The translations under genes and the position numbers were made by a program. 49,306 nucleotides of DNA from Deltaproteobacteria bacterium (lineage in GTDB: Bacteria > Desulfobacterota > Syntrophobacteria > BM002): contig JAJDNT010000239.1 of assembly GCA_022340515.1 (NCBI GenBank), positions 1 through 49,306 of the forward strand, read 5' to 3'. Below are positions 1 through 49,306 of this stretch, one piece after another; position 1 is the stretch's first letter; every line of letters starts with the position of its first letter. The notes beneath the pieces were generated by a model. That model did no database searches. It was not told where the DNA came from and saw only the letters and a list, made by a program, of their open reading frames with translations.

Positions 1-1114
1 AAAATTTAATAATCTGTTTTCACCGCTGAAGATCGGGCAACTTAGCTTAAGAAATCGTATAACCATGGCGCCTCTCTACCTTGGCTATGCTGGAGAAGGT
101 GGCACGGTTAGCAAATTACAATTAGATTATTATCGAGAGATGGCAAGTAGCGGTGTGTCTCTGGTTGTGGTTGAGAATGCCACGGTTGATCATCCTGACG
201 GTAGTGGTTCCAACAGAACAATAAGAGCTGATACTGATGATAATTTAGCGGGCCTGAACCAACTGGCAGCCACCATAAAACAGGCAGGTGCTTTGGCTTG
301 TCTGCAGATCAATCATGCCGGACGTTTTGCTGGCTGTGCACAGCCAGTGGCACCCTCTGCGGTGGAGACTTTTGGTCGCCTGCCTAGGGCTTTGAGCAAG
401 AAAGAAATAGGGGAGATAGTGGGCAAATTTGCCGATGCAGCTCTGAGGGTAAAAAATGCCGGGTTCGACATGGTAGAATTGCACGGAGGCACTGGCTATT
501 TACTTGCCCAGTTCGTCTCTCCCCGGACTAACAAAAGAGAGGATGAGTACGGGGGGGCTCTAGAGAATCGTCAAAGGTTTCCTCTGGAAGTATTGTCTGC
601 AGTAAAAGATGCGGTGGGAGAATTTCCCGTAGGCTATAGGTTTCTGGCTGACGAATGGCTCGCTGATGGTCTCAAGCTGGAGGAGTCAACCCAATTCGCC
701 CAGTCGCTGCCCTCAGCAGGTGCCGCCTACATTTCAGTCATGGGGGGTACATATGAATCCTTTTTTTTGCCGGAGATTATAGAAAGATGCAAAAATAAAG
801 GTTACATGGCTGATTTGGCGGCGGCAGTAAAAGAAAAGGTTGCTGTGCCCGTTATTACCGCTGGCAGAGTTGACACCGGAGAGGTGGCGGAGCACATAAT
901 TGCAAGCGGTAAGGCGGATTTAATCGGTCTTGCCCGGGTTTTATGGACAGATCCTAAATGGCCTCAGAAAGTAGAGCAAGGGAGGGAGAATGAGATTCTC
1001 CATTGCGACCCTGAATGTGATACCTGCACCCAATTAGTTACGAAAGGAAAGCCCGCCTTCTGCGTAAGGTGGCCCCATGAAAAAATGCGCGCCTGGAAAG
1101 ACAAGTTCGAATAG
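1..1114 (+). CDS. NADH:flavin oxidoreductase, Old Yellow Enzyme family (5' end truncated by window edge)
   Basis: Frame is open from base 2 (KFNNLFSPLKIGQLSLRNRITMAP), the typical OYE N-terminus, so the start lies upstream of the window. Motifs QINHAGR, GFDMVELHGGTGYLL, NKREDEYGG; C-terminal Cys cluster. Confidence 0.9.
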   Translation, partial: KFNNLFSPLKIGQLSLRNRITMAPLYLGYAGEGGTVSKLQLDYYREMASSGVSLVVVENATVDHPDGSGSNRTIRADTDDNLAGLNQLAATIKQAGALACLQINHAGRFAGCAQPVAPSAVETFGRLPRALSKKEIGEIVGKFADAALRVKNAGFDMVELHGGTGYLLAQFVSPRTNKREDEYGGALENRQRFPLEVLSAVKDAVGEFPVGYRFLADEWLADGLKLEESTQFAQSLPSAGAAYISVMGGTYESFFLPEIIERCKNKGYMADLAAAVKEKVAVPVITAGRVDTGEVAEHIIASGKADLIGLARVLWTDPKWPQKVEQGRENEILHCDPECDTCTQLVTKGKPAFCVRWPHEKMRAWKDKFE

Positions 1115-1281
1115 AGTTGGCAGCTAGGAGATTGCAGCCGGCAGATAAAGGCTGGCCAAAAAAATAGTCGGCAAACTCGATGATTTCTTCGGGAATCTAA
1201 TGGACTGATAAGACATATAAATTACGTGTTTTACCCATTTTTTACCGGGTAAGTTTTGGGTAAAAAGAGAGGTCTCGAATA

Positions 1282-2016
1282 ATGGCTGGTGAGCTTTTAG
1301 GAGGCAGGGTTTGTTTGATCACTGGCTCTAGCCGGGGGATCGGTTTGGGAATTGCCCGGGTCTTTGCAGATAATGGGGCAATTGTCACTCTCCATGGTAG
1401 GGACAAGGCGACACTAAGTCAGTCTTTGGCGAGCTTGCCCGAGTCGTTTAAGCATGACTATATTGCTGCTGACCTGAGCACCCTTGAAGGATCGAAGAAA
1501 CTGGCCGAGAGGCTAATCAGGCTAAATGAAAAGCTGGACGTACTGGTTCATTGTGCAGGGATTCTAGGTCCTAAAACTCCTTTGGCTGCCTACCCTCACA
1601 AAGACTGGGATGAAGTCATCTGGGTCAATCTCACCGTACCATTTATTCTCACCCAGGAAATCTTACCAATGCTGAGAAAAGGTGATCGGCCCTCAATAAT
1701 ATTTATCTCGAGCGGAGTGGGACGCCTGGGCCGTGCTGAATGGGGAGCTTATGCGGTTAGCAAGTTCGGGGTGGAAGGGTTGACTCAAGTGTGGGCCCAA
1801 GAGTTGCGGGGAGAAAACATAAGGGTAAATGCTGTAAATCCGGGTGGAACCCGCACCCAGATGAGGGCTGCTGCCTACCCCGAGGAAGATCCCATGATTC
1901 TGCCCACACCGGAGGATATCGCCCCGGTTTTTGTTTGGCTGGCCAGGGCTGATACTGAAATTAATGGACAAAGTTTGGAAGCTAGGGACTGGATCGGCAG
2001 GGATCCGGCAACCTAG
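1282..2016 (+). CDS. Short-chain dehydrogenase/reductase (YciK-like)
   Basis: TGSSRGIG nucleotide-binding motif, YAVSK catalytic motif, C-terminal NPGGTRTQMRAAAYPEEDP; RBS GAGG upstream. Confidence 0.88.
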   Translation: MAGELLGGRVCLITGSSRGIGLGIARVFADNGAIVTLHGRDKATLSQSLASLPESFKHDYIAADLSTLEGSKKLAERLIRLNEKLDVLVHCAGILGPKTPLAAYPHKDWDEVIWVNLTVPFILTQEILPMLRKGDRPSIIFISSGVGRLGRAEWGAYAVSKFGVEGLTQVWAQELRGENIRVNAVNPGGTRTQMRAAAYPEEDPMILPTPEDIAPVFVWLARADTEINGQSLEARDWIGRDPAT

Positions 2017-2101
2017 GCACTAGGTTCAGGTGGACGATGCGAGGGGGGGGAGCAACGGGGTTACGGAGATTAAATGTCAGACGACAGAGGACAAATTTTT
2101 C

Positions 2102-2271
2102 AAAGTTCTGAATACCCGCCCGCCTCGCCTGAGCGACTCGCGATGGCGGGCAGGTCGAACACCAGAACAAGGAACCGCAGAATGATGAAGTGATCACTTC
2201 GATATTCGAAATTCCTTGTTCGACATTCTGCGGTTCGAAGAATGGCTAGCTCAGATCAATTCAATTTTGAT
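2102..2271. repeat. Palindromic intergenic element, copy 1, carrying a 40-nt hairpin insertion (2115-2154)
   Basis: Aligns with 6876-7005. Built from GAANNNN units mirrored about the central palindrome GAAGTGATCACTTC. Confidence 0.85.
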
Positions 2272-2328
2272 TGTTTTGCTCTTGAATTCTGAATTCTGAC
2301 TCCTGACTTCTATCTCCTGTCTGCTTGA

Positions 2329-2874
2329 TCACTCTTGGATCATATCCGCCAACTGCTCAGGTCTAAAATTCAGCCTTTTGAAAAGCTTTCTTTCAATCCC
2401 TTGGCAAATATTGAAATTCATTCGTACCAGTTGGCTAAGTCTAGAATCATTCTTACCGTAGCGATCTATAATGTCGTGCATCCTTTCGTCCAGGTTGACC
2501 ACTGAGGTATGTAAAACTCTCTTGTCTCCGTAGTAGACAATTTCCTTTTCGGTATACACTCCATCGAGAGAATAGCTCTTCAGCCAGATATGCTCAGCGA
2601 CGATGTCGGCGATTTCATCTAAGTGGTGTTTTAAACATATCTCCCTACCAATAGCGGCGTGATCACCACCTGTTTGGAGACATTGGGTCTTAGCGATGTC
2701 GTGGAGCAAAGCTCCCGCCACTGCCTTATCTACCGAAATCTTTACTCCGGAATGCACCAGGCCGTGGCAGATGGCCCTGACAATCTCAGCTACCACAATA
2801 CTGTGTTCTCGAACGTTGTCCAGCATCCGGTACTGATCCATCAAATCATAACATTCTTTCTCAGTGGGTATCAC
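2329..2874 (-). CDS. HD/HDIG-domain metal-dependent phosphohydrolase
   Basis: EHS...GALLHDIAK...H...H...DK motifs. Probable GTG start at 2874 overlaps the MFS stop (GTGA); the ORF track starts at 2907. Confidence 0.8.
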   Translation of the reverse strand: MIPTEKECYDLMDQYRMLDNVREHSIVVAEIVRAICHGLVHSGVKISVDKAVAGALLHDIAKTQCLQTGGDHAAIGREICLKHHLDEIADIVAEHIWLKSYSLDGVYTEKEIVYYGDKRVLHTSVVNLDERMHDIIDRYGKNDSRLSQLVRMNFNICQGIERKLFKRLNFRPEQLADMIQE

Positions 2875-4388
2875 CGCACAACTTTCCTTCCCGGCATCAT
2901 TGTACACATTATAATGCTGAGAAAAGATACTATCAATGCCGTCCAGAAAACGGCTTGCACCCCCTCACCAATGGATGCGCGGACGGCCGTGAGAGCATTT
3001 TTAGAAAGGGATTCCACAATTTCTGGACGAAGAAATTCCTGCAAATTTTGGGGCAACTGAGCGGCCATATCAGGCGGTATCTCCGAGCGCAGCGGAGAGT
3101 TCAGCAGGTTGCTAATTGATTTGTCTATGTAATGGGATACCAGAGCGCCGGAAAATCCAATTCCTATTGTTCCCCCCAAGGTTCTGGCAAATTGTTGTGA
3201 AGATGTGGCAACGCCCAAGTCTGTCTCTTGCATGCTATTTTGTACCTTTAGTAGAGTCGAAACGGAAACAAATCCCATACCAATACCGATGGGACAAACA
3301 ACTGTACTAAAGTAAAATAGACTTGTGTGGGAGTTGAAGGTCAAAGTCAGAGTAATACTGACAAACATGAGACTTGCTCCCACCAGAGCAGATACTTTCT
3401 CTCCAAGTCGGTTCACAACCAGGCCGCAGAGCAATGCCCCGGCCGACCAACCCAAACTCAGGGGGACCATTACCAGACCCAGCTCCGCGGCGGTTCTTCC
3501 CAATGTGCCCTGAATGAAGAGGGGAAGAAAAGCCAGCAGGGAAAATATTGCGAAGCTGCTGAAAAAGGCAGTTCCATTGGGTAGAGTAAAACCGGGTGTT
3601 CGCAAGAAATGCAGGGGCAGGATCGGCTCGGAGGCCTTTGTTTCAACGTACCAGAAAAGACCGGCCGCAGAGGCAGAGAGCACAACGAGAGCAATCAAGC
3701 CTGGTGAGTACCACAGGTTAGCCTCACCCAAGAGGAGGAAGGCAATCAACAGAGCCAGGATGGAGGTAGTCAGAGCAAAACCGCCTAGGTAGTCAACAGA
3801 GGCGCCGGCCTTTTTCTGGCGCGATTCCTGGAAATATCTCAGGATAAAAAAAACTGCCAAGGCACCGATGGGCAGGTTAAGGTAGAACACCCAGGGCCAA
3901 GTCAGATAAGTGACAATAACCCCCCCCAAAATCGGACCCAGAACGGATGAAACTCCCCAGACGAAGCTGATGAGTCCCATCAGCCGGCCGCGTTCCTCCG
4001 GCGAAGATACTTCAGAAACGACGATATAGGCGAGGGCGAAATTGCCACCTGCCCCGATGCCCTGTAAACCGCGCAAGAACACCAGCTGTGTCATACTATC
4101 CGCCATGCCCGCTAGTAAGGAGCCAATGAGAAAAGTTGCTACCGCAAAAACAAAGAGTTTTTTACTGCTGTAAAGATCAGCTAATTTACCGAACAAAGGC
4201 AGGGCAATGGTGCGAGCCAGCATGTAGGCTGAAAAAACCCAACTATAAAGTTCTAGACCCCCCAGATCGGCAATGATGGTGGGCATTGCTGCCCCAATGA
4301 TGAGAGCATCCAGGGCACCTAAGAAAACCGCCAGCAAGGCGGCGGTAAGAACGAGAACTCTGGAATTTTTTGTCAGGGCAATGGTCAC
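2871..4388 (-). CDS. MFS drug:H+ antiporter, DHA2 (EmrB/QacA-like)
   Basis: About 14 hydrophobic segments; motifs LDALIIGAAMPTI, GKLADLYSSK, RGLQGIGAG, WPWVFYLNLPIG. Confidence 0.9.
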   Translation of the reverse strand: MTIALTKNSRVLVLTAALLAVFLGALDALIIGAAMPTIIADLGGLELYSWVFSAYMLARTIALPLFGKLADLYSSKKLFVFAVATFLIGSLLAGMADSMTQLVFLRGLQGIGAGGNFALAYIVVSEVSSPEERGRLMGLISFVWGVSSVLGPILGGVIVTYLTWPWVFYLNLPIGALAVFFILRYFQESRQKKAGASVDYLGGFALTTSILALLIAFLLLGEANLWYSPGLIALVVLSASAAGLFWYVETKASEPILPLHFLRTPGFTLPNGTAFFSSFAIFSLLAFLPLFIQGTLGRTAAELGLVMVPLSLGWSAGALLCGLVVNRLGEKVSALVGASLMFVSITLTLTFNSHTSLFYFSTVVCPIGIGMGFVSVSTLLKVQNSMQETDLGVATSSQQFARTLGGTIGIGFSGALVSHYIDKSISNLLNSPLRSEIPPDMAAQLPQNLQEFLRPEIVESLSKNALTAVRASIGEGVQAVFWTALIVSFLSIIMCTMMPGRKVVR

Positions 4389-4601
4389 AGCTAGGGCCTA
4401 AATTTTGAAAAGTCTTTGCAAAAAAGGTCGAAGGACCTAATATACCAGTTAACTATGCAATGGTCAGCTATGAGCTGTTGACAAGAGAAAAATGTTAGAG
4501 CCCCAACCAGAGCAAGCCTTTATAATTGGGGCCTGTTGATTTGTTTTTTCTAAGACCTGTAGCTGAACACTGAAAGCTGATAGCTCAGGAGAGACTAGGA
4601 C

Positions 4602-5489
4602 ATGAGAGAATTAGAAGGAATGCACTACGAAGGCACCATTATTCGCCCCCCCAGCGAAGCATTGAGCATTCTTCTCCAGGTGACACTAGGCTGTTCTCAT
4701 AATAAGTGTACCTTTTGTGGGACTTATAAAGATAAGCATTTCACTATTAAGGATGACCAGACCATTATGGCGGATATACGGTTCGCCTCAAAATACATGA
4801 GTAATCAACATCGGCTGTTCCTCATGGATGGAGATGGGCTAATAATTCCACAGAGAAAGCTAGTGTGGATATTAAAGATGATCAAAGAACACCTCCCTTG
4901 GGTAAGAAGGGTTGGCGCCTATGCCAATGCCAAAAGTGTCAAGATGAAAAGTGATGAGGACTTGGTTGAGCTCAAGGAAAAAGGCCTTGGCATTCTATAT
5001 CTGGGCGTTGAAAGTGGCGATAACGAAACACTTAGGAGGGTTTGCAAAGGTAGCACGGCAGAAAATCTGATCAAACAGGGACAGAGGATAAAAGCAGCCG
5101 GGATCAAGCTTTCAGTGACGGTTCTTCTGGGGATCGCCGGTCGCGCGAACTCTCTCAAGCACGCCAGAGCAACGGGAAGACTTCTCAGCGCCATGGATCC
5201 AAATTATATTGGTGCCCTAACCGTAATGATCTTGCCAAACACACCCCTTGATGATGATTATAGGGCAGGTCGATTCGAACTCCCAGACACCCGTGAACTT
5301 CTTGTGGAATTACGAGAAATGTTCAAGCACACTCATTTGAGTGGTGGTCTTTTCATGGCGAACCACGCCTCCAACTATCTGCCAATCAAGGCCAGGTTGC
5401 CTAAGGACCGGGAGAAGACTTTGGCTCTCATTGATGCGGCACTGCGAGGTGAGATTGATCTGAAGCCTGAATGGATGAGGGGATTATGA
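4602..5489 (+). CDS. Radical SAM protein, function unknown
   Basis: CxxxCxxC motif (CSHNKCTFC); YLGVESG; RBS AGGAG upstream. Confidence 0.85.
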   Translation: MRELEGMHYEGTIIRPPSEALSILLQVTLGCSHNKCTFCGTYKDKHFTIKDDQTIMADIRFASKYMSNQHRLFLMDGDGLIIPQRKLVWILKMIKEHLPWVRRVGAYANAKSVKMKSDEDLVELKEKGLGILYLGVESGDNETLRRVCKGSTAENLIKQGQRIKAAGIKLSVTVLLGIAGRANSLKHARATGRLLSAMDPNYIGALTVMILPNTPLDDDYRAGRFELPDTRELLVELREMFKHTHLSGGLFMANHASNYLPIKARLPKDREKTLALIDAALRGEIDLKPEWMRGL

Positions 5490-5496
5490 GTTTCGC

Positions 5497-5559
5497 CGGT
5501 CTAGACGGTTTGACCGGCTTGATCGACTCAACTGGTTTAACTGACTAAACCGACAGAAA
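5497..5559. repeat. Degenerate 9-nt tandem repeat (7 units)
   Basis: cggtctaga cggtttgac cggcttgat cgactcaac tggtttaac tgactaaac cgacagaaa. Confidence 0.6.
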
Positions 5560-5574
5560 TGGGTTACTAATACC

Positions 5575-6756
5575 ATGGAGACTGCTGGCTGGCCCAGAGC
5601 AATCATTCACCTCGATATGGATGCCTTCTATGCTGCCGTTGAGGTTTTGGACGCTCCCGAGCTGCAAGGGAAACCGGTTATCGTTGGCGGTAGCAAAGAG
5701 AGAGGTGTGGTTTCATCTGCCTCCTATGAGGCCCGCAAGTTTGGTGTCCATTCAGCTCAGCCCATTGCCACTGCGGCACGATTGTGTCCCCAAGGGATAT
5801 TCCTGCCGGTGAGAATGTGGAGATACCAGGAGATTTCACAGCAGATTTTTGAAATCTTTCGGCGTTTTAGCCCACTAGTTGAGCCTCTCTCGCTGGATGA
5901 GGCTTTTTTGGATGTGACTGGCTCCACCCGTCTTTTCGGACCCCCGGAGGAGATTGCCAGAAAGATCAAAGAACAGGTGGCCGAGGAGACAGGGCTTACC
6001 GTCTCTGCCGGAGTTGCTCCCAGCAAGTTTGTGGCCAAGATCGCCTCGGACATGGAAAAACCAGATGGGCTTACCATAGTACCGGAAGGGAAGGTGGAAG
6101 AATTTCTAGAATCCCTGCCTATAGAAAAAATGTGGGGAGTGGGGAAGGCAACTCGCAAGATTCTTGCACATCTAGGGGTAAGAACTATTGGAGATTTAGG
6201 TCGACTATCCTCAAAGCTTTTGACGAGGAAGTTGGGAAAACAGGGGCTACATCTTTATCTCCTTGCCAAAGGAGTTGACGAGAGGGAGGTAGAGCCGGCG
6301 CGTGGGGTCAAGTCCATTGGCCATGAGGACACTTACCCCATAGACATCTCCGACTTAGGAGAGGCAAGAAAAAAACTACTTTCTCTCGCCACCAGGGTGG
6401 CAAAAAGACTTCGAGGTTACGGTTTGGCCGGCAAGACTGTAACCCTCAAAGTGAAGTATTATGACTTTGTGCAAGTTACCCGCTCAATTACCTTTGCAGA
6501 GCCAACAGATGACAACAGAAAAATATTTCATGCTTGTTGTGATCTTTTGAATAAGACCGAGGTGGGTAGAAGGCCGGTAAGGCTTCTTGGCATATCTTTG
6601 TCACAGCTCAGTGACTCAAATGAAACAGGGCAGCTTTCTCTTTTTGCAAAGGAAGAACCGGATAAGAGGAGGAGCCTGAACAAGGCCCTTGATACTATCT
6701 CAGAAAAATTCGGTGATAAGGCCATAGTTCCGGGGACTCTTTTGGAGGATAGGTAG
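5575..6756 (+). CDS. dinB: DNA polymerase IV (Y family)
   Basis: HLDMDAFYA, SYEARKFGV, SLDEAFLD, KIASDMEKPDG; C-terminal QLSLF clamp-binding-like motif. Confidence 0.95.
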   Translation: METAGWPRAIIHLDMDAFYAAVEVLDAPELQGKPVIVGGSKERGVVSSASYEARKFGVHSAQPIATAARLCPQGIFLPVRMWRYQEISQQIFEIFRRFSPLVEPLSLDEAFLDVTGSTRLFGPPEEIARKIKEQVAEETGLTVSAGVAPSKFVAKIASDMEKPDGLTIVPEGKVEEFLESLPIEKMWGVGKATRKILAHLGVRTIGDLGRLSSKLLTRKLGKQGLHLYLLAKGVDEREVEPARGVKSIGHEDTYPIDISDLGEARKKLLSLATRVAKRLRGYGLAGKTVTLKVKYYDFVQVTRSITFAEPTDDNRKIFHACCDLLNKTEVGRRPVRLLGISLSQLSDSNETGQLSLFAKEEPDKRRSLNKALDTISEKFGDKAIVPGTLLEDR

Positions 6757-6875
6757 TAGCAGGCAGAAGGTACTAGGCACTATGCGCTAGGCACCAAGGG
6801 GTCAGTGGTCCGTGGCAAAAAGGCAGAAGACGGTATATGGAGGAGGGAGGTCAGGAGACAGACCACAGATGATTT

Positions 6876-7005
6876 AAAGTACTGAATATCGAACCGCAGA
6901 ACAAGGAACCGCAGAATGATGAAGTGATCACTTGGATATTCGAAATTCCTTGTTCGATATTCTGCGGTTCAAAGAGGCGGCAGCCCAGATGAATTCAATT
7001 CTGAT
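6876..7005. repeat. Palindromic intergenic element, copy 2 (no insertion)
   Basis: Collinear with 2102-2271 except for the 40-nt insert in copy 1. Confidence 0.85.
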
Positions 7006-7083
7006 ACTTTCTCCTCAATTCCCGTTTCGACTACTGGCCTCTAGCTCTATGCTCCGTGCCAAGATTCGAGATGAGAAATTAAA

Positions 7084-8106
7084 ATGACTAATCCTATGGA
7101 AGAAGATTTAGTTGAGACCCTAAGGGTAAACGAAGAAATTGCCCAGAAGTTTTTTGAAATTGAGGTCAGTATCTTGTCTATCCTTAATTTCAGGGATCTC
7201 TTTGAGAAGCTGCTTACAGAGATTAGGGAAAAATTCAGTGTACCCTATGTCTGGATATCTATGATAGACAAAAGCGAGGTTTCAGATCTGATCAAAACTC
7301 TAGAGTCGTCCAAAATCCTCAAAGAGCGATTGAACGTCATAAGCAAGAGTAGTTTTCTTGATCTAATCGAGAACGAGACCAAACCAGTACTTATAAGTGG
7401 CGACCTTAGGCCCTATTATCAGCTTCTTCCCCAAGGACAGATGTACTTCATTCGCTCTCTTGCCATTGCTCCCATAACCCTTGATGGTGAAGTCATTGGC
7501 AGCCTGAACCAGGCAGATCTCACCAGGCTGAGGTATCGACCAGGAATGGACACTCGATTGCTGGAGCAGCTCGCGGTCAAGGTCTCCATCTGCCTATCAA
7601 ATGTTACAGCCCATGAGAAATTAAAATGGTTCGCTTGGAGAGATCCCCTTACAGGTCTTGTCAATCGCAGGGTGATGGAGAAGGTGCTCAAGCGCGAATA
7701 TAAAAGGGCTGAGCGATATAAGTCCCCTCTAACCCTGGCGTTTTTGGACTTAGATGATTTCAAGGCTGTGAATGACAACTATGGTCACGACCGAGGTGAC
7801 GAATTACTTCAATATGTGGCAGAAGTTCTTGAGGACCTGACTCGCGATAGCGACTTAGTCTCCAGGTATGCAGGGGATGAATTTGTAATAATTCTCCCGG
7901 GTACAAGCACTAAGGAGTGTCTCCTCCTCATTCAGCGGCTGCAAAGCTATTTTCACAAAAATCCTATGGATGTTGATGGCGAAAAAATAGCACTTTCGGT
8001 AAGTTACGGGATATCTTCAATTGAAGATGTCGGCGTGAATGATCCTAATTCCCTCCTGAGGAAAGCAGATCAGATGCTTTGTAGTGCTAAAGAGCAGAAA
8101 AAGTAG
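7084..8106 (+). CDS. GAF-like (DUF484-type) sensor diguanylate cyclase, AGDEF variant
   Basis: DPLTGLVNRR, DLDDFKAVNDNYGHDRGD, RxxD I-site (RDSD), RYAGDEF. Confidence 0.88.
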   Translation: MTNPMEEDLVETLRVNEEIAQKFFEIEVSILSILNFRDLFEKLLTEIREKFSVPYVWISMIDKSEVSDLIKTLESSKILKERLNVISKSSFLDLIENETKPVLISGDLRPYYQLLPQGQMYFIRSLAIAPITLDGEVIGSLNQADLTRLRYRPGMDTRLLEQLAVKVSICLSNVTAHEKLKWFAWRDPLTGLVNRRVMEKVLKREYKRAERYKSPLTLAFLDLDDFKAVNDNYGHDRGDELLQYVAEVLEDLTRDSDLVSRYAGDEFVIILPGTSTKECLLLIQRLQSYFHKNPMDVDGEKIALSVSYGISSIEDVGVNDPNSLLRKADQMLCSAKEQKK

Positions 8107-8124
8107 GGCAGCCTCAGGGTAATC

Positions 8125-8310
8125 CTAGCCCGGATATTTCATGAATTGCTGTCGCGAGATCACGAAGATGGGCTTGCCACCTGGCAACCGCAGGGTGTTG
8201 GGCCTGAGGCGTACCTGAACGGTACGTCGCAAGGGGCGATACCCGAGGACGCCAGGAAGGAAGGCCATATTCCCGATCGCAGCAAGTTATTTATGAAATA
8301 TGCGGGCTAG
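8125..8310. mobile_element. MITE-like element with ~22-bp terminal inverted repeats and a 6-bp target duplication (GTAATC)
   Basis: Left end CTAGCCCGGATATTTCATGAAT versus reverse complement of right end CTAGCCCGCATATTTCATAAAT (20/22). GTAATC at 8119-8124 and 8311-8316. No coding capacity. Confidence 0.8.
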
Positions 8311-8744
8311 GTAATCTGGTGGACGTCCACAACTCTTATCCGATATTTGAGAGTTCTCCCGGCAAGGGGATGGTTAAAATCGAGGACAAAATAGTCATCC
8401 TGGATGTCACCTACGAAACAGAGACCTTTTTCTCCCTGTGATATTTCCACCTGTAGTAGGGTGCCTTTTTTAAGTTTTTTACCTTTAGGAAATTCTTCCA
8501 GCGGTACGCGCAGGACCCTGGTATCATCAAACTCACCAAAGGCTTCATCGGGCTCAAGCTTGAATTCCCTTTCAGAGCCAGGATTGAGACCGACAATCTC
8601 CTCCTCTATTTTAGGAAAGACTTCACCCGAACCAAAGCGAAAGACCAAGGGGTCCTTCTTATTGGTGCCAAGCACTCTTGTCCCTGACTCCAGAAAGGCT
8701 TCGTATTCGATAGTAACGTACGTTCCGGGACCAACCTGCGGCAT
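8307..8744 (-). CDS. FKBP-type peptidyl-prolyl isomerase (SlyD/SlpA-like, no His-rich tail)
   Basis: PLVFRFGSGEV, PDEAFGE, LDFNHPLAGRTL. Confidence 0.88.
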   Translation of the reverse strand: MPQVGPGTYVTIEYEAFLESGTRVLGTNKKDPLVFRFGSGEVFPKIEEEIVGLNPGSEREFKLEPDEAFGEFDDTRVLRVPLEEFPKGKKLKKGTLLQVEISQGEKGLCFVGDIQDDYFVLDFNHPLAGRTLKYRIRVVDVHQIT

Positions 8745-8922
8745 GGCAAGAACCTTCTCTTCTGTTGGAATCAGTGGTATTAACAGGTCTTAAAAGGTAT
8801 TCTCTGAATTTTCGTGGTTAAATTATAACGAATTTGCCCAAGTATTGGAACCAGTAAAGTCACCAGGAGTTTCCCCATATTTTCCTTTTGAATTTCCCAC
8901 CCATTATGGTGATTATCTGGTT

Positions 8923-9087
8923 GGCCAGAGTAAGCTACTCGGTAAACCAGCATAGTCGCTGCCACTCATAATACCGATTTGAGCCGATTGGTTTGTCCTC
9001 GCGCCGATGCAGAAGGTGGTCTTTCCAGGCAACGGAGGCTTCACACCGGTTGCTCCGATGCTCTTTACCTCGCAGCTTACTCTGTCC
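8923..9087 (-). ncRNA. Candidate structured RNA or small element, family unknown
   Basis: Long closing stem (CAGAGTAAGCT/AGCTTACTCTG, then GGTAAA/TTTACC and AGCAT/ATGCT) enclosing several short hairpins. Mismatches read as G-U and tandem G-A on the minus strand. Confidence 0.4.
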
Positions 9088-9335
9088 TTCCCTGAGACTC
9101 GGAACGAAAGAAGAAGCACCAGAAAACTATTCGCACTTGCAAATCATCCGCAACTCTGCAATGGACTGCGTCCACAGTCAAGGGACAAACATTTTTTGGG
9201 TAAACTCCTCGTAAAGTTCTCCTTTGGCTGTGGTTGACTCAATGACTCGTAAAGGGGATAATGCGCAAAATTCGGCACAGCCAAGGGCTAAACCTAATAA
9301 ATAGACTTCTCTCCTTCTCCCGATGGAGGTGGTTT

Positions 9336-10469
9336 ATGCGAGAATTATTAATAACTTGCCTTATTGCTATTTTGCTTTTTACAGTTTCCATGGCCTCTGG
9401 TCAGAAGAAAGACTTCGAAGAAGAACAAAGACTTCAACAGGAGCAATGGGAGGAGTTAACCAAAGAAGGGGAGGATTTGTTCATAGAGACGGAGCAGGAG
9501 TGGCAGCAAATGCTCCGGCAACAGCAAAAAGACTGGGACCGGATGGTGGCGGAGATTAACCGCATCTGGCTAGACAGCCTTACCACCACCAAAAAAGAGT
9601 GGGTAGATTACAGTGACCAATACTCCACTCGTTCCTACGTGAACTTTGAAAAAGGGGATATGGTCCTGGCTACCATGATCAAAACCAGTGAAAGCCGGGT
9701 CACCGAGGTGAGCAAAGAGAGACTCAGAAGGCAGTTGGCCAAGGCCCTTTCCTCCAGCAACCCTTCAGGCCGTTCTATTTTGGCAGGCCAAATCGTAGAT
9801 AGTCGTGGACAGCCGGTGACCCAAGAAAACCTGGATCGCTATCTTGATGAAGAAGTTTTTCCTAGACTTAAGCGCGACCCGCAGCCTCTGGTGGGTAAGG
9901 ATGGTTTGCCCCGCTATAAGCTCTCGGTTCCCATGAAACTGGTCCCCAATCATACAATGATTAGAGCACAACCCTACATCCCTGAAGTAAAACGGCAATC
10001 CCAAAGATTTCGCTTGCGGCCAGAGTTGGTAATGGCAGTGATGCACACTGAGTCATATTTCGACCCTTTGGCAAGATCCCATGTCCCCGCCTATGGACTT
10101 ATGCAACTGGTGCCAATTTATGGGGCGCGGGAAGCTTATCAGTATGTCTACGGACGAGATAGAGTTCTTCCGGCCAACTACCTTTACCAGCCCACCAACA
10201 ACATCGAATTGGGAGCGGCCTACCTAAGCTTATTAACCTACAAACATTTCGCCGGAGAAAACCACCCAGTTAAGAATCTGTATTTTTCTGTTTGTGGTTA
10301 CAACTGGGGCCCCACGTCTATCCAGCGTAAGATAATCCGTCGGTATCCCACCTCTAACATGACTCCAGAGCAGCTTTACGTGGTTCTGCGCCAACGGACG
10401 CCTCGAGAGACAAGTGACTATCTCCAGCGGGTCACCCAGCGGATGCCCATGTATCAATCACTTTTTTAG
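9336..10469 (+). CDS. Lytic murein transglycosylase, MltC-like (DUF3393-type + SLT domain), exported
   Basis: SLT motifs TESYFDP, GLMQL, NNIELGAAYL, YNWG. Signal peptide from ATG 9336, which follows RBS GGAGG. Confidence 0.85.
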   Translation: MRELLITCLIAILLFTVSMASGQKKDFEEEQRLQQEQWEELTKEGEDLFIETEQEWQQMLRQQQKDWDRMVAEINRIWLDSLTTTKKEWVDYSDQYSTRSYVNFEKGDMVLATMIKTSESRVTEVSKERLRRQLAKALSSSNPSGRSILAGQIVDSRGQPVTQENLDRYLDEEVFPRLKRDPQPLVGKDGLPRYKLSVPMKLVPNHTMIRAQPYIPEVKRQSQRFRLRPELVMAVMHTESYFDPLARSHVPAYGLMQLVPIYGAREAYQYVYGRDRVLPANYLYQPTNNIELGAAYLSLLTYKHFAGENHPVKNLYFSVCGYNWGPTSIQRKIIRRYPTSNMTPEQLYVVLRQRTPRETSDYLQRVTQRMPMYQSLF

Positions 10470-10494
10470 TCAATACAATTAGTTAGTGCGGTGA

Positions 10495-11160
10495 TTAAGG
10501 GTTCATCTTGGCCTCTTTGATCAGCTCTGGTTTTGGTATGAGGGCACCGGTGGGACAAATTGTGGCGCAGGCTAGGCAACCGTGACAGGGTAGATCCACT
10601 GGCTCGGCGCTGCCGAAGAAACCGATGACGGTGTCGAAGCCCCGTTGAGCAAAGGTCAAAAGATTATGACCATTTTTTTCCCGGCAGACATAGACGCATT
10701 TCCCACAAAGGACGCAGCGATAGGGGTAATAAGTGAAAAAAGTGAGGTCGACTTCTTCCTCAACTTCTCGGTCTATGTATTCTAAGGGTTTGGGATTCAA
10801 GCCGACCTTGAGGTGCTTGGCAATGCGAATCAACTGACAGCTGCCTTTAACCGGACAAACTTTTGCCTCGCAGGGATGTCCGGACATGAGCAGCTTAAAG
10901 GCCGTGCGCTGCAGGCGTCTCACTGTAGGTGTGTCGGTTTTCACCACCAAGCCTTCCCGTACTTTCTCTGTGCATGCGGTCACAGGCCGGTCAAGGCCAT
11001 CGATTTCTACAAAGCACAGTCTGCATGAGGCATGGGGGTGCTGCCTCGTTTTTATAAAACACAGATTGGGGATAAATATCCCGTTCTCCAGACACGCCTG
11101 GAGAAGAGAGTTTCCTGCTTCCGTCTTGATCTCTTTGTCGTCGACAATAAGTTTGATCAT
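10495..11160 (-). CDS. Fe-S subunit, HoxU/NuoG N-terminal-like (2Fe-2S plus 4Fe-4S motifs), no catalytic domain
   Basis: IPNLC...SCRLCFVE...TAC (2Fe-2S); H..C..C motif; CVLCGKCVYVC and CHGCLACATICP. Confidence 0.85.
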   Translation of the reverse strand: MIKLIVDDKEIKTEAGNSLLQACLENGIFIPNLCFIKTRQHPHASCRLCFVEIDGLDRPVTACTEKVREGLVVKTDTPTVRRLQRTAFKLLMSGHPCEAKVCPVKGSCQLIRIAKHLKVGLNPKPLEYIDREVEEEVDLTFFTYYPYRCVLCGKCVYVCREKNGHNLLTFAQRGFDTVIGFFGSAEPVDLPCHGCLACATICPTGALIPKPELIKEAKMNP

Positions 11161-11325
11161 TGTTACCTTGCGGTTATCTGGATTCAGAGGTTCAAAGTAA
11201 TGGGTGCAGGCTCAACTCGGTTCCCCTTCGCTTCTCAAATGGAATAGGGGATAGTAAAAAGTCCAAAACCACCCCCTGAGCAAGAACCTCAGATAACTCC
11301 TGATTTCATATAGCTGTAAAAGCCT

Positions 11326-13278
11326 CTAAACTGCTGACTTCTTGCTTTCCTTTTTCTCCTCAGGTGGTCGCTCGATAATGGGAGCTAGCTCTGGTGGTGA
11401 AACTTTAAACACCGCGTCGTATTCCGGGGGGCAGACCGACCTGCATTCCCCACATTTGACACAGAGCTCCTGGTCTATAGCTTTTTTCCTACCTTTGGTG
11501 GTGAATATGGCATCCACCGGACAACAGCCAACACAGACTTCACATCCTCGAGCGCATTTTTCCAAGTCAATGTAGTAGGCGATAAGAGTTCTGCACTTTA
11601 AAGCCGGGCATCTCTTCTCATTGATGTGGGCTTCGTATTCTTCCCGAAAATATTTGAGTGATGTTAGCACTGGGTTGGGAGCAGTTTTACCCAGTCCACA
11701 GAGAGAGCCGTCTTTGATGTCCTTGCTTAATGTCTCCAGTAGTTCAAGATCTTTCTCCCGACCTTCGCCTTTGGTGATGCGATCCAAAATATTGAGAAGG
11801 TGGTTAGTGCCGATGCGACAAAAGGTGCATTTGCCGCAAGATTCCTTCTGGGTGAAGTCAAGAAAATACCGGGATACGTCCACCATGCAGCTGTCCTCAT
11901 CCATCACCACCATGCCGCCCGATCCCATCATCGCCCCTGCTTGAGTGAGGGAGTCGAAATCAATTGGAGTATCAAGAAAGCTGCTGGGCAAACAACCGCC
12001 CGAGGGCCCGCCTATTTGTACCGCCTTGAACTCCTTTTTCTTGGGAATTCCACCGCAGACATCAAAAATAAGCGTCCGGAGACTTGTTCCCATGGCAATT
12101 TCAACTAGCCCTGGATGTTTGACATTGCCCACCACGGAAAAGATGGCGGTTCCAGGGCTGTGCTCAGTACCGATGGTGCGAAACCATTCAGGCCCCCTTA
12201 GAATGATGCTGGGCACGGAAGATAGGGTCTTAACGTTGTTGACCACAGTCGGCCGCCCCCAAAGCCCCTTTTCTACCGGAAAGGGCGGGCGGTGCTGGGG
12301 CATTCCACGCTTTCCCTCTATGGACTGGATCAGGGCTGTTTCCTCGCCGCAAACGAAGGCCCCGGAACCTTGAAATACCGAAACCTCGAAGTTAAAAGAT
12401 GTTCCGAGAATGGAAGGCCCGAGGAGGGACAGCTCCTCGGCACTCTTTATTGCCTTCTGGAGGGCCTTTACGGCAAGGGGATATTCCGCCCTGACATAGG
12501 CAATGGAACGGTTGGCTCCCACTGCATAGGCACAAATTGCCAGACCTTCCAACAACTGGTGCGGATTGCTTTCCAGAATGGTGCGGTCCATGTAGGCCCC
12601 CGGGTCCCCTTCATCCCCATTACAAATAACAAATTTGTCATCTATTTCGGTAGCTCTGGCAATTCGCCACTTGCGCCCCGTGGGAAAACCGGCGCCCCCT
12701 CTGCCCCGCAGCCCCGATTTTTCTACTAGGTCAATTACCTCTTCAGGCTCAGCCTCTAAAGCCTTGACCAAACCGGAATATCCGCCTTTGGCAACGTATT
12801 GATAAATGTCATTGGGATCAATGTGGCCACAGTGTTCCATGACCAAACGTTGTTCCAGGCTGAAGCGGGGAAAGTCCATCACTGCAGGGATCAAGTCGTT
12901 TTCTTCCATGGCTCCCAAGACATATTTTAGAACTGGATCGCCGCCTTCTAGGTAGGATCTGACAAGGATTCGAGCTCGGTCTGCATTAATTTGGTAATAG
13001 CAAATGGGGGGAAATCCCGCTGTGGGATGATCTATGATTACCAGAGGTTCCGCATAGCAATGGCCGAGACATCCGACCGGTACGATGCGAGCCTTAATGG
13101 ACTTTTCAGAGAGGGCTTCTTCGAAGGCCTGTTTGGTCTCAGTTGCTCCAGAGGCTAGGCCGCAGGTGGACATTACGATAAAGATGGTTGGAATAGATTC
13201 TTTATTCTTTTCCTCGTTCCGCCGTTCCGACTCTCTCTGGATAGAAGCAAAACGTTCCCTAAGCTCTAGCTTACTCAC
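11326..13278 (-). CDS. NADH-binding flavoprotein subunit, HoxF/HydB/NuoF-like
   Basis: GRGGAGFPTG, CNGDEGDPG, GAFVCGEETAL, ESCGKCTFCR; N-terminal 2Fe-2S domain and C-terminal 2x4Fe-4S. Probable GTG start at 13278 overlaps the upstream stop. Confidence 0.92.
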   Translation of the reverse strand: MSKLELRERFASIQRESERRNEEKNKESIPTIFIVMSTCGLASGATETKQAFEEALSEKSIKARIVPVGCLGHCYAEPLVIIDHPTAGFPPICYYQINADRARILVRSYLEGGDPVLKYVLGAMEENDLIPAVMDFPRFSLEQRLVMEHCGHIDPNDIYQYVAKGGYSGLVKALEAEPEEVIDLVEKSGLRGRGGAGFPTGRKWRIARATEIDDKFVICNGDEGDPGAYMDRTILESNPHQLLEGLAICAYAVGANRSIAYVRAEYPLAVKALQKAIKSAEELSLLGPSILGTSFNFEVSVFQGSGAFVCGEETALIQSIEGKRGMPQHRPPFPVEKGLWGRPTVVNNVKTLSSVPSIILRGPEWFRTIGTEHSPGTAIFSVVGNVKHPGLVEIAMGTSLRTLIFDVCGGIPKKKEFKAVQIGGPSGGCLPSSFLDTPIDFDSLTQAGAMMGSGGMVVMDEDSCMVDVSRYFLDFTQKESCGKCTFCRIGTNHLLNILDRITKGEGREKDLELLETLSKDIKDGSLCGLGKTAPNPVLTSLKYFREEYEAHINEKRCPALKCRTLIAYYIDLEKCARGCEVCVGCCPVDAIFTTKGRKKAIDQELCVKCGECRSVCPPEYDAVFKVSPPELAPIIERPPEEKKESKKSAV

Positions 13279-13807
13279 TCGCTTCCCTTTCAGCCTTCTC
13301 CCTTTCTTCCCGTTCTCGCTCAATCTGGAATTGCACGAATAAACCTTCCACCTTGCTGGGTTGCATGTGCCCCTGCACATTTTCATCAACCACGGCCACG
13401 GGTGCCAGGGCACAGCATCCTACACAAGCGACTCGCTCAACACTATATTCACGGTCAGGAGTTGTTTCCCCATCCTTTATCCCCAGTTTTCGTTCAAAGT
13501 TTTCCAGAATAATGTCGCCACCGGCTACGTGGCAGGCGGTGCCTAGACAAACCTTGATCTGGTGCTTACCTGGGGGATGAAAGCGAAACTGATTGTAAAA
13601 CGTAGCCACTCCAAAAACTTCGCTGGGAGTGATGCTGAGGTGAGTTGCCACCATCTCCATGGCGGTGGAGGCGAGATAAGAATGTTTCTCTTGAATGGAC
13701 TGGAGGATGGGTATGAGGTTTCCCCTATGTTTTTCGAATCCGGGCAGCAAGACTTTTATGTCCTGGATCATTTCCCATTCTTCGTGATCCAAGTCGGAAG
13801 GTGCCAT
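13271..13807 (-). CDS. 2Fe-2S subunit, HoxE/HydC/NuoE-like
   Basis: VATFYNQF, VCLGTACH, ACVGCCALAP. Start uncertain (13807 or 13858). Confidence 0.9.
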   Translation of the reverse strand: MAPSDLDHEEWEMIQDIKVLLPGFEKHRGNLIPILQSIQEKHSYLASTAMEMVATHLSITPSEVFGVATFYNQFRFHPPGKHQIKVCLGTACHVAGGDIILENFERKLGIKDGETTPDREYSVERVACVGCCALAPVAVVDENVQGHMQPSKVEGLFVQFQIEREREEREKAEREASE

Positions 13808-13893
13808 ACCTACCCCGTCGTTGTAGAGTGCCACTAGTGGTTTATCCTCTCCATGCAACCGGCCTTAAAGATCTCAGGGCAGAGAATTCATCC

Positions 13894-13995
13894 CTCGCCT
13901 GGATATTCATGCATGCTACGGACTGGCGTGACCGCGAGCATGGGTATGCCATGTTCACGGACTCAAAAGGACGATTAATCAAATATCCGGGCTGA
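13894..13995. mobile_element. Degenerate, internally shorter relative of the 8125-8310 MITE
   Basis: Ends CTCGCCTGGATATTCATG and ATCAAATATCCGGGCTGA resemble the TIR CTAGCCCGGATATTTCATG. Confidence 0.55.
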
Positions 13996-14008
13996 CTGCG
14001 GTATGTTA

Positions 14009-14017
14009 ATTATAGCA
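14009..14017 (-). promoter_or_regulatory. Extended -10 sigma70 promoter for the diaphorase operon
   Basis: TGCTATAAT on the minus strand about 200 nt upstream of the nuoE-like start. Confidence 0.5.
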
Positions 14018-14071
14018 CAAACTATCTATTCTTGCGCAACTGTAAGTTGCCATTTTGGAAGGTTGTTCGGC

Positions 14072-14097
14072 TTCATAGCCTGGTGGGGGGCTATGAA
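14072..14097 (-). terminator. Hairpin downstream of the pilP-like gene
   Basis: TTCATAGCC-N8-GGCTATGAA, 9-bp stem; no clear U-tract. Confidence 0.3.
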
Positions 14098-14158
14098 CGC
14101 TCTATTTGGGGTGTAATGAAGGAGAGTTTTACTTATTAATACAACTGATTAAGTTTGC

Positions 14159-14977
14159 TTATTCTTCGGCCTCAACCTTTTTCAGCTTGAGGACTACCTC
14201 AGTTGGTTCTAATCGACCTTTGGCGGAGTCTCGTCTATATTCCTCAACAATTATCCTATCTTGGTAGATCTTTTTTACTATGCCATCGTGCTGACCAACG
14301 TACGTCCCCTCCTGAACCACATATCCCTTGCCGGTGGCGTCTTCCACCAAAGCCTTGTTGCCGAGCTGTCCCCAAATGATTGCCTTGAGGCCGGCTTGAA
14401 TCTCACTTAAAGGCATTTTCTGCAGTGGAGTAAGTTGGCGGCGAACCACGGTTGGGGCTTCCTCTGTGGCTGCGCTGGCCAGGATGAAAGCTTTGAAAGG
14501 ATCAGGTTTACCAGTGGGATCATATTTCCACCCGGTCTCAGTAGTAGCGAGTTCTGTTGTGGTAGTCGGTGACGAACTCGCCGTGGTGGTGGAGCTGCCT
14601 GGCGGTTTTTCCTGGGGAGCCTTTTTCTTGGTAGCAAGCATGACTGGTCCACTGGTTTTCGGGGCTGTAAGGCGGTAAGCTTCAGAATTGACGTACTTAT
14701 ACTCAAAATTGTTATCTTTTGCCTGTTGGATGGTCTTGGCATCCACGTATTTACCTTTGAGCTCATCCAGGCTTTTGGGTACATTCCCTTTCTCTTTTTT
14801 ATAGGCTTGTATCCCCTTGTGCATTTTTCGCAACAGTGCTATCTGAGGATTCTGTTCAACTCTTTGAACTGTGGTGGATGAGTGTTCTACGACCTTGGTT
14901 TTGTTGACATACCAGACGTAGTAACCGACCAGCGCCAATAGAATGACGGCAAGAATTATAATTTTCTTGTCTTTCAT
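14159..14977 (-). CDS. PilP-domain protein with N-terminal membrane anchor and an extra pseudopilin-like domain
   Basis: C-terminal YDPTGKPDPF...TPLQK...ALVEDATGKGYVVQEGTYVGQHDG reads as PilP. N-terminal TM segment without lipobox; Ser/Thr-rich linker. Confidence 0.7.
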   Translation of the reverse strand: MKDKKIIILAVILLALVGYYVWYVNKTKVVEHSSTTVQRVEQNPQIALLRKMHKGIQAYKKEKGNVPKSLDELKGKYVDAKTIQQAKDNNFEYKYVNSEAYRLTAPKTSGPVMLATKKKAPQEKPPGSSTTTASSSPTTTTELATTETGWKYDPTGKPDPFKAFILASAATEEAPTVVRRQLTPLQKMPLSEIQAGLKAIIWGQLGNKALVEDATGKGYVVQEGTYVGQHDGIVKKIYQDRIIVEEYRRDSAKGRLEPTEVVLKLKKVEAEE

Positions 14978-15148
14978 CCGTCACCCCCCGGTGATGTTGT
15001 GCTCAGCATAATGTTGGAACAGTTTGATTTCACAGTAGATAATTGTCTATATCTTATATGCAAGAAATATGCAAGCCGAAATGGCTAGTAGGGAAAGAAA
15101 TGTGTTGTTTGTCCGGCAAAGCCAAAAGATAAAGGATCTGCTCAGTTG

Positions 15149-15661
15149 TTAAAATCCCACCAAGTTGCGATATCCTTGTGAGTCGTAGTCATTCCGGGTA
15201 TCAAAGGTGGGTACCAATTTGTCGGATGGTATGGCTGGATCGGGAGCAACCGCTGGCTTCAGGTCGTAAGGGCAATCATCGCTGGGAAGCCAAAAGTAGA
15301 AACCTAGTTTCCCCCCCTCGTGGGCCACATAAAAGTCCCATCTATTATCAGCACCAGACCCCTCAGCATCATAAAGGATCAATAGGCTCATTCCTGGATT
15401 TAAGGTGATCTCCGGATAATCAGGCGGGGATGTTCCTCCTGGTACCAGGCCCCAGTTAGTGGGCAAATCAGTTTCAGCTCTGGTCAGCAGGTTTCTCATA
15501 AATGCTATGGTTTGAGCGTCATTGGCTTTCATCCTTTCTTCCTGGACAGTCTTGATTGCAATGGTGGCTAGCACTCCTATGATTGCAATGACCATCAAGA
15601 GCTCGACAAGCGTAAAACCTTTTTTATTTGAGACTGAAAAAAGGGTTATCTTGCAACGCAT
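15149..15661 (-). CDS. Type IV pilin or pilin-like protein
   Basis: Class III signal KKG|FTLVELLMVIAIIGVLATIAI with E5; ATG 15661 after GGAGG. Confidence 0.9.
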   Translation of the reverse strand: MRCKITLFSVSNKKGFTLVELLMVIAIIGVLATIAIKTVQEERMKANDAQTIAFMRNLLTRAETDLPTNWGLVPGGTSPPDYPEITLNPGMSLLILYDAEGSGADNRWDFYVAHEGGKLGFYFWLPSDDCPYDLKPAVAPDPAIPSDKLVPTFDTRNDYDSQGYRNLVGF

Positions 15662-15783
15662 ATCCTTTTCCTCCAGCCAGAAAGAAACCATCCACTTTGA
15701 GTGTTATATAGTATACGCCCCATCTAGCCTATACGGAACCGGGGCAAAAGACCCATTGACCTGTCTTGCAGCCATGGAAAACT

Positions 15784-15800
15784 AGCAATAACAATGCCAG
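15784..15800 (-). promoter_or_regulatory. Sigma54 (-24/-12) promoter of the pilin gene
   Basis: CTGGCATTGTTATTGCT on the minus strand, with exact GG-N10-GC spacing. Confidence 0.75.
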
Positions 15801-15954
15801 TTTGCGTAAGGACACCAAAAGAGCTTTAAATGATCCATGCTAGTTTATTGTTAAAACTGAAAATGCTTGAAATGGCTCACACTTATAGAGTCAGTCTTCT
15901 TTCTGCCACAAATCTCAACTCACGAAGCTCTCTTGAAAGGTTTTTTTGCGATTT

Positions 15955-15971
15955 ATGACAGTCTTTGTCAT
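15955..15971. promoter_or_regulatory. Palindromic candidate enhancer site for a sigma54 activator (PilR-like)
   Basis: ATGACA-GTCTT-TGTCAT, about 160 bp upstream of the -24 element. Confidence 0.45.
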
Positions 15972-16147
15972 CGTCTGCCATCTCACGTCAGTTGATTGGA
16001 ATCAAACCCAATGCAAGATACCATACAAATTTAGCTGCAAATAGCCTGTCAAATCCCCCGGTGGGGGCTGGTTTGGTTGTAAAGATATAGTCTTCGAACG
16101 GAGAGTCGTTAGGCCCCGGCTTAGCCGCATGGGGCGAGGGCTTATTG

Positions 16148-16351
16148 CTAGCGCAGCTTTGTAGCGCCTTGCGTTTTTTTATACTCTTTAAATTCTGGGC
16201 AGTTGCGGCATGAAAAGCTCACCCAGTATTTCTTGACTGCCTCCTCTAAACACTTCTGGTAGTGGGGACAGTCAAAGTATCGATGGGCAGTTACGTTACC
16301 GTATCTGAGCTCTTTCTGTAACTCCTTAGCGGGCGTAGGCATTAATTCCAC
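16148..16351 (-). CDS. Small 4-Cys protein (Cx5C-x13-Cx2C), putative Zn or Fe-S binding
   Basis: RBS GAGGAGG upstream; HRYFDCPHYQKCLEEAVKKYWVSFSCRNCPEF. Start GTG 16351 or ATG 16342. Confidence 0.6.
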   Translation of the reverse strand: MELMPTPAKELQKELRYGNVTAHRYFDCPHYQKCLEEAVKKYWVSFSCRNCPEFKEYKKTQGATKLR

Positions 16352-16365
16352 TGCCTCCTCGTCTG

Positions 16366-16438
16366 GGTCTGATTGGTATCCTCCACAGGAAAATCGCTAT
16401 GGTTTAAGCCCTGCCAGGAGGATAATTCAGCTCAGACC
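16366..16438 (-). promoter_or_regulatory. Structured 5' leader of the small Cys protein gene
   Basis: Stems GGTCTGA/TCAGACC, TATCCTCC/GGAGGATA and CAGG/CCTG, ending just before the RBS. Confidence 0.45.
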
Positions 16439-16520
16439 GAAATCAATGAATTATTACAACAGATTGTCAAGGCTATTTTATAACATTTTCAGGCAAAAAT
16501 GAAAAGTATTATCTAACTCC

Positions 16521-16685
16521 CCTGATCACCAGCAAGGCATCATCTGCCGTTCGACAGGCTCACGGCCCTGAGCCAAGTCGAAGGGCGGCGTTGCCTTCGA
16601 TCGCTCCTCCTTGCGGCGTATTGCCTCATACGGTTCAGTCGTCGCTCCTCGGCGCCTTGCATCTAATACCTTGATGGTGATCAGG
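16521..16685. mobile_element. MITE-like element with 20-bp TIRs and a nested REP-like hairpin (about 16546-16586)
   Basis: CCTGATCACCAGCAAGGCAT versus reverse complement of right end CCTGATCACCATCAAGGTAT (18/20). Inner hairpin TTCGACAGGCTCA...TGAGCCAAGTCGAA. Confidence 0.7.
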
Positions 16686-16747
16686 AATACTCCATAAGCA
16701 GCTGATTTCAGTCCTGATAAGTAAATTGGACGGTGGTTTTGGGACTC

Positions 16748-17608
16748 CTAGGGCCCCGTGGCACTGTACCATGTACTATTGGGATACTTGGCAAGACGGG
16801 CGCCCCTGGCATCTTGAATTAGTTGGATTACAGCAGCTGCGTTGGCATTACCCATGGTGGCAGCCTGGCGTAACATGGGCAAGGCCGGGTCTTCAATGAG
16901 GGCTAGGCAAGCAGGGGCACCGCCCAGTATCTTTTTCCGGGCGAAGGCTGGAATTTTTGAGAGGAAACCGGTTGCGGGGCTGGAGGTTTCGCCTGCCTTT
17001 TGGACCAACAGCTGCAATAGGCGATTGTCGCTCATCCAAGCGCGGTCAGAACTGCTCAAGGTGCCGCCGTTCAAGACGATGTTACGCTTTTGCTGTAAAA
17101 TGGCTTGCAGTCCTCCAATTGCACCGTTGGCCACATCCGGGTTCGGGCTTTCCAGATAGAAAAGGATGGAGCCGAGATACTCCATGGTGGCCGCTTTTTC
17201 GAATGCTGCATCCAAAAACTGCTTGTTAACTTTCTTGTTCCAAGAAGTCTGGGGCATGGCAATCAATCTTGTCAGCACGGCCAAATTCGCCCCTGAAAGT
17301 CGATTGAGGGTTATGTGATATTGCTGTTTGTAGTAAACGGCCGAGTCTCTATTGCGCTCCAAATAGTATTTTTGGGCATGGCCATAGTAAATGAAGAGAA
17401 AAGCATTGTTGTTGGGATCATTTGCTTGATTTTGCGCCGAATCGATAACTTTGTCGTAATTGTTTCTGTCGAAGGCCTGGAGAATGTTTCGTTCCCAGTC
17501 GAGTAAAGGAAGTTCCGCCCAAGTGATGGACTGGGCCGAAAGATTCGTAACTCCAACGAGAAGTGACATAATAAAGGCTAAGGCAAAAAACCGTATCCTG
17601 TTGCCCAT
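16748..17608 (-). CDS. Exported hypothetical protein, alpha-helical (HEAT-like)
   Basis: Sec signal peptide (MGNRIRFFALAFIMSLLVGVTNLSA|Q); RBS AGGAG; 286 aa. Confidence 0.7.
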   Translation of the reverse strand: MGNRIRFFALAFIMSLLVGVTNLSAQSITWAELPLLDWERNILQAFDRNNYDKVIDSAQNQANDPNNNAFLFIYYGHAQKYYLERNRDSAVYYKQQYHITLNRLSGANLAVLTRLIAMPQTSWNKKVNKQFLDAAFEKAATMEYLGSILFYLESPNPDVANGAIGGLQAILQQKRNIVLNGGTLSSSDRAWMSDNRLLQLLVQKAGETSSPATGFLSKIPAFARKKILGGAPACLALIEDPALPMLRQAATMGNANAAAVIQLIQDARGARLAKYPNSTWYSATGP

Positions 17609-17624
17609 GACTTGGTCTCCTTTT

Positions 17625-17655
17625 CTGGCCCGGATATTTCATGAATCCGGGCTGA
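17625..17655. mobile_element. Minimal remnant of the 8125 MITE family (both ends, no interior)
   Basis: CTGGCCCGGATATTTCATGAATCCGGGCTGA. Confidence 0.6.
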
Positions 17656-17729
17656 TAGTAGCAATTAAGAGATTGGCTGCAGATTATAGGAACGCTAAGC
17701 CCTTATGTCAAACCAACGATGGCGCCATC

Positions 17730-17835
17730 TGGTCAGTTGCCCGTGATAAGGCATAGAGCAGAGGGCATAGAGCATAGAGTTCAAACATTTCGAAATTCGA
17801 AATTACCAGACCTGCCTAGTCCTTAGTGCCTAGTT
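17730..17835. repeat. Composite block of 7-nt tandem repeats (GCATAGA, TTCGAAA, TGCCTAG types)
   Basis: 17750-17780 matches 47320-47350 at 29/31 positions. Confidence 0.7.
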
Positions 17836-17846
17836 AGAATTGTGAT

Positions 17847-19490
17847 CTATTCTGAACCAGTTGGCAAATTTGCCAGTGGATTAGATCCGTCTAGCCCTTC
17901 TGGTATGGGTATTCCCAACAGGTAAGCTACCATGGGTACCAGATCCAAGGTTGAAGCTGGGGCATGGTGAACATGCTGGCCGGGGATTACTGATGCCAGC
18001 CCTGGTCCTGCCAGCCAGAAGGAGACGATGCAATCGTCGGGATAATAACTGCCGTGATGTCCATACTTGTCAAAGTCACGCTCGAAATAGTATCCTTTTT
18101 TGTTAATCAGCTTTATGTCAGGGGCTGTCTCCCTGGTGTATTGTTTTCTGAGCCCCTGAACCAGATAGTCACCCAATTCGAAGTGGTCTGCCAGCTCACT
18201 CAGAGGCCGCAAGGCCAGCCGGAAGGCAACATCGTCGCCGCCTGCCGCCTGATATCCTCGCCAGTCAAAGAGCCACCACTGATCACTCTCTCCCAGACCC
18301 TCGTGCCGTTCCCCAGGATACTGGCGGATAACCATTGCCTTCATAGAGGTCTTAACCTCCGGGTTGGCCAGGATGAGATCAACCGCCGGTTTGATATCTG
18401 CCAACAATCGGGGTGGATCCATCCATTTGCCCGTTTGCCGGTTCTTCAGGTACACTTCTTTGGTGCAAGCCCCTAGCATGATGATAGCATCGGCCCGACT
18501 ATTGCCTCTTCCCCAGCGGGGCAGCTTGAAGTGGCCTTTGAGACTGCGGCGCAAGGTTTCCTCCGGTATGTGCTTTTTGATGCGGAGAGAGCCGTGCTCA
18601 GAGGCCAGGACAAAGATGATATCCTGATAAATCCCGAGTTCTTTAAGCTTCTGGATCAGCCTGCCCATGAGGGGATCCAATACGGTTTTAGCGTAATGCT
18701 TTTGGATTTCCGCCATGGAAGCTTGCCGTTCTTTAAAATCACCTACGGGAAAGTGTGAAAACAGATCGGTACCCAACAGTTGTACTACACTCACATCAGG
18801 GACTATATGGTGGTATTTATAGATACCTTCAAGACTTCTCCTGTACGCTGATACATGGCCAGTGAGAAAACCGTCCAGGGTTTTGTTGTCTACGTATTGG
18901 CTGTTAGGAAACCATTTACCGTGGCGAAAACGATTTAGCAGAGAGGCATTACCCCAAAAAAACGTGCCCGATTTGATCGACCAATCAGCCCCTTTAGTTA
19001 GCATGAGCATAGCAGTCATGGATCGTTTACCAGATTCGCCAACGTAGTCAAACAATGACTTGACACCGCCAGCCTTTAAAATGTTGTTGATCCGGTCTTG
19101 GGAATAGGAGATGAGGGTGCGGATCTGATAGGTGGTGCGGTCAAACCAAATTGTAGAAACCACTCCGGTGCGCTTAGGATAAAGTCCTGTGTACATGGAG
19201 GTTACAGCTGGCTGTGAGGCAGCAGGAATGGTGGTAAAAACTTGGGGTAGATATACATAGCTCTGGTCGTTATTGCCCCCTTTAATAATTTCCCGAAAAT
19301 TGGGCAAATCATCAAGGCTCTCTTCCAGAATTTCTCGTCTGAGGCCGTGGAATTCAAGAACGATTATCTTGGGACCCTTCTCTCCGGCTGTGGTTCTCTC
19401 GGCACTGAGCGTAATAAGCAGCAAACAGACGATTATCACAAGAGGCAGAACCGCACTGAACTTTAGTGTCTGCCAACAATGAGGTGTCAT
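17847..19490 (-). CDS. Exported alkaline phosphatase superfamily protein (NPP/phosphodiesterase-like) with variant metal ligands
   Basis: PAASQPAVTSMYTG nucleophile region, DxxxH (TDLFSH), SEHG, GHHGS, DLVPMVAYLLG; signal peptide. Confidence 0.75.
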   Translation of the reverse strand: MTPHCWQTLKFSAVLPLVIIVCLLLITLSAERTTAGEKGPKIIVLEFHGLRREILEESLDDLPNFREIIKGGNNDQSYVYLPQVFTTIPAASQPAVTSMYTGLYPKRTGVVSTIWFDRTTYQIRTLISYSQDRINNILKAGGVKSLFDYVGESGKRSMTAMLMLTKGADWSIKSGTFFWGNASLLNRFRHGKWFPNSQYVDNKTLDGFLTGHVSAYRRSLEGIYKYHHIVPDVSVVQLLGTDLFSHFPVGDFKERQASMAEIQKHYAKTVLDPLMGRLIQKLKELGIYQDIIFVLASEHGSLRIKKHIPEETLRRSLKGHFKLPRWGRGNSRADAIIMLGACTKEVYLKNRQTGKWMDPPRLLADIKPAVDLILANPEVKTSMKAMVIRQYPGERHEGLGESDQWWLFDWRGYQAAGGDDVAFRLALRPLSELADHFELGDYLVQGLRKQYTRETAPDIKLINKKGYYFERDFDKYGHHGSYYPDDCIVSFWLAGPGLASVIPGQHVHHAPASTLDLVPMVAYLLGIPIPEGLDGSNPLANLPTGSE

Positions 19491-19591
19491 AGGCTTCTTA
19501 CTCCATTCCCACTATATATCCAAAGACAGGGATTACAGGAAATAACCGTTCAGAATATTTAACCCTAAGATTTTGCTTTTATCTTTACCCA

Positions 19592-20707
19592 CTAAAATCC
19601 CAGCCTCAAAATCAAATAGAGTTTTGGGTCTCGATCACGGTCAGTTACACTCTGCCCTAGGTCAAGACCCACCTCAAAGGGGATTTTGCCAAATACAAAC
19701 ATTTGTAGTCGGATACCACCACCCACGCCAACTTCCGCTCCGGAAATAGATTTACTATCATCATAGTCTCGCCAGATTTGACCACTGTCCGCAAAGACCA
19801 CACCGAGGAGTTGCTGGAAGTGAAAGAGATCCCAAGGGGTGGTGGTCCGGTCTATAACCAGGAAAGGATAGCGCATTTCCAGACTGGCAGCCCACAGTTT
19901 CTCGCCAGAAAACTCGTTGAAGTCGTAGCCTCGCAGACTAGCCTCGCCCCCCAAGACGAACAATCTGGGATCATCCTTTTTCACCCCACCGTGAAGCCGC
20001 AATGATATTATCAACCGTTGGCCGGCTCCAAAGTACTCGTCCAGGTCCAGATTGTTGTAAAGCCGAAGGTCACCGGTATAACTTTGATAGGTGCTCTCAC
20101 TTCCCACGGCCTCATTACCATATTTTGCAGTGAGATTCACCTGGCTGCCGGAAATAATCTCCATAAGGTAGTAATCGGCCGTATCACGAACCAAACTGAG
20201 GGTGAAACCGTTTAGTCGCTCCCACTCATCGGGCAAATCCACCCATGCAATTTCATAGCCGGGAACTATCCTATGATACAAGTCAAAAGGAAAGCTGAAA
20301 GTAAGACTGCCACCCACCTCCCGGCGCCAGTCATCCTTGTCATTACCTGTGTCTTTTAAGTCACCGAAGAAGGTGTTCTTATCGAAGAGATTTATGCCAA
20401 CAGCGGGATACCAGCCGAGGTAAGTGTAGCCTGCCTGTAATTGCTCCTTACCACTTTCTGTCCCCATGCCGCCCCGGAAGCTAAGGACATGGTCTCCGGT
20501 GTAATTGCTCGCCTGCCAATCTATACCGGCAATGACACCATCTTTTTCGTTGTAGTCGAGGTAAGGAAAAAAGTAGTCAGTGGAAAAGCTGTCACGATAG
20601 TCTTGCTCTTTATAAGTTTCCCCTAGGCAGGGTAAAGTTAAGAAAAAAAGACAGAAGGACACAAGTATAAAAAACAACACGCTGGGGCGCCCAAATGGCT
20701 TCCACAT
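19592..20707 (-). CDS. Omp85/BamA-TamA family outer-membrane beta-barrel without POTRA domains
   Basis: Signal peptide from ATG 20707; LGGEASLRGY loop-6 motif; amphipathic strands; terminal Phe (LRLGF). Confidence 0.8.
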   Translation of the reverse strand: MWKPFGRPSVLFFILVSFCLFFLTLPCLGETYKEQDYRDSFSTDYFFPYLDYNEKDGVIAGIDWQASNYTGDHVLSFRGGMGTESGKEQLQAGYTYLGWYPAVGINLFDKNTFFGDLKDTGNDKDDWRREVGGSLTFSFPFDLYHRIVPGYEIAWVDLPDEWERLNGFTLSLVRDTADYYLMEIISGSQVNLTAKYGNEAVGSESTYQSYTGDLRLYNNLDLDEYFGAGQRLIISLRLHGGVKKDDPRLFVLGGEASLRGYDFNEFSGEKLWAASLEMRYPFLVIDRTTTPWDLFHFQQLLGVVFADSGQIWRDYDDSKSISGAEVGVGGGIRLQMFVFGKIPFEVGLDLGQSVTDRDRDPKLYLILRLGF

Positions 20708-20738
20708 TTTAATCTTGCCAGTTTTTGCCCGACAACCA

Positions 20739-22469
20739 TCAGGGCCTGCTACCATCAGCGACTCCAGACTCCCATGGCAACATAGCGTTTTCAAAAATCT
20801 GATATTGGCCGTGGCGAAAATAACTGAAGAGCAAACGTTGCCCATCCGAGCTGACCCGGGGTGAGAATATTCCACCTATAACTTTGGACAAAGGTTTCGT
20901 GGCACCGCTTCGCAGGTCCAGGAGGTGAAGATTGAAGATGCCAGTCTCGTCGGAGACGAAGAGGATTGCCTTGGCCTCAGGCAGGAATAGGGGCCATATT
21001 TCATCTTGAGCCGTGTCGGTAAGGCGGGTTTCTTCGCCGCTAAAAAGATCTTTGAGTACCAGGTCGAATTGCATTTGGTACTCCCTGGAGAAAACTAAGA
21101 ATTTGCCATCTGCAGACCAATGAGGGTAGGCTTCATCGTTTGGCGTCTGGGTCAAGGGTGTGAGCTCGCCTTTCTCAAGATTGATTTTATAAATATCGGC
21201 AAAACCGTCAACTGTTGCTACAAATCCCACTTCCGCATCTCCTGGGAGAAAAGCTGGAAAGCTGTTGACCCTCAGGTCCTGCTTGATGAGGTTTGCCTTT
21301 TTACGGTTTAAATCGTAAAGGAAAAGATCACTGCGATTGTCTTTGTCACTAACAAAAACTAAGCGCGTGCCGTCGTGAGACCAGTTCAAAGGAGCAGGGT
21401 ACAAATACCGTTTTTGCAGTCTAGTGAGCCGGCCGCTTGACAGTTCCAGTAGGTAAAGGGAAAAGTCGAATGATTCGTTTTCCCAGTCGGATAAGAAAGC
21501 AACCTTGCTACCGTCGGGACTATAGGCAGGAAAAAGGTTCCACCCTTTATTGGCGGTGAGAAGCCGGGCCTGGTGAAATGGGTCTTGCCATCCTTCTCCC
21601 CTTGCCCAGAGCCGTTTGCTGGCATACTCTCGCCAGGCCCACTCCAGCTGGTAGGGATCTTTGCCGGTAATCTCATAGAGTGCGCTGCGCAGGTTAAGCT
21701 TGTTTTTTATCAATCGGAGTAGACGGGGGATGGTCTCTGGGCCATAGGTTTCAACCAAAAACTGGATGAAAAGATCACTCTGGTAGTACGCTAGGCGGAT
21801 CTGGTGTGGGGGCAAATGGCTGAAGCCCCGCAGTTGGTTAAGAGGAATAAGTCTATGATCCATGACCGCATCCCTAACGTACATGGCGGTGGTGGAGTCC
21901 CAAGCCTCAGATTCATATTCAGCAACACCTTCCATGAACCACAGAGGTGAGAGCACACCAGTGAGTATGATCTGCAGTGAGCGGTAGGGGCCATCGAGGA
22001 GGTATTTGAGTTGGACAGCGTGGGTGATTTCATGGAGAGCCAACCGCTGCAAATATTTGTCATTGCTATGAACCGGAAATGCAACCCTTTCTTTGAAAAA
22101 TTCAGTGAAGCCGCCGCTCCCCCTTACTAGCCCAGTGACAATATTGGTGGCTTCATACTCCTTCTGGGAAGGGTAAATAAAGACGGGGATAGTTTCCTTA
22201 AAGGAAATATCCAGATCTTGGCTTATACGTTCAAGGTGGGTTCCATAAATGCGGGCCACATCGAGGGCTCGTCCTCTCAATTGGTCCGGATAAATAACCC
22301 GAAAGCCGTCGCCTCGAATCTCCTTCCAGAGGTAATCGGTATCGTGCACTTTATTCTTGCCGTACAAGCCCTCGGCGCCTGTGACGGTCATTCGTTCACG
22401 AGTACAGGAAAACAGAGCCAAAAGTAATATAAATAGCCAGAGTCTATGAGGGGACATTAGTCTTTCCAT
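20739..22469 (-). CDS. Lipoprotein: gluzincin (peptidase MA-like) domain plus TolB/PD40 beta-propeller
   Basis: Lipobox-like LFS-C; HEITH followed by PLWFMEGVAEY; repeated PxxSPDGxxxxF units. Confidence 0.8.
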   Translation of the reverse strand: MERLMSPHRLWLFILLLALFSCTRERMTVTGAEGLYGKNKVHDTDYLWKEIRGDGFRVIYPDQLRGRALDVARIYGTHLERISQDLDISFKETIPVFIYPSQKEYEATNIVTGLVRGSGGFTEFFKERVAFPVHSNDKYLQRLALHEITHAVQLKYLLDGPYRSLQIILTGVLSPLWFMEGVAEYESEAWDSTTAMYVRDAVMDHRLIPLNQLRGFSHLPPHQIRLAYYQSDLFIQFLVETYGPETIPRLLRLIKNKLNLRSALYEITGKDPYQLEWAWREYASKRLWARGEGWQDPFHQARLLTANKGWNLFPAYSPDGSKVAFLSDWENESFDFSLYLLELSSGRLTRLQKRYLYPAPLNWSHDGTRLVFVSDKDNRSDLFLYDLNRKKANLIKQDLRVNSFPAFLPGDAEVGFVATVDGFADIYKINLEKGELTPLTQTPNDEAYPHWSADGKFLVFSREYQMQFDLVLKDLFSGEETRLTDTAQDEIWPLFLPEAKAILFVSDETGIFNLHLLDLRSGATKPLSKVIGGIFSPRVSSDGQRLLFSYFRHGQYQIFENAMLPWESGVADGSRP

Positions 22470-22484
22470 TTTTATATGACCGGG

Positions 22485-23414
22485 TCAGTTCGATTCTTGC
22501 AGGCTTCTGACGGTTTTTTCCAGATCCAAGCATGTATTGGTGGAAAGCACCTCTGCCTGGCGGTAAATCCACCGGACCGAGCGACCAAGCATCTGGCCGG
22601 GGCCGATTTCAACCATGGGTGCCAGATTCTGCCGGACCAATTCCTCAACCACTCCTACCCACTGAACTTGACTGCGAAGTTGATTGGAGAGCAACTGGGC
22701 CACCTCGGCTGCTTTAACTAAAGGTTTTTGGCTGATATAAGAGAGGATAGGAGTATGGGGCTCATTCATTGAGGTGTTGTTAATCTTTTTGGCCAGGCAG
22801 TGATCGGCCGGGGTAAGGAGGCTACAGTGATAGGGTGCTGCTGCAGGGAGAAGGTCGGTCTTTAGGGCTTCTGAGTCCGCTGCCAGTTTCAACAGCTGAT
22901 CTACAGCCCACCGTTCGCCCGAGACGATTATTTGGTGTCGAGTATTCACTATGCTGACTTCGACTCGTCCTTTCACCTGGCGGCACAATTCCTCCACCTC
23001 TGAAAGTGACAGTCCGAGTACAACCCCCATGCCACCCTGGCTGTTGGCCTCGTTTATACAGCGCTCGGCCTCCACGATGAGGGTGAGACCAGTTTCAAAG
23101 CCCACAACTCCGGCAGCGTAGGCGGCTCCATAAATGCCCGAGCTATAAGGTGCGAGCGCTGCTGCCCTGACGGATCTATTGGCCAAAAGATCGGCCACCA
23201 TGCAGCTTATGGTATAGACTGCCAGCTGGGCGTTTAGATCCTTGTTGAGTCTTTCCTCAGGACCGGAAAACATGATCTCTCCCAGGGGCAATTCGAGATG
23301 ACGCTCCGCTCGCTTGAGCAGGTCCTCACTCTCAGGGAATCTTTCGACCAGGTCACGACCCATGCCCACATATTGGGCCCCCTGGCCTGGAAACAAAAAG
23401 CAGCAGCCGTTCAT
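22485..23414 (-). CDS. FabD-like acyl-CoA:ACP transacylase with atypical active site
   Basis: FLFPGQGAQYVGMG, EIGPG; PYSSG in place of GHSxG; PYHC. Confidence 0.85.
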   Translation of the reverse strand: MNGCCFLFPGQGAQYVGMGRDLVERFPESEDLLKRAERHLELPLGEIMFSGPEERLNKDLNAQLAVYTISCMVADLLANRSVRAAALAPYSSGIYGAAYAAGVVGFETGLTLIVEAERCINEANSQGGMGVVLGLSLSEVEELCRQVKGRVEVSIVNTRHQIIVSGERWAVDQLLKLAADSEALKTDLLPAAAPYHCSLLTPADHCLAKKINNTSMNEPHTPILSYISQKPLVKAAEVAQLLSNQLRSQVQWVGVVEELVRQNLAPMVEIGPGQMLGRSVRWIYRQAEVLSTNTCLDLEKTVRSLQESN

Positions 23415-23428
23415 GGCCGTCTCCCGGA

Positions 23429-24118
23429 CTAATAACTCTGTACCTGGAAACCTTCCGGCGGTTCAACGCTAAATAGGTCGTCTGAAAAGCCAGAGTTTTC
23501 TATGAGGTTTGACAGATAAATGAGAGTCCAGTCATCATTACCCTCTAAAATAGCGATCTCATTTGGTAGCCAGGTTTCGGGATCTATTTTAACTTCCAGC
23601 CGTTTGAAATATCGTGCACTCTTGGCAGATTTTGGTTCCAGGTCCATCTTTATCCATCTTCGATTGTCCCCGCGGGAGACCACTGTGACCTCTATCTCAT
23701 ATTGACGCTTGAAAGCTTGCGGATTATCGGTCGCACCGGTGATTCGGTCCAAAAACCCTACCCCCGACGGGCCGCGGTAAAGAGTCACTTTCTTGAGGTC
23801 TGGGTAAAGTAGGAGGATTTTATCTTCCCTAACCACTAGGGTAAGAGGGGCAGGTCGAACCACTTCCCAGCGCAAGCGACCAGGGGGCTGCCAAAACAGC
23901 TCACCTTCCGACTCCATGGGTCTTACCAGAAGCCGGGAGTATTTCCGTTGTTCAAAAGAACCTTTGAGAGTCTTTATTGTCTTGGCTTTGGCCTGGAGAT
24001 GATCCAGAACTTCTGCCACAGTCAGATGGGTTCCAGCCTTTACCTGCTGAGAGGTAAGGGCACTCATACCACCCAGAATAAGTCCTAGATGGAGCAGTAG
24101 TTTCAAAAATCTGGTCAT
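23429..24118 (-). CDS. LolA-like periplasmic carrier protein
   Basis: Signal peptide from ATG 24118; FEQRK...SEG...PGRLRWE...P; C-terminal LFSVEPPEG. Confidence 0.85.
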   Translation of the reverse strand: MTRFLKLLLHLGLILGGMSALTSQQVKAGTHLTVAEVLDHLQAKAKTIKTLKGSFEQRKYSRLLVRPMESEGELFWQPPGRLRWEVVRPAPLTLVVREDKILLLYPDLKKVTLYRGPSGVGFLDRITGATDNPQAFKRQYEIEVTVVSRGDNRRWIKMDLEPKSAKSARYFKRLEVKIDPETWLPNEIAILEGNDDWTLIYLSNLIENSGFSDDLFSVEPPEGFQVQSY

Positions 24119-24122
24119 TTTC

Positions 24123-24155
24123 AATTCGCAATCCGCAATCCGCAATCCGCAATTC
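24123..24155. repeat. AATCCGC heptamer tandem repeat
   Basis: aattcgc aatccgc aatccgc aatccgc aattc; fills the gap between the two genes. Confidence 0.85.
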
Positions 24156-25037
24156 TCATAGTGGCTCCACTATGTACCACTGGTCCGGATAGCGGCGGAT
24201 GTATTGTTCAAAAACCGTGGCAACCTGCCGCAAGTTGTGTTGCAGTGCCTTTTTACGGTCAGGGCCGTATTTTAAATCCAAGGGGGGTTCGACGACACCA
24301 CGATAGCGTCCCGGAGCCTCCATGACGGAAAAGGCAGGCAGAATCGGTGCACGAGCGGCCATTGCCAACAGCACCGGGCCAACTGGCAGCCGCACTGGAC
24401 GATTGAAAAAAGTTGTAACCTCTGCTCTATCGGTAGCAAAAACCCTGTCACCCAAAACAGCCACAACCTCATTTCGATTCAGAGCCTTAACCAAATCAAT
24501 GGCGCCGTATGCTGACTCCTCTACTTCGATGATCCTTATGCCATGACGCATTCTCATCACATTGATCAGAGCGTTGGTAAATGTGGTGTTGTGCTTTAAG
24601 GCCACAACGTTGACCGGATAGCCCATGGCCCGAAGTCCCAGGCCTCCAATTTCCCAATGGCCCAGATGAGCAGTGAGGAGCACCGCCCCTCTCCCTCTCT
24701 GCAAGGCTGCATCGATATGGTGGTGCCCCTGGTAAAGTTGAGCAAATGCCTGGCTTTCTTCCAAAGTCATGTTCAGAAGACGAAAAAAATCGACAACGTA
24801 GATTCCGTAGTTCTGGAAGAATCTCCACAGGAGCAACTTTCTATTAGCTGGTGGGTTGTAGCCGTTAAAGATAAGGTCAAAATTGTGCGAAACATGCCGC
24901 CGGTCTCGAGGCGAAAAAAGATAGGCAAGCGCGGCAACCAATCTTGCCAAACCATAGGTAACAGCTGCAGGCAGTAAACTGACGGTCTTCAGAGCTTGCC
25001 TATACAAAAATGGTTTATCTAGGAAATGTTCACGCAT
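24156..25037 (-). CDS. LpxL/HtrB-family (lysophospholipid) acyltransferase
   Basis: GRGAVLLTAHLGHWE (HX4E), LGDR, IRRYPDQWY. Confidence 0.88.
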   Translation of the reverse strand: MREHFLDKPFLYRQALKTVSLLPAAVTYGLARLVAALAYLFSPRDRRHVSHNFDLIFNGYNPPANRKLLLWRFFQNYGIYVVDFFRLLNMTLEESQAFAQLYQGHHHIDAALQRGRGAVLLTAHLGHWEIGGLGLRAMGYPVNVVALKHNTTFTNALINVMRMRHGIRIIEVEESAYGAIDLVKALNRNEVVAVLGDRVFATDRAEVTTFFNRPVRLPVGPVLLAMAARAPILPAFSVMEAPGRYRGVVEPPLDLKYGPDRKKALQHNLRQVATVFEQYIRRYPDQWYIVEPL

Positions 25038-25181
25038 GGGCTTTCACCGTCTCCCTAGATAGTGGAAACTATTTTCTCTGTCAACATCGCTCTCGCTATA
25101 AGTAATAATTAGACCATATTAAGGTTATTTCTTCAGGAATTTCTCCAATAACGTTTGCCTGTGGCTGTAGATTCAGCTCTT

Positions 25182-25265
25182 AGAGAGTTGTGGGTGATGG
25201 GGTCCCCCACTCCGCCGCAGGCGGAAAGTGGCCCTGGCCATACCAAAGAGTCACCAGACTCTTTC
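25182..25265. repeat. Imperfect stem-loop or MITE-like element with a 15-nt hairpin at its apex, in a divergent promoter region
   Basis: AGAGTTGTGGGTGA...TCACCAGACTCT ends; CCACT/AGTGG flank TCCGCCGCAGGCGGA (25211-25225). Confidence 0.45.
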
Positions 25266-25329
25266 TTACCGCGATGATTTCAACTATAATACCGAGGCTC
25301 ACTATCTATCTCTACAGTGGAATGTGAAA

Positions 25330-26649
25330 ATGTCATTGAAAATATTGCTGATCTCACCCATAGGACTCAAGAAGATTCTGGGGGCGGACTTTTTCTTCAA
25401 ACTGCCCTTTCTGGGCCTGCCTACCGTTGCTGCCCATACGCCGCCGGACTGTGAAGTCAAAATGGTTGACGAGCGCATTAGTCCGGTAGATTTCACCGAT
25501 GATGCCGATCTAATTGGGATCTCGGTAATGACTCCTCTCGCTACCAGAGCATATGAGGTAGCCGATGAGTTCAAACGGCGGGGGAAGACTGTGGTAATGG
25601 GCGGCATGCATGTCTCGGCCCTTCCAGAGGAGGCTTTAGAGCATTGCGATGCCGTGGCGATTGGAGAAGGTGAAAAAGTTTGGCCCCAGATGGTGGAAGA
25701 CTTCAAGCGGGGGGAACTCAAGGAGGTTTACCGGGCCGATAAATTATTGGATCTGGGTGAGTCGCTGCCTCCCCGATGGGATATTATCGACAAGACCCTG
25801 TATAGCCCTGTTGACTTCATCGAAACTACCAGGGGATGTCCAATCAATTGCAACTTCTGCGCGGTCACTCAGTTTTACGGGGCCAAATACCGCATCAAAC
25901 CCATCCATCTTGTTGAGGAGATGGTGGCAAGGGTGAGGCCGGTGGATAAAATCTTCGCCCTCAAGAACCTTATATTTTTTGTTGATGATAATATAGTTGC
26001 CAATAGGAAACACTGCATGGCGCTGTTGAAAATGCTGAAGTCCTATAACATTCAGTGGCTAGGCCAGGCTTCGATTTCGGTTGCAAAGGATGATGAACTC
26101 CTAAAGTTGATGTCCGAAACCAGATGTCTCGGGCTACTAATAGGTATGGAGAGCCTTTCTGAGGATACTCTGGCTGAGTGTGGGAAACGGATAAACAAAC
26201 CGGCCGAATATTTGGAGGCCGTGGCCAATTTGCACCGTTATGGCATAGGGGTAAAGGCCACATTTATTATTGGCTTTGACAACGATGATATCTTGGTATT
26301 CCCCAAAATGGCGAGATTCATTAATAGATCTAACTTTGACAGTGTATATTTCAGTATTCTAACGCCCTACCCGGGTACCCGGCTTTTTGAGAAGATGGAA
26401 AGTGAGGGCCGACTGCTGCATAAGGATTGGGAGAGGTATGACACTGCTCATGTTGTCTTCCGTCCCAGGAAAATGACTGTCGAGCAGCTCGAAGAGGGAT
26501 TTGTTTGGCTTTACAAGAGAGCCCTTTCAATGAAATCAATAGTGTTGCGGCTGGCCCGAGCCAGAACAAATCCTCAGTTTTTTCTTCCCGACAACTTGGC
26601 CTTTAGATCGTGCCTGTTCAAAATGCTGCGAGGAAATAAGAAAATTTAA
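25330..26649 (+). CDS. Cobalamin-binding radical SAM protein
   Basis: N-terminal B12-binding domain (KILLISP, GGMHVS, GEGE); TRGCPINCNFC; DDN, GMES, TPYPGT. Probable ATG 25330. Confidence 0.88.
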   Translation: MSLKILLISPIGLKKILGADFFFKLPFLGLPTVAAHTPPDCEVKMVDERISPVDFTDDADLIGISVMTPLATRAYEVADEFKRRGKTVVMGGMHVSALPEEALEHCDAVAIGEGEKVWPQMVEDFKRGELKEVYRADKLLDLGESLPPRWDIIDKTLYSPVDFIETTRGCPINCNFCAVTQFYGAKYRIKPIHLVEEMVARVRPVDKIFALKNLIFFVDDNIVANRKHCMALLKMLKSYNIQWLGQASISVAKDDELLKLMSETRCLGLLIGMESLSEDTLAECGKRINKPAEYLEAVANLHRYGIGVKATFIIGFDNDDILVFPKMARFINRSNFDSVYFSILTPYPGTRLFEKMESEGRLLHKDWERYDTAHVVFRPRKMTVEQLEEGFVWLYKRALSMKSIVLRLARARTNPQFFLPDNLAFRSCLFKMLRGNKKI

Positions 26650-26743
26650 GATTGACCCCGTCGGGTTAAGATTGCAGATTGATAGTGGCAAGTCGTATAC
26701 TCCAATCTAAAATCTGCAGTCTAAAATCTAAAATTTGTAGTCT
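26647..26743. repeat. Inverted pair of heptamer arrays (AGATTGC ... AATCTAA)
   Basis: taagattgcagattga followed by caatctaaaatctgcagtctaaaatctaaaattt. Confidence 0.65.
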
Positions 26744-26773
26744 TTAATACTTCAACCGAATGCGCGACTCTGC

Positions 26774-27409
26774 ATGCTTTCACTGAGCGGTTCTCGATCA
26801 ATATTCCTTTTAGCTCTAATGGCTTTGGTCTTAACTGGCTGTGCTACTCCTCCAGCTGTTCCAGAGAGACTCGAGTTTCTCAACTATAGGGGACAGGTAA
26901 ATGAACACCATATTCTCATCCAGGCCCCACCTTCTCGCGTCTTCCATGTCCTTACCGATTTTGATCGGTTCGTAACTTTGACTCCCACCGATCGAGTTCA
27001 ACTCAGAAAGATAACCCCCGGTCCTTACCAAGTTGGCACTTCCATTAAAGCCGAAACCATCTATAAGATAAAGCTCACCTGGGATTCACAGGTGGTGCGA
27101 ATAGACAAAGATCGTCTCTTGGCACTACAGTTCCAAAACGGGCCCTTCCAGGGGGGTTATGAGGTATGGGAACTCAAAGCTAAGGGAAAGTGCACCAGGG
27201 TGAGCCATACCTTGGTCTACAATATTTCCAATTTCTTTTATCGATTGGTGTGGCTGCTGAAGCAGGGAGAGAAAAGGCACAACACCCTCACAGAAGTCAC
27301 CCTGCTGAACCTGAAACGGGAATGTGAGGAAGGACTCTTACCCCCCTTTATGGGGGGGCCGCGAGAGGAGGACAGCTGTGACCTCCTGTCTTCTTTGCCG
27401 AGGAAGTAA
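26774..27409 (+). CDS. SRPBCC/START-like domain lipoprotein
   Basis: Lipobox LTG-C; ILIQAPPSRVFHVLTDF and C-terminal LLNLKRECE helix typical of the SRPBCC fold. Confidence 0.75.
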   Translation: MLSLSGSRSIFLLALMALVLTGCATPPAVPERLEFLNYRGQVNEHHILIQAPPSRVFHVLTDFDRFVTLTPTDRVQLRKITPGPYQVGTSIKAETIYKIKLTWDSQVVRIDKDRLLALQFQNGPFQGGYEVWELKAKGKCTRVSHTLVYNISNFFYRLVWLLKQGEKRHNTLTEVTLLNLKRECEEGLLPPFMGGPREEDSCDLLSSLPRK

Positions 27410-28205
27410 GTTCCGACCTTTTATTCGTGAGGGCGAGTGGCAATACCTGCGCTGTCTCGACTGCAGTCTCATCTTTCTCGATCCACAACCTTCGAAGGGA
27501 TTTCTCCACAATCACTATCAGGATTACCTACCTGCCGATGACTGGGGGATTGAAAGTTGGCATAAACTTATGGCCCAGGTTTTCGCCAAGAGCGCTGGGC
27601 TCATTCAAAATGAGATCCCCGTTCCGGGACGATTACTGGACATTGGCTGCGGTTATGGCTTCTTCCTGGAGGAGATGGCTCGGCGGGGCTGGCAAGTGGA
27701 GGGAATTGAAATTTCAGCCACCGGCTTAAACTACGCCCGAGAGAAGTTAGGGCTAAATGTGTCAAAAAATCCCTTGCCCAGACCCGACTGGCAAGATAAT
27801 TGCTACGATGTTATCACGCTATTTTATGTGATCGAGCACTTGCAGAACCCACTGGTTGTGCTCAGGGAGGTGCATCGGTTGCTCAGGGTCGGTGGGTTGT
27901 TGCTGCTAAGGTGGCCGCATACCGCCCCCATTGCCAGAATGTTCAGGCCCTGGGCAAAGAGGATGAAACTATATCAGGCCCCCTCTCATTTGTTTGACTT
28001 TTCGCCAGTGACTATATATAAAATCCTTGATCAACTGGACTTCCATAAGATTCGCACCACAGTCTGTGGCTGGACCAAGCCAGCCAACAAGGGTGCCCTC
28101 CTGGCGGCATGGCTCTTTGGCAGTTTTGGTGAGCAGTTGGCCAGAGTAACCCGTGATCGTCTGCTCTTGCCTGGGGTGAGCAAAACTACCTTGGCCCGAA
28201 GCTGA
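27378..28205 (+). CDS. Class I SAM-dependent methyltransferase with N-terminal Zn-ribbon
   Basis: CLLC...CLDC; LLDIGCGYG; VIEHL. GTG 27378 after GAGGAGG. Confidence 0.85.
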   Translation: MTSCLLCRGSKFRPFIREGEWQYLRCLDCSLIFLDPQPSKGFLHNHYQDYLPADDWGIESWHKLMAQVFAKSAGLIQNEIPVPGRLLDIGCGYGFFLEEMARRGWQVEGIEISATGLNYAREKLGLNVSKNPLPRPDWQDNCYDVITLFYVIEHLQNPLVVLREVHRLLRVGGLLLLRWPHTAPIARMFRPWAKRMKLYQAPSHLFDFSPVTIYKILDQLDFHKIRTTVCGWTKPANKGALLAAWLFGSFGEQLARVTRDRLLLPGVSKTTLARS

Positions 28206-28285
28206 CTTCCAACCAAAACGCAACCATCGTGGTTTAGAAGAGAATGGTTTTATTGTGGCCCTAACCAGAACTGAGTGAGGTAGAA

Positions 28286-28663
28286 ATGTCCAGGTTCACT
28301 TTAATCACTTTGCTGGGTTAATTTTTACTCTTGAGCTCTTTTGGCTGTGTTGGCAGGGAAGGTATTATTCGTCTCAACACTGATCCACCAGGGGCTACAT
28401 ACTATGTGGATGGAATTGAAAAAGGAAGAACGCCAGCGGAGTTTACCTGGGATTCCAATTGGCCTTGCTTGCTCGAGATCAGGAAAGAAGGCTATTATAC
28501 CGAGCAGGAACTCCTCAACAAATATTGGGTTTGGTATCAAGAGAGCAAAGGAAACTATCGTACGATTCGGGTTGGAGAGGCTAAGAAGAAATGGACAGTG
28601 ATCATTGACCGGAAGTTGAAAGCTGCACCATCAGGAGTAGCTTCTGAAACCGCAGGTCAGTAA
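28286..28663 (+). pseudogene. PEGA-domain lipoprotein with an in-frame TAA in its signal peptide
   Basis: RBS GAGG, ATG 28286, MSRFTLITLLG*FLLLSSFG-C (stop at 28319-28321), then PEGA motif TDPPGATYYVDGIEKGRTP...IRKEGY. Confidence 0.65.
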
Positions 28664-28746
28664 GGAAATTCAACTTTTCACAGAGCTTGGTGATTGGAGG
28701 ACTAAATAGGGTAAAGTAAATAATTACGATTAGACACCTGGAGCGA

Positions 28747-30969
28747 GTGCAGTTGACTTTATCAGAGAATTCACAATTTGGCTGCGATTTCGAGGGGCAT
28801 AGAGCTTCTAAAATTCAGTCTGCCCCTGGGGCGCCGGTCGTTGGCATACCCCGGGGTCTTCTCTATTTCAAATACCAACCTCTGTGGGCAACGTTTTTCT
28901 CTCACCTGGGGATCCAGGTCCTGGTCTCAGAACCGACCAAAAGGTCCAGTTTCGAGACAGCTCAAAGTCTCACCCGCAGCGATCTTTGCCTGCCTGTAAA
29001 AGTCTTTCTCGAGCATGTTTACAGATTAAAAGATCAGGTGGACTATCTCCTACTGCCGCGGCTTATCAGCGTAAGTCCCGATGCTTACATGTGTCCCAAG
29101 ATCCTGGGATTGACTGATATGGCCCGGAATGTCTTTAGCGATCTGCCTAACCTTCTGACCCCACGGGTAAATGCTAAACTTCCAAAGCCGGAGGGATTTG
29201 CCGAGGCATGTTTCGAGTTAGGACTTCATTTTAACCGCAGCAGATCACAGGTGGGGATTGCCTGGGAGGCTGCCTGGGAAGCTCAAGGGAAATACGAGCA
29301 AAGGTTGCTAAGATATCCCCTGGATGAAGCTTTAAAACCGTGGGACAGAGCCTTTGCTCAAAAAAACGGCAACTCTGAATTTGCGCCTCGATACCGGGTA
29401 GCAGTTATTGGTCGACCTTACATCTCCTTTGATAGTGCCCTCAGTCATGACCTGCTAAATTTGCTTCAGCGGCAGGCTGTTGAGATTGTTACCCCGGAAT
29501 CCCTGCCCAAGGAGGTCATAGAAAAAGAGAGTGAGAGACTGTCGAAAAAAGTCTACTGGCAATTGGGAAGGGAGCTGGTGGCCGCGGCTTTGCACTACAT
29601 GAGAGATGAAGATGTGGATGGCATCATCAATGTTTCCAGCTTTGGCTGTGGCCAAGATTCCTTCACCAACGCCCTGGTGGAATATTTCGTCAGCAAACAC
29701 TCAGACAAACCCATTCTTAGCCTGGTCATGGATGAGCACACCGCCGATGGTGGGTTAAATACCCGAGTAGAGGCATTTCTGGACATGATGGACCAGAGGA
29801 AAAAGAATGGGAACTCGGGATGGAAAGGGTGGGGGAAGAGAGAAGGTTTGCATCCGACGGGCGGGATTGTAAAAAATCCTAAAGCCGAAAAAATGCATCT
29901 AACCATACCGCACATGGGACATCTCCACGTGGGTTTCGAACAAGTGTTCAGAAATCTGGGTGTCCACATTACCATGCCACCCCGTCCCAATAAAGAAGCC
30001 TTGATGCTGGGTACGCGCTATTCTCCTGAATGCGCCTGTCTGCCATTTAAACTGAACCTTGGTAATATGATCCAGGCGTTAAATCAAGGCGCTACCGATA
30101 TTATGATGCCTGGCGGCTTTGGCCCCTGCCGTTTTGGCTACTACAGCGTGATCCAGGAACAGATCCTAAGAGATCTGGGCTACGAGTTCAGGATGGGTCG
30201 TGCGGATGATCCGGACAGTCTCCGAGACATGTTGGACATGGTAAAGAGGATCGCCGGCCTCAATACCAAGTGGGATTCCTACAAAGTCTTTTTCTTCATT
30301 CTTCATCGCCTTGCCCTGGTGGACTGGGCTTTACGTCGTTCCCACTGGTTGCGGCCTAGGGAGGTTGAGAAACATGCCACTGACCGGGCCCTGCGTCGCT
30401 GTCTCAAAATCATTGAGGAGACAAGTCGATTCCGTGACCTTTGGTCTGCAAAAAGGAAAGTGCGTCAGGTACTGAGTACAGTGGCCTGCCACCGTAAGCG
30501 GTCGATTCTCCGAGTGGGAATTGTGGGTGAGATTTTTATGGTGCTGGAGCATTATGCCAATATGAATGTGGAGGAAAGGCTGGGTGAGATGGGAGTTGAG
30601 GTGCATCGTGGCCTTTGGCTCAGTGACTGGCTAAATGACCGTTATCGGTTTAAGCTTTTCCGACGAAACCAGTACAAGTGGTCCCTCCGTCAGGCCAGAC
30701 CATACCTTTCTGAACCTAGTGGAGGTGAAAGTGTAAAATCGGTGGGAAAATCAGTGAGTTTTGCCAAAAGGGGTTTTGACGGTATCGTTCACCTCATGCC
30801 CTTTACCTGTATGCCGGAGCTGGTAGCTCAGACGATCTTGGCTAAGGTGTCTAGGGACTACAACATTCCTGTCCTCACTCTCATCTTCGATGAGCACACT
30901 TCGCCGGGAGGAGTGCAAACCAGGTTGGAGGCCTTTGTGGATCTGATAAACCGCAAAAGAACCTTATAG
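28747..30969 (+). CDS. Fused DUF2229 + 2-hydroxyacyl-CoA dehydratase-like reductase component (PlsA C-terminal/PlsR-like)
   Basis: VGIPRGLL...W..FF..LG, CLPVK, SFGCG, DEHT...TRVEAF; second half CLPFK, GPCRFGYY, VGIVGEIF, PFTCMP, DEHT...TRLEAF. Start uncertain. Confidence 0.8.
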   Translation: MQLTLSENSQFGCDFEGHRASKIQSAPGAPVVGIPRGLLYFKYQPLWATFFSHLGIQVLVSEPTKRSSFETAQSLTRSDLCLPVKVFLEHVYRLKDQVDYLLLPRLISVSPDAYMCPKILGLTDMARNVFSDLPNLLTPRVNAKLPKPEGFAEACFELGLHFNRSRSQVGIAWEAAWEAQGKYEQRLLRYPLDEALKPWDRAFAQKNGNSEFAPRYRVAVIGRPYISFDSALSHDLLNLLQRQAVEIVTPESLPKEVIEKESERLSKKVYWQLGRELVAAALHYMRDEDVDGIINVSSFGCGQDSFTNALVEYFVSKHSDKPILSLVMDEHTADGGLNTRVEAFLDMMDQRKKNGNSGWKGWGKREGLHPTGGIVKNPKAEKMHLTIPHMGHLHVGFEQVFRNLGVHITMPPRPNKEALMLGTRYSPECACLPFKLNLGNMIQALNQGATDIMMPGGFGPCRFGYYSVIQEQILRDLGYEFRMGRADDPDSLRDMLDMVKRIAGLNTKWDSYKVFFFILHRLALVDWALRRSHWLRPREVEKHATDRALRRCLKIIEETSRFRDLWSAKRKVRQVLSTVACHRKRSILRVGIVGEIFMVLEHYANMNVEERLGEMGVEVHRGLWLSDWLNDRYRFKLFRRNQYKWSLRQARPYLSEPSGGESVKSVGKSVSFAKRGFDGIVHLMPFTCMPELVAQTILAKVSRDYNIPVLTLIFDEHTSPGGVQTRLEAFVDLINRKRTL

Positions 30970-31938
30970 ATCGCCAGTTTCCCATTTGCCGCAACGATCC
31001 CCCCAGCGCACCAAACGTTCCTGACCTGGGGCCACAGGAATCTTCACTTCCATCACTTCACAGCCGTTGGAACACCCCTCACATTCAAAGCCACTAAGTT
31101 CGTATGGTATCCCCCCAACTTCAAAACCACGGAAGCGGGTTTTCTCTATTGAACTCACCGCTTCCTTAGCTAAAAGTGCAGCACCGATGGCCCCCATTAC
31201 CTCAAAGTCCGGGGGGACTAGTAATTCTTTTCCCAGAACTTGCTCAAAGGCAGACCGCATGCCCACATTGGCAGCCACGCCCCCCTGAAAGAGGATGGGG
31301 CGACGGAGTTCCTGGCTCTTGACCAGATTGTTCAAGTAATTGCGAACCAAGGCCTGGCAAAGTCCGGCTATGATGTCTTCCACACTGTGTCCCATTTGTT
31401 GTTTGTGGATCATGTCCGACTCCGCGAAGACCGTGCAACGGCTGGCAATTTTTACCGGCTTTTTGGCCTTGAGAGCATGTTCTCCAAAGGATTCGATAGG
31501 GATTCCCAGGCGATAAGCCTGTTGATCCAGAAATGAACCAGTGCCGGCGGCGCAGACTGTGTTCATGGCAAAGTCGATGACAGTGGAGTTTCGCAAAATT
31601 ATGCTTTTGGAGTCCTGGCCACCAATCTCGATAACCGTCTGGGTCTCCGGCTCATGGTGAAGAGCTGCCACGGCATGGGCGGTAATCTCGTTTTTAATCA
31701 CATCGGCACCTATTAAAATGCCGGCTAGATAACGGCCACTGCCGGTAGTACCCACACCAGTAACAGTTAGCTCGCCGTCCATTTGCTCAGCCAACGCCAT
31801 TAGGCCGGTTTGCATCGCCTTCATGGGCTGGCCGTGGGTACGTAAATATTGCTTGTGGAGCACTCTGCCGTTGTCATCCAAAAGCACTAAATTTGTACTA
31901 ATAGATCCCACGTCGACACCAAGATAAGTGGCTTTCAT
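30964..31938 (-). CDS. ATP-dependent CoA-substrate-specific enzyme activase (HgdC/BcrAD-BadFG family)
   Basis: LGVDVGSISTN, TTGSGR, EIGGQDSK, MNTVCAAGTGSFL, CTVFAESD, C-terminal CEGCSNGC. Confidence 0.92.
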   Translation of the reverse strand: MKATYLGVDVGSISTNLVLLDDNGRVLHKQYLRTHGQPMKAMQTGLMALAEQMDGELTVTGVGTTGSGRYLAGILIGADVIKNEITAHAVAALHHEPETQTVIEIGGQDSKSIILRNSTVIDFAMNTVCAAGTGSFLDQQAYRLGIPIESFGEHALKAKKPVKIASRCTVFAESDMIHKQQMGHSVEDIIAGLCQALVRNYLNNLVKSQELRRPILFQGGVAANVGMRSAFEQVLGKELLVPPDFEVMGAIGAALLAKEAVSSIEKTRFRGFEVGGIPYELSGFECEGCSNGCEVMEVKIPVAPGQERLVRWGDRCGKWETGDL

Positions 31939-31952
31939 GACCAGATCCTTAA

Positions 31953-32190
31953 TTGTTTGTCCGTTGTCAGTTGTTCAAATCGTTCAATCGTTCGCCTTCG
32001 GTGAAGTCGTTCAAACCGTAAAGACCTAAGTAGCCAGTAGTCAGTAGCCGGTAGCCAGCAAGGAAAAAATATAGTTCCATTTCATATCTCCTGGCTCCTG
32101 ACTCCTGAATTCTCCCTCCTTTACCTTATGCCTTGCGCCCTGCGCCTTGTGCCTCTTACTCCATGCCCTATGCTCTATGCTCTGTGCGCT
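31953..32190. repeat. Composite block of several 7-9 nt tandem repeat types
   Basis: GTCCGTT, CGTTCAA, GTAGCCA, CTCCTGA, TGCGCCT and TATGCTC arrays in series. Confidence 0.8.
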
Positions 32191-34729
32191 TGTCGTCAAT
32201 CCAGGCTAAGACCGCAGGCAAAAGAAAAAGAGCGGCGAAAAGGCAGGTAAGAATGCCCAAAGCTGTAACCCAGCCGATGCTGCGCAGGCCAGGATAGTGA
32301 GAACTGACTAGAGAACCGAAGCCGATGATTGTGGTCAGAGAGGTGAGCACGATGGCGCGACCAATGTGGTTGAGGACCATGGCAAGGTTCTCTTTGGAGT
32401 TTTGGCGCCAGCGATGAACAATGTGGATACCATCATCTATCCCTATTCCCACAATCAGCGGCAGGACAATGAAATTGGCGTAGTTGAATTGAATTGACAA
32501 CAATGCCATCAACCCCAACATGGACACTATGCCGCCCATCAGGGGAACAGCAGCTAGTGCCGCAGGAAAGGGGTGTCGAAAAGCCAAGAGCAAGGCTAGA
32601 GCAATAGCCACTGCCGCTAAAATTAAAGAGTCGCCAAGGTCGTGCCACACTAGCCCTTTGAGATGATCCGTCAAAATGGGCCAGCCTGCGAGTCGCCATT
32701 CGCTGCCATCGAGGCCACTTTCCCTTGCGGTCATTTTAATATCTTTGTCTAAACTGTCCAGATCATCTTTGTCCCATAAACCTTCCCGAGGGAAGACAAA
32801 AGTAAACAGTTTTCGGTTTGGACCTCGATTTACCAGAAAAGTATCCAGCAACTGTTCGAGGTTCGCATTTTTGAAGCTCTCTCGATCCACCCTGCCTTTT
32901 GGGTGCACCAGTGTTCTTAGCCAGTTCAAGTATGAGGTGTACTCGGGGAGGAACTGAAAGCCGTTTTCCTCCAGCGCCTTTTTAAATGTGGTCTCGATGC
33001 GGTCGGGGTTGAGTTGGCTAGCATGACGCTGATAAAAATCTAGTGCTAACCGCTGATTTTCAGGCGATGGCCAGTAGGCGAGGATGCTGCGATAATGAGA
33101 CAACTTCTCTGCATCTTGAAGTTTAGCCAAAGCCTTGTCAAGTTTCCAGGCTCGGTTCAGCAGAGTTGCATCATCTTTACCTTCCATTACCAAGAGAACA
33201 TAACCGCTCGCGCCCCCCATGATGGCCTCCACCTCTTTTTCCACCGCCATTCGACCAGCCTCTTTAGGTCGCAAAGTTCTTAGATCGTCTTCAAAGGAAA
33301 TGTTTAAGGCTGCAATAGCTAAAGCTGCAAGTAAAAAGAGGCTGAGGCATACAACCCGGCGGGGATGTTTTACCACAGGCGATATGAGATAATTGAGGCC
33401 AAAGTTAGGAATGGGCCTGGCAGATGCCGATGGCACCGTGTTACCCTGCTGCCAAGCGAGGAGGGCAGGCAAAACCACTAGCATGGCAGTTAGGCAGGCA
33501 AGGATGCCGATTCCGGTGATGATCCCCAGTTCCTGGAACCCTCTGAAAGAGGAAATACCAAGAGCGAAAAAGGCTGCTGCCGTTGTCAGTCCGCCCATGA
33601 GGATGGCTCCACCACTTTGAGTCAAGGCAAGGTGTAGGGCCCTGGCATGATCCTGACTCTGACTGGCACCTGCGTATAGATTGAGAAGGTGTATGGCAAA
33701 GTCGATACCAAGCCCGAGTAATACAGCAGCAAAAGCGCCGGTGAGTATGTTGACATGACCATAGATGAGCTGCAAAAGGCCAAAGGTCCAGATGAGAGCC
33801 ATGGCCAGTGGCAAGAGCATTAAAAAGAGGAAACGTAATTTACGGAAAACGAGAAAAAACAAAATGTTAACCCCAAGAAATGAAATGAGCAGGCTGCTTT
33901 GCAGGTCTCTGCGGGTTAAGGCTTCATCCTCCTGGGCAATAGCATAGCCACCAGCAAAAGTGATTTCGGGTGCGGCTCCAGCCGTGGGGTGAGATTTGCG
34001 CCAAGTGCTGATGGCCTTTTCCCCTGCCGCTGAAGCTGCTGCCATTAGTCTCTTGGTATAGGTGATATCTCGGGCTGATTGTTTAGGTCTGATGAAGACC
34101 AGAAGATGACTTCGGGTCTTATCCACCAAGTAGCCATCCTCGAGCTCAAGGCCAGCAAATGACTGCTGGGCAAACCAGCGGGAAAGCCATAAATGTCTCA
34201 GTCCCAGAGGGTCCTTAAGGATTAGGTCCCTGACACCACTCTGCATTGGCATCAGTAAAAGCCGCTTGTTTTCTTTTATTTGACGGGAAATGGAGGAGTC
34301 GCTCAAGCGCTCGAGCAAATCAAACCGTTCCTGTTCTGACAGGAAGAGGCCAGCATTGGGCAGTAAGACTTCGGCAAAGAACTTCCTTTGCTGAGTGGTA
34401 ACCTTGGCTTCCAAGTTGTCTATACCAGGAAAGGATGCCATTTCTTCAACGAAGCCATCGACGATTTGCTTGGCGCTTTCCAATTCTCCAGGTTCAACCA
34501 CACTCACAACCACCACAAGCACGTCCTGAGGACCGGCGTCCATCAGATCTGCAAGCAATTTTTTGGCCTCACTCTCCTTGGCAGGCATGAGAGAATCCAG
34601 GCTTGAGTCCATGCGAAGTTGAGTGATGAGTAGAATAGATAAGATGGTGCAAACTGAGGCAATCAGAAGAATCAACCTGTGGTATTGGACAATGCGATCT
34701 GCTAAAAGGGTGAAAAAGGGCTTGGTCAT
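32168..34729 (-). CDS. MMPL/RND-family lipid exporter
   Basis: Two TM bundles with GLGIDFAIH and GIGIDDGIH; LTTAAAF / LTTIIGF; 853 aa. Confidence 0.9.
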   Translation of the reverse strand: MTKPFFTLLADRIVQYHRLILLIASVCTILSILLITQLRMDSSLDSLMPAKESEAKKLLADLMDAGPQDVLVVVVSVVEPGELESAKQIVDGFVEEMASFPGIDNLEAKVTTQQRKFFAEVLLPNAGLFLSEQERFDLLERLSDSSISRQIKENKRLLLMPMQSGVRDLILKDPLGLRHLWLSRWFAQQSFAGLELEDGYLVDKTRSHLLVFIRPKQSARDITYTKRLMAAASAAGEKAISTWRKSHPTAGAAPEITFAGGYAIAQEDEALTRRDLQSSLLISFLGVNILFFLVFRKLRFLFLMLLPLAMALIWTFGLLQLIYGHVNILTGAFAAVLLGLGIDFAIHLLNLYAGASQSQDHARALHLALTQSGGAILMGGLTTAAAFFALGISSFRGFQELGIITGIGILACLTAMLVVLPALLAWQQGNTVPSASARPIPNFGLNYLISPVVKHPRRVVCLSLFLLAALAIAALNISFEDDLRTLRPKEAGRMAVEKEVEAIMGGASGYVLLVMEGKDDATLLNRAWKLDKALAKLQDAEKLSHYRSILAYWPSPENQRLALDFYQRHASQLNPDRIETTFKKALEENGFQFLPEYTSYLNWLRTLVHPKGRVDRESFKNANLEQLLDTFLVNRGPNRKLFTFVFPREGLWDKDDLDSLDKDIKMTARESGLDGSEWRLAGWPILTDHLKGLVWHDLGDSLILAAVAIALALLLAFRHPFPAALAAVPLMGGIVSMLGLMALLSIQFNYANFIVLPLIVGIGIDDGIHIVHRWRQNSKENLAMVLNHIGRAIVLTSLTTIIGFGSLVSSHYPGLRSIGWVTALGILTCLFAALFLLPAVLAWIDDKRTEHRA

Positions 34730-34836
34730 GACTGTTCAGTTTTAGTGTCCATAAAAAAACAAAGCAGGCTATTTGATGCCTGCTCGACAAGTAATTTTAC
34801 TCATATTTCTTGCAAGACAGCCAGGTAAGTTCAATC

Positions 34837-36495
34837 TTAATGGGAAAACTTCTGCACCCGACAGTTGCCCGTGTCCGCCACAAAGACGTTGCTGGCTCCA
34901 TCAGCGCATAATCCATAAGGTTCAACGAACTGTCCGGAACTCTTCCCTGGGCCTCCGTAGGATCTGAGGTTCTGTCCGGTAGGACTCATTTCCCAGATCA
35001 GGTGGCTGGCTGCGTCCAGTATCAACAAATTCCCGGATGATTGGTCAATGGCAATATCAACCGGATATGTGAGTCTGTCGGTGAAGGCAGCAAGAAAGCG
35101 ACCTTGCGAGTCAAACTTCTGGACTCTTCGCATTTTAGAATCAGCTACGTAAACATTGCCACTTCCGTCCACTGTGAGTCCGAAGGGCGAAACAAAAGAG
35201 GCACTGCCTTTTCCCTTGCTGCCCCAAGAGCGCAAAAATCTTCCTTGGCTGTCAAAAACTTGCACCCGGTTAAGTTTTGCATCCACCGTGTAAATATTCC
35301 CATCCGGACCCACAGAGATCCCACTCAAAAAGGCGAAATCGCCGCTTCCCCTACCCTTTTGCCCCCACTGGCCCTGGTAAACGCCGTTAAGGTCGAATTT
35401 TTCGATTCGATAGTTATAGGTATCGGCTACGTAAACATTGCCTTCACCGTCGACAGCCACATCCCAGGGCAGAGCCAAACTGCCGGGGCCGCTTCCCTTT
35501 TGCCCCCAGGCTTTCATGAAGGTCCCGGAGTTGTCGAATACTTGTATCCGGTTGTTGTAAGTGTCCGCCACATAAATGTTGCCCGAGGCATCGGCAGCCA
35601 CTCCAAAGGGTTTTAAAAAATCTCCTGAGCCATCGCCCTGCCTGCCCCATGCCACGGAAAAACGAAGAACGGTGCTAGCGGAAGTCGAGTAGGGGACACC
35701 GATAATGGGACCACTTGGCCCAGGTTTGATTGCCCCTACGGAAACCACATTTTGACCAACCGCCACGGACTCGTTGGTTTTTTGCTCGATGACTCTGGCA
35801 AAGGCCAGTTTCTCCTGAACCTCAGTCACCTGGAGCATGCCTGTGGCAATCTTTTCGATGCCCAAGATCTCACCGGAGACGGGGTGTTTTATGATCTCGC
35901 CCTCCCGGTAAACTTGAAACTTCATACCCGCTTTTGCCCCAACAGATTTTCCCACATCAAGGATAAAAGTCTCACCCTTTTGATGGATGATGAATCCCCG
36001 CAAGGGGAACTTGCTAACCAATTGAGCCACAAAAGGTCCGATCTTGTTGGACATGGAGCCAACGCTGTTAGCTGCCAGTCGATCAGCAACTTTGATTGTG
36101 GCACTTTCAGTCTCAATGATCTTGACGTTTAAATCTATACCTTGTCTGTGGCTTATTACAGCCCCGGTTACTATGTATGTGGCTCCGAGCACTCTCCCCA
36201 ACTGGGCTGCTGTATTCACATCAATGAGCCCGCTCGAGCCCAATTGTTGTTCTTGGATCAGCTCCTCTAGAGCTTGCCGCTCAATGACGTCGAAACGGCC
36301 CTGGTTGACGAAGGCGGTGGCGAGCCATTGGGCGGCAACCTTGCCTAGCTCTTCAGATTTAGCCTTTTCTCCCTGCGATTCGAGGTCGACCACGGCAATC
36401 CTGCTGCGGGCAGCAGCTAACACACAGGAAGCCCAGAAAGACAAGGCAATGACGAGAATAACGCAGATTGGTCTCATCCAACGGCGTGGCCTCAT
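34837..36495 (-). CDS. Exported protein: CsgG/TolB-N-like + FlgT-C-like + NHL beta-propeller
   Basis: Signal peptide; RIAVVD...RFDVIER...AAQLGRVLGA; about 6 NHL repeats (PxGxAxDxxGNxYVADTxNxRIQxF). Confidence 0.75.
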   Translation of the reverse strand: MRPRRWMRPICVILVIALSFWASCVLAAARSRIAVVDLESQGEKAKSEELGKVAAQWLATAFVNQGRFDVIERQALEELIQEQQLGSSGLIDVNTAAQLGRVLGATYIVTGAVISHRQGIDLNVKIIETESATIKVADRLAANSVGSMSNKIGPFVAQLVSKFPLRGFIIHQKGETFILDVGKSVGAKAGMKFQVYREGEIIKHPVSGEILGIEKIATGMLQVTEVQEKLAFARVIEQKTNESVAVGQNVVSVGAIKPGPSGPIIGVPYSTSASTVLRFSVAWGRQGDGSGDFLKPFGVAADASGNIYVADTYNNRIQVFDNSGTFMKAWGQKGSGPGSLALPWDVAVDGEGNVYVADTYNYRIEKFDLNGVYQGQWGQKGRGSGDFAFLSGISVGPDGNIYTVDAKLNRVQVFDSQGRFLRSWGSKGKGSASFVSPFGLTVDGSGNVYVADSKMRRVQKFDSQGRFLAAFTDRLTYPVDIAIDQSSGNLLILDAASHLIWEMSPTGQNLRSYGGPGKSSGQFVEPYGLCADGASNVFVADTGNCRVQKFSH

Positions 36496-37874
36496 GTCTT
36501 ATCTCCTAGAGACTGCTTCAACTGGGATTGCTTCTGCCAAGCTGGATCAGCAAAGGTCTTGTAAGAGTGAGCAAACTCGTCAATTTTTTCTGCCAGTTCA
36601 GTGAAGATGATCTCCGCCCCCTCGTGGGTGAAATAAGCGCCATGCTTTAAGGCCAACTCCCGGCCCACCTCTGGGTGGTCAACCAGCATGCAAGGACGAT
36701 ACAAGTTGTCATCGTAAGGTATTTTGGCTTTTATCGCCTGAAAAAGCGGCGAATTAAGAGCCTCTTTGAGAGGAGTGTCGTGGACATTATGTGTGGCGAA
36801 GTGGCAGAAAACGCAAGGTTCTACGTCTCCCTTGGAATTGATATGGGCATATTTGCGGCCCCCTGACATGCAGCCATTTACTACGGGACCATCATTCCAA
36901 AAATCTATGAAGAGCATTGGTTTACTATCTCGCCAGCGACTAAGTGAGGCCCGCAGATGGTCTCTTTGGGCAGGAGTGGGCATAAGTTCGGTCTTGGGGT
37001 CCCTTCCCACTGGAACATACATGAAGTAGCAGCCGAGGAGACACCCCTTGTCGATCATAAAATCAACGAATTCATCACTGGTAATAGTGTCGTGGTTCTG
37101 TCTGGTTTGGGTGGCAGAATAGCCGAAAAGTACTCCTGCCTGTCGCAACATGTCCATGGCACCCATAACCCGCTCAAAGTGGCCAATTCCCCGCCGCTGA
37201 TCTGTAAATTTTTTGTAGCCCTCGATACTTATGCAAGGTAGCACATTGCCCACCGAGATAATTTTTTCAACCATCTTTTCGTTAATGAGGCCCCCGTGAG
37301 TGTAGACCAGAAAGGACATGTCATTGTGCTTGCGAAAGACGTCGAAAATGTCTTGACGGAAAAATGGTTCGCCTCCGGAAACGGTAATGAAATAAATGCC
37401 CATTTCCTTGGCCTCGTTGAGAATCCGATCTATGGTCTGAAAACTCAATTCTTCCTTTTGCTGGTAGCTGCCGGCATAACAACCGAAACAGTTAAGGTTG
37501 CAACGCATAGTTGGGCTGAGGACCAAGAATCCCGGCGGATAGTAACCTCCAGGCTTTTGAGCAAAGCTCTTACGTTTATTTGTTCCCACCAAGAGTTGGT
37601 TGATTACATAGCTCTGAATTATGGTCTTGCGGTGATGGGGATTGAGTGATTTTAGTATTTTCTTGGTAATTTCCAGGCTGGGGTGCCCTTGATCGAAGAG
37701 GTCACGGATCCAGCGAATTCTGCGAACATAGTAATCCCTCTTCGCTAGTTTCTCGGCAATTTTAGCCACCGATCTATATGTGAGCTTGAAGAGTTTATCA
37801 TTATTAATACTAGCCAGAGAAGCCATTAACAAGTTAATGGCATAAACCTCCAGCCGATGGCTATTAGTCTTCAA
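36492..37874 (-). CDS. Radical SAM protein with N-terminal extension and SPASM/Twitch-like C-terminus
   Basis: PTMRCNLNCFGC, SGGEP, GCMSGGRKYAHINSKGDVEPCVF, RPC. Confidence 0.88.
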   Translation of the reverse strand: MKTNSHRLEVYAINLLMASLASINNDKLFKLTYRSVAKIAEKLAKRDYYVRRIRWIRDLFDQGHPSLEITKKILKSLNPHHRKTIIQSYVINQLLVGTNKRKSFAQKPGGYYPPGFLVLSPTMRCNLNCFGCYAGSYQQKEELSFQTIDRILNEAKEMGIYFITVSGGEPFFRQDIFDVFRKHNDMSFLVYTHGGLINEKMVEKIISVGNVLPCISIEGYKKFTDQRRGIGHFERVMGAMDMLRQAGVLFGYSATQTRQNHDTITSDEFVDFMIDKGCLLGCYFMYVPVGRDPKTELMPTPAQRDHLRASLSRWRDSKPMLFIDFWNDGPVVNGCMSGGRKYAHINSKGDVEPCVFCHFATHNVHDTPLKEALNSPLFQAIKAKIPYDDNLYRPCMLVDHPEVGRELALKHGAYFTHEGAEIIFTELAEKIDEFAHSYKTFADPAWQKQSQLKQSLGDKT

Positions 37875-38066
37875 GATTTCCCTCCAAGAATCCGCAGTTC
37901 ACTCGTGAATTTCTATCCTGATTCCTTTTCTCTCTTCTTATTACCACTTGAGATTTCAGAAGCAAGCACAAAATTAAGACGTCGAGAAGGGAACCGCTCT
38001 ATCATAATCTCCTTCTGCCCGAACCGTAGCCTCCAGGACGCCGGGGTAAGGGAAGGAAATCATCAA

Positions 38067-38564
38067 TCAGGCAATGAGGTGGTAAAGCCGAATCAGACCG
38101 TCGCCTAATCCTATAAACATGAGGCTGCCCAAGAGGCTGCCGACAATTAGCCAAGGATAGCTCTTTTTTTTGGGCATGGCTATAATGTGGGCCAGAAACA
38201 CGCCGCTCCACATGCCTCCTCCTTTGACTGGCAGCATAGTAAGGAGTACAACACCCACACTACCTAAAGCTTTCAGCCTTTTAAAGATACCTCGATCTTC
38301 GGCTACCTCACCTTTTTTCTGAAAATAGTTACTTAGTCCCTTGAGACGTTTGCTGGTAAATGTATGTTCGTACAAGTAGTAAAAAAATGGAACCTGCAAA
38401 ATGTCCATAAAAACAACGAGGGGGAAGAAAAAAAGCAGATTGAGTCTGAAAAAACTGGCGGTTAAGATCGCTACCGGCCTTCCCCCTACAACGTAGAGAG
38501 CTATGAAGTAAAGCAGGCTGTGCTCATGAAGATGCTGCTGCAGCCATAAAACCGAATCTCCCAT
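38067..38564 (-). CDS. Small membrane protein (putative small multidrug export family)
   Basis: About 4 TM segments; GGRPVAI; LPVKGGGMWSG. Start 38564 or 38612. Confidence 0.65.
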   Translation of the reverse strand: MGDSVLWLQQHLHEHSLLYFIALYVVGGRPVAILTASFFRLNLLFFFPLVVFMDILQVPFFYYLYEHTFTSKRLKGLSNYFQKKGEVAEDRGIFKRLKALGSVGVVLLTMLPVKGGGMWSGVFLAHIIAMPKKKSYPWLIVGSLLGSLMFIGLGDGLIRLYHLIA

Positions 38565-38715
38565 TAATTCAACACCAAGTTTCGAGCTTCCGATCCCGCC
38601 CGGGTGCTCCATTTAGCCTCTGCCGCCTTCACGGTCTTTCTAAGCCTTTTGTTGAAATGTCCGGGCTAGAGGTCGGAAGTCTTAACTATTTAGCTTAACT
38701 GCAGGTATTTTTCAA

Positions 38716-39939
38716 TTACTTTTTGTTCCAGGTTCGGCTTCCTCTCCGGGTACGGACGTGAACAAAGTCCTGACTTAGATAGAAAGGCAATAAAGCCAGA
38801 ATGCTCCCCAGGATGGGCAAAGGATCGCGCAAGTCAATGATGTCATAAGTCAAATTGGGCTTGCAAAACTGGAAAAAACTGGGCTTCAGATGCCACCTTT
38901 GCGAATTTTTGAGAAAATGTAGGATGTCTCCTGGCAGCAACCAGCGGCACAAATGTCCCAACCTGTAGTCCAACACAGGGGGAAAATCCAATCCTAGAGC
39001 CACTAGGGCAAGGAGGTAGGGAAAATTCACCCCGGCGTTGGTGGCCAGGGCTAACGATCCCCAAAAACGTGGATTTACTTCAAGGAGCTTGGCCTTGCCG
39101 TCACGACTGTCTATTTTGAATTCAACCATAGCAACGCCGGTTAAATGCAAGTTTTGCACTAGTCTGGCGCCATCATATCTTGCTTGATCGTGGATAATAC
39201 TTTCTCTTAGAGTGCTTGGACCACCCTCTACCGGATACTCTCGGATGCGCCTGTGAATGAAGCTGGCACGCACGTTATACTCTTGGTCCAGAAGGAAGCT
39301 GGCGCCGATTCCTGCACCATCAGGAGGCAATCTTTCCTGGATCAGCGGCAATTGTCCGGAGAGGAATACTTGCTCTAGAGCAGGGGAGAGCTGAGAAGGC
39401 TCAGTGACATAATGCACACCTGCACTTCCTGATCCAACCCTTGGTTTGACCACCACCGGATATTGCAGCTGCCTGCCAAGCGTCTCTCTCTCGTCAATGT
39501 TGGTGATCTCAAAGGTTTTGGGGGTGGGTATACCCAAGGCTGTAGCTTTTCTAATCACCTCGAGCTTGTCGCGGGCAAAGAGGAGACTATCGTAGGAGGC
39601 AAAAGGCAGTCGGGTGATGGCGGCAAATCTCTCCCGGTGTTGAGCGAGCAAGAGAAGGGTATCTTCCTCCATGGGCATGAGCACCTGATGGGGATGGTGA
39701 GTGAGGTAGTCTTCGAGGAAATCCAAATATTGGGAGGGTTGCAACACAGGGGAGGGAGTGCGTACCCGTCGATAACAGTAGCGCGAGAAAAGCCCTGGTG
39801 CCAAATAAGTGGACTCACCAACGGTAACTCGCAATCCTATACGACCCAGGGCTCGAACAGCGGCAACGGTTTTACGCCAGTACCCGTCTGTGACGAAGAC
39901 TCGCATTCTCTTCAGATTTTTTCTGGTCAAATGAATCAT
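38716..39939 (-). CDS. ATP-grasp ligase of the type found in surface-glycan loci
   Basis: DKLEV...GIPTPKT, PVVVKPRVGSGSAGV, QER, MVEFK, LLEVNPRFWGS. Confidence 0.85.
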   Translation of the reverse strand: MIHLTRKNLKRMRVFVTDGYWRKTVAAVRALGRIGLRVTVGESTYLAPGLFSRYCYRRVRTPSPVLQPSQYLDFLEDYLTHHPHQVLMPMEEDTLLLLAQHRERFAAITRLPFASYDSLLFARDKLEVIRKATALGIPTPKTFEITNIDERETLGRQLQYPVVVKPRVGSGSAGVHYVTEPSQLSPALEQVFLSGQLPLIQERLPPDGAGIGASFLLDQEYNVRASFIHRRIREYPVEGGPSTLRESIIHDQARYDGARLVQNLHLTGVAMVEFKIDSRDGKAKLLEVNPRFWGSLALATNAGVNFPYLLALVALGLDFPPVLDYRLGHLCRWLLPGDILHFLKNSQRWHLKPSFFQFCKPNLTYDIIDLRDPLPILGSILALLPFYLSQDFVHVRTRRGSRTWNKK

Positions 39940-40027
39940 GGGCTCGTTCGAACCTAAGAAACCTATTTTTTCCTTAAATGGTGTGATCTTCGATGGGTCA
40001 GGTCGAAGTTAAATAGCTTTGCCAGTG

Positions 40028-40093
40028 AGGTTTCAGTATTCAGGTGTCAGGATTTACTCTCTCGTTTTCTTTTTCCTGACACCTGACACCTAA
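40028..40093. repeat. Inverted pair of heptamer arrays (CAGGTGT ... ACACCTG)
   Basis: ttcaggtgtcagg ... cctgacacctgacacctaa. Confidence 0.7.
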
Positions 40094-40107
40094 GATCCTG
40101 CATTCCT

Positions 40108-40116
40108 ACTATAGCA
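40108..40116 (-). promoter_or_regulatory. Possible extended -10 promoter for the ATP-grasp to activase operon
   Basis: TGCTATAGT on the minus strand in the divergent intergenic region. Confidence 0.3.
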
Positions 40117-40247
40117 AAGGCGAAGAGGAATCACTACTAGAGTCCGCCTTGACGCCAGGAGCATAATTTGGTAGACAACACTACCTTTTCTCTAACGTCA
40201 GCTTATCTTGTGTAAACCAACTTACTGGTGCCGAAAAGTTTGATTTC

Positions 40248-40982
40248 ATGAGATTCAAAGATAAAATTGCTCTCATCACCGGTGGAATTCGTGGAATTGG
40301 TGCCGCCATTGCTAAAAGATTTCTTCAAGAGGCTGCCCAGGTTGTGGTAACCTACTCCCAGGATCAAGATCAAGCGCGGAAATTTCAAGACGAACTGGGC
40401 GTTGCCAAGGTCAAGGTTCACCAGGCGGATGCCTCTGACTTTGACCAGATGAAAGCTTTGTTCGACCGGATTATTGAGCAGTTTGGTCGTCTGGATATTC
40501 TGGTCAATAACGCTGGCATAAGGCGTGACAATTTAGTAATGTTCATGTCAGAGGCAGAATGGCATGAGGTGCTGCGGGTGAACCTGCAGGGGACTTTTAC
40601 CTGTTGTAAGCTGGCACTAAAACCCATGATAGCGCAACGGTGGGGACGGATGATCAACATCGTCTCTCCCAGCGGAATCATGGGCCGTGAGGGCCAGGCC
40701 AATTACGCCGCCGCCAAAGGGGGAGTGGCGAGTTTCACCAAGTCTCTGGCAAGAGAGGTGGGCAAACTCGGTATCACGGTAAATGCCGTTTCACCCGGGG
40801 TAATAGACACTGATATGACGCGGTCTTTACCTGAAAAAATCTTGGCCGAACTCAAGCAGTCAATTCCCCTGGGCCATTTTGGCCAACCGGAAGATGTAAG
40901 CGGAACGATTTTATTCTTGGCCTCAGAGGAGGCATCTTACATTACCGGTCAAGTTATAAGCGTTGATGGAGGTCTGACCTAA
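40248..40982 (+). CDS. fabG: 3-oxoacyl-ACP reductase
   Basis: TGGIRGIG, NNAGIRRD, GQANYAAAK, VSPGVIDTDM. Confidence 0.9.
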   Translation: MRFKDKIALITGGIRGIGAAIAKRFLQEAAQVVVTYSQDQDQARKFQDELGVAKVKVHQADASDFDQMKALFDRIIEQFGRLDILVNNAGIRRDNLVMFMSEAEWHEVLRVNLQGTFTCCKLALKPMIAQRWGRMINIVSPSGIMGREGQANYAAAKGGVASFTKSLAREVGKLGITVNAVSPGVIDTDMTRSLPEKILAELKQSIPLGHFGQPEDVSGTILFLASEEASYITGQVISVDGGLT

Positions 40983-41039
40983 ATCGCTAATTGGAGCAAA
41001 TCTTGCAAGGCCTGATCATGAAAAAATCATCCAAGTAGT

Positions 41040-41160
41040 GCTCATCCGAAAACGGCCGTTTTCCGATGAGCGCGTTCAGTTATCAGCGCTCAGCCATCGG
41101 CAACATAAATATAAATACAAAATATTAAGCTGACGGCTGATTGCTGAATGCTGACAGCTC
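41040..41160. repeat. 32-nt palindrome followed by inverted heptamer arrays (TCAGC / GCTGA)
   Basis: GCTCATCCGAAAACGGCCGTTTTCCGATGAGC (41040-41071); tcagttatcagcgctcagcc ... gctgacggctgattgctgaatgctgacagc. Confidence 0.7.
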
Positions 41161-41212
41161 CATGCGGGAATCTCGGATTTCCGGATGGAAAGTAACCAAG
41201 GAGGAACAACCA

Positions 41213-41515
41213 TTGCAGACCCCCCTGCTGGAGCGAAACAATCTGATCGTAAATCTAAAGGAACTCATAGTGCGAACTCTGCGGTTGGAAGATGTCAGCC
41301 CCGAGGATATTGCTGATGCAGAACCTTTGTTTGGTGAAGGCCTTGGCCTCGACTCTATTGATGCCTTGGAGTTGGTGGTGGCCATCGAGAGGGAATATCA
41401 GGTTGAGATCCCGGACGCCGAAGTGGGGCGAAGGGCTTTTGCCTCGGTCAACGCCCTAGGAGATTTCATTTTGGAAAAGAGCTCAGCTCAGAAGGCTTCA
41501 GATGCGGTGGGTTGA
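41213..41515 (+). CDS. Acyl carrier protein (aryl-polyene/ladderane-cluster type)
   Basis: PLFGEGLGLDSIDALEL phosphopantetheine motif; TTG 41213 after AAGGAGG. Confidence 0.9.
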   Translation: MQTPLLERNNLIVNLKELIVRTLRLEDVSPEDIADAEPLFGEGLGLDSIDALELVVAIEREYQVEIPDAEVGRRAFASVNALGDFILEKSSAQKASDAVG

Positions 41516-41927
41516 GACCACGACCACAGTCAGATTCAACGAGGTGGATCAATGGGGCATTACCTGGTACGGTCACTACTTTGCTTGGTTTGAACTGGCT
41601 CGAATGAAAGTATTGGAGAAGTTTTCCCTCCTGCCAGAACAATTCACCGCTTTAGGATACATTGCTCCGGTGGTGAGTGCTCAGTGCGAATTCAAGAAAC
41701 CCGCCCGCACTAATGACATCATCACAATTCAAACACACCTTCTCAAACCACAGACAGCATCTCTGACATTTCGATTCGAAATTTTGTTGCAGAATGGCGG
41801 ATCCTTACTGGCCAAGGGTGAAACGCTTCAAGTCTTGCAAAAACTTGATGGCACCGTAATATACAAACTCACCGGTACCATCAAGGACCGAGTTGAGTCC
41901 ATGGTCCGATACTTCTGGCCGGACTAA
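41502..41927 (+). CDS. Hot-dog fold acyl-CoA/ACP thioesterase (4HBT/YbgC-like)
   Basis: VRFNEVDQWGITWYGHYFAWFE. Confidence 0.85.
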   Translation: MRWVETTTTVRFNEVDQWGITWYGHYFAWFELARMKVLEKFSLLPEQFTALGYIAPVVSAQCEFKKPARTNDIITIQTHLLKPQTASLTFRFEILLQNGGSLLAKGETLQVLQKLDGTVIYKLTGTIKDRVESMVRYFWPD

Positions 41928-41983
41928 AATAAAAATTGCTCAGACCTGGCCCCATTCTTCTGGCGAATCACGGTTTTAGAGAT

Positions 41984-42421
41984 ATGTCACTTTCCCATGA
42001 GCAGGTTCAGGACTTGCTGCCCCACAGATACCCTTTTCTCTTTGTCGACAAAGTTACCACCCTGAAATCTGGTCATAATGTTGAAGGCACATTTCGGGTC
42101 ATGACCGACCATCCATTCATCAGTAGAGTTGGAGGGGTTTCGGTTTTTCCAGCCACTTTGGTGATTGAAGCCCTAGGGCAGCTGGCAGCACTCTGTATCC
42201 GTTATCCTCAGCTAGCCCAAGAGGTTCGGCAACGGGCCCAAGGATTTCTCGTCCGCATTGACGAGTGTTCATTTTTGCACCCGGTATATGCAGAAGAAGA
42301 GTTGCTGCTCGCAGCCAGTTTGGTTAAACAATTCTCTGCTCTGTATAAATTTGACGCCAGGGGGTTTGTTGATCATAGAATGGTGGTAAAGGCTTCTTTG
42401 ACCCTTTACCTGGAGTTCTGA
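41984..42421 (+). CDS. FabZ/FabA-like hot-dog dehydratase (lacks the canonical catalytic His)
   Basis: LLPHRYPFLFVD; PATLVIEALGQ; no GHFP motif. Probable ATG 41984. Confidence 0.75.
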   Translation: MSLSHEQVQDLLPHRYPFLFVDKVTTLKSGHNVEGTFRVMTDHPFISRVGGVSVFPATLVIEALGQLAALCIRYPQLAQEVRQRAQGFLVRIDECSFLHPVYAEEELLLAASLVKQFSALYKFDARGFVDHRMVVKASLTLYLEF

Positions 42422-42422
42422 A

Positions 42423-43151
42423 ATGGTGGATCGCAGTGCGGTCTCTCTTAGATTTTGTGCTCTTATTCCAGCTTACAACCTTGCTAGCACCATCTCGGAG
42501 GTGGTTTGTAAGACTAGTAAACACTTAGGCGAAATTCTGGTAGTGGACGACGGTTCCCAGGATGACACTGCCCGTCTGGCCAAAGAAAGTGGGGCCAAAG
42601 TTCTCAGAATTGCCAAAAACCAGGGGAAAGGTTGGGCCTTGCGCTGCGGGTTCAAGCATCTGCTGCAGAAGCCTTGGGAGGGTATCATTACGCTGGACGG
42701 GGACCTACAACATGACCCGGTGGAAATCCCCAATCTGATTAAGGAGCATGACAAATCAGGGTCACAGATCGTTATCGGCTCTAGAATGGTGCAAACAGAG
42801 AGGATGCCCTGGATAAGATATTGGACCAATAGAATTGGAGTCTATTGCATCTCATGGGCGGTTGGACAGCCTCTGACAGACACCCAAAGTGGATTTCGGC
42901 TCTATCGCAGAGAAGTTCTCGAAACCATTCCACTGTGGACCACCCGTTACGATACCGAGACAGAAATATTGCTCAAGGCCGGTTTGCTGGGAATGCAGGT
43001 AACCTCTATCCCCATAAAGACAATTTATTACGAGGATGAGCAAAATAGCTCTTCTTTTAGGCCCTTTCCGGACACCTTTCTCATCTGTATGGTATTTCTC
43101 AAAAGCCTTTTTTGGAGACGAGGATGGTATCTTAGGAATTTTGTCATATGA
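42423..43151 (+). CDS. Glycosyltransferase family 2
   Basis: IPAYN, VVDDGS, NQGKG, DGDLQH, DTQSGFR. Confidence 0.9.
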   Translation: MVDRSAVSLRFCALIPAYNLASTISEVVCKTSKHLGEILVVDDGSQDDTARLAKESGAKVLRIAKNQGKGWALRCGFKHLLQKPWEGIITLDGDLQHDPVEIPNLIKEHDKSGSQIVIGSRMVQTERMPWIRYWTNRIGVYCISWAVGQPLTDTQSGFRLYRREVLETIPLWTTRYDTETEILLKAGLLGMQVTSIPIKTIYYEDEQNSSSFRPFPDTFLICMVFLKSLFWRRGWYLRNFVI

Positions 43152-43244
43152 CTGTCGCCTAGCGCAAAGAGCATAGCGCATAGCGTAAGCTGGAGCAATT
43201 AATGATTGGATTACGCAGTTTGTCGACCACCGGGATAAGATAGT

Positions 43245-44465
43245 ATGGGTGAAATCGGGGTAATCGTAACTGGCATTGGAATCATCTGTGCTCTGGGAGA
43301 GCAGAAAGAAGCGTTTTGGAATGGTCTCAGCCAGGGAAAGTGTGGACTTGGCGAGATTGACCTTTTTGATGTATCCGGCTACCGCAGTCGTGTGGGAGGG
43401 CAGGTGAGGAATGTTGATTTCTCTTCCAGGCTTTCCCTACATGAAAGTCGCCGCTTGGGCCGGTGTGATAAGTTGGGGTTGTGGGCCGCCCAAGAGGCTC
43501 TGAAGGAAGCAAAGATCATGGAGCGCGATCTGCCGCCGGACCGAGTTGCTGTTGTTATGGGCGCCGGTGCCGGCGGTGTTTTTGAGGCAGAGCATTACCG
43601 CCGCCAGCTCTATGAGAGACGTCCCCGTCCCCGACCTTCTTTGCTTATGCCTTTTCCTGCCTGCAATCTTACCGATGCTATTGGAAATCTCTACGGTTTT
43701 TCCGGAGTCCGCTCCACTATCGCCACAGCTTGTTCTTCCAGCGCTACCGCCATAGGCTACGGGGCGGATCTCATTCGCTCAGCAAAGGCTGACGTGGTTA
43801 TTGCGGGAGGAGCTGAGTCCCTCTCGGAGCTCACTTTTTCTGGCTTTAATGCCCTACGTTCGGTGGACCGGAAGACTTGCCGACCTTTTGATCGGAATCG
43901 GGAGGGATTGGTACTAGGTGAGAGTGGCAGTATCTTGGTTCTTGAGTCTAAAAGGCTTGCAGCGGCCCACGGGGTATCCGGATATGCCGAGGTCCTGGGA
44001 TATGGCATTTGCGCCGACGCTTACCACATGACCTCTCCAGATAGACAAGGGGAAGGAGCGCAGAGAAGCATGTTTAATGGACTTGGCGCTGCTGGCATAC
44101 CGGCGGAAGCGGTGGATTATATCAACGCCCACGGCACTGGAACAGTGATAAACGACAAAGTGGAAACCCTGGCGATCAAAAGGCTTTTCGGGGAAAGATC
44201 CCACTCGCTCCCCATAAGCTCGGTGAAGTCCGCCTTGGGACACTGCCTTGGGGCAGCCGGAGCGCTGGAGGCCATTGCCTCCATTTTGGCCCTTTATCAT
44301 GGGGTAGTTCCTCCAACATTGAACTATGAGGAACCTGATCCGGACTGCGATTTGGACTATGTACCCAATGAGCCTAGGGTGGCCAACATTGGGGTGGCCA
44401 TGTCAAACTCCTTTGCTTTCGGTGGTAACAACACCACCCTGGTGTTTGCAAGGACTGATCTATAA
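43245..44465 (+). CDS. fabF: Beta-ketoacyl-ACP synthase (FabF-type, catalytic)
   Basis: Intact Cys-His-His triad: TACSSS, INAHGTGT, GHCLGAAG; SNSFAFGG. Confidence 0.9.
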   Translation: MGEIGVIVTGIGIICALGEQKEAFWNGLSQGKCGLGEIDLFDVSGYRSRVGGQVRNVDFSSRLSLHESRRLGRCDKLGLWAAQEALKEAKIMERDLPPDRVAVVMGAGAGGVFEAEHYRRQLYERRPRPRPSLLMPFPACNLTDAIGNLYGFSGVRSTIATACSSSATAIGYGADLIRSAKADVVIAGGAESLSELTFSGFNALRSVDRKTCRPFDRNREGLVLGESGSILVLESKRLAAAHGVSGYAEVLGYGICADAYHMTSPDRQGEGAQRSMFNGLGAAGIPAEAVDYINAHGTGTVINDKVETLAIKRLFGERSHSLPISSVKSALGHCLGAAGALEAIASILALYHGVVPPTLNYEEPDPDCDLDYVPNEPRVANIGVAMSNSFAFGGNNTTLVFARTDL

Positions 44466-44479
44466 AATCTAAAAAAGTC

Positions 44480-45715
44480 ATGGCAAGAATACCAATAAGC
44501 ATAACCGGCTTGGGCATCATAAACGGGCTGGGTATTGGAAAATCGACATTTTGGCACGAGCTGGTTAGGGGTAAATCTGGTATAGCACCGATTATGGGTT
44601 TCGATACTGGCAAATATGTTTGCAATCTTGGGGCTGAGATACCCAATTTCAATGCCAAGGATTTTATGGAACCTCGCTTTTATCGCAGACTAAGTCGCCA
44701 ATCTCGCCTTGCGGTTGCCGCGAGCATCGAAGCCATAAATGACAGTGGCTTGGAAATCTCGGAGCTGAACCGCCAGCGGATCGGAGTGGTCTTTGGAACC
44801 GCCTTTGGTAGTACGGAGCAAACGGATGCGTTTTTTGTAAGCCTTTTGGATCATGGTCCACAGGCGGCTGACCCAATACTTTTTCCAGATACGGTGCCTA
44901 ACGCTCCTGCCAGCCATGTCGCCATGTATCATGGGATACAAGGTCCCAATAGCACCTTTTGCCAAAATCATCTCTCTGGTGAATGTGCCCTGGCTTACGG
45001 AATAGCATTGTTGGAGCAGGATAAAGCAGATGTTGTGCTGGTGGGAGGTGTTGACGAACTATCGAACATCCTATTTCACAGCCTCGACTCGGTTGGTGCT
45101 TTGAAGCCCATCAAGGAGCGAGAGACACTCCAGCCTAGCCAATTTCCCACAGGTAGAGGATTCATTGTCGGCGAAGGGGTTACCTGCTTGGTGTTGGAGC
45201 GGGCGGAGTTTGCGGAGAGGGCAGAGAAAAAGAGCTATGGAACTATTTTGTCCCTGACGCTAACCAGTGGAATCGTGGCTCAGGCGCACTATGAACGAGA
45301 TGGTGGGGCCATGGCGCAAGGGATGCGGGTCGCATTGAAGGAGGCCAAGATCGCAGTGGAAGAGATTGGTATTATTGGGCTGGCCGCTAATGGGGTTGAT
45401 GAGCTTGAGGAAGGAGAAACTAAGGCTTTGGAGGAGGTTTTTGGTTATAGGTGGCATGCGATCCCTAGGCTACCAGTTCGTTATTTCGTCGGTGAATTCG
45501 GTAGTGCAGGCCTCCTGAACGTGGCAACTATTTTACTTTCCTTGGCCGAGGGAACTATACCACCGACCGTTCGAGGATCCGATCTGACCGGTTCTTTTGG
45601 TAAAGCTCAAAGATTTGCACTTGCGACTGATGAAACTATTGTTGCTGGAATGGCCATAGGTTCTACTTTTGGCGGCGGGAGCGCTTGTACGATTGTTGCG
45701 AGGCAACCGGAATGA
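44480..45715 (+). CDS. Non-catalytic ketosynthase homolog (chain-length-factor-like)
   Basis: KS fold (ITGLG, FPDTVPNAPASH, GEG), but catalytic positions replaced (QNHLSG, GLAANG, GEFG). Confidence 0.85.
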   Translation: MARIPISITGLGIINGLGIGKSTFWHELVRGKSGIAPIMGFDTGKYVCNLGAEIPNFNAKDFMEPRFYRRLSRQSRLAVAASIEAINDSGLEISELNRQRIGVVFGTAFGSTEQTDAFFVSLLDHGPQAADPILFPDTVPNAPASHVAMYHGIQGPNSTFCQNHLSGECALAYGIALLEQDKADVVLVGGVDELSNILFHSLDSVGALKPIKERETLQPSQFPTGRGFIVGEGVTCLVLERAEFAERAEKKSYGTILSLTLTSGIVAQAHYERDGGAMAQGMRVALKEAKIAVEEIGIIGLAANGVDELEEGETKALEEVFGYRWHAIPRLPVRYFVGEFGSAGLLNVATILLSLAEGTIPPTVRGSDLTGSFGKAQRFALATDETIVAGMAIGSTFGGGSACTIVARQPE

Positions 45716-45825
45716 TGGAAAGGTGGAATAATGGAATGATGGGTCGAGAGGAATTAGACCAATGAGAAAAGACTTCATCTGCTTTAAGTCGCCAGAATTC
45801 CAATATTCCATTATTCCAACATTCC
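45709..45825. repeat. Inverted pair of 8-nt arrays (GGAATGAT ... ATTATTCC)
   Basis: ggaatgatggaaaggtggaataatggaatgatgg ... ttccaatattccattattccaacattcc. Confidence 0.8.
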
Positions 45826-45860
45826 TGCTAGGGCAAAACAGGTGACCCAAAGGCGATCTG

Positions 45861-47240
45861 ATGCGCATACTCCTGATTTCACCAAACACCGAAATGCTAC
45901 CCGACCCAGTCTTCCCTCTTGGACTGGCCTTTTTGGGCGGTGCGCTCGAGCTCAGCGCCCACGAGTACCAGGTCCTTGATCTTTGCTTCGTTGAGGACTA
46001 CGGAGAAGCTTTGGAGCGGGCTGTAGCTAATTTTAGCCCTGAAGTAATAGGACTTTCCTTGCGCAATGTAGATAATGTGGCCTATCCCAATACCCATTCC
46101 TATCTGCCTTTTTACCGGAAGGTGGTTTCACATTTGCGAAAGCTTACCACCGCACCCATAGTTCTGGGGGGCTCGGGATTCAGCCTTATGCCGGGACAAA
46201 TATTGAGAGATCTGGAAGCAGACTATGGTATCGTGGGTGAAGGTGAGATTTCTCTTATTCTTTTCCTTGACCAATTGGAGCGTGGCCAGTCTATCTATCG
46301 GGTGCCCGGCCTCATTACAGCCCATTCCAACAAATCCTCACAAGCAATTTCACCACAGCGTTTTTCCATTCAGGATATCATTATGCCTAGCAGGGAAAAG
46401 CTTGCCAATGAAGCTTACCTTCGTTTCGGCGGCATGGGAAACGTCCAAACCAAGAGAGGTTGTGGCTTTTCATGTGTCTACTGTACTTACCCTTTGATTG
46501 AGGGAAAAGAGATTCGGTTGCGATCACCTAAGCAAGTTGGAGAGGAAATCCAGCACCTTTATGATCAGGGTGTCGACAATGTTTTCGTTGTTGATAATGT
46601 GTTCAATTTCCCCCCGCACCACGCCCAATCAATATGCAAGGAAATTTTACAAAGGAACTTGGAGGTGAAGTGGAGCTGCTACCTCAATCCACAGTTTGTA
46701 ACCGAGTCTTTGCTGTCTCTAATGAAAGAGTCTGGTTGTACCGGAGTAGAGTTTGGCACTGACGCCGGCTCCGACTCGGTTTTGAAGAGATTGGGAAAGT
46801 CATTTACTACAGAGGAGGTGCGGCGAGCATCGGAACTCTGCCACAAAGTAGGGCTATCCTCATGCCACTCCTTGGTTTTTGGTGGTCCGGGGGAAAGCAA
46901 GGAAACCCTCCAAGAAACCTTTGCTCTCATGGACGAGGTCTCGCCTACTGCAGTAATTGCCATGGTGGGTATAAGGCTTTTTCCAGGTACAAAACTTGCG
47001 GATTTCGCCTCCCCCGTAGATTTGATTATCGAAGACGACTCAATGTTAAAACCGACTTTCTATCTGGCTCAGTCAGTACGTCCTTTCGTCCTCGATATTT
47101 TGTACGAGCATGTGAAGGAGAACAAGAACTGGATTTTACCGGGGTCAAACGTAAATATCGACAGAAGACTACAAGAAAAACTGCGACGCTTTGGTCTCAA
47201 GGGACCTCTGTGGGAACATATGCAAGTAAGGCGAAAGTAA
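45861..47240 (+). CDS. Lipid-biosynthesis cobalamin-binding radical SAM protein (ladderane-cluster type)
   Basis: MRILLISPNTEMLPDPVFPLGL, SLRNVDN, QTKRGCGFSCVYCTYP, DNVFNFP, EFGTDA, FGGPGE. Confidence 0.85.
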   Translation: MRILLISPNTEMLPDPVFPLGLAFLGGALELSAHEYQVLDLCFVEDYGEALERAVANFSPEVIGLSLRNVDNVAYPNTHSYLPFYRKVVSHLRKLTTAPIVLGGSGFSLMPGQILRDLEADYGIVGEGEISLILFLDQLERGQSIYRVPGLITAHSNKSSQAISPQRFSIQDIIMPSREKLANEAYLRFGGMGNVQTKRGCGFSCVYCTYPLIEGKEIRLRSPKQVGEEIQHLYDQGVDNVFVVDNVFNFPPHHAQSICKEILQRNLEVKWSCYLNPQFVTESLLSLMKESGCTGVEFGTDAGSDSVLKRLGKSFTTEEVRRASELCHKVGLSSCHSLVFGGPGESKETLQETFALMDEVSPTAVIAMVGIRLFPGTKLADFASPVDLIIEDDSMLKPTFYLAQSVRPFVLDILYEHVKENKNWILPGSNVNIDRRLQEKLRRFGLKGPLWEHMQVRRK

Positions 47241-47244
47241 AGAT

Positions 47245-47536
47245 CCAGCTGGCAGCTGGCAACAGGCAGCGCGCAGTGAACACAAGGCACTTTGGAATTT
47301 TTGATTTCGGATTTGGAGAGGCATAGAGCAGAGGGCATGGAGCATGGAGTAAGGAGCCAGAAGTCAGAATCCAGAATTCAGGAGAAAGGCAATCAAAGGC
47401 TTTTAAAGCCTTGAACGATTTGAACGAATCCGGCGAAGCCGGATGATAGAACGAATTAAACGATTTCAAAGGTTTCAACGTTTTGAACGGATTGAACAAT
47501 GGATCCGCTTGGGGCGGAACCACGGACGATGGACCA
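47245..47536. repeat. Composite block of 7-9 nt tandem repeats with embedded mini-hairpins
   Basis: GGCAGCT, GATTTCG, GCATAGA, CAGAATT, TTGAACGAT and CAATGGA-type arrays; hairpins at 47428-47444 and 47504-47518. Confidence 0.8.
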
Positions 47537-47557
47537 GGCTCTGCTTGCGATAAGGGA

Positions 47558-48385
47558 ATGAGCGTGCTGAATCTCCTCACGGTGGACTTGGAAGACTGGT
47601 TTCATATATGCGAGGTGGAAAATCTGTTGCCTAGGGAAAAGTGGAACAGTTTTCCATCCACCGTGGTTGCAGATACGGAGAAACTTTTGACTTTGTTCGC
47701 TCAGGCGAGTTCACAGGCAACTTTTTTCGTACTCGGCTATATTGCAGATAACCACCCTGAGCTAATTAAACGCATTCATGATATGGGACACGAAATTGGC
47801 TATCACGGCTGGGATCATGAACTAGTTTACAACCTGAGCCCACGAGAGTTTCGCCAGATTTTGCGCAAGGGAATTGACTGTATCGGAAAGCTGATAGATA
47901 AGAGACCCGTTGGTTTTCGGGCGCCCCAGTGGTCGATAAATGATCGCAGTAGTTGGGCTTTAGAGATTTTGGCTGAGGAGGGTTTTGTCTATGACTCCAG
48001 CCTGGCTCCCCTAAAGATTATTGGAAACGAGTCCTATCCGAGGATCCCCTGGAAGATAGAAACAACGACAGGATACTTATGGGAATTACCGCCCTTGACC
48101 CTAAAGACTCCCTTTGGCCACTATCCCGCCGGAGGCAGTTGGGGCTTAAGACTTTTGCCTTACCCCGTACTTAGACACAGGGTGCGGGGATTCAACCGGC
48201 GCCAGCTGCCCACACTTTTCTATTTTCATCCCAGAGAGTTCGGCGGGAATAAGGGCTCTATCGGCCTTCCTCCATCGAAGAAGTTTGCCCTGTACGGCGG
48301 TATCTGGGGCAGCGAATCGCAGCTCATCAAGCTTCTGGCTGATTTTCCCTTTACCTCCATCGAAAATTATCTGAGTAAATTTTAA
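47558..48385 (+). CDS. Polysaccharide deacetylase (CE4, DUF3473-type)
   Basis: TVDLEDWF, ATFFVLG, GHEIGYHGWDH, GFRAPQWS, YDSS, YFHPRE. ATG 47558. Confidence 0.88.
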   Translation: MSVLNLLTVDLEDWFHICEVENLLPREKWNSFPSTVVADTEKLLTLFAQASSQATFFVLGYIADNHPELIKRIHDMGHEIGYHGWDHELVYNLSPREFRQILRKGIDCIGKLIDKRPVGFRAPQWSINDRSSWALEILAEEGFVYDSSLAPLKIIGNESYPRIPWKIETTTGYLWELPPLTLKTPFGHYPAGGSWGLRLLPYPVLRHRVRGFNRRQLPTLFYFHPREFGGNKGSIGLPPSKKFALYGGIWGSESQLIKLLADFPFTSIENYLSKF

Positions 48386-48390
48386 ATCCT

Positions 48391-48440
48391 CCCGGCCCCC
48401 CATCGTCCGCCTGAGGCGGACTCAGGCGAGGCGGGTGGGG
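48391..48440 (-). repeat. REP-like hairpin related to the 2115-2154 insert, with a nested 15-nt hairpin
   Basis: Reverse complement CCCACCCGCCTCGCCTGAG[TCCGCCTCAGGCGGA]CGATGG versus CCCGCCCGCCTCGCCTGAG[CGACTCG]CGATGG; lies between convergent genes. Confidence 0.7.
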
Positions 48441-48446
48441 GGATTT

Positions 48447-49115
48447 TCAAATACTCTTCAATTTAATTTCCCTGTTATTGACCATCAGATAGTGGGGCGG
48501 GTATTCAGTCCAGGCGCCGGTATTGATGTAACGCACACCTTGGACAGTACGATCCTCTGGGTGGTGAGTATGACCGCAAGCAATGGCTCCGAAGCCTTTT
48601 TCTTTGGCGAATTTCACCGCATCGAGCATAAGCTTCCTTCGATAGAGTCGGTAAAAGGTCTCGAACTTACTGGCGAATTGAGCCACGTTCACTGGTTTGC
48701 GGCCCGATTTTACCAGAATAAACTGGACCACCTTGAATGGTCTGAAAAGCTGTTGAATCTTCGCCTTAGTTTTGTCGAGTTCGTTACCGTGGGTGATTAT
48801 CAGACGGTTGTCAACAGTGTGGATGCGCTTAAACTGGATTTTCCCTCTATCTCGAAGCAGAGAGCAGTCGTCGTGGTTTCCACGGATCCAAACAATATTT
48901 CTACGAAAAGATTCCTTCCCAATTAGATCAAGAATTTGCAGATTTTCCCGGGGCAAATTTGGATAGGAGCTGTCGATGATGTCACCGTTGAGAATAAGAT
49001 CGCATTCTTCAGGCAAGTTTTTGATGAAAAAAGTTATGAGGTGAGATAAGGTGTGGACAGACTCTAAATGCAGATCACTAATTACAACTGCTTCCATGGT
49101 GTCCTTAGATAGCAT
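48447..49115 (-). CDS. Calcineurin-like metallophosphoesterase (UDP-2,3-diacylglucosamine hydrolase-like)
   Basis: SDLH, NGDIID, GNHD, THG, CGHTH, YINTGAW. Confidence 0.82.
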   Translation of the reverse strand: MLSKDTMEAVVISDLHLESVHTLSHLITFFIKNLPEECDLILNGDIIDSSYPNLPRENLQILDLIGKESFRRNIVWIRGNHDDCSLLRDRGKIQFKRIHTVDNRLIITHGNELDKTKAKIQQLFRPFKVVQFILVKSGRKPVNVAQFASKFETFYRLYRRKLMLDAVKFAKEKGFGAIACGHTHHPEDRTVQGVRYINTGAWTEYPPHYLMVNNREIKLKSI

Positions 49116-49154
49116 ATTTCAAAATGCGGAGGCGGGTCATTTTGGATGTGCACC

Positions 49155-49306
49155 TGGAGTATTGGAATACTGGAGCAACTCGATTGCTGATTTGGGAATG
49201 CGGAATGCGGATTGTGTACTTTACATAAAGTTTCTGATTTCCCATTCATGTTTTTAAATCCGAAATCCGAGATCCAAAATTACAATTACTCCATTACTGC
49301 ACAACT
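49155..49306. repeat. Nested inverted arrays: 8-mer (GGAGTATT) enclosing 7-mer (GCGGAAT)
   Basis: tggagtattggaatactggag, gggaatgcggaatgcggattg, spacer, aatccgaaatccgagatccaaaat, attactccattactgc. Confidence 0.7.

What the first reader, a model, noticed from the sequence alone, without database searches (positions are those of the whole stretch)
19592..49115. About 29 kb cluster for a possibly undescribed radical-tailored (ether or membrane-spanning?) glycolipid with its own export chain
Seen: four alternating operons (25037->19592, 25330->30969, 39939->30964, 40248->48385). They combine a dissociated FAS/PKS (KS, CLF-like KS, ACP, FabG, dehydratase, thioesterase, FabD-like), three radical SAM enzymes (two B12-binding), a CoA-activase/DUF2229 reductase pair, GT2, LpxL-like acyltransferase, methyltransferase, deacetylase, ATP-grasp, MMPL, LolA-like and Omp85 genes. 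Known: the KS/CLF/ACP/TE/GT/acyltransferase/LolA/MMPL set is the scaffold of aryl polyene and ladderane-like clusters, and activase-plus-reductase proteins (PlsA/PlsR, Ger) form ether bonds in anaerobe lipids. Inference: this combination would build a dedicated acyl chain, methylate, cyclise or couple it by radical chemistry, reduce ester to ether, add a sugar head group and export it. I know of no characterised pathway with all these parts together.
Basis: partly seen in the sequence, partly recalled or inferred. Interest (0 to 1): 0.9.

Follow-up and report, generated by a model that had tools for sequence, protein, structure and literature searches.

The report
Radical-SAM lipid cluster with PlsA-like reductase
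This is a real, conserved gene cluster for an unknown lipid in an uncultured anaerobic sediment bacterium: its core is a long-known but never solved "ladderane-type" fatty-acid cluster, and here it has also taken in an ATP-driven reductase related to the enzymes that make bacterial ether lipids.

Summary
The gene content and four-operon layout are confirmed. The block is not a chance neighbourhood. In another family of the same phylum one unidirectional operon carries most of it: ATP-grasp, GT2, SPASM radical SAM, both halves of the DUF2229 protein, activase, B12 radical SAMs, LpxL-like, ACP, FabD, TE, FabG and KS.

The core is the known but uncharacterised "ladderane-type" FASII/radical-SAM cluster. 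The 45861-47240 protein passes NCBIfam TIGR04072 (402 bits, cut-off 360). Orthologous clusters lie in Geobacter relatives and Nitrospirota.

What looks new is an accessory module of a PlsA/PlsR-like reductase, an activase and an ATP-grasp. It sits in 6 of 35 well-flanked distant loci. Elsewhere the reductase-activase pair is a free-standing two-gene unit.

Ether formation is plausible but unproven. The genome holds a separate canonical plsA/plsR-like pair, to which the cluster protein is only 25-29% identical. I found no specific support for a membrane-spanning product. The export genes are conserved mainly among close relatives. The product is unknown.

Verdict: new variant of a known kind, interest about 0.6.

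The parts
17847..19490 (-).
   Evidence: Pfam PF01663 E 5.2e-20. Colinear in G014 and G010. A 56% identical copy lies inside the distant cluster L057, between the MMPL and the methyltransferase. No NCBIfam hit.
19592..20875 (-). Omp85-family outer-membrane beta-barrel
   Evidence: PF01103 E 8.9e-16. Conserved next to the cluster only within the genus (G014, G010). Found in 0 of the 80 g15-anchored loci.
20739..22469 (-). PD40 beta-propeller + peptidase-MA-like protein; a Cys-containing hydrophobic N-terminus (lipobox-like by eye, not predicted by a tool)
   Evidence: PF07676 and PF13485. N-terminus printed. Conserved with the cluster only within the genus.
22485..23414 (-). FabD-like malonyl-CoA:ACP transacylase
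   Evidence: PF00698 E 2.4e-25. TIGR00128 189 bits, below the cut-off of 261. A FabD-like gene is present in 22 of 35 distant well-flanked loci.
23429..24145 (-). LolA-like periplasmic lipid/lipoprotein carrier
   Evidence: PF03548 E 4.7e-16. LolA2_flexi NF053544 70.8 bits, below the cut-off of 125. Found in 0 of 35 distant loci.
24156..25037 (-). LpxL/PatA-like (lysophospholipid-acyltransferase superfamily) acyltransferase
   Evidence: PF03279 E 2.2e-36. All NCBIfam equivalogs are below their cut-offs. Present in 31 of 35 distant loci, usually next to the DUF4070 B12 radical SAM.
25330..26649 (+). B12-binding radical SAM with C-terminal DUF4070 (HpnJ/BchE/HpnR-like class)
   Evidence: PF04055, PF02310 and PF13282. 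CPINCNFC motif and ATG at 25330. Orthologs at 37-45% identity in 28 of 35 distant loci.
26774..27409 (+). SRPBCC / polyketide-cyclase-like lipid-binding protein
   Evidence: PF03364 and PF10604. Also present in L057.
27324..28205 (+). Class I SAM-dependent methyltransferase
   Evidence: PF13489 E 6e-22. A 46-49% identical gene lies beside the f37 module and in L057.
28331..28663 (+). Small PEGA-domain protein
   Evidence: PF08308 E 7.6e-6. Conserved only among close relatives.
28747..30969 (+). Fused two-module [4Fe-4S] reductase/dehydratase of the HAD/BCR/DCCP superfamily (DUF2229 + HGD-D), equivalent to the Red1 module of PlsA joined to PlsR
   Evidence: PF09989 E 1.8e-54 and PF06050 E 5.2e-14. 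Three invariant Cys per half: C81, C116, C301 and C431, C461, C688. Model pLDDT 86.7. All 18 Foldseek hits at E<=1e-3 are HadBC, DCCP, BzdNO or MbdON. 25-29% identical to the genome's own PlsA/PlsR-like proteins.
30964..31938 (-). Single-domain ATP-dependent activase (HgdC/BcrAD type), convergent with the reductase gene and overlapping it by 6 nt
   Evidence: PF01869 E 6.2e-50. TIGR00241 205.7 bits, above the cut-off of 125.4. 54-62% identical activases follow g11-like genes in 33 of 39 long metagenome loci.
32168..34729 (-). MMPL/HpnN-like RND-type lipid exporter
   Evidence: PF03176 E 3.3e-31. HpnN TIGR03480 261 bits, below its cut-off. Found in 2 of 35 distant loci.
34837..36495 (-). CsgG-like N-terminal domain + NHL beta-propeller; a Cys-containing hydrophobic N-terminus (lipoprotein-like by eye, not predicted by a tool)
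   Evidence: PF01436 and PF03783. N-terminus printed. Found in close relatives only.
36492..37874 (-). SPASM-domain radical SAM with a conserved ~110-residue helical N-terminal extension; the anchor gene used for the locus scan, and highly conserved (50-57% identity in distant loci)
   Evidence: PF04055 and PF13186. 293 relatives found in genome contigs. 31 of 35 distant loci carry ACP, KS, the TIGR04072 enzyme or LpxL beside it. Model pLDDT 89.4. Generic SPASM/twitch fold.
38067..38612 (-). Small membrane protein, PF06695 (putative small multidrug export family)
   Evidence: Adjacent to the SPASM gene in L054, L055 and L057, and near it in L079.
38716..39939 (-). ATP-grasp ligase
   Evidence: PF02786, PF15632 and PF02655. 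Present in all 6 distant loci that carry the g11-like gene, and in 1 of the 29 without it.
40248..40982 (+). 3-oxoacyl-ACP reductase FabG
   Evidence: TIGR01830 305 bits, above the cut-off of 297.75.
41141..41515 (+). Dedicated acyl carrier protein (the true start is probably later than 41141)
   Evidence: PF00550 E 7.6e-11. GLDSID motif. Orthologs align from about residue 17-35 onward.
41502..41927 (+). 4HBT/YbgC-like hotdog thioesterase
   Evidence: PF13279 and PF03061. Present in 25 of 35 distant loci.
41936..42421 (+). FabZ/FabA-like 3-hydroxyacyl-ACP dehydratase
   Evidence: PF07977 E 7.8e-12. FabZ models score 81 and 75 bits, below their cut-offs.
42423..43151 (+). GT2 glycosyltransferase of the polyprenyl-phosphate-sugar synthase type (AglJ/PpgS/ArnC-like)
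   Evidence: PF00535 E 1.2e-22. NCBIfam hits are below their cut-offs. Present in 29 of 35 distant loci.
43245..44465 (+). Beta-ketoacyl-ACP synthase with an intact Cys-His-His triad
   Evidence: PF00109 and PF02801. NF005589 416 bits, above the cut-off of 387. TACSS, HGTGT and GHCLGAAG motifs read.
44480..45715 (+). CLF-like non-catalytic KS partner (no active-site Cys or His)
   Evidence: PF00109 and PF02801. Sequence read against the KS.
45861..47240 (+). B12-binding radical SAM, NCBIfam TIGR04072 'lipid biosynthesis B12-binding/radical SAM protein' (rSAM_ladder_B12)
   Evidence: 402.1 bits, above the cut-off of 360. It is the only copy in the genome above the cut-off. Nearest solved relative is TsrM, 6wte, E 5.6e-44. 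Relatives at E<=1e-60 in 153 of 401 phylum genomes.
47483..48385 (+). Polysaccharide-deacetylase-family protein with DUF3473
   Evidence: PF01522 and PF11959. TIGR03006 211.5 bits, below the cut-off of 276. Present in 22 of 35 distant loci.
48447..49115 (-). Metallophosphoesterase; membership doubtful
   Evidence: PF00149. Adjacent only within the genus. Found in 0 of the 80 loci.

Best explanation
The block from about 17.8 kb to 48.4 kb is one modular biosynthetic unit, a variant of the widespread but uncharacterised 'ladderane-type' type-II FAS/PKS plus radical-SAM lipid cluster. This part is shown by synteny.

The steps below are inferred from family functions and gene adjacency.

1. Chain synthesis. 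FabD-like, ACP, KS/CLF, FabG and a FabZ-like dehydratase build a dedicated acyl chain on their own ACP. No enoyl reductase is encoded, so the chain is probably unsaturated or polyenic, as in aryl-polyene clusters.
2. Modification on the carrier. The TIGR04072 B12 radical SAM always sits beside KS, CLF and FabG. It probably modifies the ACP-bound chain by C-methylation. Its nearest characterised relatives, TsrM and BzaD, are C-methyltransferases by their NCBIfam and PDB names. That both act on aromatic carbons is recalled, not from a call.
3. Transfer to an acceptor. The thioesterase and the LpxL-like acyltransferase move the chain onto a lipid or sugar acceptor. GT2 plus the deacetylase supply an amino-sugar head group.
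4. Modification of the assembled lipid. The DUF4070 B12 radical SAM usually sits beside the acyltransferase, and the SPASM radical SAM is the most conserved gene. Both probably act on the assembled lipid.
5. Reductive step. In this lineage the cluster has also recruited a self-contained ATP-driven low-potential reductase: a single-domain activase plus a fused Red1-Red2 protein of the PlsA/PlsR-Ger branch of the HAD/BCR superfamily. An ATP-grasp ligase came with it. The most likely role is reductive conversion of the ester made by the acyltransferase into an alk(en)yl ether. My odds for that specific step are about 0.4.
6. Export. MMPL, LolA-like, Omp85 and lipoprotein genes then move the product to the outer membrane in this genus.
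For: Unit, not chance:
- Two same-genus genomes keep all 27 genes in order.
- In family f17 (G118, G269, G348, G082) a single co-directional operon runs ATP-grasp, [deacetylase], GT2, SPASM, g11 C-half, g11 N-half, activase, B12 radical SAM, LpxL-like, ACP, FabD, TE, B12 radical SAM, g07-like, TIGR04072 ortholog (44-47% identity), FabG, KS. The order and orientation differ from the window, and the g11 halves are split and swapped.
- Of 35 distant loci (g15 under 70% identical) with at least 8 kb on both sides, 31 carry ACP, KS, the TIGR04072 enzyme or LpxL beside the SPASM gene.

Class:
- TIGR04072 is passed at 402 bits against a cut-off of 360.
- The anammox candidate cluster kuste3335-3352 lists GT, methylase, FabZ, ACP, FabG, two radical SAMs, FabF, a non-canonical FabF and a deacetylase-like protein (PMC4790861 and PMC2649909, passages).
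- Cluster orthologs lie in Geomobilimonas luticola, Oryzomonas japonica and Geobacter sp. AOG1 and OR-1.

Reductase:
- DUF2229 E 1.8e-54 and activase TIGR00241 above its cut-off.
- Three invariant Cys per half, shared with the genome's own PlsA/PlsR-like proteins.
- HAD/BCR/DCCP fold.
- g11-like genes occur in 6 of 35 distant loci: all 6 have the ATP-grasp and 5 have the activase.
- 19 of the 21 other phylum genomes with a g11-like gene also have a TIGR04072-like gene, against 152 of 400 overall. Kin are not independent.

A role on an assembled ester lipid:
- In f37 the g11 halves follow a PlsC-type acyltransferase (PF01553), LpxL-like in 2 of the 3 genomes (no LpxL-like hit in G195), and the g07-like radical SAM, with no KS or ACP nearby.
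- The only DUF2229 proteins whose function I found in the papers read are PlsA and Ger, which act on glycerolipid esters (PMC13159169, PMC12838417, passages).

Transcription (weak): contigs of two RNA libraries from one study, 90-97% identical, cover 28 and 25 of 30 bins of 28747-48385.
Against: - No product is known for any member of this cluster type.
- The reductase module is absent from 29 of 35 distant loci, including the named Geobacter-relative loci examined. It is therefore an accessory, not part of the core chemistry.
- g11 is only 25-29% identical to the canonical plsA/plsR-like genes that the same genome keeps elsewhere (C201, C183). It is not their ortholog and may have another substrate.
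- In 37 of 39 long metagenome loci the g11-like plus activase pair stands alone among unrelated housekeeping genes. Its home function need not concern this lipid.
- In f37 and f19 the modules are dispersed. The TIGR04072 gene lies on another contig or 88 kb away.
- The export genes are conserved only in close relatives.
- RNA-library contigs cannot exclude DNA carry-over.
- Methylation by the B12 enzymes is inferred from relatives only. Enzymes of the DUF4070 class, such as BchE and HpnJ, do other chemistry.
Confidence: 0.6

Rival explanations
1. The same cluster, but the DUF2229/HGD-D protein and activase act as a classical HAD/BCR-type enzyme on a thioester. The substrate would be ACP- or CoA-bound. 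The reaction would be ketyl-radical dehydration of a 2-hydroxyacyl starter, or Birch-like reduction of a conjugated polyenoyl or aryl thioester. This could stand in for the missing enoyl reductase. The ATP-grasp would make the thioester or acyl-phosphate substrate.
For: - The fold matches 2-hydroxyisocaproyl-CoA dehydratase, the benzoyl-CoA reductases BzdNO and MbdON, and DCCP.
- No enoyl reductase is among the 27 ORFs.
- The ATP-grasp co-occurs with g11 in 6 of 6 distant loci.
- In f17 the g11 halves and the activase lie between the SPASM gene and ACP/FabD/TE in one operon.
Against: - g11 matches DUF2229 (E 1.8e-54), the PlsA/Ger hallmark, far better than HGD-D (E 5.2e-14, short C-terminal stretches).
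- A sequence search of the PDB does not reach HadBC or BCR at E<=1.
- In f37 the module sits with PlsC-type and LpxL-like acyltransferases and no carrier protein.
- L057 has the ATP-grasp without g11.
Confidence: 0.25
2. A lipid island rather than one pathway. The KS/CLF/TIGR04072 core makes one product. The acyltransferase, DUF4070 radical SAM, methyltransferase and g11/g12 module remodels bulk membrane phospholipids, for example by methylation and ether formation. The two sit together only because of shared regulation or history.
For: - The f37 genomes carry the remodelling module apart from the TIGR04072 gene: on another contig in G381 and G333, and with no TIGR04072-like match at all in G195. 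No KS or ACP lies near the module in any of the three.
- The g11-like plus activase pair is free-standing in 37 of 39 long metagenome loci.
- G359 has a minimal FabG-TE-KS-CLF-TIGR04072 core with none of the other genes within about 18 kb.
Against: - In f17 and related loci (L081, L094, L101, L117) both sets are interleaved in a single co-directional operon with short gaps.
- The linkage persists although gene order, strand and the g11 fusion state have all changed.
- LpxL-like and the DUF4070 radical SAM are in 31 and 28 of 35 distant loci beside ACP and TE.
Confidence: 0.12
3. The cluster makes polyunsaturated fatty acids or hydrocarbons anaerobically, as Rattray et al. proposed for Desulfotalea psychrophila. 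The SPASM enzyme would act as an AhbD/NirJ/BlsE-like decarboxylase.
For: - Rattray 2009 found unusual polyunsaturated hydrocarbons, and no ladderanes, in D. psychrophila, which carries a syntenic cluster (PMC2649909, abstract and passages).
- No enoyl reductase is in the cluster.
- The best NCBIfam hits of the SPASM enzyme are the decarboxylases AhbD and NirJ, and BlsE is among the nearest structures.
Against: - All of those hits are far below their family cut-offs.
- A hydrocarbon end product does not explain the conserved acyltransferase, GT2 and deacetylase (31, 29 and 22 of 35 loci).
- The phytoene-desaturase-like genes invoked for desaturation are absent here.
- Heterologous expression of the anammox genes gave no polyunsaturated fatty acids (PMC10139942, passage).
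Confidence: 0.1
4. It is an ordinary aryl-polyene or flexirubin-type pigment cluster, or a true ladderane cluster.
For: - It shares the KS/CLF, ACP, KR, DH, TE, LPLAT-type acyltransferase, GT2, LolA-like and MMPL set.
- There are sub-threshold hits to the flexirubin FlxB and LolA2 models.
- TIGR04072 carries 'ladder' in its name.
Against: - No AMP-binding or aryl-activating enzyme and no ammonia lyase are among the 27 ORFs.
- Three radical SAM enzymes are present.
- FlxB scores 250 against a cut-off of 340, and LolA2_flexi 70.8 against 125.
- The host is a Syntrophobacteria-type Desulfobacterota MAG by the record names of close relatives.
- Ladderanes are reported only from anammox Planctomycetota, and none was found in D. 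psychrophila (PMC9902471 and PMC2649909, passages).
- No phytoene-desaturase-like gene is present.
Confidence: 0.03

Closest known systems
'Ladderane-type' FASII plus radical-SAM clusters of anammox bacteria (kuste3335-3352, kuste3603-3608, kuste2802-2805) and their syntenic counterparts in Desulfotalea psychrophila, Geobacter and Pelobacter (Rattray 2009; Javidpour 2016). The marker family is NCBIfam TIGR04072.
   Same: - A dedicated ACP, KS plus non-canonical KS, FabG and a FabZ-like dehydratase.
- A B12 radical SAM that passes TIGR04072, and further radical SAM enzymes.
- A SAM methyltransferase, a glycosyltransferase and a deacetylase-like protein.
- The product is unknown outside anammox bacteria, and the enzymology is unproven even there.
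   Different: - No phytoene-desaturase-like gene and no phenylacetyl-CoA-ligase-like gene are found here.
- The cluster carries a DUF2229/HGD-D reductase plus activase and an ATP-grasp, and in this genus also MMPL, LolA-like, Omp85 and lipoprotein genes.
- 'Activase' does not occur in the text of PMC4790861.
Aryl polyene (APE), flexirubin and xanthomonadin clusters
   Same: - The logic and scaffold match: KS/CLF, ACP, KR, DH with no ER, 4HBT thioesterase, LPLAT-type acyltransferase, GT2, LolA-like, MMPL and a methyltransferase.
- In both cases the product is presumably anchored in the outer membrane.
- The composition of APE clusters is recalled, not taken from a call.
   Different: - There is no aryl-acid activation or synthesis gene.
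- Three radical SAM enzymes and a HAD/BCR-type reductase are present.
- The flexirubin equivalog models are not passed.
PlsA/PlsR plasmalogen synthase (Clostridium perfringens) and Ger glycerol ester reductase (Thermotoga maritima, Desulfatibacillum alkenivorans)
   Same: - The module set is the same: an ATP-dependent activase (PF01869), a DUF2229 'Red1' module and a second 'Red2' module with HGD-D motifs.
- Each Red module has three conserved Cys.
- Both belong to anaerobes.
- The g11-like plus activase pair is a self-contained unit in most genomes, as plsA-plsR is.
   Different: - The split is different. Here one single-domain activase protein pairs with a Red1-Red2 fusion. In other families the halves are two separate proteins in either order. 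PlsA is Act1-Act2-Red1 with a separate Red2.
- g11 is only 25-29% identical to the canonical pair that the same genome keeps on another contig.
- It is embedded in a FAS/radical-SAM cluster.
- The substrate and reaction are untested.
2-Hydroxyacyl-CoA dehydratases, class I benzoyl-CoA reductases and double-cubane cluster proteins (HAD/BCR/DCCP superfamily)
   Same: - The fold of both halves matches.
- An ATP-driven activase partner is present.
- Cys-ligated clusters are implied by the conserved cysteines.
   Different: - The two subunits are fused.
- The DUF2229 signature is present.
- No sequence-level match to HadBC or BCR at E<=1.
- The genomic context is lipid biosynthesis rather than amino-acid or aromatic fermentation.

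Membership tests
NCBIfam TIGR04072 (lipid biosynthesis B12-binding/radical SAM protein, 'rSAM_ladder_B12') | Whole-protein score above the curated cut-off of 360 bits | tested here: met
   402.1 bits over model positions 1-441 of 443 and 401.5 bits in the genome scan. It is the only copy in the genome above the cut-off.
NCBIfam TIGR04072 (lipid biosynthesis B12-binding/radical SAM protein, 'rSAM_ladder_B12') | B12-binding domain plus a radical SAM CxxxCxxC core | tested here: met
   PF02310 E 3.3e-13 and PF04055 E 1.4e-22. CGFSCVYC at residue 201.
Ladderane-type FASII/radical-SAM cluster (Rattray 2009 sense) | Dedicated ACP, KS plus non-canonical KS, FabG and FabZ-like, clustered with radical SAM enzymes, a methyltransferase, a GT and a deacetylase-like gene | tested here: met
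   compared with the gene lists in PMC4790861 and PMC2649909 (passages).
Ladderane-type FASII/radical-SAM cluster (Rattray 2009 sense) | Phytoene-desaturase-like flavoenzyme and phenylacetyl-CoA-ligase-like gene in the cluster | tested here: not met
   None of the 27 ORFs scanned has an amine-oxidase, phytoene-desaturase or AMP-binding domain.
True ladderane pathway | Anammox host and ladderane product | not testable with these tools
   Close relatives are named Syntrophobacteria, Syntrophobacterales or Deltaproteobacteria MAGs. No lipid data exist for this MAG.
Aryl polyene / flexirubin clusters | Aryl-carboxylate activating enzyme (adenylation or CoA-ligase type) and an aromatic starter supply | tested here: not met
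   No AMP-binding, ammonia-lyase or chorismate-lyase domain in the 27 ORFs. That this feature defines the family is recalled, not from a call.
Aryl polyene / flexirubin clusters | Equivalog models for pathway proteins (FlxB reductase, LolA2) | tested here: not met
   NF053542 250.3 bits against a cut-off of 340. NF053544 70.8 bits against 125.
Aryl polyene / flexirubin clusters | KS/CLF, KR and DH without ER, plus TE, LPLAT-type acyltransferase, GT2, LolA-like and MMPL | tested here: met
PlsA/PlsR - Ger (DUF2229 branch of the HAD/BCR family) | Activase domain(s) PF01869 | tested here: met
   g12 has PF01869 E 6.2e-50 and TIGR00241 205.7 bits against a cut-off of 125.4. It is a single domain on a separate protein, not the fused tandem of PlsA and Ger.
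PlsA/PlsR - Ger (DUF2229 branch of the HAD/BCR family) | DUF2229 reduction module followed by a second reduction module with HGD-D motifs | tested here: met
   PF09989 in two stretches and PF06050 in two stretches. g11 is colinear with the genome's PlsA C-terminus plus the PlsR-like ORF. Three invariant Cys per half.
PlsA/PlsR - Ger (DUF2229 branch of the HAD/BCR family) | Orthology to a characterised or canonical enzyme | tested here: not met
   25% identity to C201 and 29% to C183, the BBD-type copies in the same genome. The characterised sequences themselves could not be fetched.
PlsA/PlsR - Ger (DUF2229 branch of the HAD/BCR family) | Converts an sn-1 acyl ester to an alkenyl or alkyl ether | not testable with these tools
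   Context only: PlsC-type and LpxL-like acyltransferases sit directly upstream in f37.
HAD/BCR/DCCP superfamily | Fold of the catalytic subunits | tested here: met
   Model pLDDT 86.7. All 18 Foldseek hits at E<=1e-3 are 3o3m/3o3n/3o3o, 6eno, 7yyl/7yzm, 8s02/8s2r or 9g87/9gai.
Tes / GDGT-MAS-type membrane-spanning lipid synthases | Specific sequence or fold likeness of a cluster radical SAM to GDGT-MAS | tested here: not met
   For g15, phmmer to 7tol gives E 1.1e-4 over about 70 residues. In Foldseek it ranks 40th with TMq 0.39, behind SkfB, SuiB, anSME, BlsE, PqqE and MoaA. g25 and g07 have no 7tol hit. Bacterial Mss sequences could not be fetched.

The most novel reading that the evidence does not exclude
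The variant with the PlsA/PlsR-like reductase makes a lipid class not yet described. A dedicated, radical-SAM C-methylated (or cyclised) non-isoprenoid chain would be joined to an amino-sugar or glycerol head group through an ether bond. A cluster-specific ATP-driven reductase would make that bond, and the lipid would go to the outer membrane. If so, the cluster would be a genetic source for orphan branched alkyl-ether lipids of anoxic sediments. It would also give the first assignable function to the TIGR04072 family, which bears on ladderane biosynthesis.
Probability: 0.2. Interest if true: 0.85.

Novelty: new variant of a known kind. Interest (0 to 1): 0.6.

Why it matters
TIGR04072-like genes are common in anaerobes. 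They were found at E<=1e-60 in 153 of 401 sampled genomes of this phylum. Full cluster orthologs also occur in Nitrospirota and in the anammox candidate clusters. Yet no product or enzyme function is known after more than 15 years.

This work shows three things.
- The SPASM radical SAM, not noted before in the papers I saw, is a highly conserved member of the cluster.
- A BCR/HAD-type ATP-driven reductase of the ether-lipid (PlsA/Ger) branch has been built into the cluster repeatedly.
- Cultured Geobacter relatives carry the core. These are Geomobilimonas luticola JCM 17780, Oryzomonas japonica Red96 and Geobacter sp. AOG1 and OR-1.

This makes the question testable by knock-out and lipidomics. 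A result would bear on the sources of sedimentary ether and branched lipids, and on what the 'ladderane' radical SAM enzymes really do.

Tried and rejected
- The promoter and terminator scan of 30500-49306 gave 15 promoter-like and 25 terminator-like sites, against 18.2 and 20.5 expected from shuffles. That is no information on operon ends.
- The protein-atlas search for g15 and g11 returned only generic 'radical SAM/SPASM' and 'DUF2229' clusters.
- A PDB sequence search with g11 reached only DCCP, at E 0.48. The fold search was needed.
- Literature: there were no papers for 'TIGR04072', 'lipid biosynthesis B12-binding' or 'rSAM_ladder_B12'. There were none for Geobacter + ladderane + antiSMASH. 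There were none for cobalamin-dependent radical SAM + ACP + ketosynthase + Thermodesulfobacteriota. DUF2229 + radical SAM + lipid gave only the Ger paper and its preprint. 'Not in print' therefore rests on these four searches of an open-access library only.
- 'Left arm lost in G002'. G002 shows g11-g27 only, and no g07 ortholog at E<=1e-60. But a run of N lies exactly at the break, and the g11 match starts at residue 63. It may be an assembly gap, so I draw no conclusion.
- Neighbours of the free-standing g11-like plus activase pairs. The commonest neighbour family occurs in only 7 of 37 loci. Those annotated are PBP5, a sigma factor, an anti-sigma kinase, SpoVAE, an aldolase and GGDEF, which gives no functional hint.
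- The RNA evidence is from Logan contigs of two RNA libraries of one study, at 90-97% identity. They show presence in an RNA library only, not strand, level or absence of DNA. The bins without cover (2 of 30 in X19, 5 of 30 in X20) mean nothing.
- In-frame TGA codons flagged inside some g11 C-half matches were not followed. In G118 the match simply runs past the ORF start.
- Supplementary tables of PMC13159169 (for example table S21, the strains tested for ether lipids and their Ger architectures) were not opened. They could show whether split DUF2229 forms were already counted as Ger homologs.

Full report
**Observation**

The window is one contig of a metagenome-assembled genome (342 contigs, 87% complete). 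Close relatives are named Syntrophobacteria, Syntrophobacterales or Deltaproteobacteria MAGs.

- minus strand 25037 to 19592: LpxL-like, LolA-like, FabD-like, PD40/peptidase-MA, Omp85
- plus strand 25330 to 30969: B12 radical SAM with DUF4070, SRPBCC, methyltransferase, PEGA, DUF2229+HGD-D
- minus strand 39939 to 30964: ATP-grasp, PF06695 membrane protein, SPASM radical SAM, CsgG/NHL lipoprotein, MMPL, activase
- plus strand 40248 to 48385: FabG, ACP, 4HBT thioesterase, FabZ-like dehydratase, GT2, KS, CLF-like, B12 radical SAM, deacetylase

By eye, the KS keeps the Cys and both His-motif histidines of the Cys-His-His triad. Its partner has other residues at all three motif positions. All three radical SAM proteins have CxxxCxxC. 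FabG passes its equivalog model (305 bits, cut-off 297.75), and the activase passes TIGR00241 (205.7 bits, cut-off 125.4). None of the 27 ORFs scanned is an enoyl reductase, an AMP-binding ligase or a phytoene-desaturase-like protein.

The 17.6 kb to the left encode unrelated functions: old yellow enzyme, an SDR, an MFS transporter, DNA polymerase IV, GGDEF, a lytic transglycosylase, a NuoE/F-like module and pilus genes.

**Is it one unit?**

Within the genus, G014 and G010 keep all 27 genes (g01-g27) in the same order at 63-95% identity. That alone is weak evidence, so I looked further away.

*Phylum sample.* In 401 sampled genomes of the phylum, relatives of the 45861-47240 radical SAM (g25) at E<=1e-60 occur in 153. 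Relatives of the DUF2229 protein (g11) occur in 22. Of the 21 genomes other than the window's own that have g11-like genes, 19 also have a g25-like gene, against 152 of 400 overall. Kin are not independent, but six families are involved.

*Family f17.* Four f17 genomes (G118, G269, G348, G082) carry a single co-directional operon. It runs ATP-grasp, [deacetylase], GT2, SPASM radical SAM (49-53% identical), g11 C-half, g11 N-half, activase (54-57%), B12 radical SAM, LpxL-like, ACP, FabD-like, TE, B12 radical SAM, g07-like B12 radical SAM (38%), g25 ortholog (44-47%), FabG, KS. Compared with the window, gene order and strand differ. The g11 halves are separate proteins in swapped order. The linkage has therefore been kept through rearrangement.

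*The SPASM gene as anchor.* An alignment of SPASM orthologs (A1) found 293 relatives in one-genome-per-species contigs, and the best 80 loci were kept.
- I took the loci with at least 8 kb on both sides and under 70% identity to the window's SPASM protein. That leaves 35 loci.
- 31 of the 35 carry ACP, KS, g25 or LpxL-like next to the SPASM gene. The 4 without are L064, L095, L098 and L099.
- Counts per gene among the 35: LpxL-like 31, GT2 29, g07-like 28, ACP 26, TE 25, g25 25, deacetylase 22, FabD-like 22.
- These loci include cultured Geobacter relatives: Geomobilimonas luticola JCM 17780, Oryzomonas japonica Red96, and Geobacter sp. AOG1 and OR-1. They also include Nitrospirota MAGs.
- The four named Geobacter-relative loci have no g11 or ATP-grasp match. 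In the two whose gene order I printed (L071, L108) it runs deacetylase, GT2, SPASM, LpxL-like, ACP, g07-like, FabD, TE, g25; L071 continues with FabG, KS, CLF and DH, which lie beyond the fetched end of L108.

**What class is it?**

g25 passes NCBIfam TIGR04072, 'lipid biosynthesis B12-binding/radical SAM protein' (rSAM_ladder_B12), at 402.1 bits against a cut-off of 360. It is the only such gene in the genome.

The literature describes this cluster type as uncharacterised.
- Rattray et al. 2009 reported FASII clusters with radical SAM enzymes, methyltransferases, non-canonical FabF, a deacetylase-like protein and a B12 radical SAM in Kuenenia. They found 'similar gene clusters' in Desulfotalea psychrophila, Geobacter and Pelobacter. 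D. psychrophila had no ladderanes but did have unusual polyunsaturated hydrocarbons (PMC2649909, abstract and passages).
- Javidpour et al. 2016 list kuste3335-3352 as glycosyltransferase, phytoene desaturase, SAM methylases, FabZ, ACPs, FabG, two radical SAM enzymes, phenylacetyl-CoA ligase, FabF and non-canonical FabF (PMC4790861, passages).
- A 2023 survey found antiSMASH 'ladderane' clusters expressed in Desulfobacterota and eight other groups, with unknown function (PMC9902471, passage).

The core is thus a known kind with no known product. It also shares the aryl-polyene scaffold: KS/CLF, KR and DH without ER, plus TE, an LPLAT-type acyltransferase, GT2, LolA-like and MMPL. But it lacks an aryl-activating enzyme and fails the flexirubin equivalog models.

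**The accessory reductase module**

*What g11 and g12 are.* g11 (740 aa) matches DUF2229 (E 1.8e-54) with short HGD-D stretches. Its two halves are homologous to each other. Each has three invariant cysteines across 28 and 34 aligned sequences: C81, C116, C301 and C431, C461, C688. An AlphaFold model built from a 40-sequence alignment (pLDDT 86.7) finds only the HAD/BCR/DCCP superfamily among its 18 Foldseek hits at E<=1e-3. These are 2-hydroxyisocaproyl-CoA dehydratase, double-cubane cluster protein, and benzoyl- and 3-methylbenzoyl-CoA reductase. g12 is a single-domain activase.

*Relation to PlsA/PlsR and Ger.* PlsA/PlsR is described as Act1-Act2-Red1 plus Red2, of the HAD/BCR family (PMC12838417, passages). 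Ger is described as BBDHDDH, that is two activase domains followed by DUF2229 and HGD-D pieces (PMC13159169, passages). So g11 plus g12 has the same modules, split differently.

*The genome has its own canonical pair.* On contig C201 there is a 1064-aa protein with two activase domains and DUF2229, followed by a 447-aa second subunit. A partial third copy lies on C183. g11 is colinear with these but only 25-29% identical. It is therefore a distant paralog, not the housekeeping enzyme.

*Where the module occurs.*
- g11-like genes are in 6 of the 35 distant well-flanked loci. All 6 also have the ATP-grasp and 5 have the activase. The ATP-grasp occurs without g11 in 1 locus, L057.
- In family f19 the ATP-grasp, GT2, SPASM gene and a g11 C-half sit together, but g25 and FabG lie 88 kb away.
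- In family f37 a small operon reads PlsC-type acyltransferase (PF01553), LpxL-like, g07-like B12 radical SAM, g11 N-half, g11 C-half. A divergent methyltransferase sits beside it and no KS or ACP is near. In G195 there is no LpxL-like hit. In G381 and G333 g25 is on another contig, and G195 has no g25-like match at E<=1e-60.

*Free-standing pairs.* I scanned metagenome contigs with the 36%-identity group of fused g11-like proteins (alignment A4). It found 540 relatives, and the best 80 loci were kept. Of 39 loci of at least 12 kb, 33 have a co-directional g12-like activase (54-62% identical) directly downstream. Only 2 of the 39 (L138 and L141, 70-73% identical) carry other cluster genes. Neighbours of the other 37 are variable housekeeping genes. 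The reductase-activase pair is therefore a self-contained unit, widespread in anaerobes, that some Desulfobacterota have built into the lipid cluster.

**How it most likely works**

What is shown: the gene families, the co-linkage, and the cofactor motifs. The rest is inferred.

1. FabD-like, ACP, KS/CLF, FabG and the FabZ-like dehydratase build a dedicated chain. With no ER in the cluster, the chain is probably unsaturated.
2. g25 always lies next to KS, CLF and FabG. Its nearest characterised relatives are BzaD (233 bits) and TsrM (PDB 6wte, E 5.6e-44), named there as a B12 lower-ligand biosynthesis enzyme and a tryptophan 2-C-methyltransferase. That both methylate aromatic carbons is my recollection of their chemistry. 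I therefore favour C-methylation of the carrier-bound chain.
3. The g07-type enzyme (DUF4070, HpnJ/BchE/HpnR class) usually lies next to the LpxL-like acyltransferase, in L057 and f37 also next to a PlsC-type one. That suggests action on the transferred, assembled lipid.
4. GT2 resembles polyprenyl-phosphate sugar synthases such as AglJ, PpgS and ArnC, all below their cut-offs. Together with a deacetylase it suggests an amino-sugar head group. The ATP-grasp could acylate or amino-acylate that group.
5. For g11 and g12 I give about 0.4 to reduction of the acyltransferase-made ester to an alk(en)yl ether. The grounds are DUF2229 family membership, the f37 context, and the self-contained nature of the pair, which it shares with plsAR. 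I give about 0.25-0.3 to thioester-level HAD/BCR chemistry. The grounds there are the fold, the missing ER and the ATP-grasp partner. The rest goes to something else.
6. The SPASM enzyme has a conserved helical N-terminal extension of about 110 residues. Its fold is a generic SPASM/twitch one (model pLDDT 89.4). SkfB, SuiB, anSME, BlsE and PqqE rank first, and GDGT-MAS ranks 40th with TMq 0.39. There is no specific support for tail-to-tail coupling.
7. MMPL (HpnN-like), LolA-like, Omp85, CsgG/NHL and PD40 proteins with signal- or lipoprotein-like N-termini, read by eye, would carry the product outward. These genes are conserved with the cluster only among close relatives.

**Expression**

The region, or close relatives of it, is held by rhizosphere and sediment metagenome runs from 14 studies. 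Contigs of two RNA libraries from one study, 90-97% identical, cover 28 and 25 of 30 bins across 28747-48385. They include g11, g12, the MMPL, the SPASM gene, the ATP-grasp, ACP/TE and the KS. This is a weak hint of transcription in relatives. DNA carry-over cannot be excluded.

**Novelty and verdict**

The core is already described, though uncharacterised. What I did not find in print is the recurrent embedding of a PlsA/PlsR-like reductase, an activase and an ATP-grasp in this cluster type. Nor did I find the status of the SPASM enzyme as a highly conserved member. The relevant searches were made, and 'activase' has 0 occurrences in PMC4790861.

I file it as a new variant of a known kind. 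The 'ether' idea is reasonable but unproven. The 'membrane-spanning' and 'own export chain' ideas are weak. Interest 0.6: the product of a very widespread anaerobe cluster is a real open question, and cultured Geobacter-type carriers make it testable. But nothing here fixes the chemistry.

Noticed in passing
Own genome contig C201:38520-46577 (locus L122:2521-10578): A canonical plsA-like gene (two activase domains + DUF2229, 1064 aa) is followed after a TAG stop by a 447-aa plsR-like gene. Just upstream lie a sigma-54 response regulator and an unusual fusion protein: a CDP-alcohol phosphatidyltransferase domain joined to PAS, HisKA and HATPase (587 aa). That is a lipid-synthase-like membrane domain fused to a sensor kinase, next to the ether-lipid genes.
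   Followed up: partly
Same-genus genomes, e.g. G013:C1:2124894-2126165 and G011:C1:2758556-2759857: Several genomes of the genus carry a second B12 radical SAM, only 35-37% identical to the window's TIGR04072 enzyme. Some have it instead of the ortholog and some in addition. This may mark a second, different cluster of the same type. The window's own genome lacks it.
   Followed up: no
L030/L032/L034/L036 versus L022/L024/L026 versus window 28747-30969: The DUF2229 reductase exists in three gene arrangements. It is fused N-C in the window's genus. It is two genes in N,C order in f37 and G182. It is two genes in C,N order in f17 and related loci.
   Followed up: yes
L108 (Oryzomonas japonica) 12580-19302; f17 loci: The number of B12 radical SAM genes per cluster varies from 2 to 4. 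Three g07-like genes plus the TIGR04072 ortholog occur in O. japonica and in f17. This suggests variable tailoring of one scaffold.
   Followed up: no
G002:C1, just upstream of the g11 match (joined coordinate about 23000 of L011-L013): A run of N (about 34 codons) sits exactly where synteny with the window's left arm stops, in a genome given as a single contig. The apparent loss of g02-g10 there may be an assembly join.
   Followed up: partly
window 10495-13858, minus strand: There is a NuoE-like [2Fe-2S] protein, a NuoF-like FMN/[4Fe-4S] subunit (695 aa) and a [2Fe-2S]/[4Fe-4S] ferredoxin-domain protein in a row. This looks like the diaphorase module of a bifurcating hydrogenase or formate dehydrogenase and is unrelated to the cluster.
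   Followed up: no
window 34762-34785, minus strand: An 8-pair GC-rich hairpin followed by a T-run lies in the 107-nt gap between the CsgG/NHL gene and the MMPL gene. Terminator-like sites overall are no more frequent than in shuffles.
   Followed up: no
window 4602-5489, plus strand: A fourth, small (295 aa) radical SAM protein lies 13 kb left of the cluster, between an MFS transporter gene and the DNA polymerase IV gene. There is no sign that it belongs to the cluster.
   Followed up: no

Follow-up and report, generated by a model that had tools for sequence, protein, structure and literature searches.

The window (the whole 49,306-nt stretch of DNA that was analysed) carries, within an island of lipid-type genes, two converging genes, here called RED and ACT, with the following features.

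28747–30969, plus strand: RED, a putative fused two-module iron-sulfur reductase (740 aa, GTG start; ORF call)
28789–29844, plus strand: Red1 module of RED, residues ~15–366 (module HMMs)
29848–30966, plus strand: Red2 module of RED, residues ~368–740 (module HMMs)
30964–30969: overlapping stop codons of RED and ACT, TTATAG (6 bp)
30964–31938, minus strand: ACT, a stand-alone activase (324 aa, ATG start; ORF call)
31153–31938, minus strand: ASKHA ATPase of ACT, residues 1–262, with cluster cysteines C129 and C168
30967–31137, minus strand: four-cysteine tail of ACT, residues 268–324, with C286, C289, C293 and C316 (from conservation)

The first-pass annotation had described a 740-aa fusion of two reductase-like halves on the plus strand and an activase on the minus strand, with ends overlapping by 6 bp; the coordinates are exactly as claimed, and both halves of RED are of the DUF2229/HGD-D type. 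The RED stop codon (TAG) occupies 30967–30969 and that of ACT (TAA) is the complement of 30964–30966. The same stop-overlap geometry occurs at the related loci L014 (CTATAG) and L015 (TTATAG), and 6–21 nt separate the two stops at L016–L018. Neither ORF is due to chance, because dN/dS is low throughout (0.04–0.12, indicating purifying selection), ranging from 0.08 to 0.12 for RED against its orthologues (four pairs) and from 0.04 to 0.06 for ACT (five pairs, a sixth being saturated). The true start of RED is uncertain, as residues 1–25 show no conservation beyond the genus and are modelled with low pLDDT.

RED matches Pfam DUF2229 (PF09989, E = 1.8e-54) and the HGD-D tail (PF06050, E = 5.2e-14), each over two stretches, and its modules are joined by a linker of low model confidence (residues 357–380). 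Invariant cysteines in the homologue alignment are C81, C116 and C301 in Red1 and C431, C461 and C688 in Red2. The DEHT...TRxEAF-type ending reported for each half was located at D329-E330-H331...T339-R340-x-E342-A343-F344 in Red1 and D715-E716...T725-R726-x-E728-A729-F730 in Red2, both invariant in 15/15 aligned homologues. With the RED structure model (pLDDT 82.6, pTM 0.84), the top 19 Foldseek ranks were all HAD, DCCP or BCR chains (E = 3.7e-7 to 2.8e-4, target-normalised TM 0.35–0.58), including 2-hydroxyisocaproyl-CoA dehydratase, DCCP and the benzoyl-CoA reductase BzdNO/MbdON. Searched against the sequences of solved structures, RED gave only marginal matches to DCCP (E = 0.48 and 0.77).

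ACT matches Pfam BcrAD_BadFG (E = 6.2e-50) and TIGR00241 (205.7 bits, cut-off 125.4), and C129 and C168 are invariant in 18/18 sequences, as are C286/C289/C293 and C316 of the tail. The CxxCxNxC motif that the activase was said to end in is present (C286-x2-C289-x-N291-x-C293), but it sits 31 residues before the C-terminus. Nearest among solved chains are MbdQ, HgdC, HadI and DCCP-R (243–276 aa, E = 2e-45 to 6e-28), which align only with ACT residues 5–267 and hence do not include the four-cysteine tail.

Judged by sequence and fold, RED and ACT together constitute a single low-potential iron-sulfur reductase that is driven by ATP and belongs to the HAD/BCR/DCCP superfamily. Their partnership is proposed because ACT lies at most 1.5 kb from the Red genes in 71/80 loci of the family described below and is fused to the reductase in canonical PlsA. 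ACT would probably be a homodimer with one [4Fe-4S] cluster bridged by C129 and C168, hydrolysing ATP to inject an electron into RED, which would hold one three-cysteine cluster site per half. Docking of ACT is predicted on the conserved C-terminal TRxEAF helix of RED: the Red1–ACT complex scored 0.61, against 0.02 for the best of three controls, passing a mark reached by 58/80 solved complexes and 2/110 mismatched pairs, with at least 86% of contacts agreeing between runs and partner pLDDT of at least 80. The predicted interface places Red1 residues 312–354, which contain the TRxEAF helix, against ACT residues 66–67, 82–86, 119–127 and 207–209. Since similar complexes have been solved (7YYL and 9GAI), the score may reflect likeness to these only, and the modelling suggests that the conserved TRxEAF tails are likely the activase docking site.

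The first-pass annotation read the pair as a differently partitioned version of PlsA/PlsR and Ger, the validated lipid reductases that turn sn-1 (or sn-2) acyl esters into alkyl or alkenyl ethers under anaerobic conditions. All domain types of those enzymes (activase, DUF2229, dehydratase/reductase-like) are indeed present, in agreement with PMC13159169. The N-terminal half of RED aligns with the reductase part of the PlsA-like proteins of the same genome (26–28% identity, E = 1e-27 to 1e-34) and the C-terminal half with its PlsR-like proteins (23% identity, E = 1e-15 to 1e-22), so that by BLASTP the halves are colinear with the PlsA reductase part followed by PlsR, in the module order Red1 to Red2. 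ACT aligned best to the second activase domain of the same genome's PlsA (42–51% identity), and the genome encodes two canonical PlsA-PlsR operons. The six cluster cysteines are common to both groups, being found in 22/22 (Red1) and 20/21 (Red2) canonical rows and in 75/75 (Red1) and 82–83/83 (Red2) split rows. Colinearity and cysteines thus bear the proposal out, but not to the point of placing the pair among the Pls/Ger proteins, as it belongs to a separate family. In the Red1 tree a branch with SH-aLRT 98 parts 22 canonical rows from window RED, and in the Red2 tree a branch with SH-aLRT 100 parts 21, the canonical rows in both being fused BBD-type homologues and not the validated PlsA/Ger sequences themselves. 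A clade distant from Pls/Ger and tied to catabolic acyl-CoA dehydration had been named as the outcome that would speak against the proposal; the clade is distinct, and no such tie was found.

On this sequence evidence RED and ACT are members of a widespread split Red1/Red2/Act family, usually of three genes, which is a sister group of the fused PlsA/PlsR/Ger enzymes. The window pair shares with the family its place in the tree, TRxEAF on both modules, K118 and K435, and a stand-alone activase with a four-cysteine tail. This tail was present in 20/20 split activases shown, 8/9 canonical Act2 domains and 0/9 Act1 domains. K118 and K435 stand adjacent to cluster ligands; the former is found in 74/75 split rows, where canonical rows carry L/M/Y/F, and the latter in 81/83, where canonical rows have Q in 17/21. 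Furthermore, the Red2 TRxEAF tail is kept in the split family and lost in canonical PlsR-like proteins. Because these cluster-adjacent residues and the tail differ, split-family chemistry may differ from that of the canonical PlsA/Ger-type enzymes.

The usual layout of the family is three co-directional genes in the order Red1-Red2-Act, from which the window pair departs. Red1 and Red2 are separate genes in 63/80 loci and fused in 13/80, ACT is co-directional with the Red genes in 65/80 and convergent in 6/80, and the combination of a fusion with a convergent ACT is found in 5/80, all within the window's own clade. The fusion of the RED halves and the inversion of ACT are therefore local, lineage-specific rearrangements. 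The suggestion that the convergent layout allows independent or antisense control found no evidence in its favour. Scans of 24800–40400 found 19 promoter-like sites where 14.4 ± 3.7 were expected and 22 terminator-like sites where 18.0 ± 5.4 were expected, both at background level, and say nothing on the control of the converging genes. Assembled metatranscriptome contigs, 93–97% identical, cover RED, ACT, the MMPL gene and the B12 radical SAM gene; they come from two libraries of one study, give neither strand, ends nor level, and hint weakly at expression, with DNA carry-over not excluded. One of them (318 nt, 30796–31113, 13 mismatches) crosses the RED/ACT junction, which does not imply a single transcript.

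The pair is embedded in further genes that are arranged as a plus-strand run ending in RED, a minus-strand run (32168–39939) ending in ACT, and a fatty-acid-synthase-like part.

24156–25037, minus strand: LpxL-like (Lip_A_acyltrans) acyltransferase (PF03279, E = 2.2e-36)
25228–26649, plus strand: B12-binding radical SAM enzyme, first gene of the run ending in RED
26774–27409, plus strand: SRPBCC/START-like protein, upstream of RED
27324–28205, plus strand: SAM methyltransferase, upstream of RED
28331–28663, plus strand: PEGA-domain ORF, upstream of RED
32168–34729, minus strand: MMPL/HpnN-like exporter
34837–36495, minus strand: NHL/CsgG-like protein
36492–37874, minus strand: radical SAM/SPASM protein
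38067–38612, minus strand: small export protein
38716–39939, minus strand: ATP-grasp protein
40248–47240, plus strand: fatty-acid-synthase-like part of the island (FabG, ACP, hotdog, FabA-like, GT2, KS pair, TIGR04072)
41141–41515, plus strand: ACP, within the fatty-acid-synthase-like part

The placement of the pair in a lipid cluster was borne out, as the Red genes stay linked to lipid genes in several lineages. The LpxL-like acyltransferase adjoins the Red genes at L029, L046 and L136, and homologues of the B12 radical SAM enzyme at 25228–26649, which itself falls under every NCBIfam cut-off, do so at L029, L046, L134 and L136 (42–45% identity). SRPBCC is retained at L046 and L136 and the methyltransferase at L029 and L134, SPASM adjoins ACT at L136, an MMPL gene lies near the Red1/Red2/Act trio at L043, L135 and L137, and the gene order of the minus-strand run is identical at L014–L017 and L026. 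When LpxL-like acyltransferase, B12 radical SAM, SRPBCC, methyltransferase, SPASM and LolA-like or MMPL genes were scored, such neighbours recurred in the window's genus, L026, L029/L134, L046/L136, L043/L135/L137 and three Nitrospirota loci. The lipid-linked Red rows form one clade (11 rows, SH-aLRT 99) from Desulfobacterota, Syntrophorhabdus-like bacteria and Nitrospirota, which keeps the reductase beside the LpxL-like acyltransferase, B12 radical SAM enzyme, SRPBCC protein and MMPL exporter. The B12 radical SAM enzyme TIGR04072 of the fatty-acid-synthase-like part scores 402 bits (cut-off 360); 11 of 41 related genomes have it above cut-off, with RED in 11/11 of these, and neither was found in G008 (96% complete). 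Genomes of the genus either carry the island whole or lack it.

We consider it most plausible, at a probability of roughly 0.42, that RED and ACT act late and reduce an ester in the lipid of the island. The LpxL-like acyltransferase next to them would assemble this lipid, an acyl ester of which would be reduced to an alkyl or alkenyl ether; the LolA-like and MMPL proteins would then export the product. Counting against this reading, the two canonical PlsA-PlsR operons could make the ether lipids of this genome, and the split family is set apart from every sampled fused PlsA/Ger-type protein and differs from them beside the cluster ligands. A search of Fervidicola ferrireducens, for which only iso-diabolic acids are tabulated (PMC13274423), found split sets and no fused form, and elsewhere the family occurs in unrelated contexts such as the spoVA operon. 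Rather less probable, though a serious competitor, is that the same machinery performs another radical chemistry on the lipid of the island and its target is no ester: the enzyme might dehydrate a hydroxyacyl group by ketyl-type chemistry, or reduce a conjugated or unsaturated chain that the KS pair, FabA-like protein and radical SAM enzymes had produced. The closest folds are diverse (dehydratases, arene reductases and DCCP), the cluster-proximal residues are unlike those of canonical Pls/Ger-type proteins, and the island does encode ACP, FabG, a KS pair, a FabA-like protein and TIGR04072. Set against these points, the genes kept nearest RED across lineages are late-stage ones (acyltransferase, SRPBCC, exporter and LolA-like), ACP and KS are at least 10 kb away from it in this stretch and do not occur in the compact loci L046 and L136, and the nearest sequence relatives are lipid-ester reductases, not CoA- or ACP-dependent enzymes.

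It is improbable that the pair is a general plasmalogen or ether-lipid synthase acting on ordinary membrane phospholipids, with an incidental place in the island. Such a role would agree with the homology to PlsA/PlsR, with the many unrelated gene contexts of the family and with its spread over Bacillota, Chloroflexota, Thermotogota and Asgard archaea, which fits a housekeeping lipid function; yet RED tracks the island, the acyltransferase and B12 radical SAM genes are repeatedly linked to the reductase in a supported clade that spans phyla, and the genome already possesses its canonical operons. That the pair serves catabolism, as a 2-hydroxyacyl-CoA dehydratase-like enzyme and its activator, is very unlikely: fold and activator belong to that superfamily, but similarity in sequence to solved HAD/DCCP chains is marginal (best E 0.48) next to the DUF2229 match, and genes for CoA-transferase, acyl-CoA dehydrogenase or ETF were found neither in the island nor, by Pfam, among ten of the most frequent neighbour families at 68 non-lipid loci. 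To return to the late-stage ester reductase, we speculate beyond it that the conserved module (split reductase/activase, LpxL-like acyltransferase, SRPBCC, B12 radical SAM, methyltransferase, SPASM and the MMPL/LolA-like pair) might be a dedicated pathway in which a methyl-branched, ether-linked lipid is made and then sent to the outer membrane in uncultured anaerobic Desulfobacterota, Syntrophorhabdus-like bacteria and Nitrospirota; as a whole, this seems a long shot.

Ether lipids of bacteria are used as markers for environments and palaeoclimate, and which organisms and enzymes make them is known only in part. Screens for the genes behind these lipids have been built on fused PlsA/Ger and leave aside a very common three-component sister family. 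This locus and its relatives place that family in a conserved module for the tailoring and export of lipids, among the clearest of its functional contexts. If the split family makes ether bonds, estimates of ether-lipid-capable anaerobes would change; if not, it marks a new radical chemistry on lipids. Were the branched ether-lipid pathway true, a second family, unscored by published Ger/PlsA screens, would yield non-isoprenoid branched ether lipids in sediments and soils.

Among known systems, the three-gene Red1/Red2/Act sets share tree position, motifs and activase type with the window pair, which differs in its fused halves (13/80) and inverted ACT (6/80). HadBC/HadI, HgdAB/HgdC, DCCP/DCCP-R and class I benzoyl-CoA reductases have the same catalytic fold, activator fold and ATP-driven electron injection, but are only 10–15% identical to RED, lack DUF2229, have activators without the four-cysteine tail and act on CoA esters or small molecules. 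The anaerobic plasmalogen synthase PlsA-PlsR of C. perfringens (CPE1194/1195), reportedly the work of Jackson et al. in 2021, likewise consists of two proteins, of which the second is the second reductase module, and the PlsA/PlsR-like pairs of the same genome are colinear with RED. PlsA-PlsR is cut between Red1 and Red2, whereas the window pair is cut between activase and Red1; the TRxEAF tail lost in PlsR-like proteins is kept in window Red2, and PlsA and PlsR are co-directional where RED and ACT converge.

Ger is known from T. maritima (Tmari_0479) and D. alkenivorans (SHJ90043) (PMC13159169, PMC11150832), the latter species not being among the at least 120 matches listed in a protein search with a 1421-aa fused homologue. 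As judged from canonical proteins that share its architecture, Ger resembles the window pair in BcrAD_BadFG, DUF2229 and HGD-D tail, in reductase module order, in the six cluster cysteines and in the four-cysteine module after the activase. It differs as one polypeptide of ~1400 aa with two fused activase domains, against one separate activase and a DHDH fusion here; window RED, with TRxEAF on both halves and distinct K118 and K435, lies across a branch with support 98–100 from canonical proteins in trees that do not include Ger's own sequence, and Ger activity is shown where that of RED/ACT is putative. According to PMC13159169, every alkyl-ether producer conserves the BBD architecture (two activase domains and DUF2229 in one polypeptide); the window has instead a single, separate activase on the opposite strand.

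The F. ferrireducens genome, a reported mss carrier, contains two split sets; a genome search found no fused form, and two query proteins were both without a match at E ≤ 1e-15. Its lipids are given in Table 1 of PMC13274423 as iso-diabolic acids only, and "additional PlsA homologs lacking the activation domain" are given an unclear role (PMC13274423). In the literature searched we found neither a measured activity for any split-family member nor a paper naming DUF2229 together with an activase, and the 2009 ladderane-cluster paper does not mention an activase (0 occurrences). Among the papers listed for DUF2229/PF09989 are the Ger work and a hydrocarbon-degradation study. Split-family proteins are annotated as "acyl-CoA dehydratase activase-related protein".

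RED, a 740-aa fused two-module iron–sulfur reductase, and ACT, a stand-alone activase, lie on opposite strands, with positions, strands and 6-bp stop overlap exactly as the first-pass annotation had described.

28747–30969, plus strand: RED, ORF of 740 aa
30964–31938, minus strand: ACT, ORF of 324 aa
30964–30969, both strands: interlocked RED and ACT stop codons, TTATAG

RED was recognised in Pfam as DUF2229 (E 1.8e-54) and HGD-D tail (E 5.2e-14), each over two stretches, and ACT as BcrAD_BadFG (E 6.2e-50) and, in NCBIfam, as an acyl-CoA dehydratase activase domain (TIGR00241, 205.7 bits, cut-off 125.4). Three cysteines in the first half of RED (Red1: C81, C116, C301) and three in the second (Red2: C431, C461, C688) were invariant in a 15-homologue alignment, as were the DE(H)...TRxEAF tails noticed earlier at the ends of both halves. 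The CxxCxNxC motif of ACT (C286/C289/N291/C293), likewise noticed earlier, forms with C316 a four-cysteine module invariant in 18/18 activases from six phyla. The dN/dS ratios (RED 0.08–0.12, ACT 0.04–0.06) indicate purifying selection on both genes. The machinery, an ATP-driven activase with a two-cluster reductase, is secure, as is Pls/Ger as the closest characterised system; the substrate assignment is not secure.

The window's genome (G000) is metagenome-assembled (342 contigs, 87% complete), with closest public relatives labelled Syntrophobacteria or Deltaproteobacteria. It also carries two canonical operons, with a fused PlsA-like and a separate PlsR-like gene (L numbers denote compared loci).

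G000:C201:42036–46574 (L011:6088–10578): operon 1, 1047-aa protein (two activase domains and DUF2229), then 447-aa protein
G000:C47 end and G000:C183 (L013, L012): operon 2, broken across two contigs whose ends have 18 residues in common at 94% identity

In BLASTP searches, RED residues 24–360 matched the reductase part of the genome's own PlsA-like proteins (26–28% identity) and residues 375–731 its PlsR-like proteins (23%), while ACT best matched the second activase domain of the PlsA-like proteins (42–51%, versus 32–35% for the first). A four-cysteine tail followed the second activase domain in 8/9 canonical proteins shown and the first in 0/9; it is not found in solved activators, which are 243–276 aa and reach only ACT residues 5–267. 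Of the parts of a PlsA/PlsR/Ger machine, RED/ACT thus lacks only the first activase domain, bearing out, together with Pfam, the domain types assigned initially, and the Pls/Ger domain description in PMC13159169 agrees with this part list. Two regulator genes (L011:2536–5735) immediately precede the canonical PlsA-like gene of operon 1; they encode a CDP-alcohol phosphatidyltransferase domain fused to PAS and histidine-kinase domains and a sigma-54-dependent response regulator, a pair that could provide lipid-linked control of ether-lipid synthesis.

RED/ACT had been read as a differently partitioned Pls/Ger; the parts match, but they belong to a separate family, normally of three genes. With each species represented by one genome, a scan confirmed 588 relatives; the best 80, used here, came from Bacillota, Chloroflexota, Nitrospirota, Thermotogota, Actinomycetota, Ignavibacteriota and Asgard archaea. 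Layouts were counted with module HMMs.

Layout of the split family in the best 80 of 588 relatives
Red1 and Red2 as separate genes: 63/80 loci
Red1 and Red2 fused: 13/80
Partial or other Red layout: 4/80
ACT on same strand, directly downstream: 62/80
ACT on same strand, upstream: 3/80
ACT convergent: 6/80
No ACT inside 1.5 kb: 9/80

These counts give a three-gene set as the normal form, as in hgdC/A/B, and the window's layout departs from it by a local fusion and a local inversion. The Red1 tree (97 rows, LG+C20 PMSF) has a branch of SH-aLRT 98 that sets all 22 fused canonical-type proteins (19 from Desulfobacterota including the genome's own two, and one each from Clostridium niameyense, Thermoanaerobacterium thermosulfurigenes and a Petrotogaceae genome) apart from RED, and the Red2 tree (104 rows, LG+G4) gave the same separation with support 100; both were quick searches without bootstraps, with canonical rows drawn from outside the validated PlsA/Ger enzymes. 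The phylogenetic comparison suggested initially, made here with the genome's own PlsA/PlsR-like and other canonical-type proteins, therefore places RED in a distinct clade. The six cluster cysteines are common to both families, whereas K118 (74/75 split rows; L/M/Y/F in canonical rows), K435 (81/83; Q in 17/21 canonical rows) and R726 (83/83 versus 3/21) discriminate between them. The TRxEAF tail, to which R726 belongs, has been lost from PlsR-like proteins and is kept by split Red2. Our literature search found no study of the split family; PMC13274423 mentions 'additional PlsA homologs' that lack an activation domain, their role described as unclear. Frameshifts, insertions or misassembly may explain three loci where Red1 is spread over two or three ORFs (L038:2940–6515, L071:9986–11028, L076:9983–10875); L038 also has a 502-aa ORF between Red1 and Red2.

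The AlphaFold model of RED (pLDDT 82.6, pTM 0.84) matched 2-hydroxyisocaproyl-CoA dehydratase, double-cubane cluster protein and benzoyl-CoA reductase subunits (E 3.7e-7 to 2.8e-4) at only 10–15% identity. The structure prediction proposed for the complex passed its controls: Red1 (residues 26–356) with ACT scored 0.61, a mark met by 58/80 solved complexes and 2/110 mismatched pairs, against 0.02 for the best of three controls, but as related complexes are solved (7YYL, 9GAI) this may reflect likeness and not binding of this copy. At least 86% of contacts agreed between runs, with partner pLDDT of at least 80. The predicted interface sets Red1 312–354, containing the TRxEAF helix, against ACT loops 82–86 and 119–127, adjoining cluster ligand C129. 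The TRxEAF tails are thus predicted to be activase docking helices, which would give a reason for their presence, and this fits the asymmetry between a symmetric stand-alone activase with two docking tails and a fused double activase with only one.

Convergent partners, as first remarked, are unusual, and the six loci that have them all fall in the window's own Syntrophobacteria clade. In the window, L014 and L015 the two stops share 6 bp, and in L016–L018 they are 6–21 nt apart, with no room for a terminator between them. The layout is genuine and the clade has conserved it, but it is a derived state. Signal scans of the region were at background level and the RNA data were assembled contigs only, without strand information; together they speak neither for nor against the antisense or independent control envisaged initially. 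Among the terminator-like hairpins of the region, the best (34762–34785, minus strand, 8 pairs, T-rich tail) separates the NHL/CsgG-like gene from the MMPL gene, so MMPL and ACT may form their own transcription unit, although the scan overall was at background.

RED and ACT end two gene runs within a lipid island.

Left flank: LpxL-like acyltransferase, LolA-like protein, FabD-like protein, Omp85 protein
Plus-strand run: B12 radical SAM, SRPBCC, methyltransferase, PEGA, RED
Minus-strand run: ATP-grasp, small exporter, SPASM radical SAM, NHL/CsgG-like, MMPL, ACT
Right flank: FabG, ACP, hotdog protein, FabA-like protein, GT2, KS pair, TIGR04072 B12 radical SAM (402 bits, cut-off 360)

The right flank resembles the FAS-like clusters of anammox bacteria and Desulfotalea, which PMC2649909 compares. 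Parts of the island set are kept beside the reductase genes in relatives with Red2 identity of 49–57%.

L029, L134: methyltransferase and B12 radical SAM adjoin Red1-Red2; LpxL-like acyltransferase match only in L029
L046, L136: (SPASM)-ACT-four Red genes-LpxL-like-SRPBCC-B12 radical SAM
L043, L135, L137: MMPL gene close by
Three Nitrospirota loci: Red1-Red2-ACT, LolA-like gene adjoining or ~7 kb downstream, KS gene(s), B12 radical SAM in one

These lipid-linked sequences form one clade of 11 rows in the Red1 tree (SH-aLRT 99), nested among Bacillota. Few genomes carry a member: Red2 at ≥49% identity turned up in 6/301 evenly drawn genomes of the phylum. RED at ≥79% identity was found in 12/17 other genomes of the genus, 0/4 of the family's other genera and 0/19 of the same class. 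All 11 genomes with TIGR04072 above cut-off have RED, and in G008 (96% complete) neither was found. DNA matches of three same-genus genomes where RED was not found (G008, G011, G013) end near 14,000–14,600, which puts the island's start in about that stretch and its end beyond the window. The island is therefore accessory within the genus and at least 35 kb long (about 14000–49306).

We tentatively favour, at a probability of about 0.42, a late-stage reaction in which RED/ACT reduces an ester made by the neighbouring acyltransferase. Three points speak for it: the genes whose linkage to the reductase is best kept belong to late stages of lipid synthesis, the closest characterised enzymes act on lipid esters as reductases, and RED/ACT is present or absent together with the island. 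The main alternative, other chemistry on the island's lipid, is somewhat less likely; it draws on the distinctness of the split family from Pls/Ger and its differing residues near the clusters. F. ferrireducens, whose genome yielded two split sets and no fused form in our search, has no ether products in its published table (PMC13274423), a weak negative for the ester-to-ether reading. The initial observations are thus confirmed and their interpretation upheld in part. Tree separation, discriminating residues, a docking prediction, layout counts and an island presence/absence pattern are now added for the split family. For the lipid chemistry of uncultured anaerobes, RED/ACT offers a candidate that can be put to the test.

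Outside the lipid clade (68 loci), the commonest neighbours were sporulation genes (sigma factor, SpoIIAB-like, SpoVAC/AD/AE, SpoVAF) with a LysA-like gene after them, each in 13–19 loci. In spore-forming Bacillota (L019–L093; e.g. L073:2314–3867, L025:6173–7222), Red1-Red2-Act directly follows spoVA genes (SpoVAC, SpoVAD, SpoVAE, SpoVAF/GerA-like) and precedes the LysA-like gene; these loci are from related Bacillota and so are not independent observations. Ten neighbour families put through Pfam included no catabolic CoA-ester partner. In the Syntrophorhabdus-like L046:5192–9316 and L136:7876–12057, Red2', Red1', Red1 and Red2 stand in a row behind a single activase, which may serve both reductase pairs. 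Short intergenic stretches of ~185–235 bp in the window (2076–2311, 6847–7060, 8125–8310, 8864–9099 and 16520–16743) recur many times at 81–94% identity in the same-genus G002, G011 and G014, and fewer times in G008, and look like a small dispersed repeat family, MITE- or REP-like.
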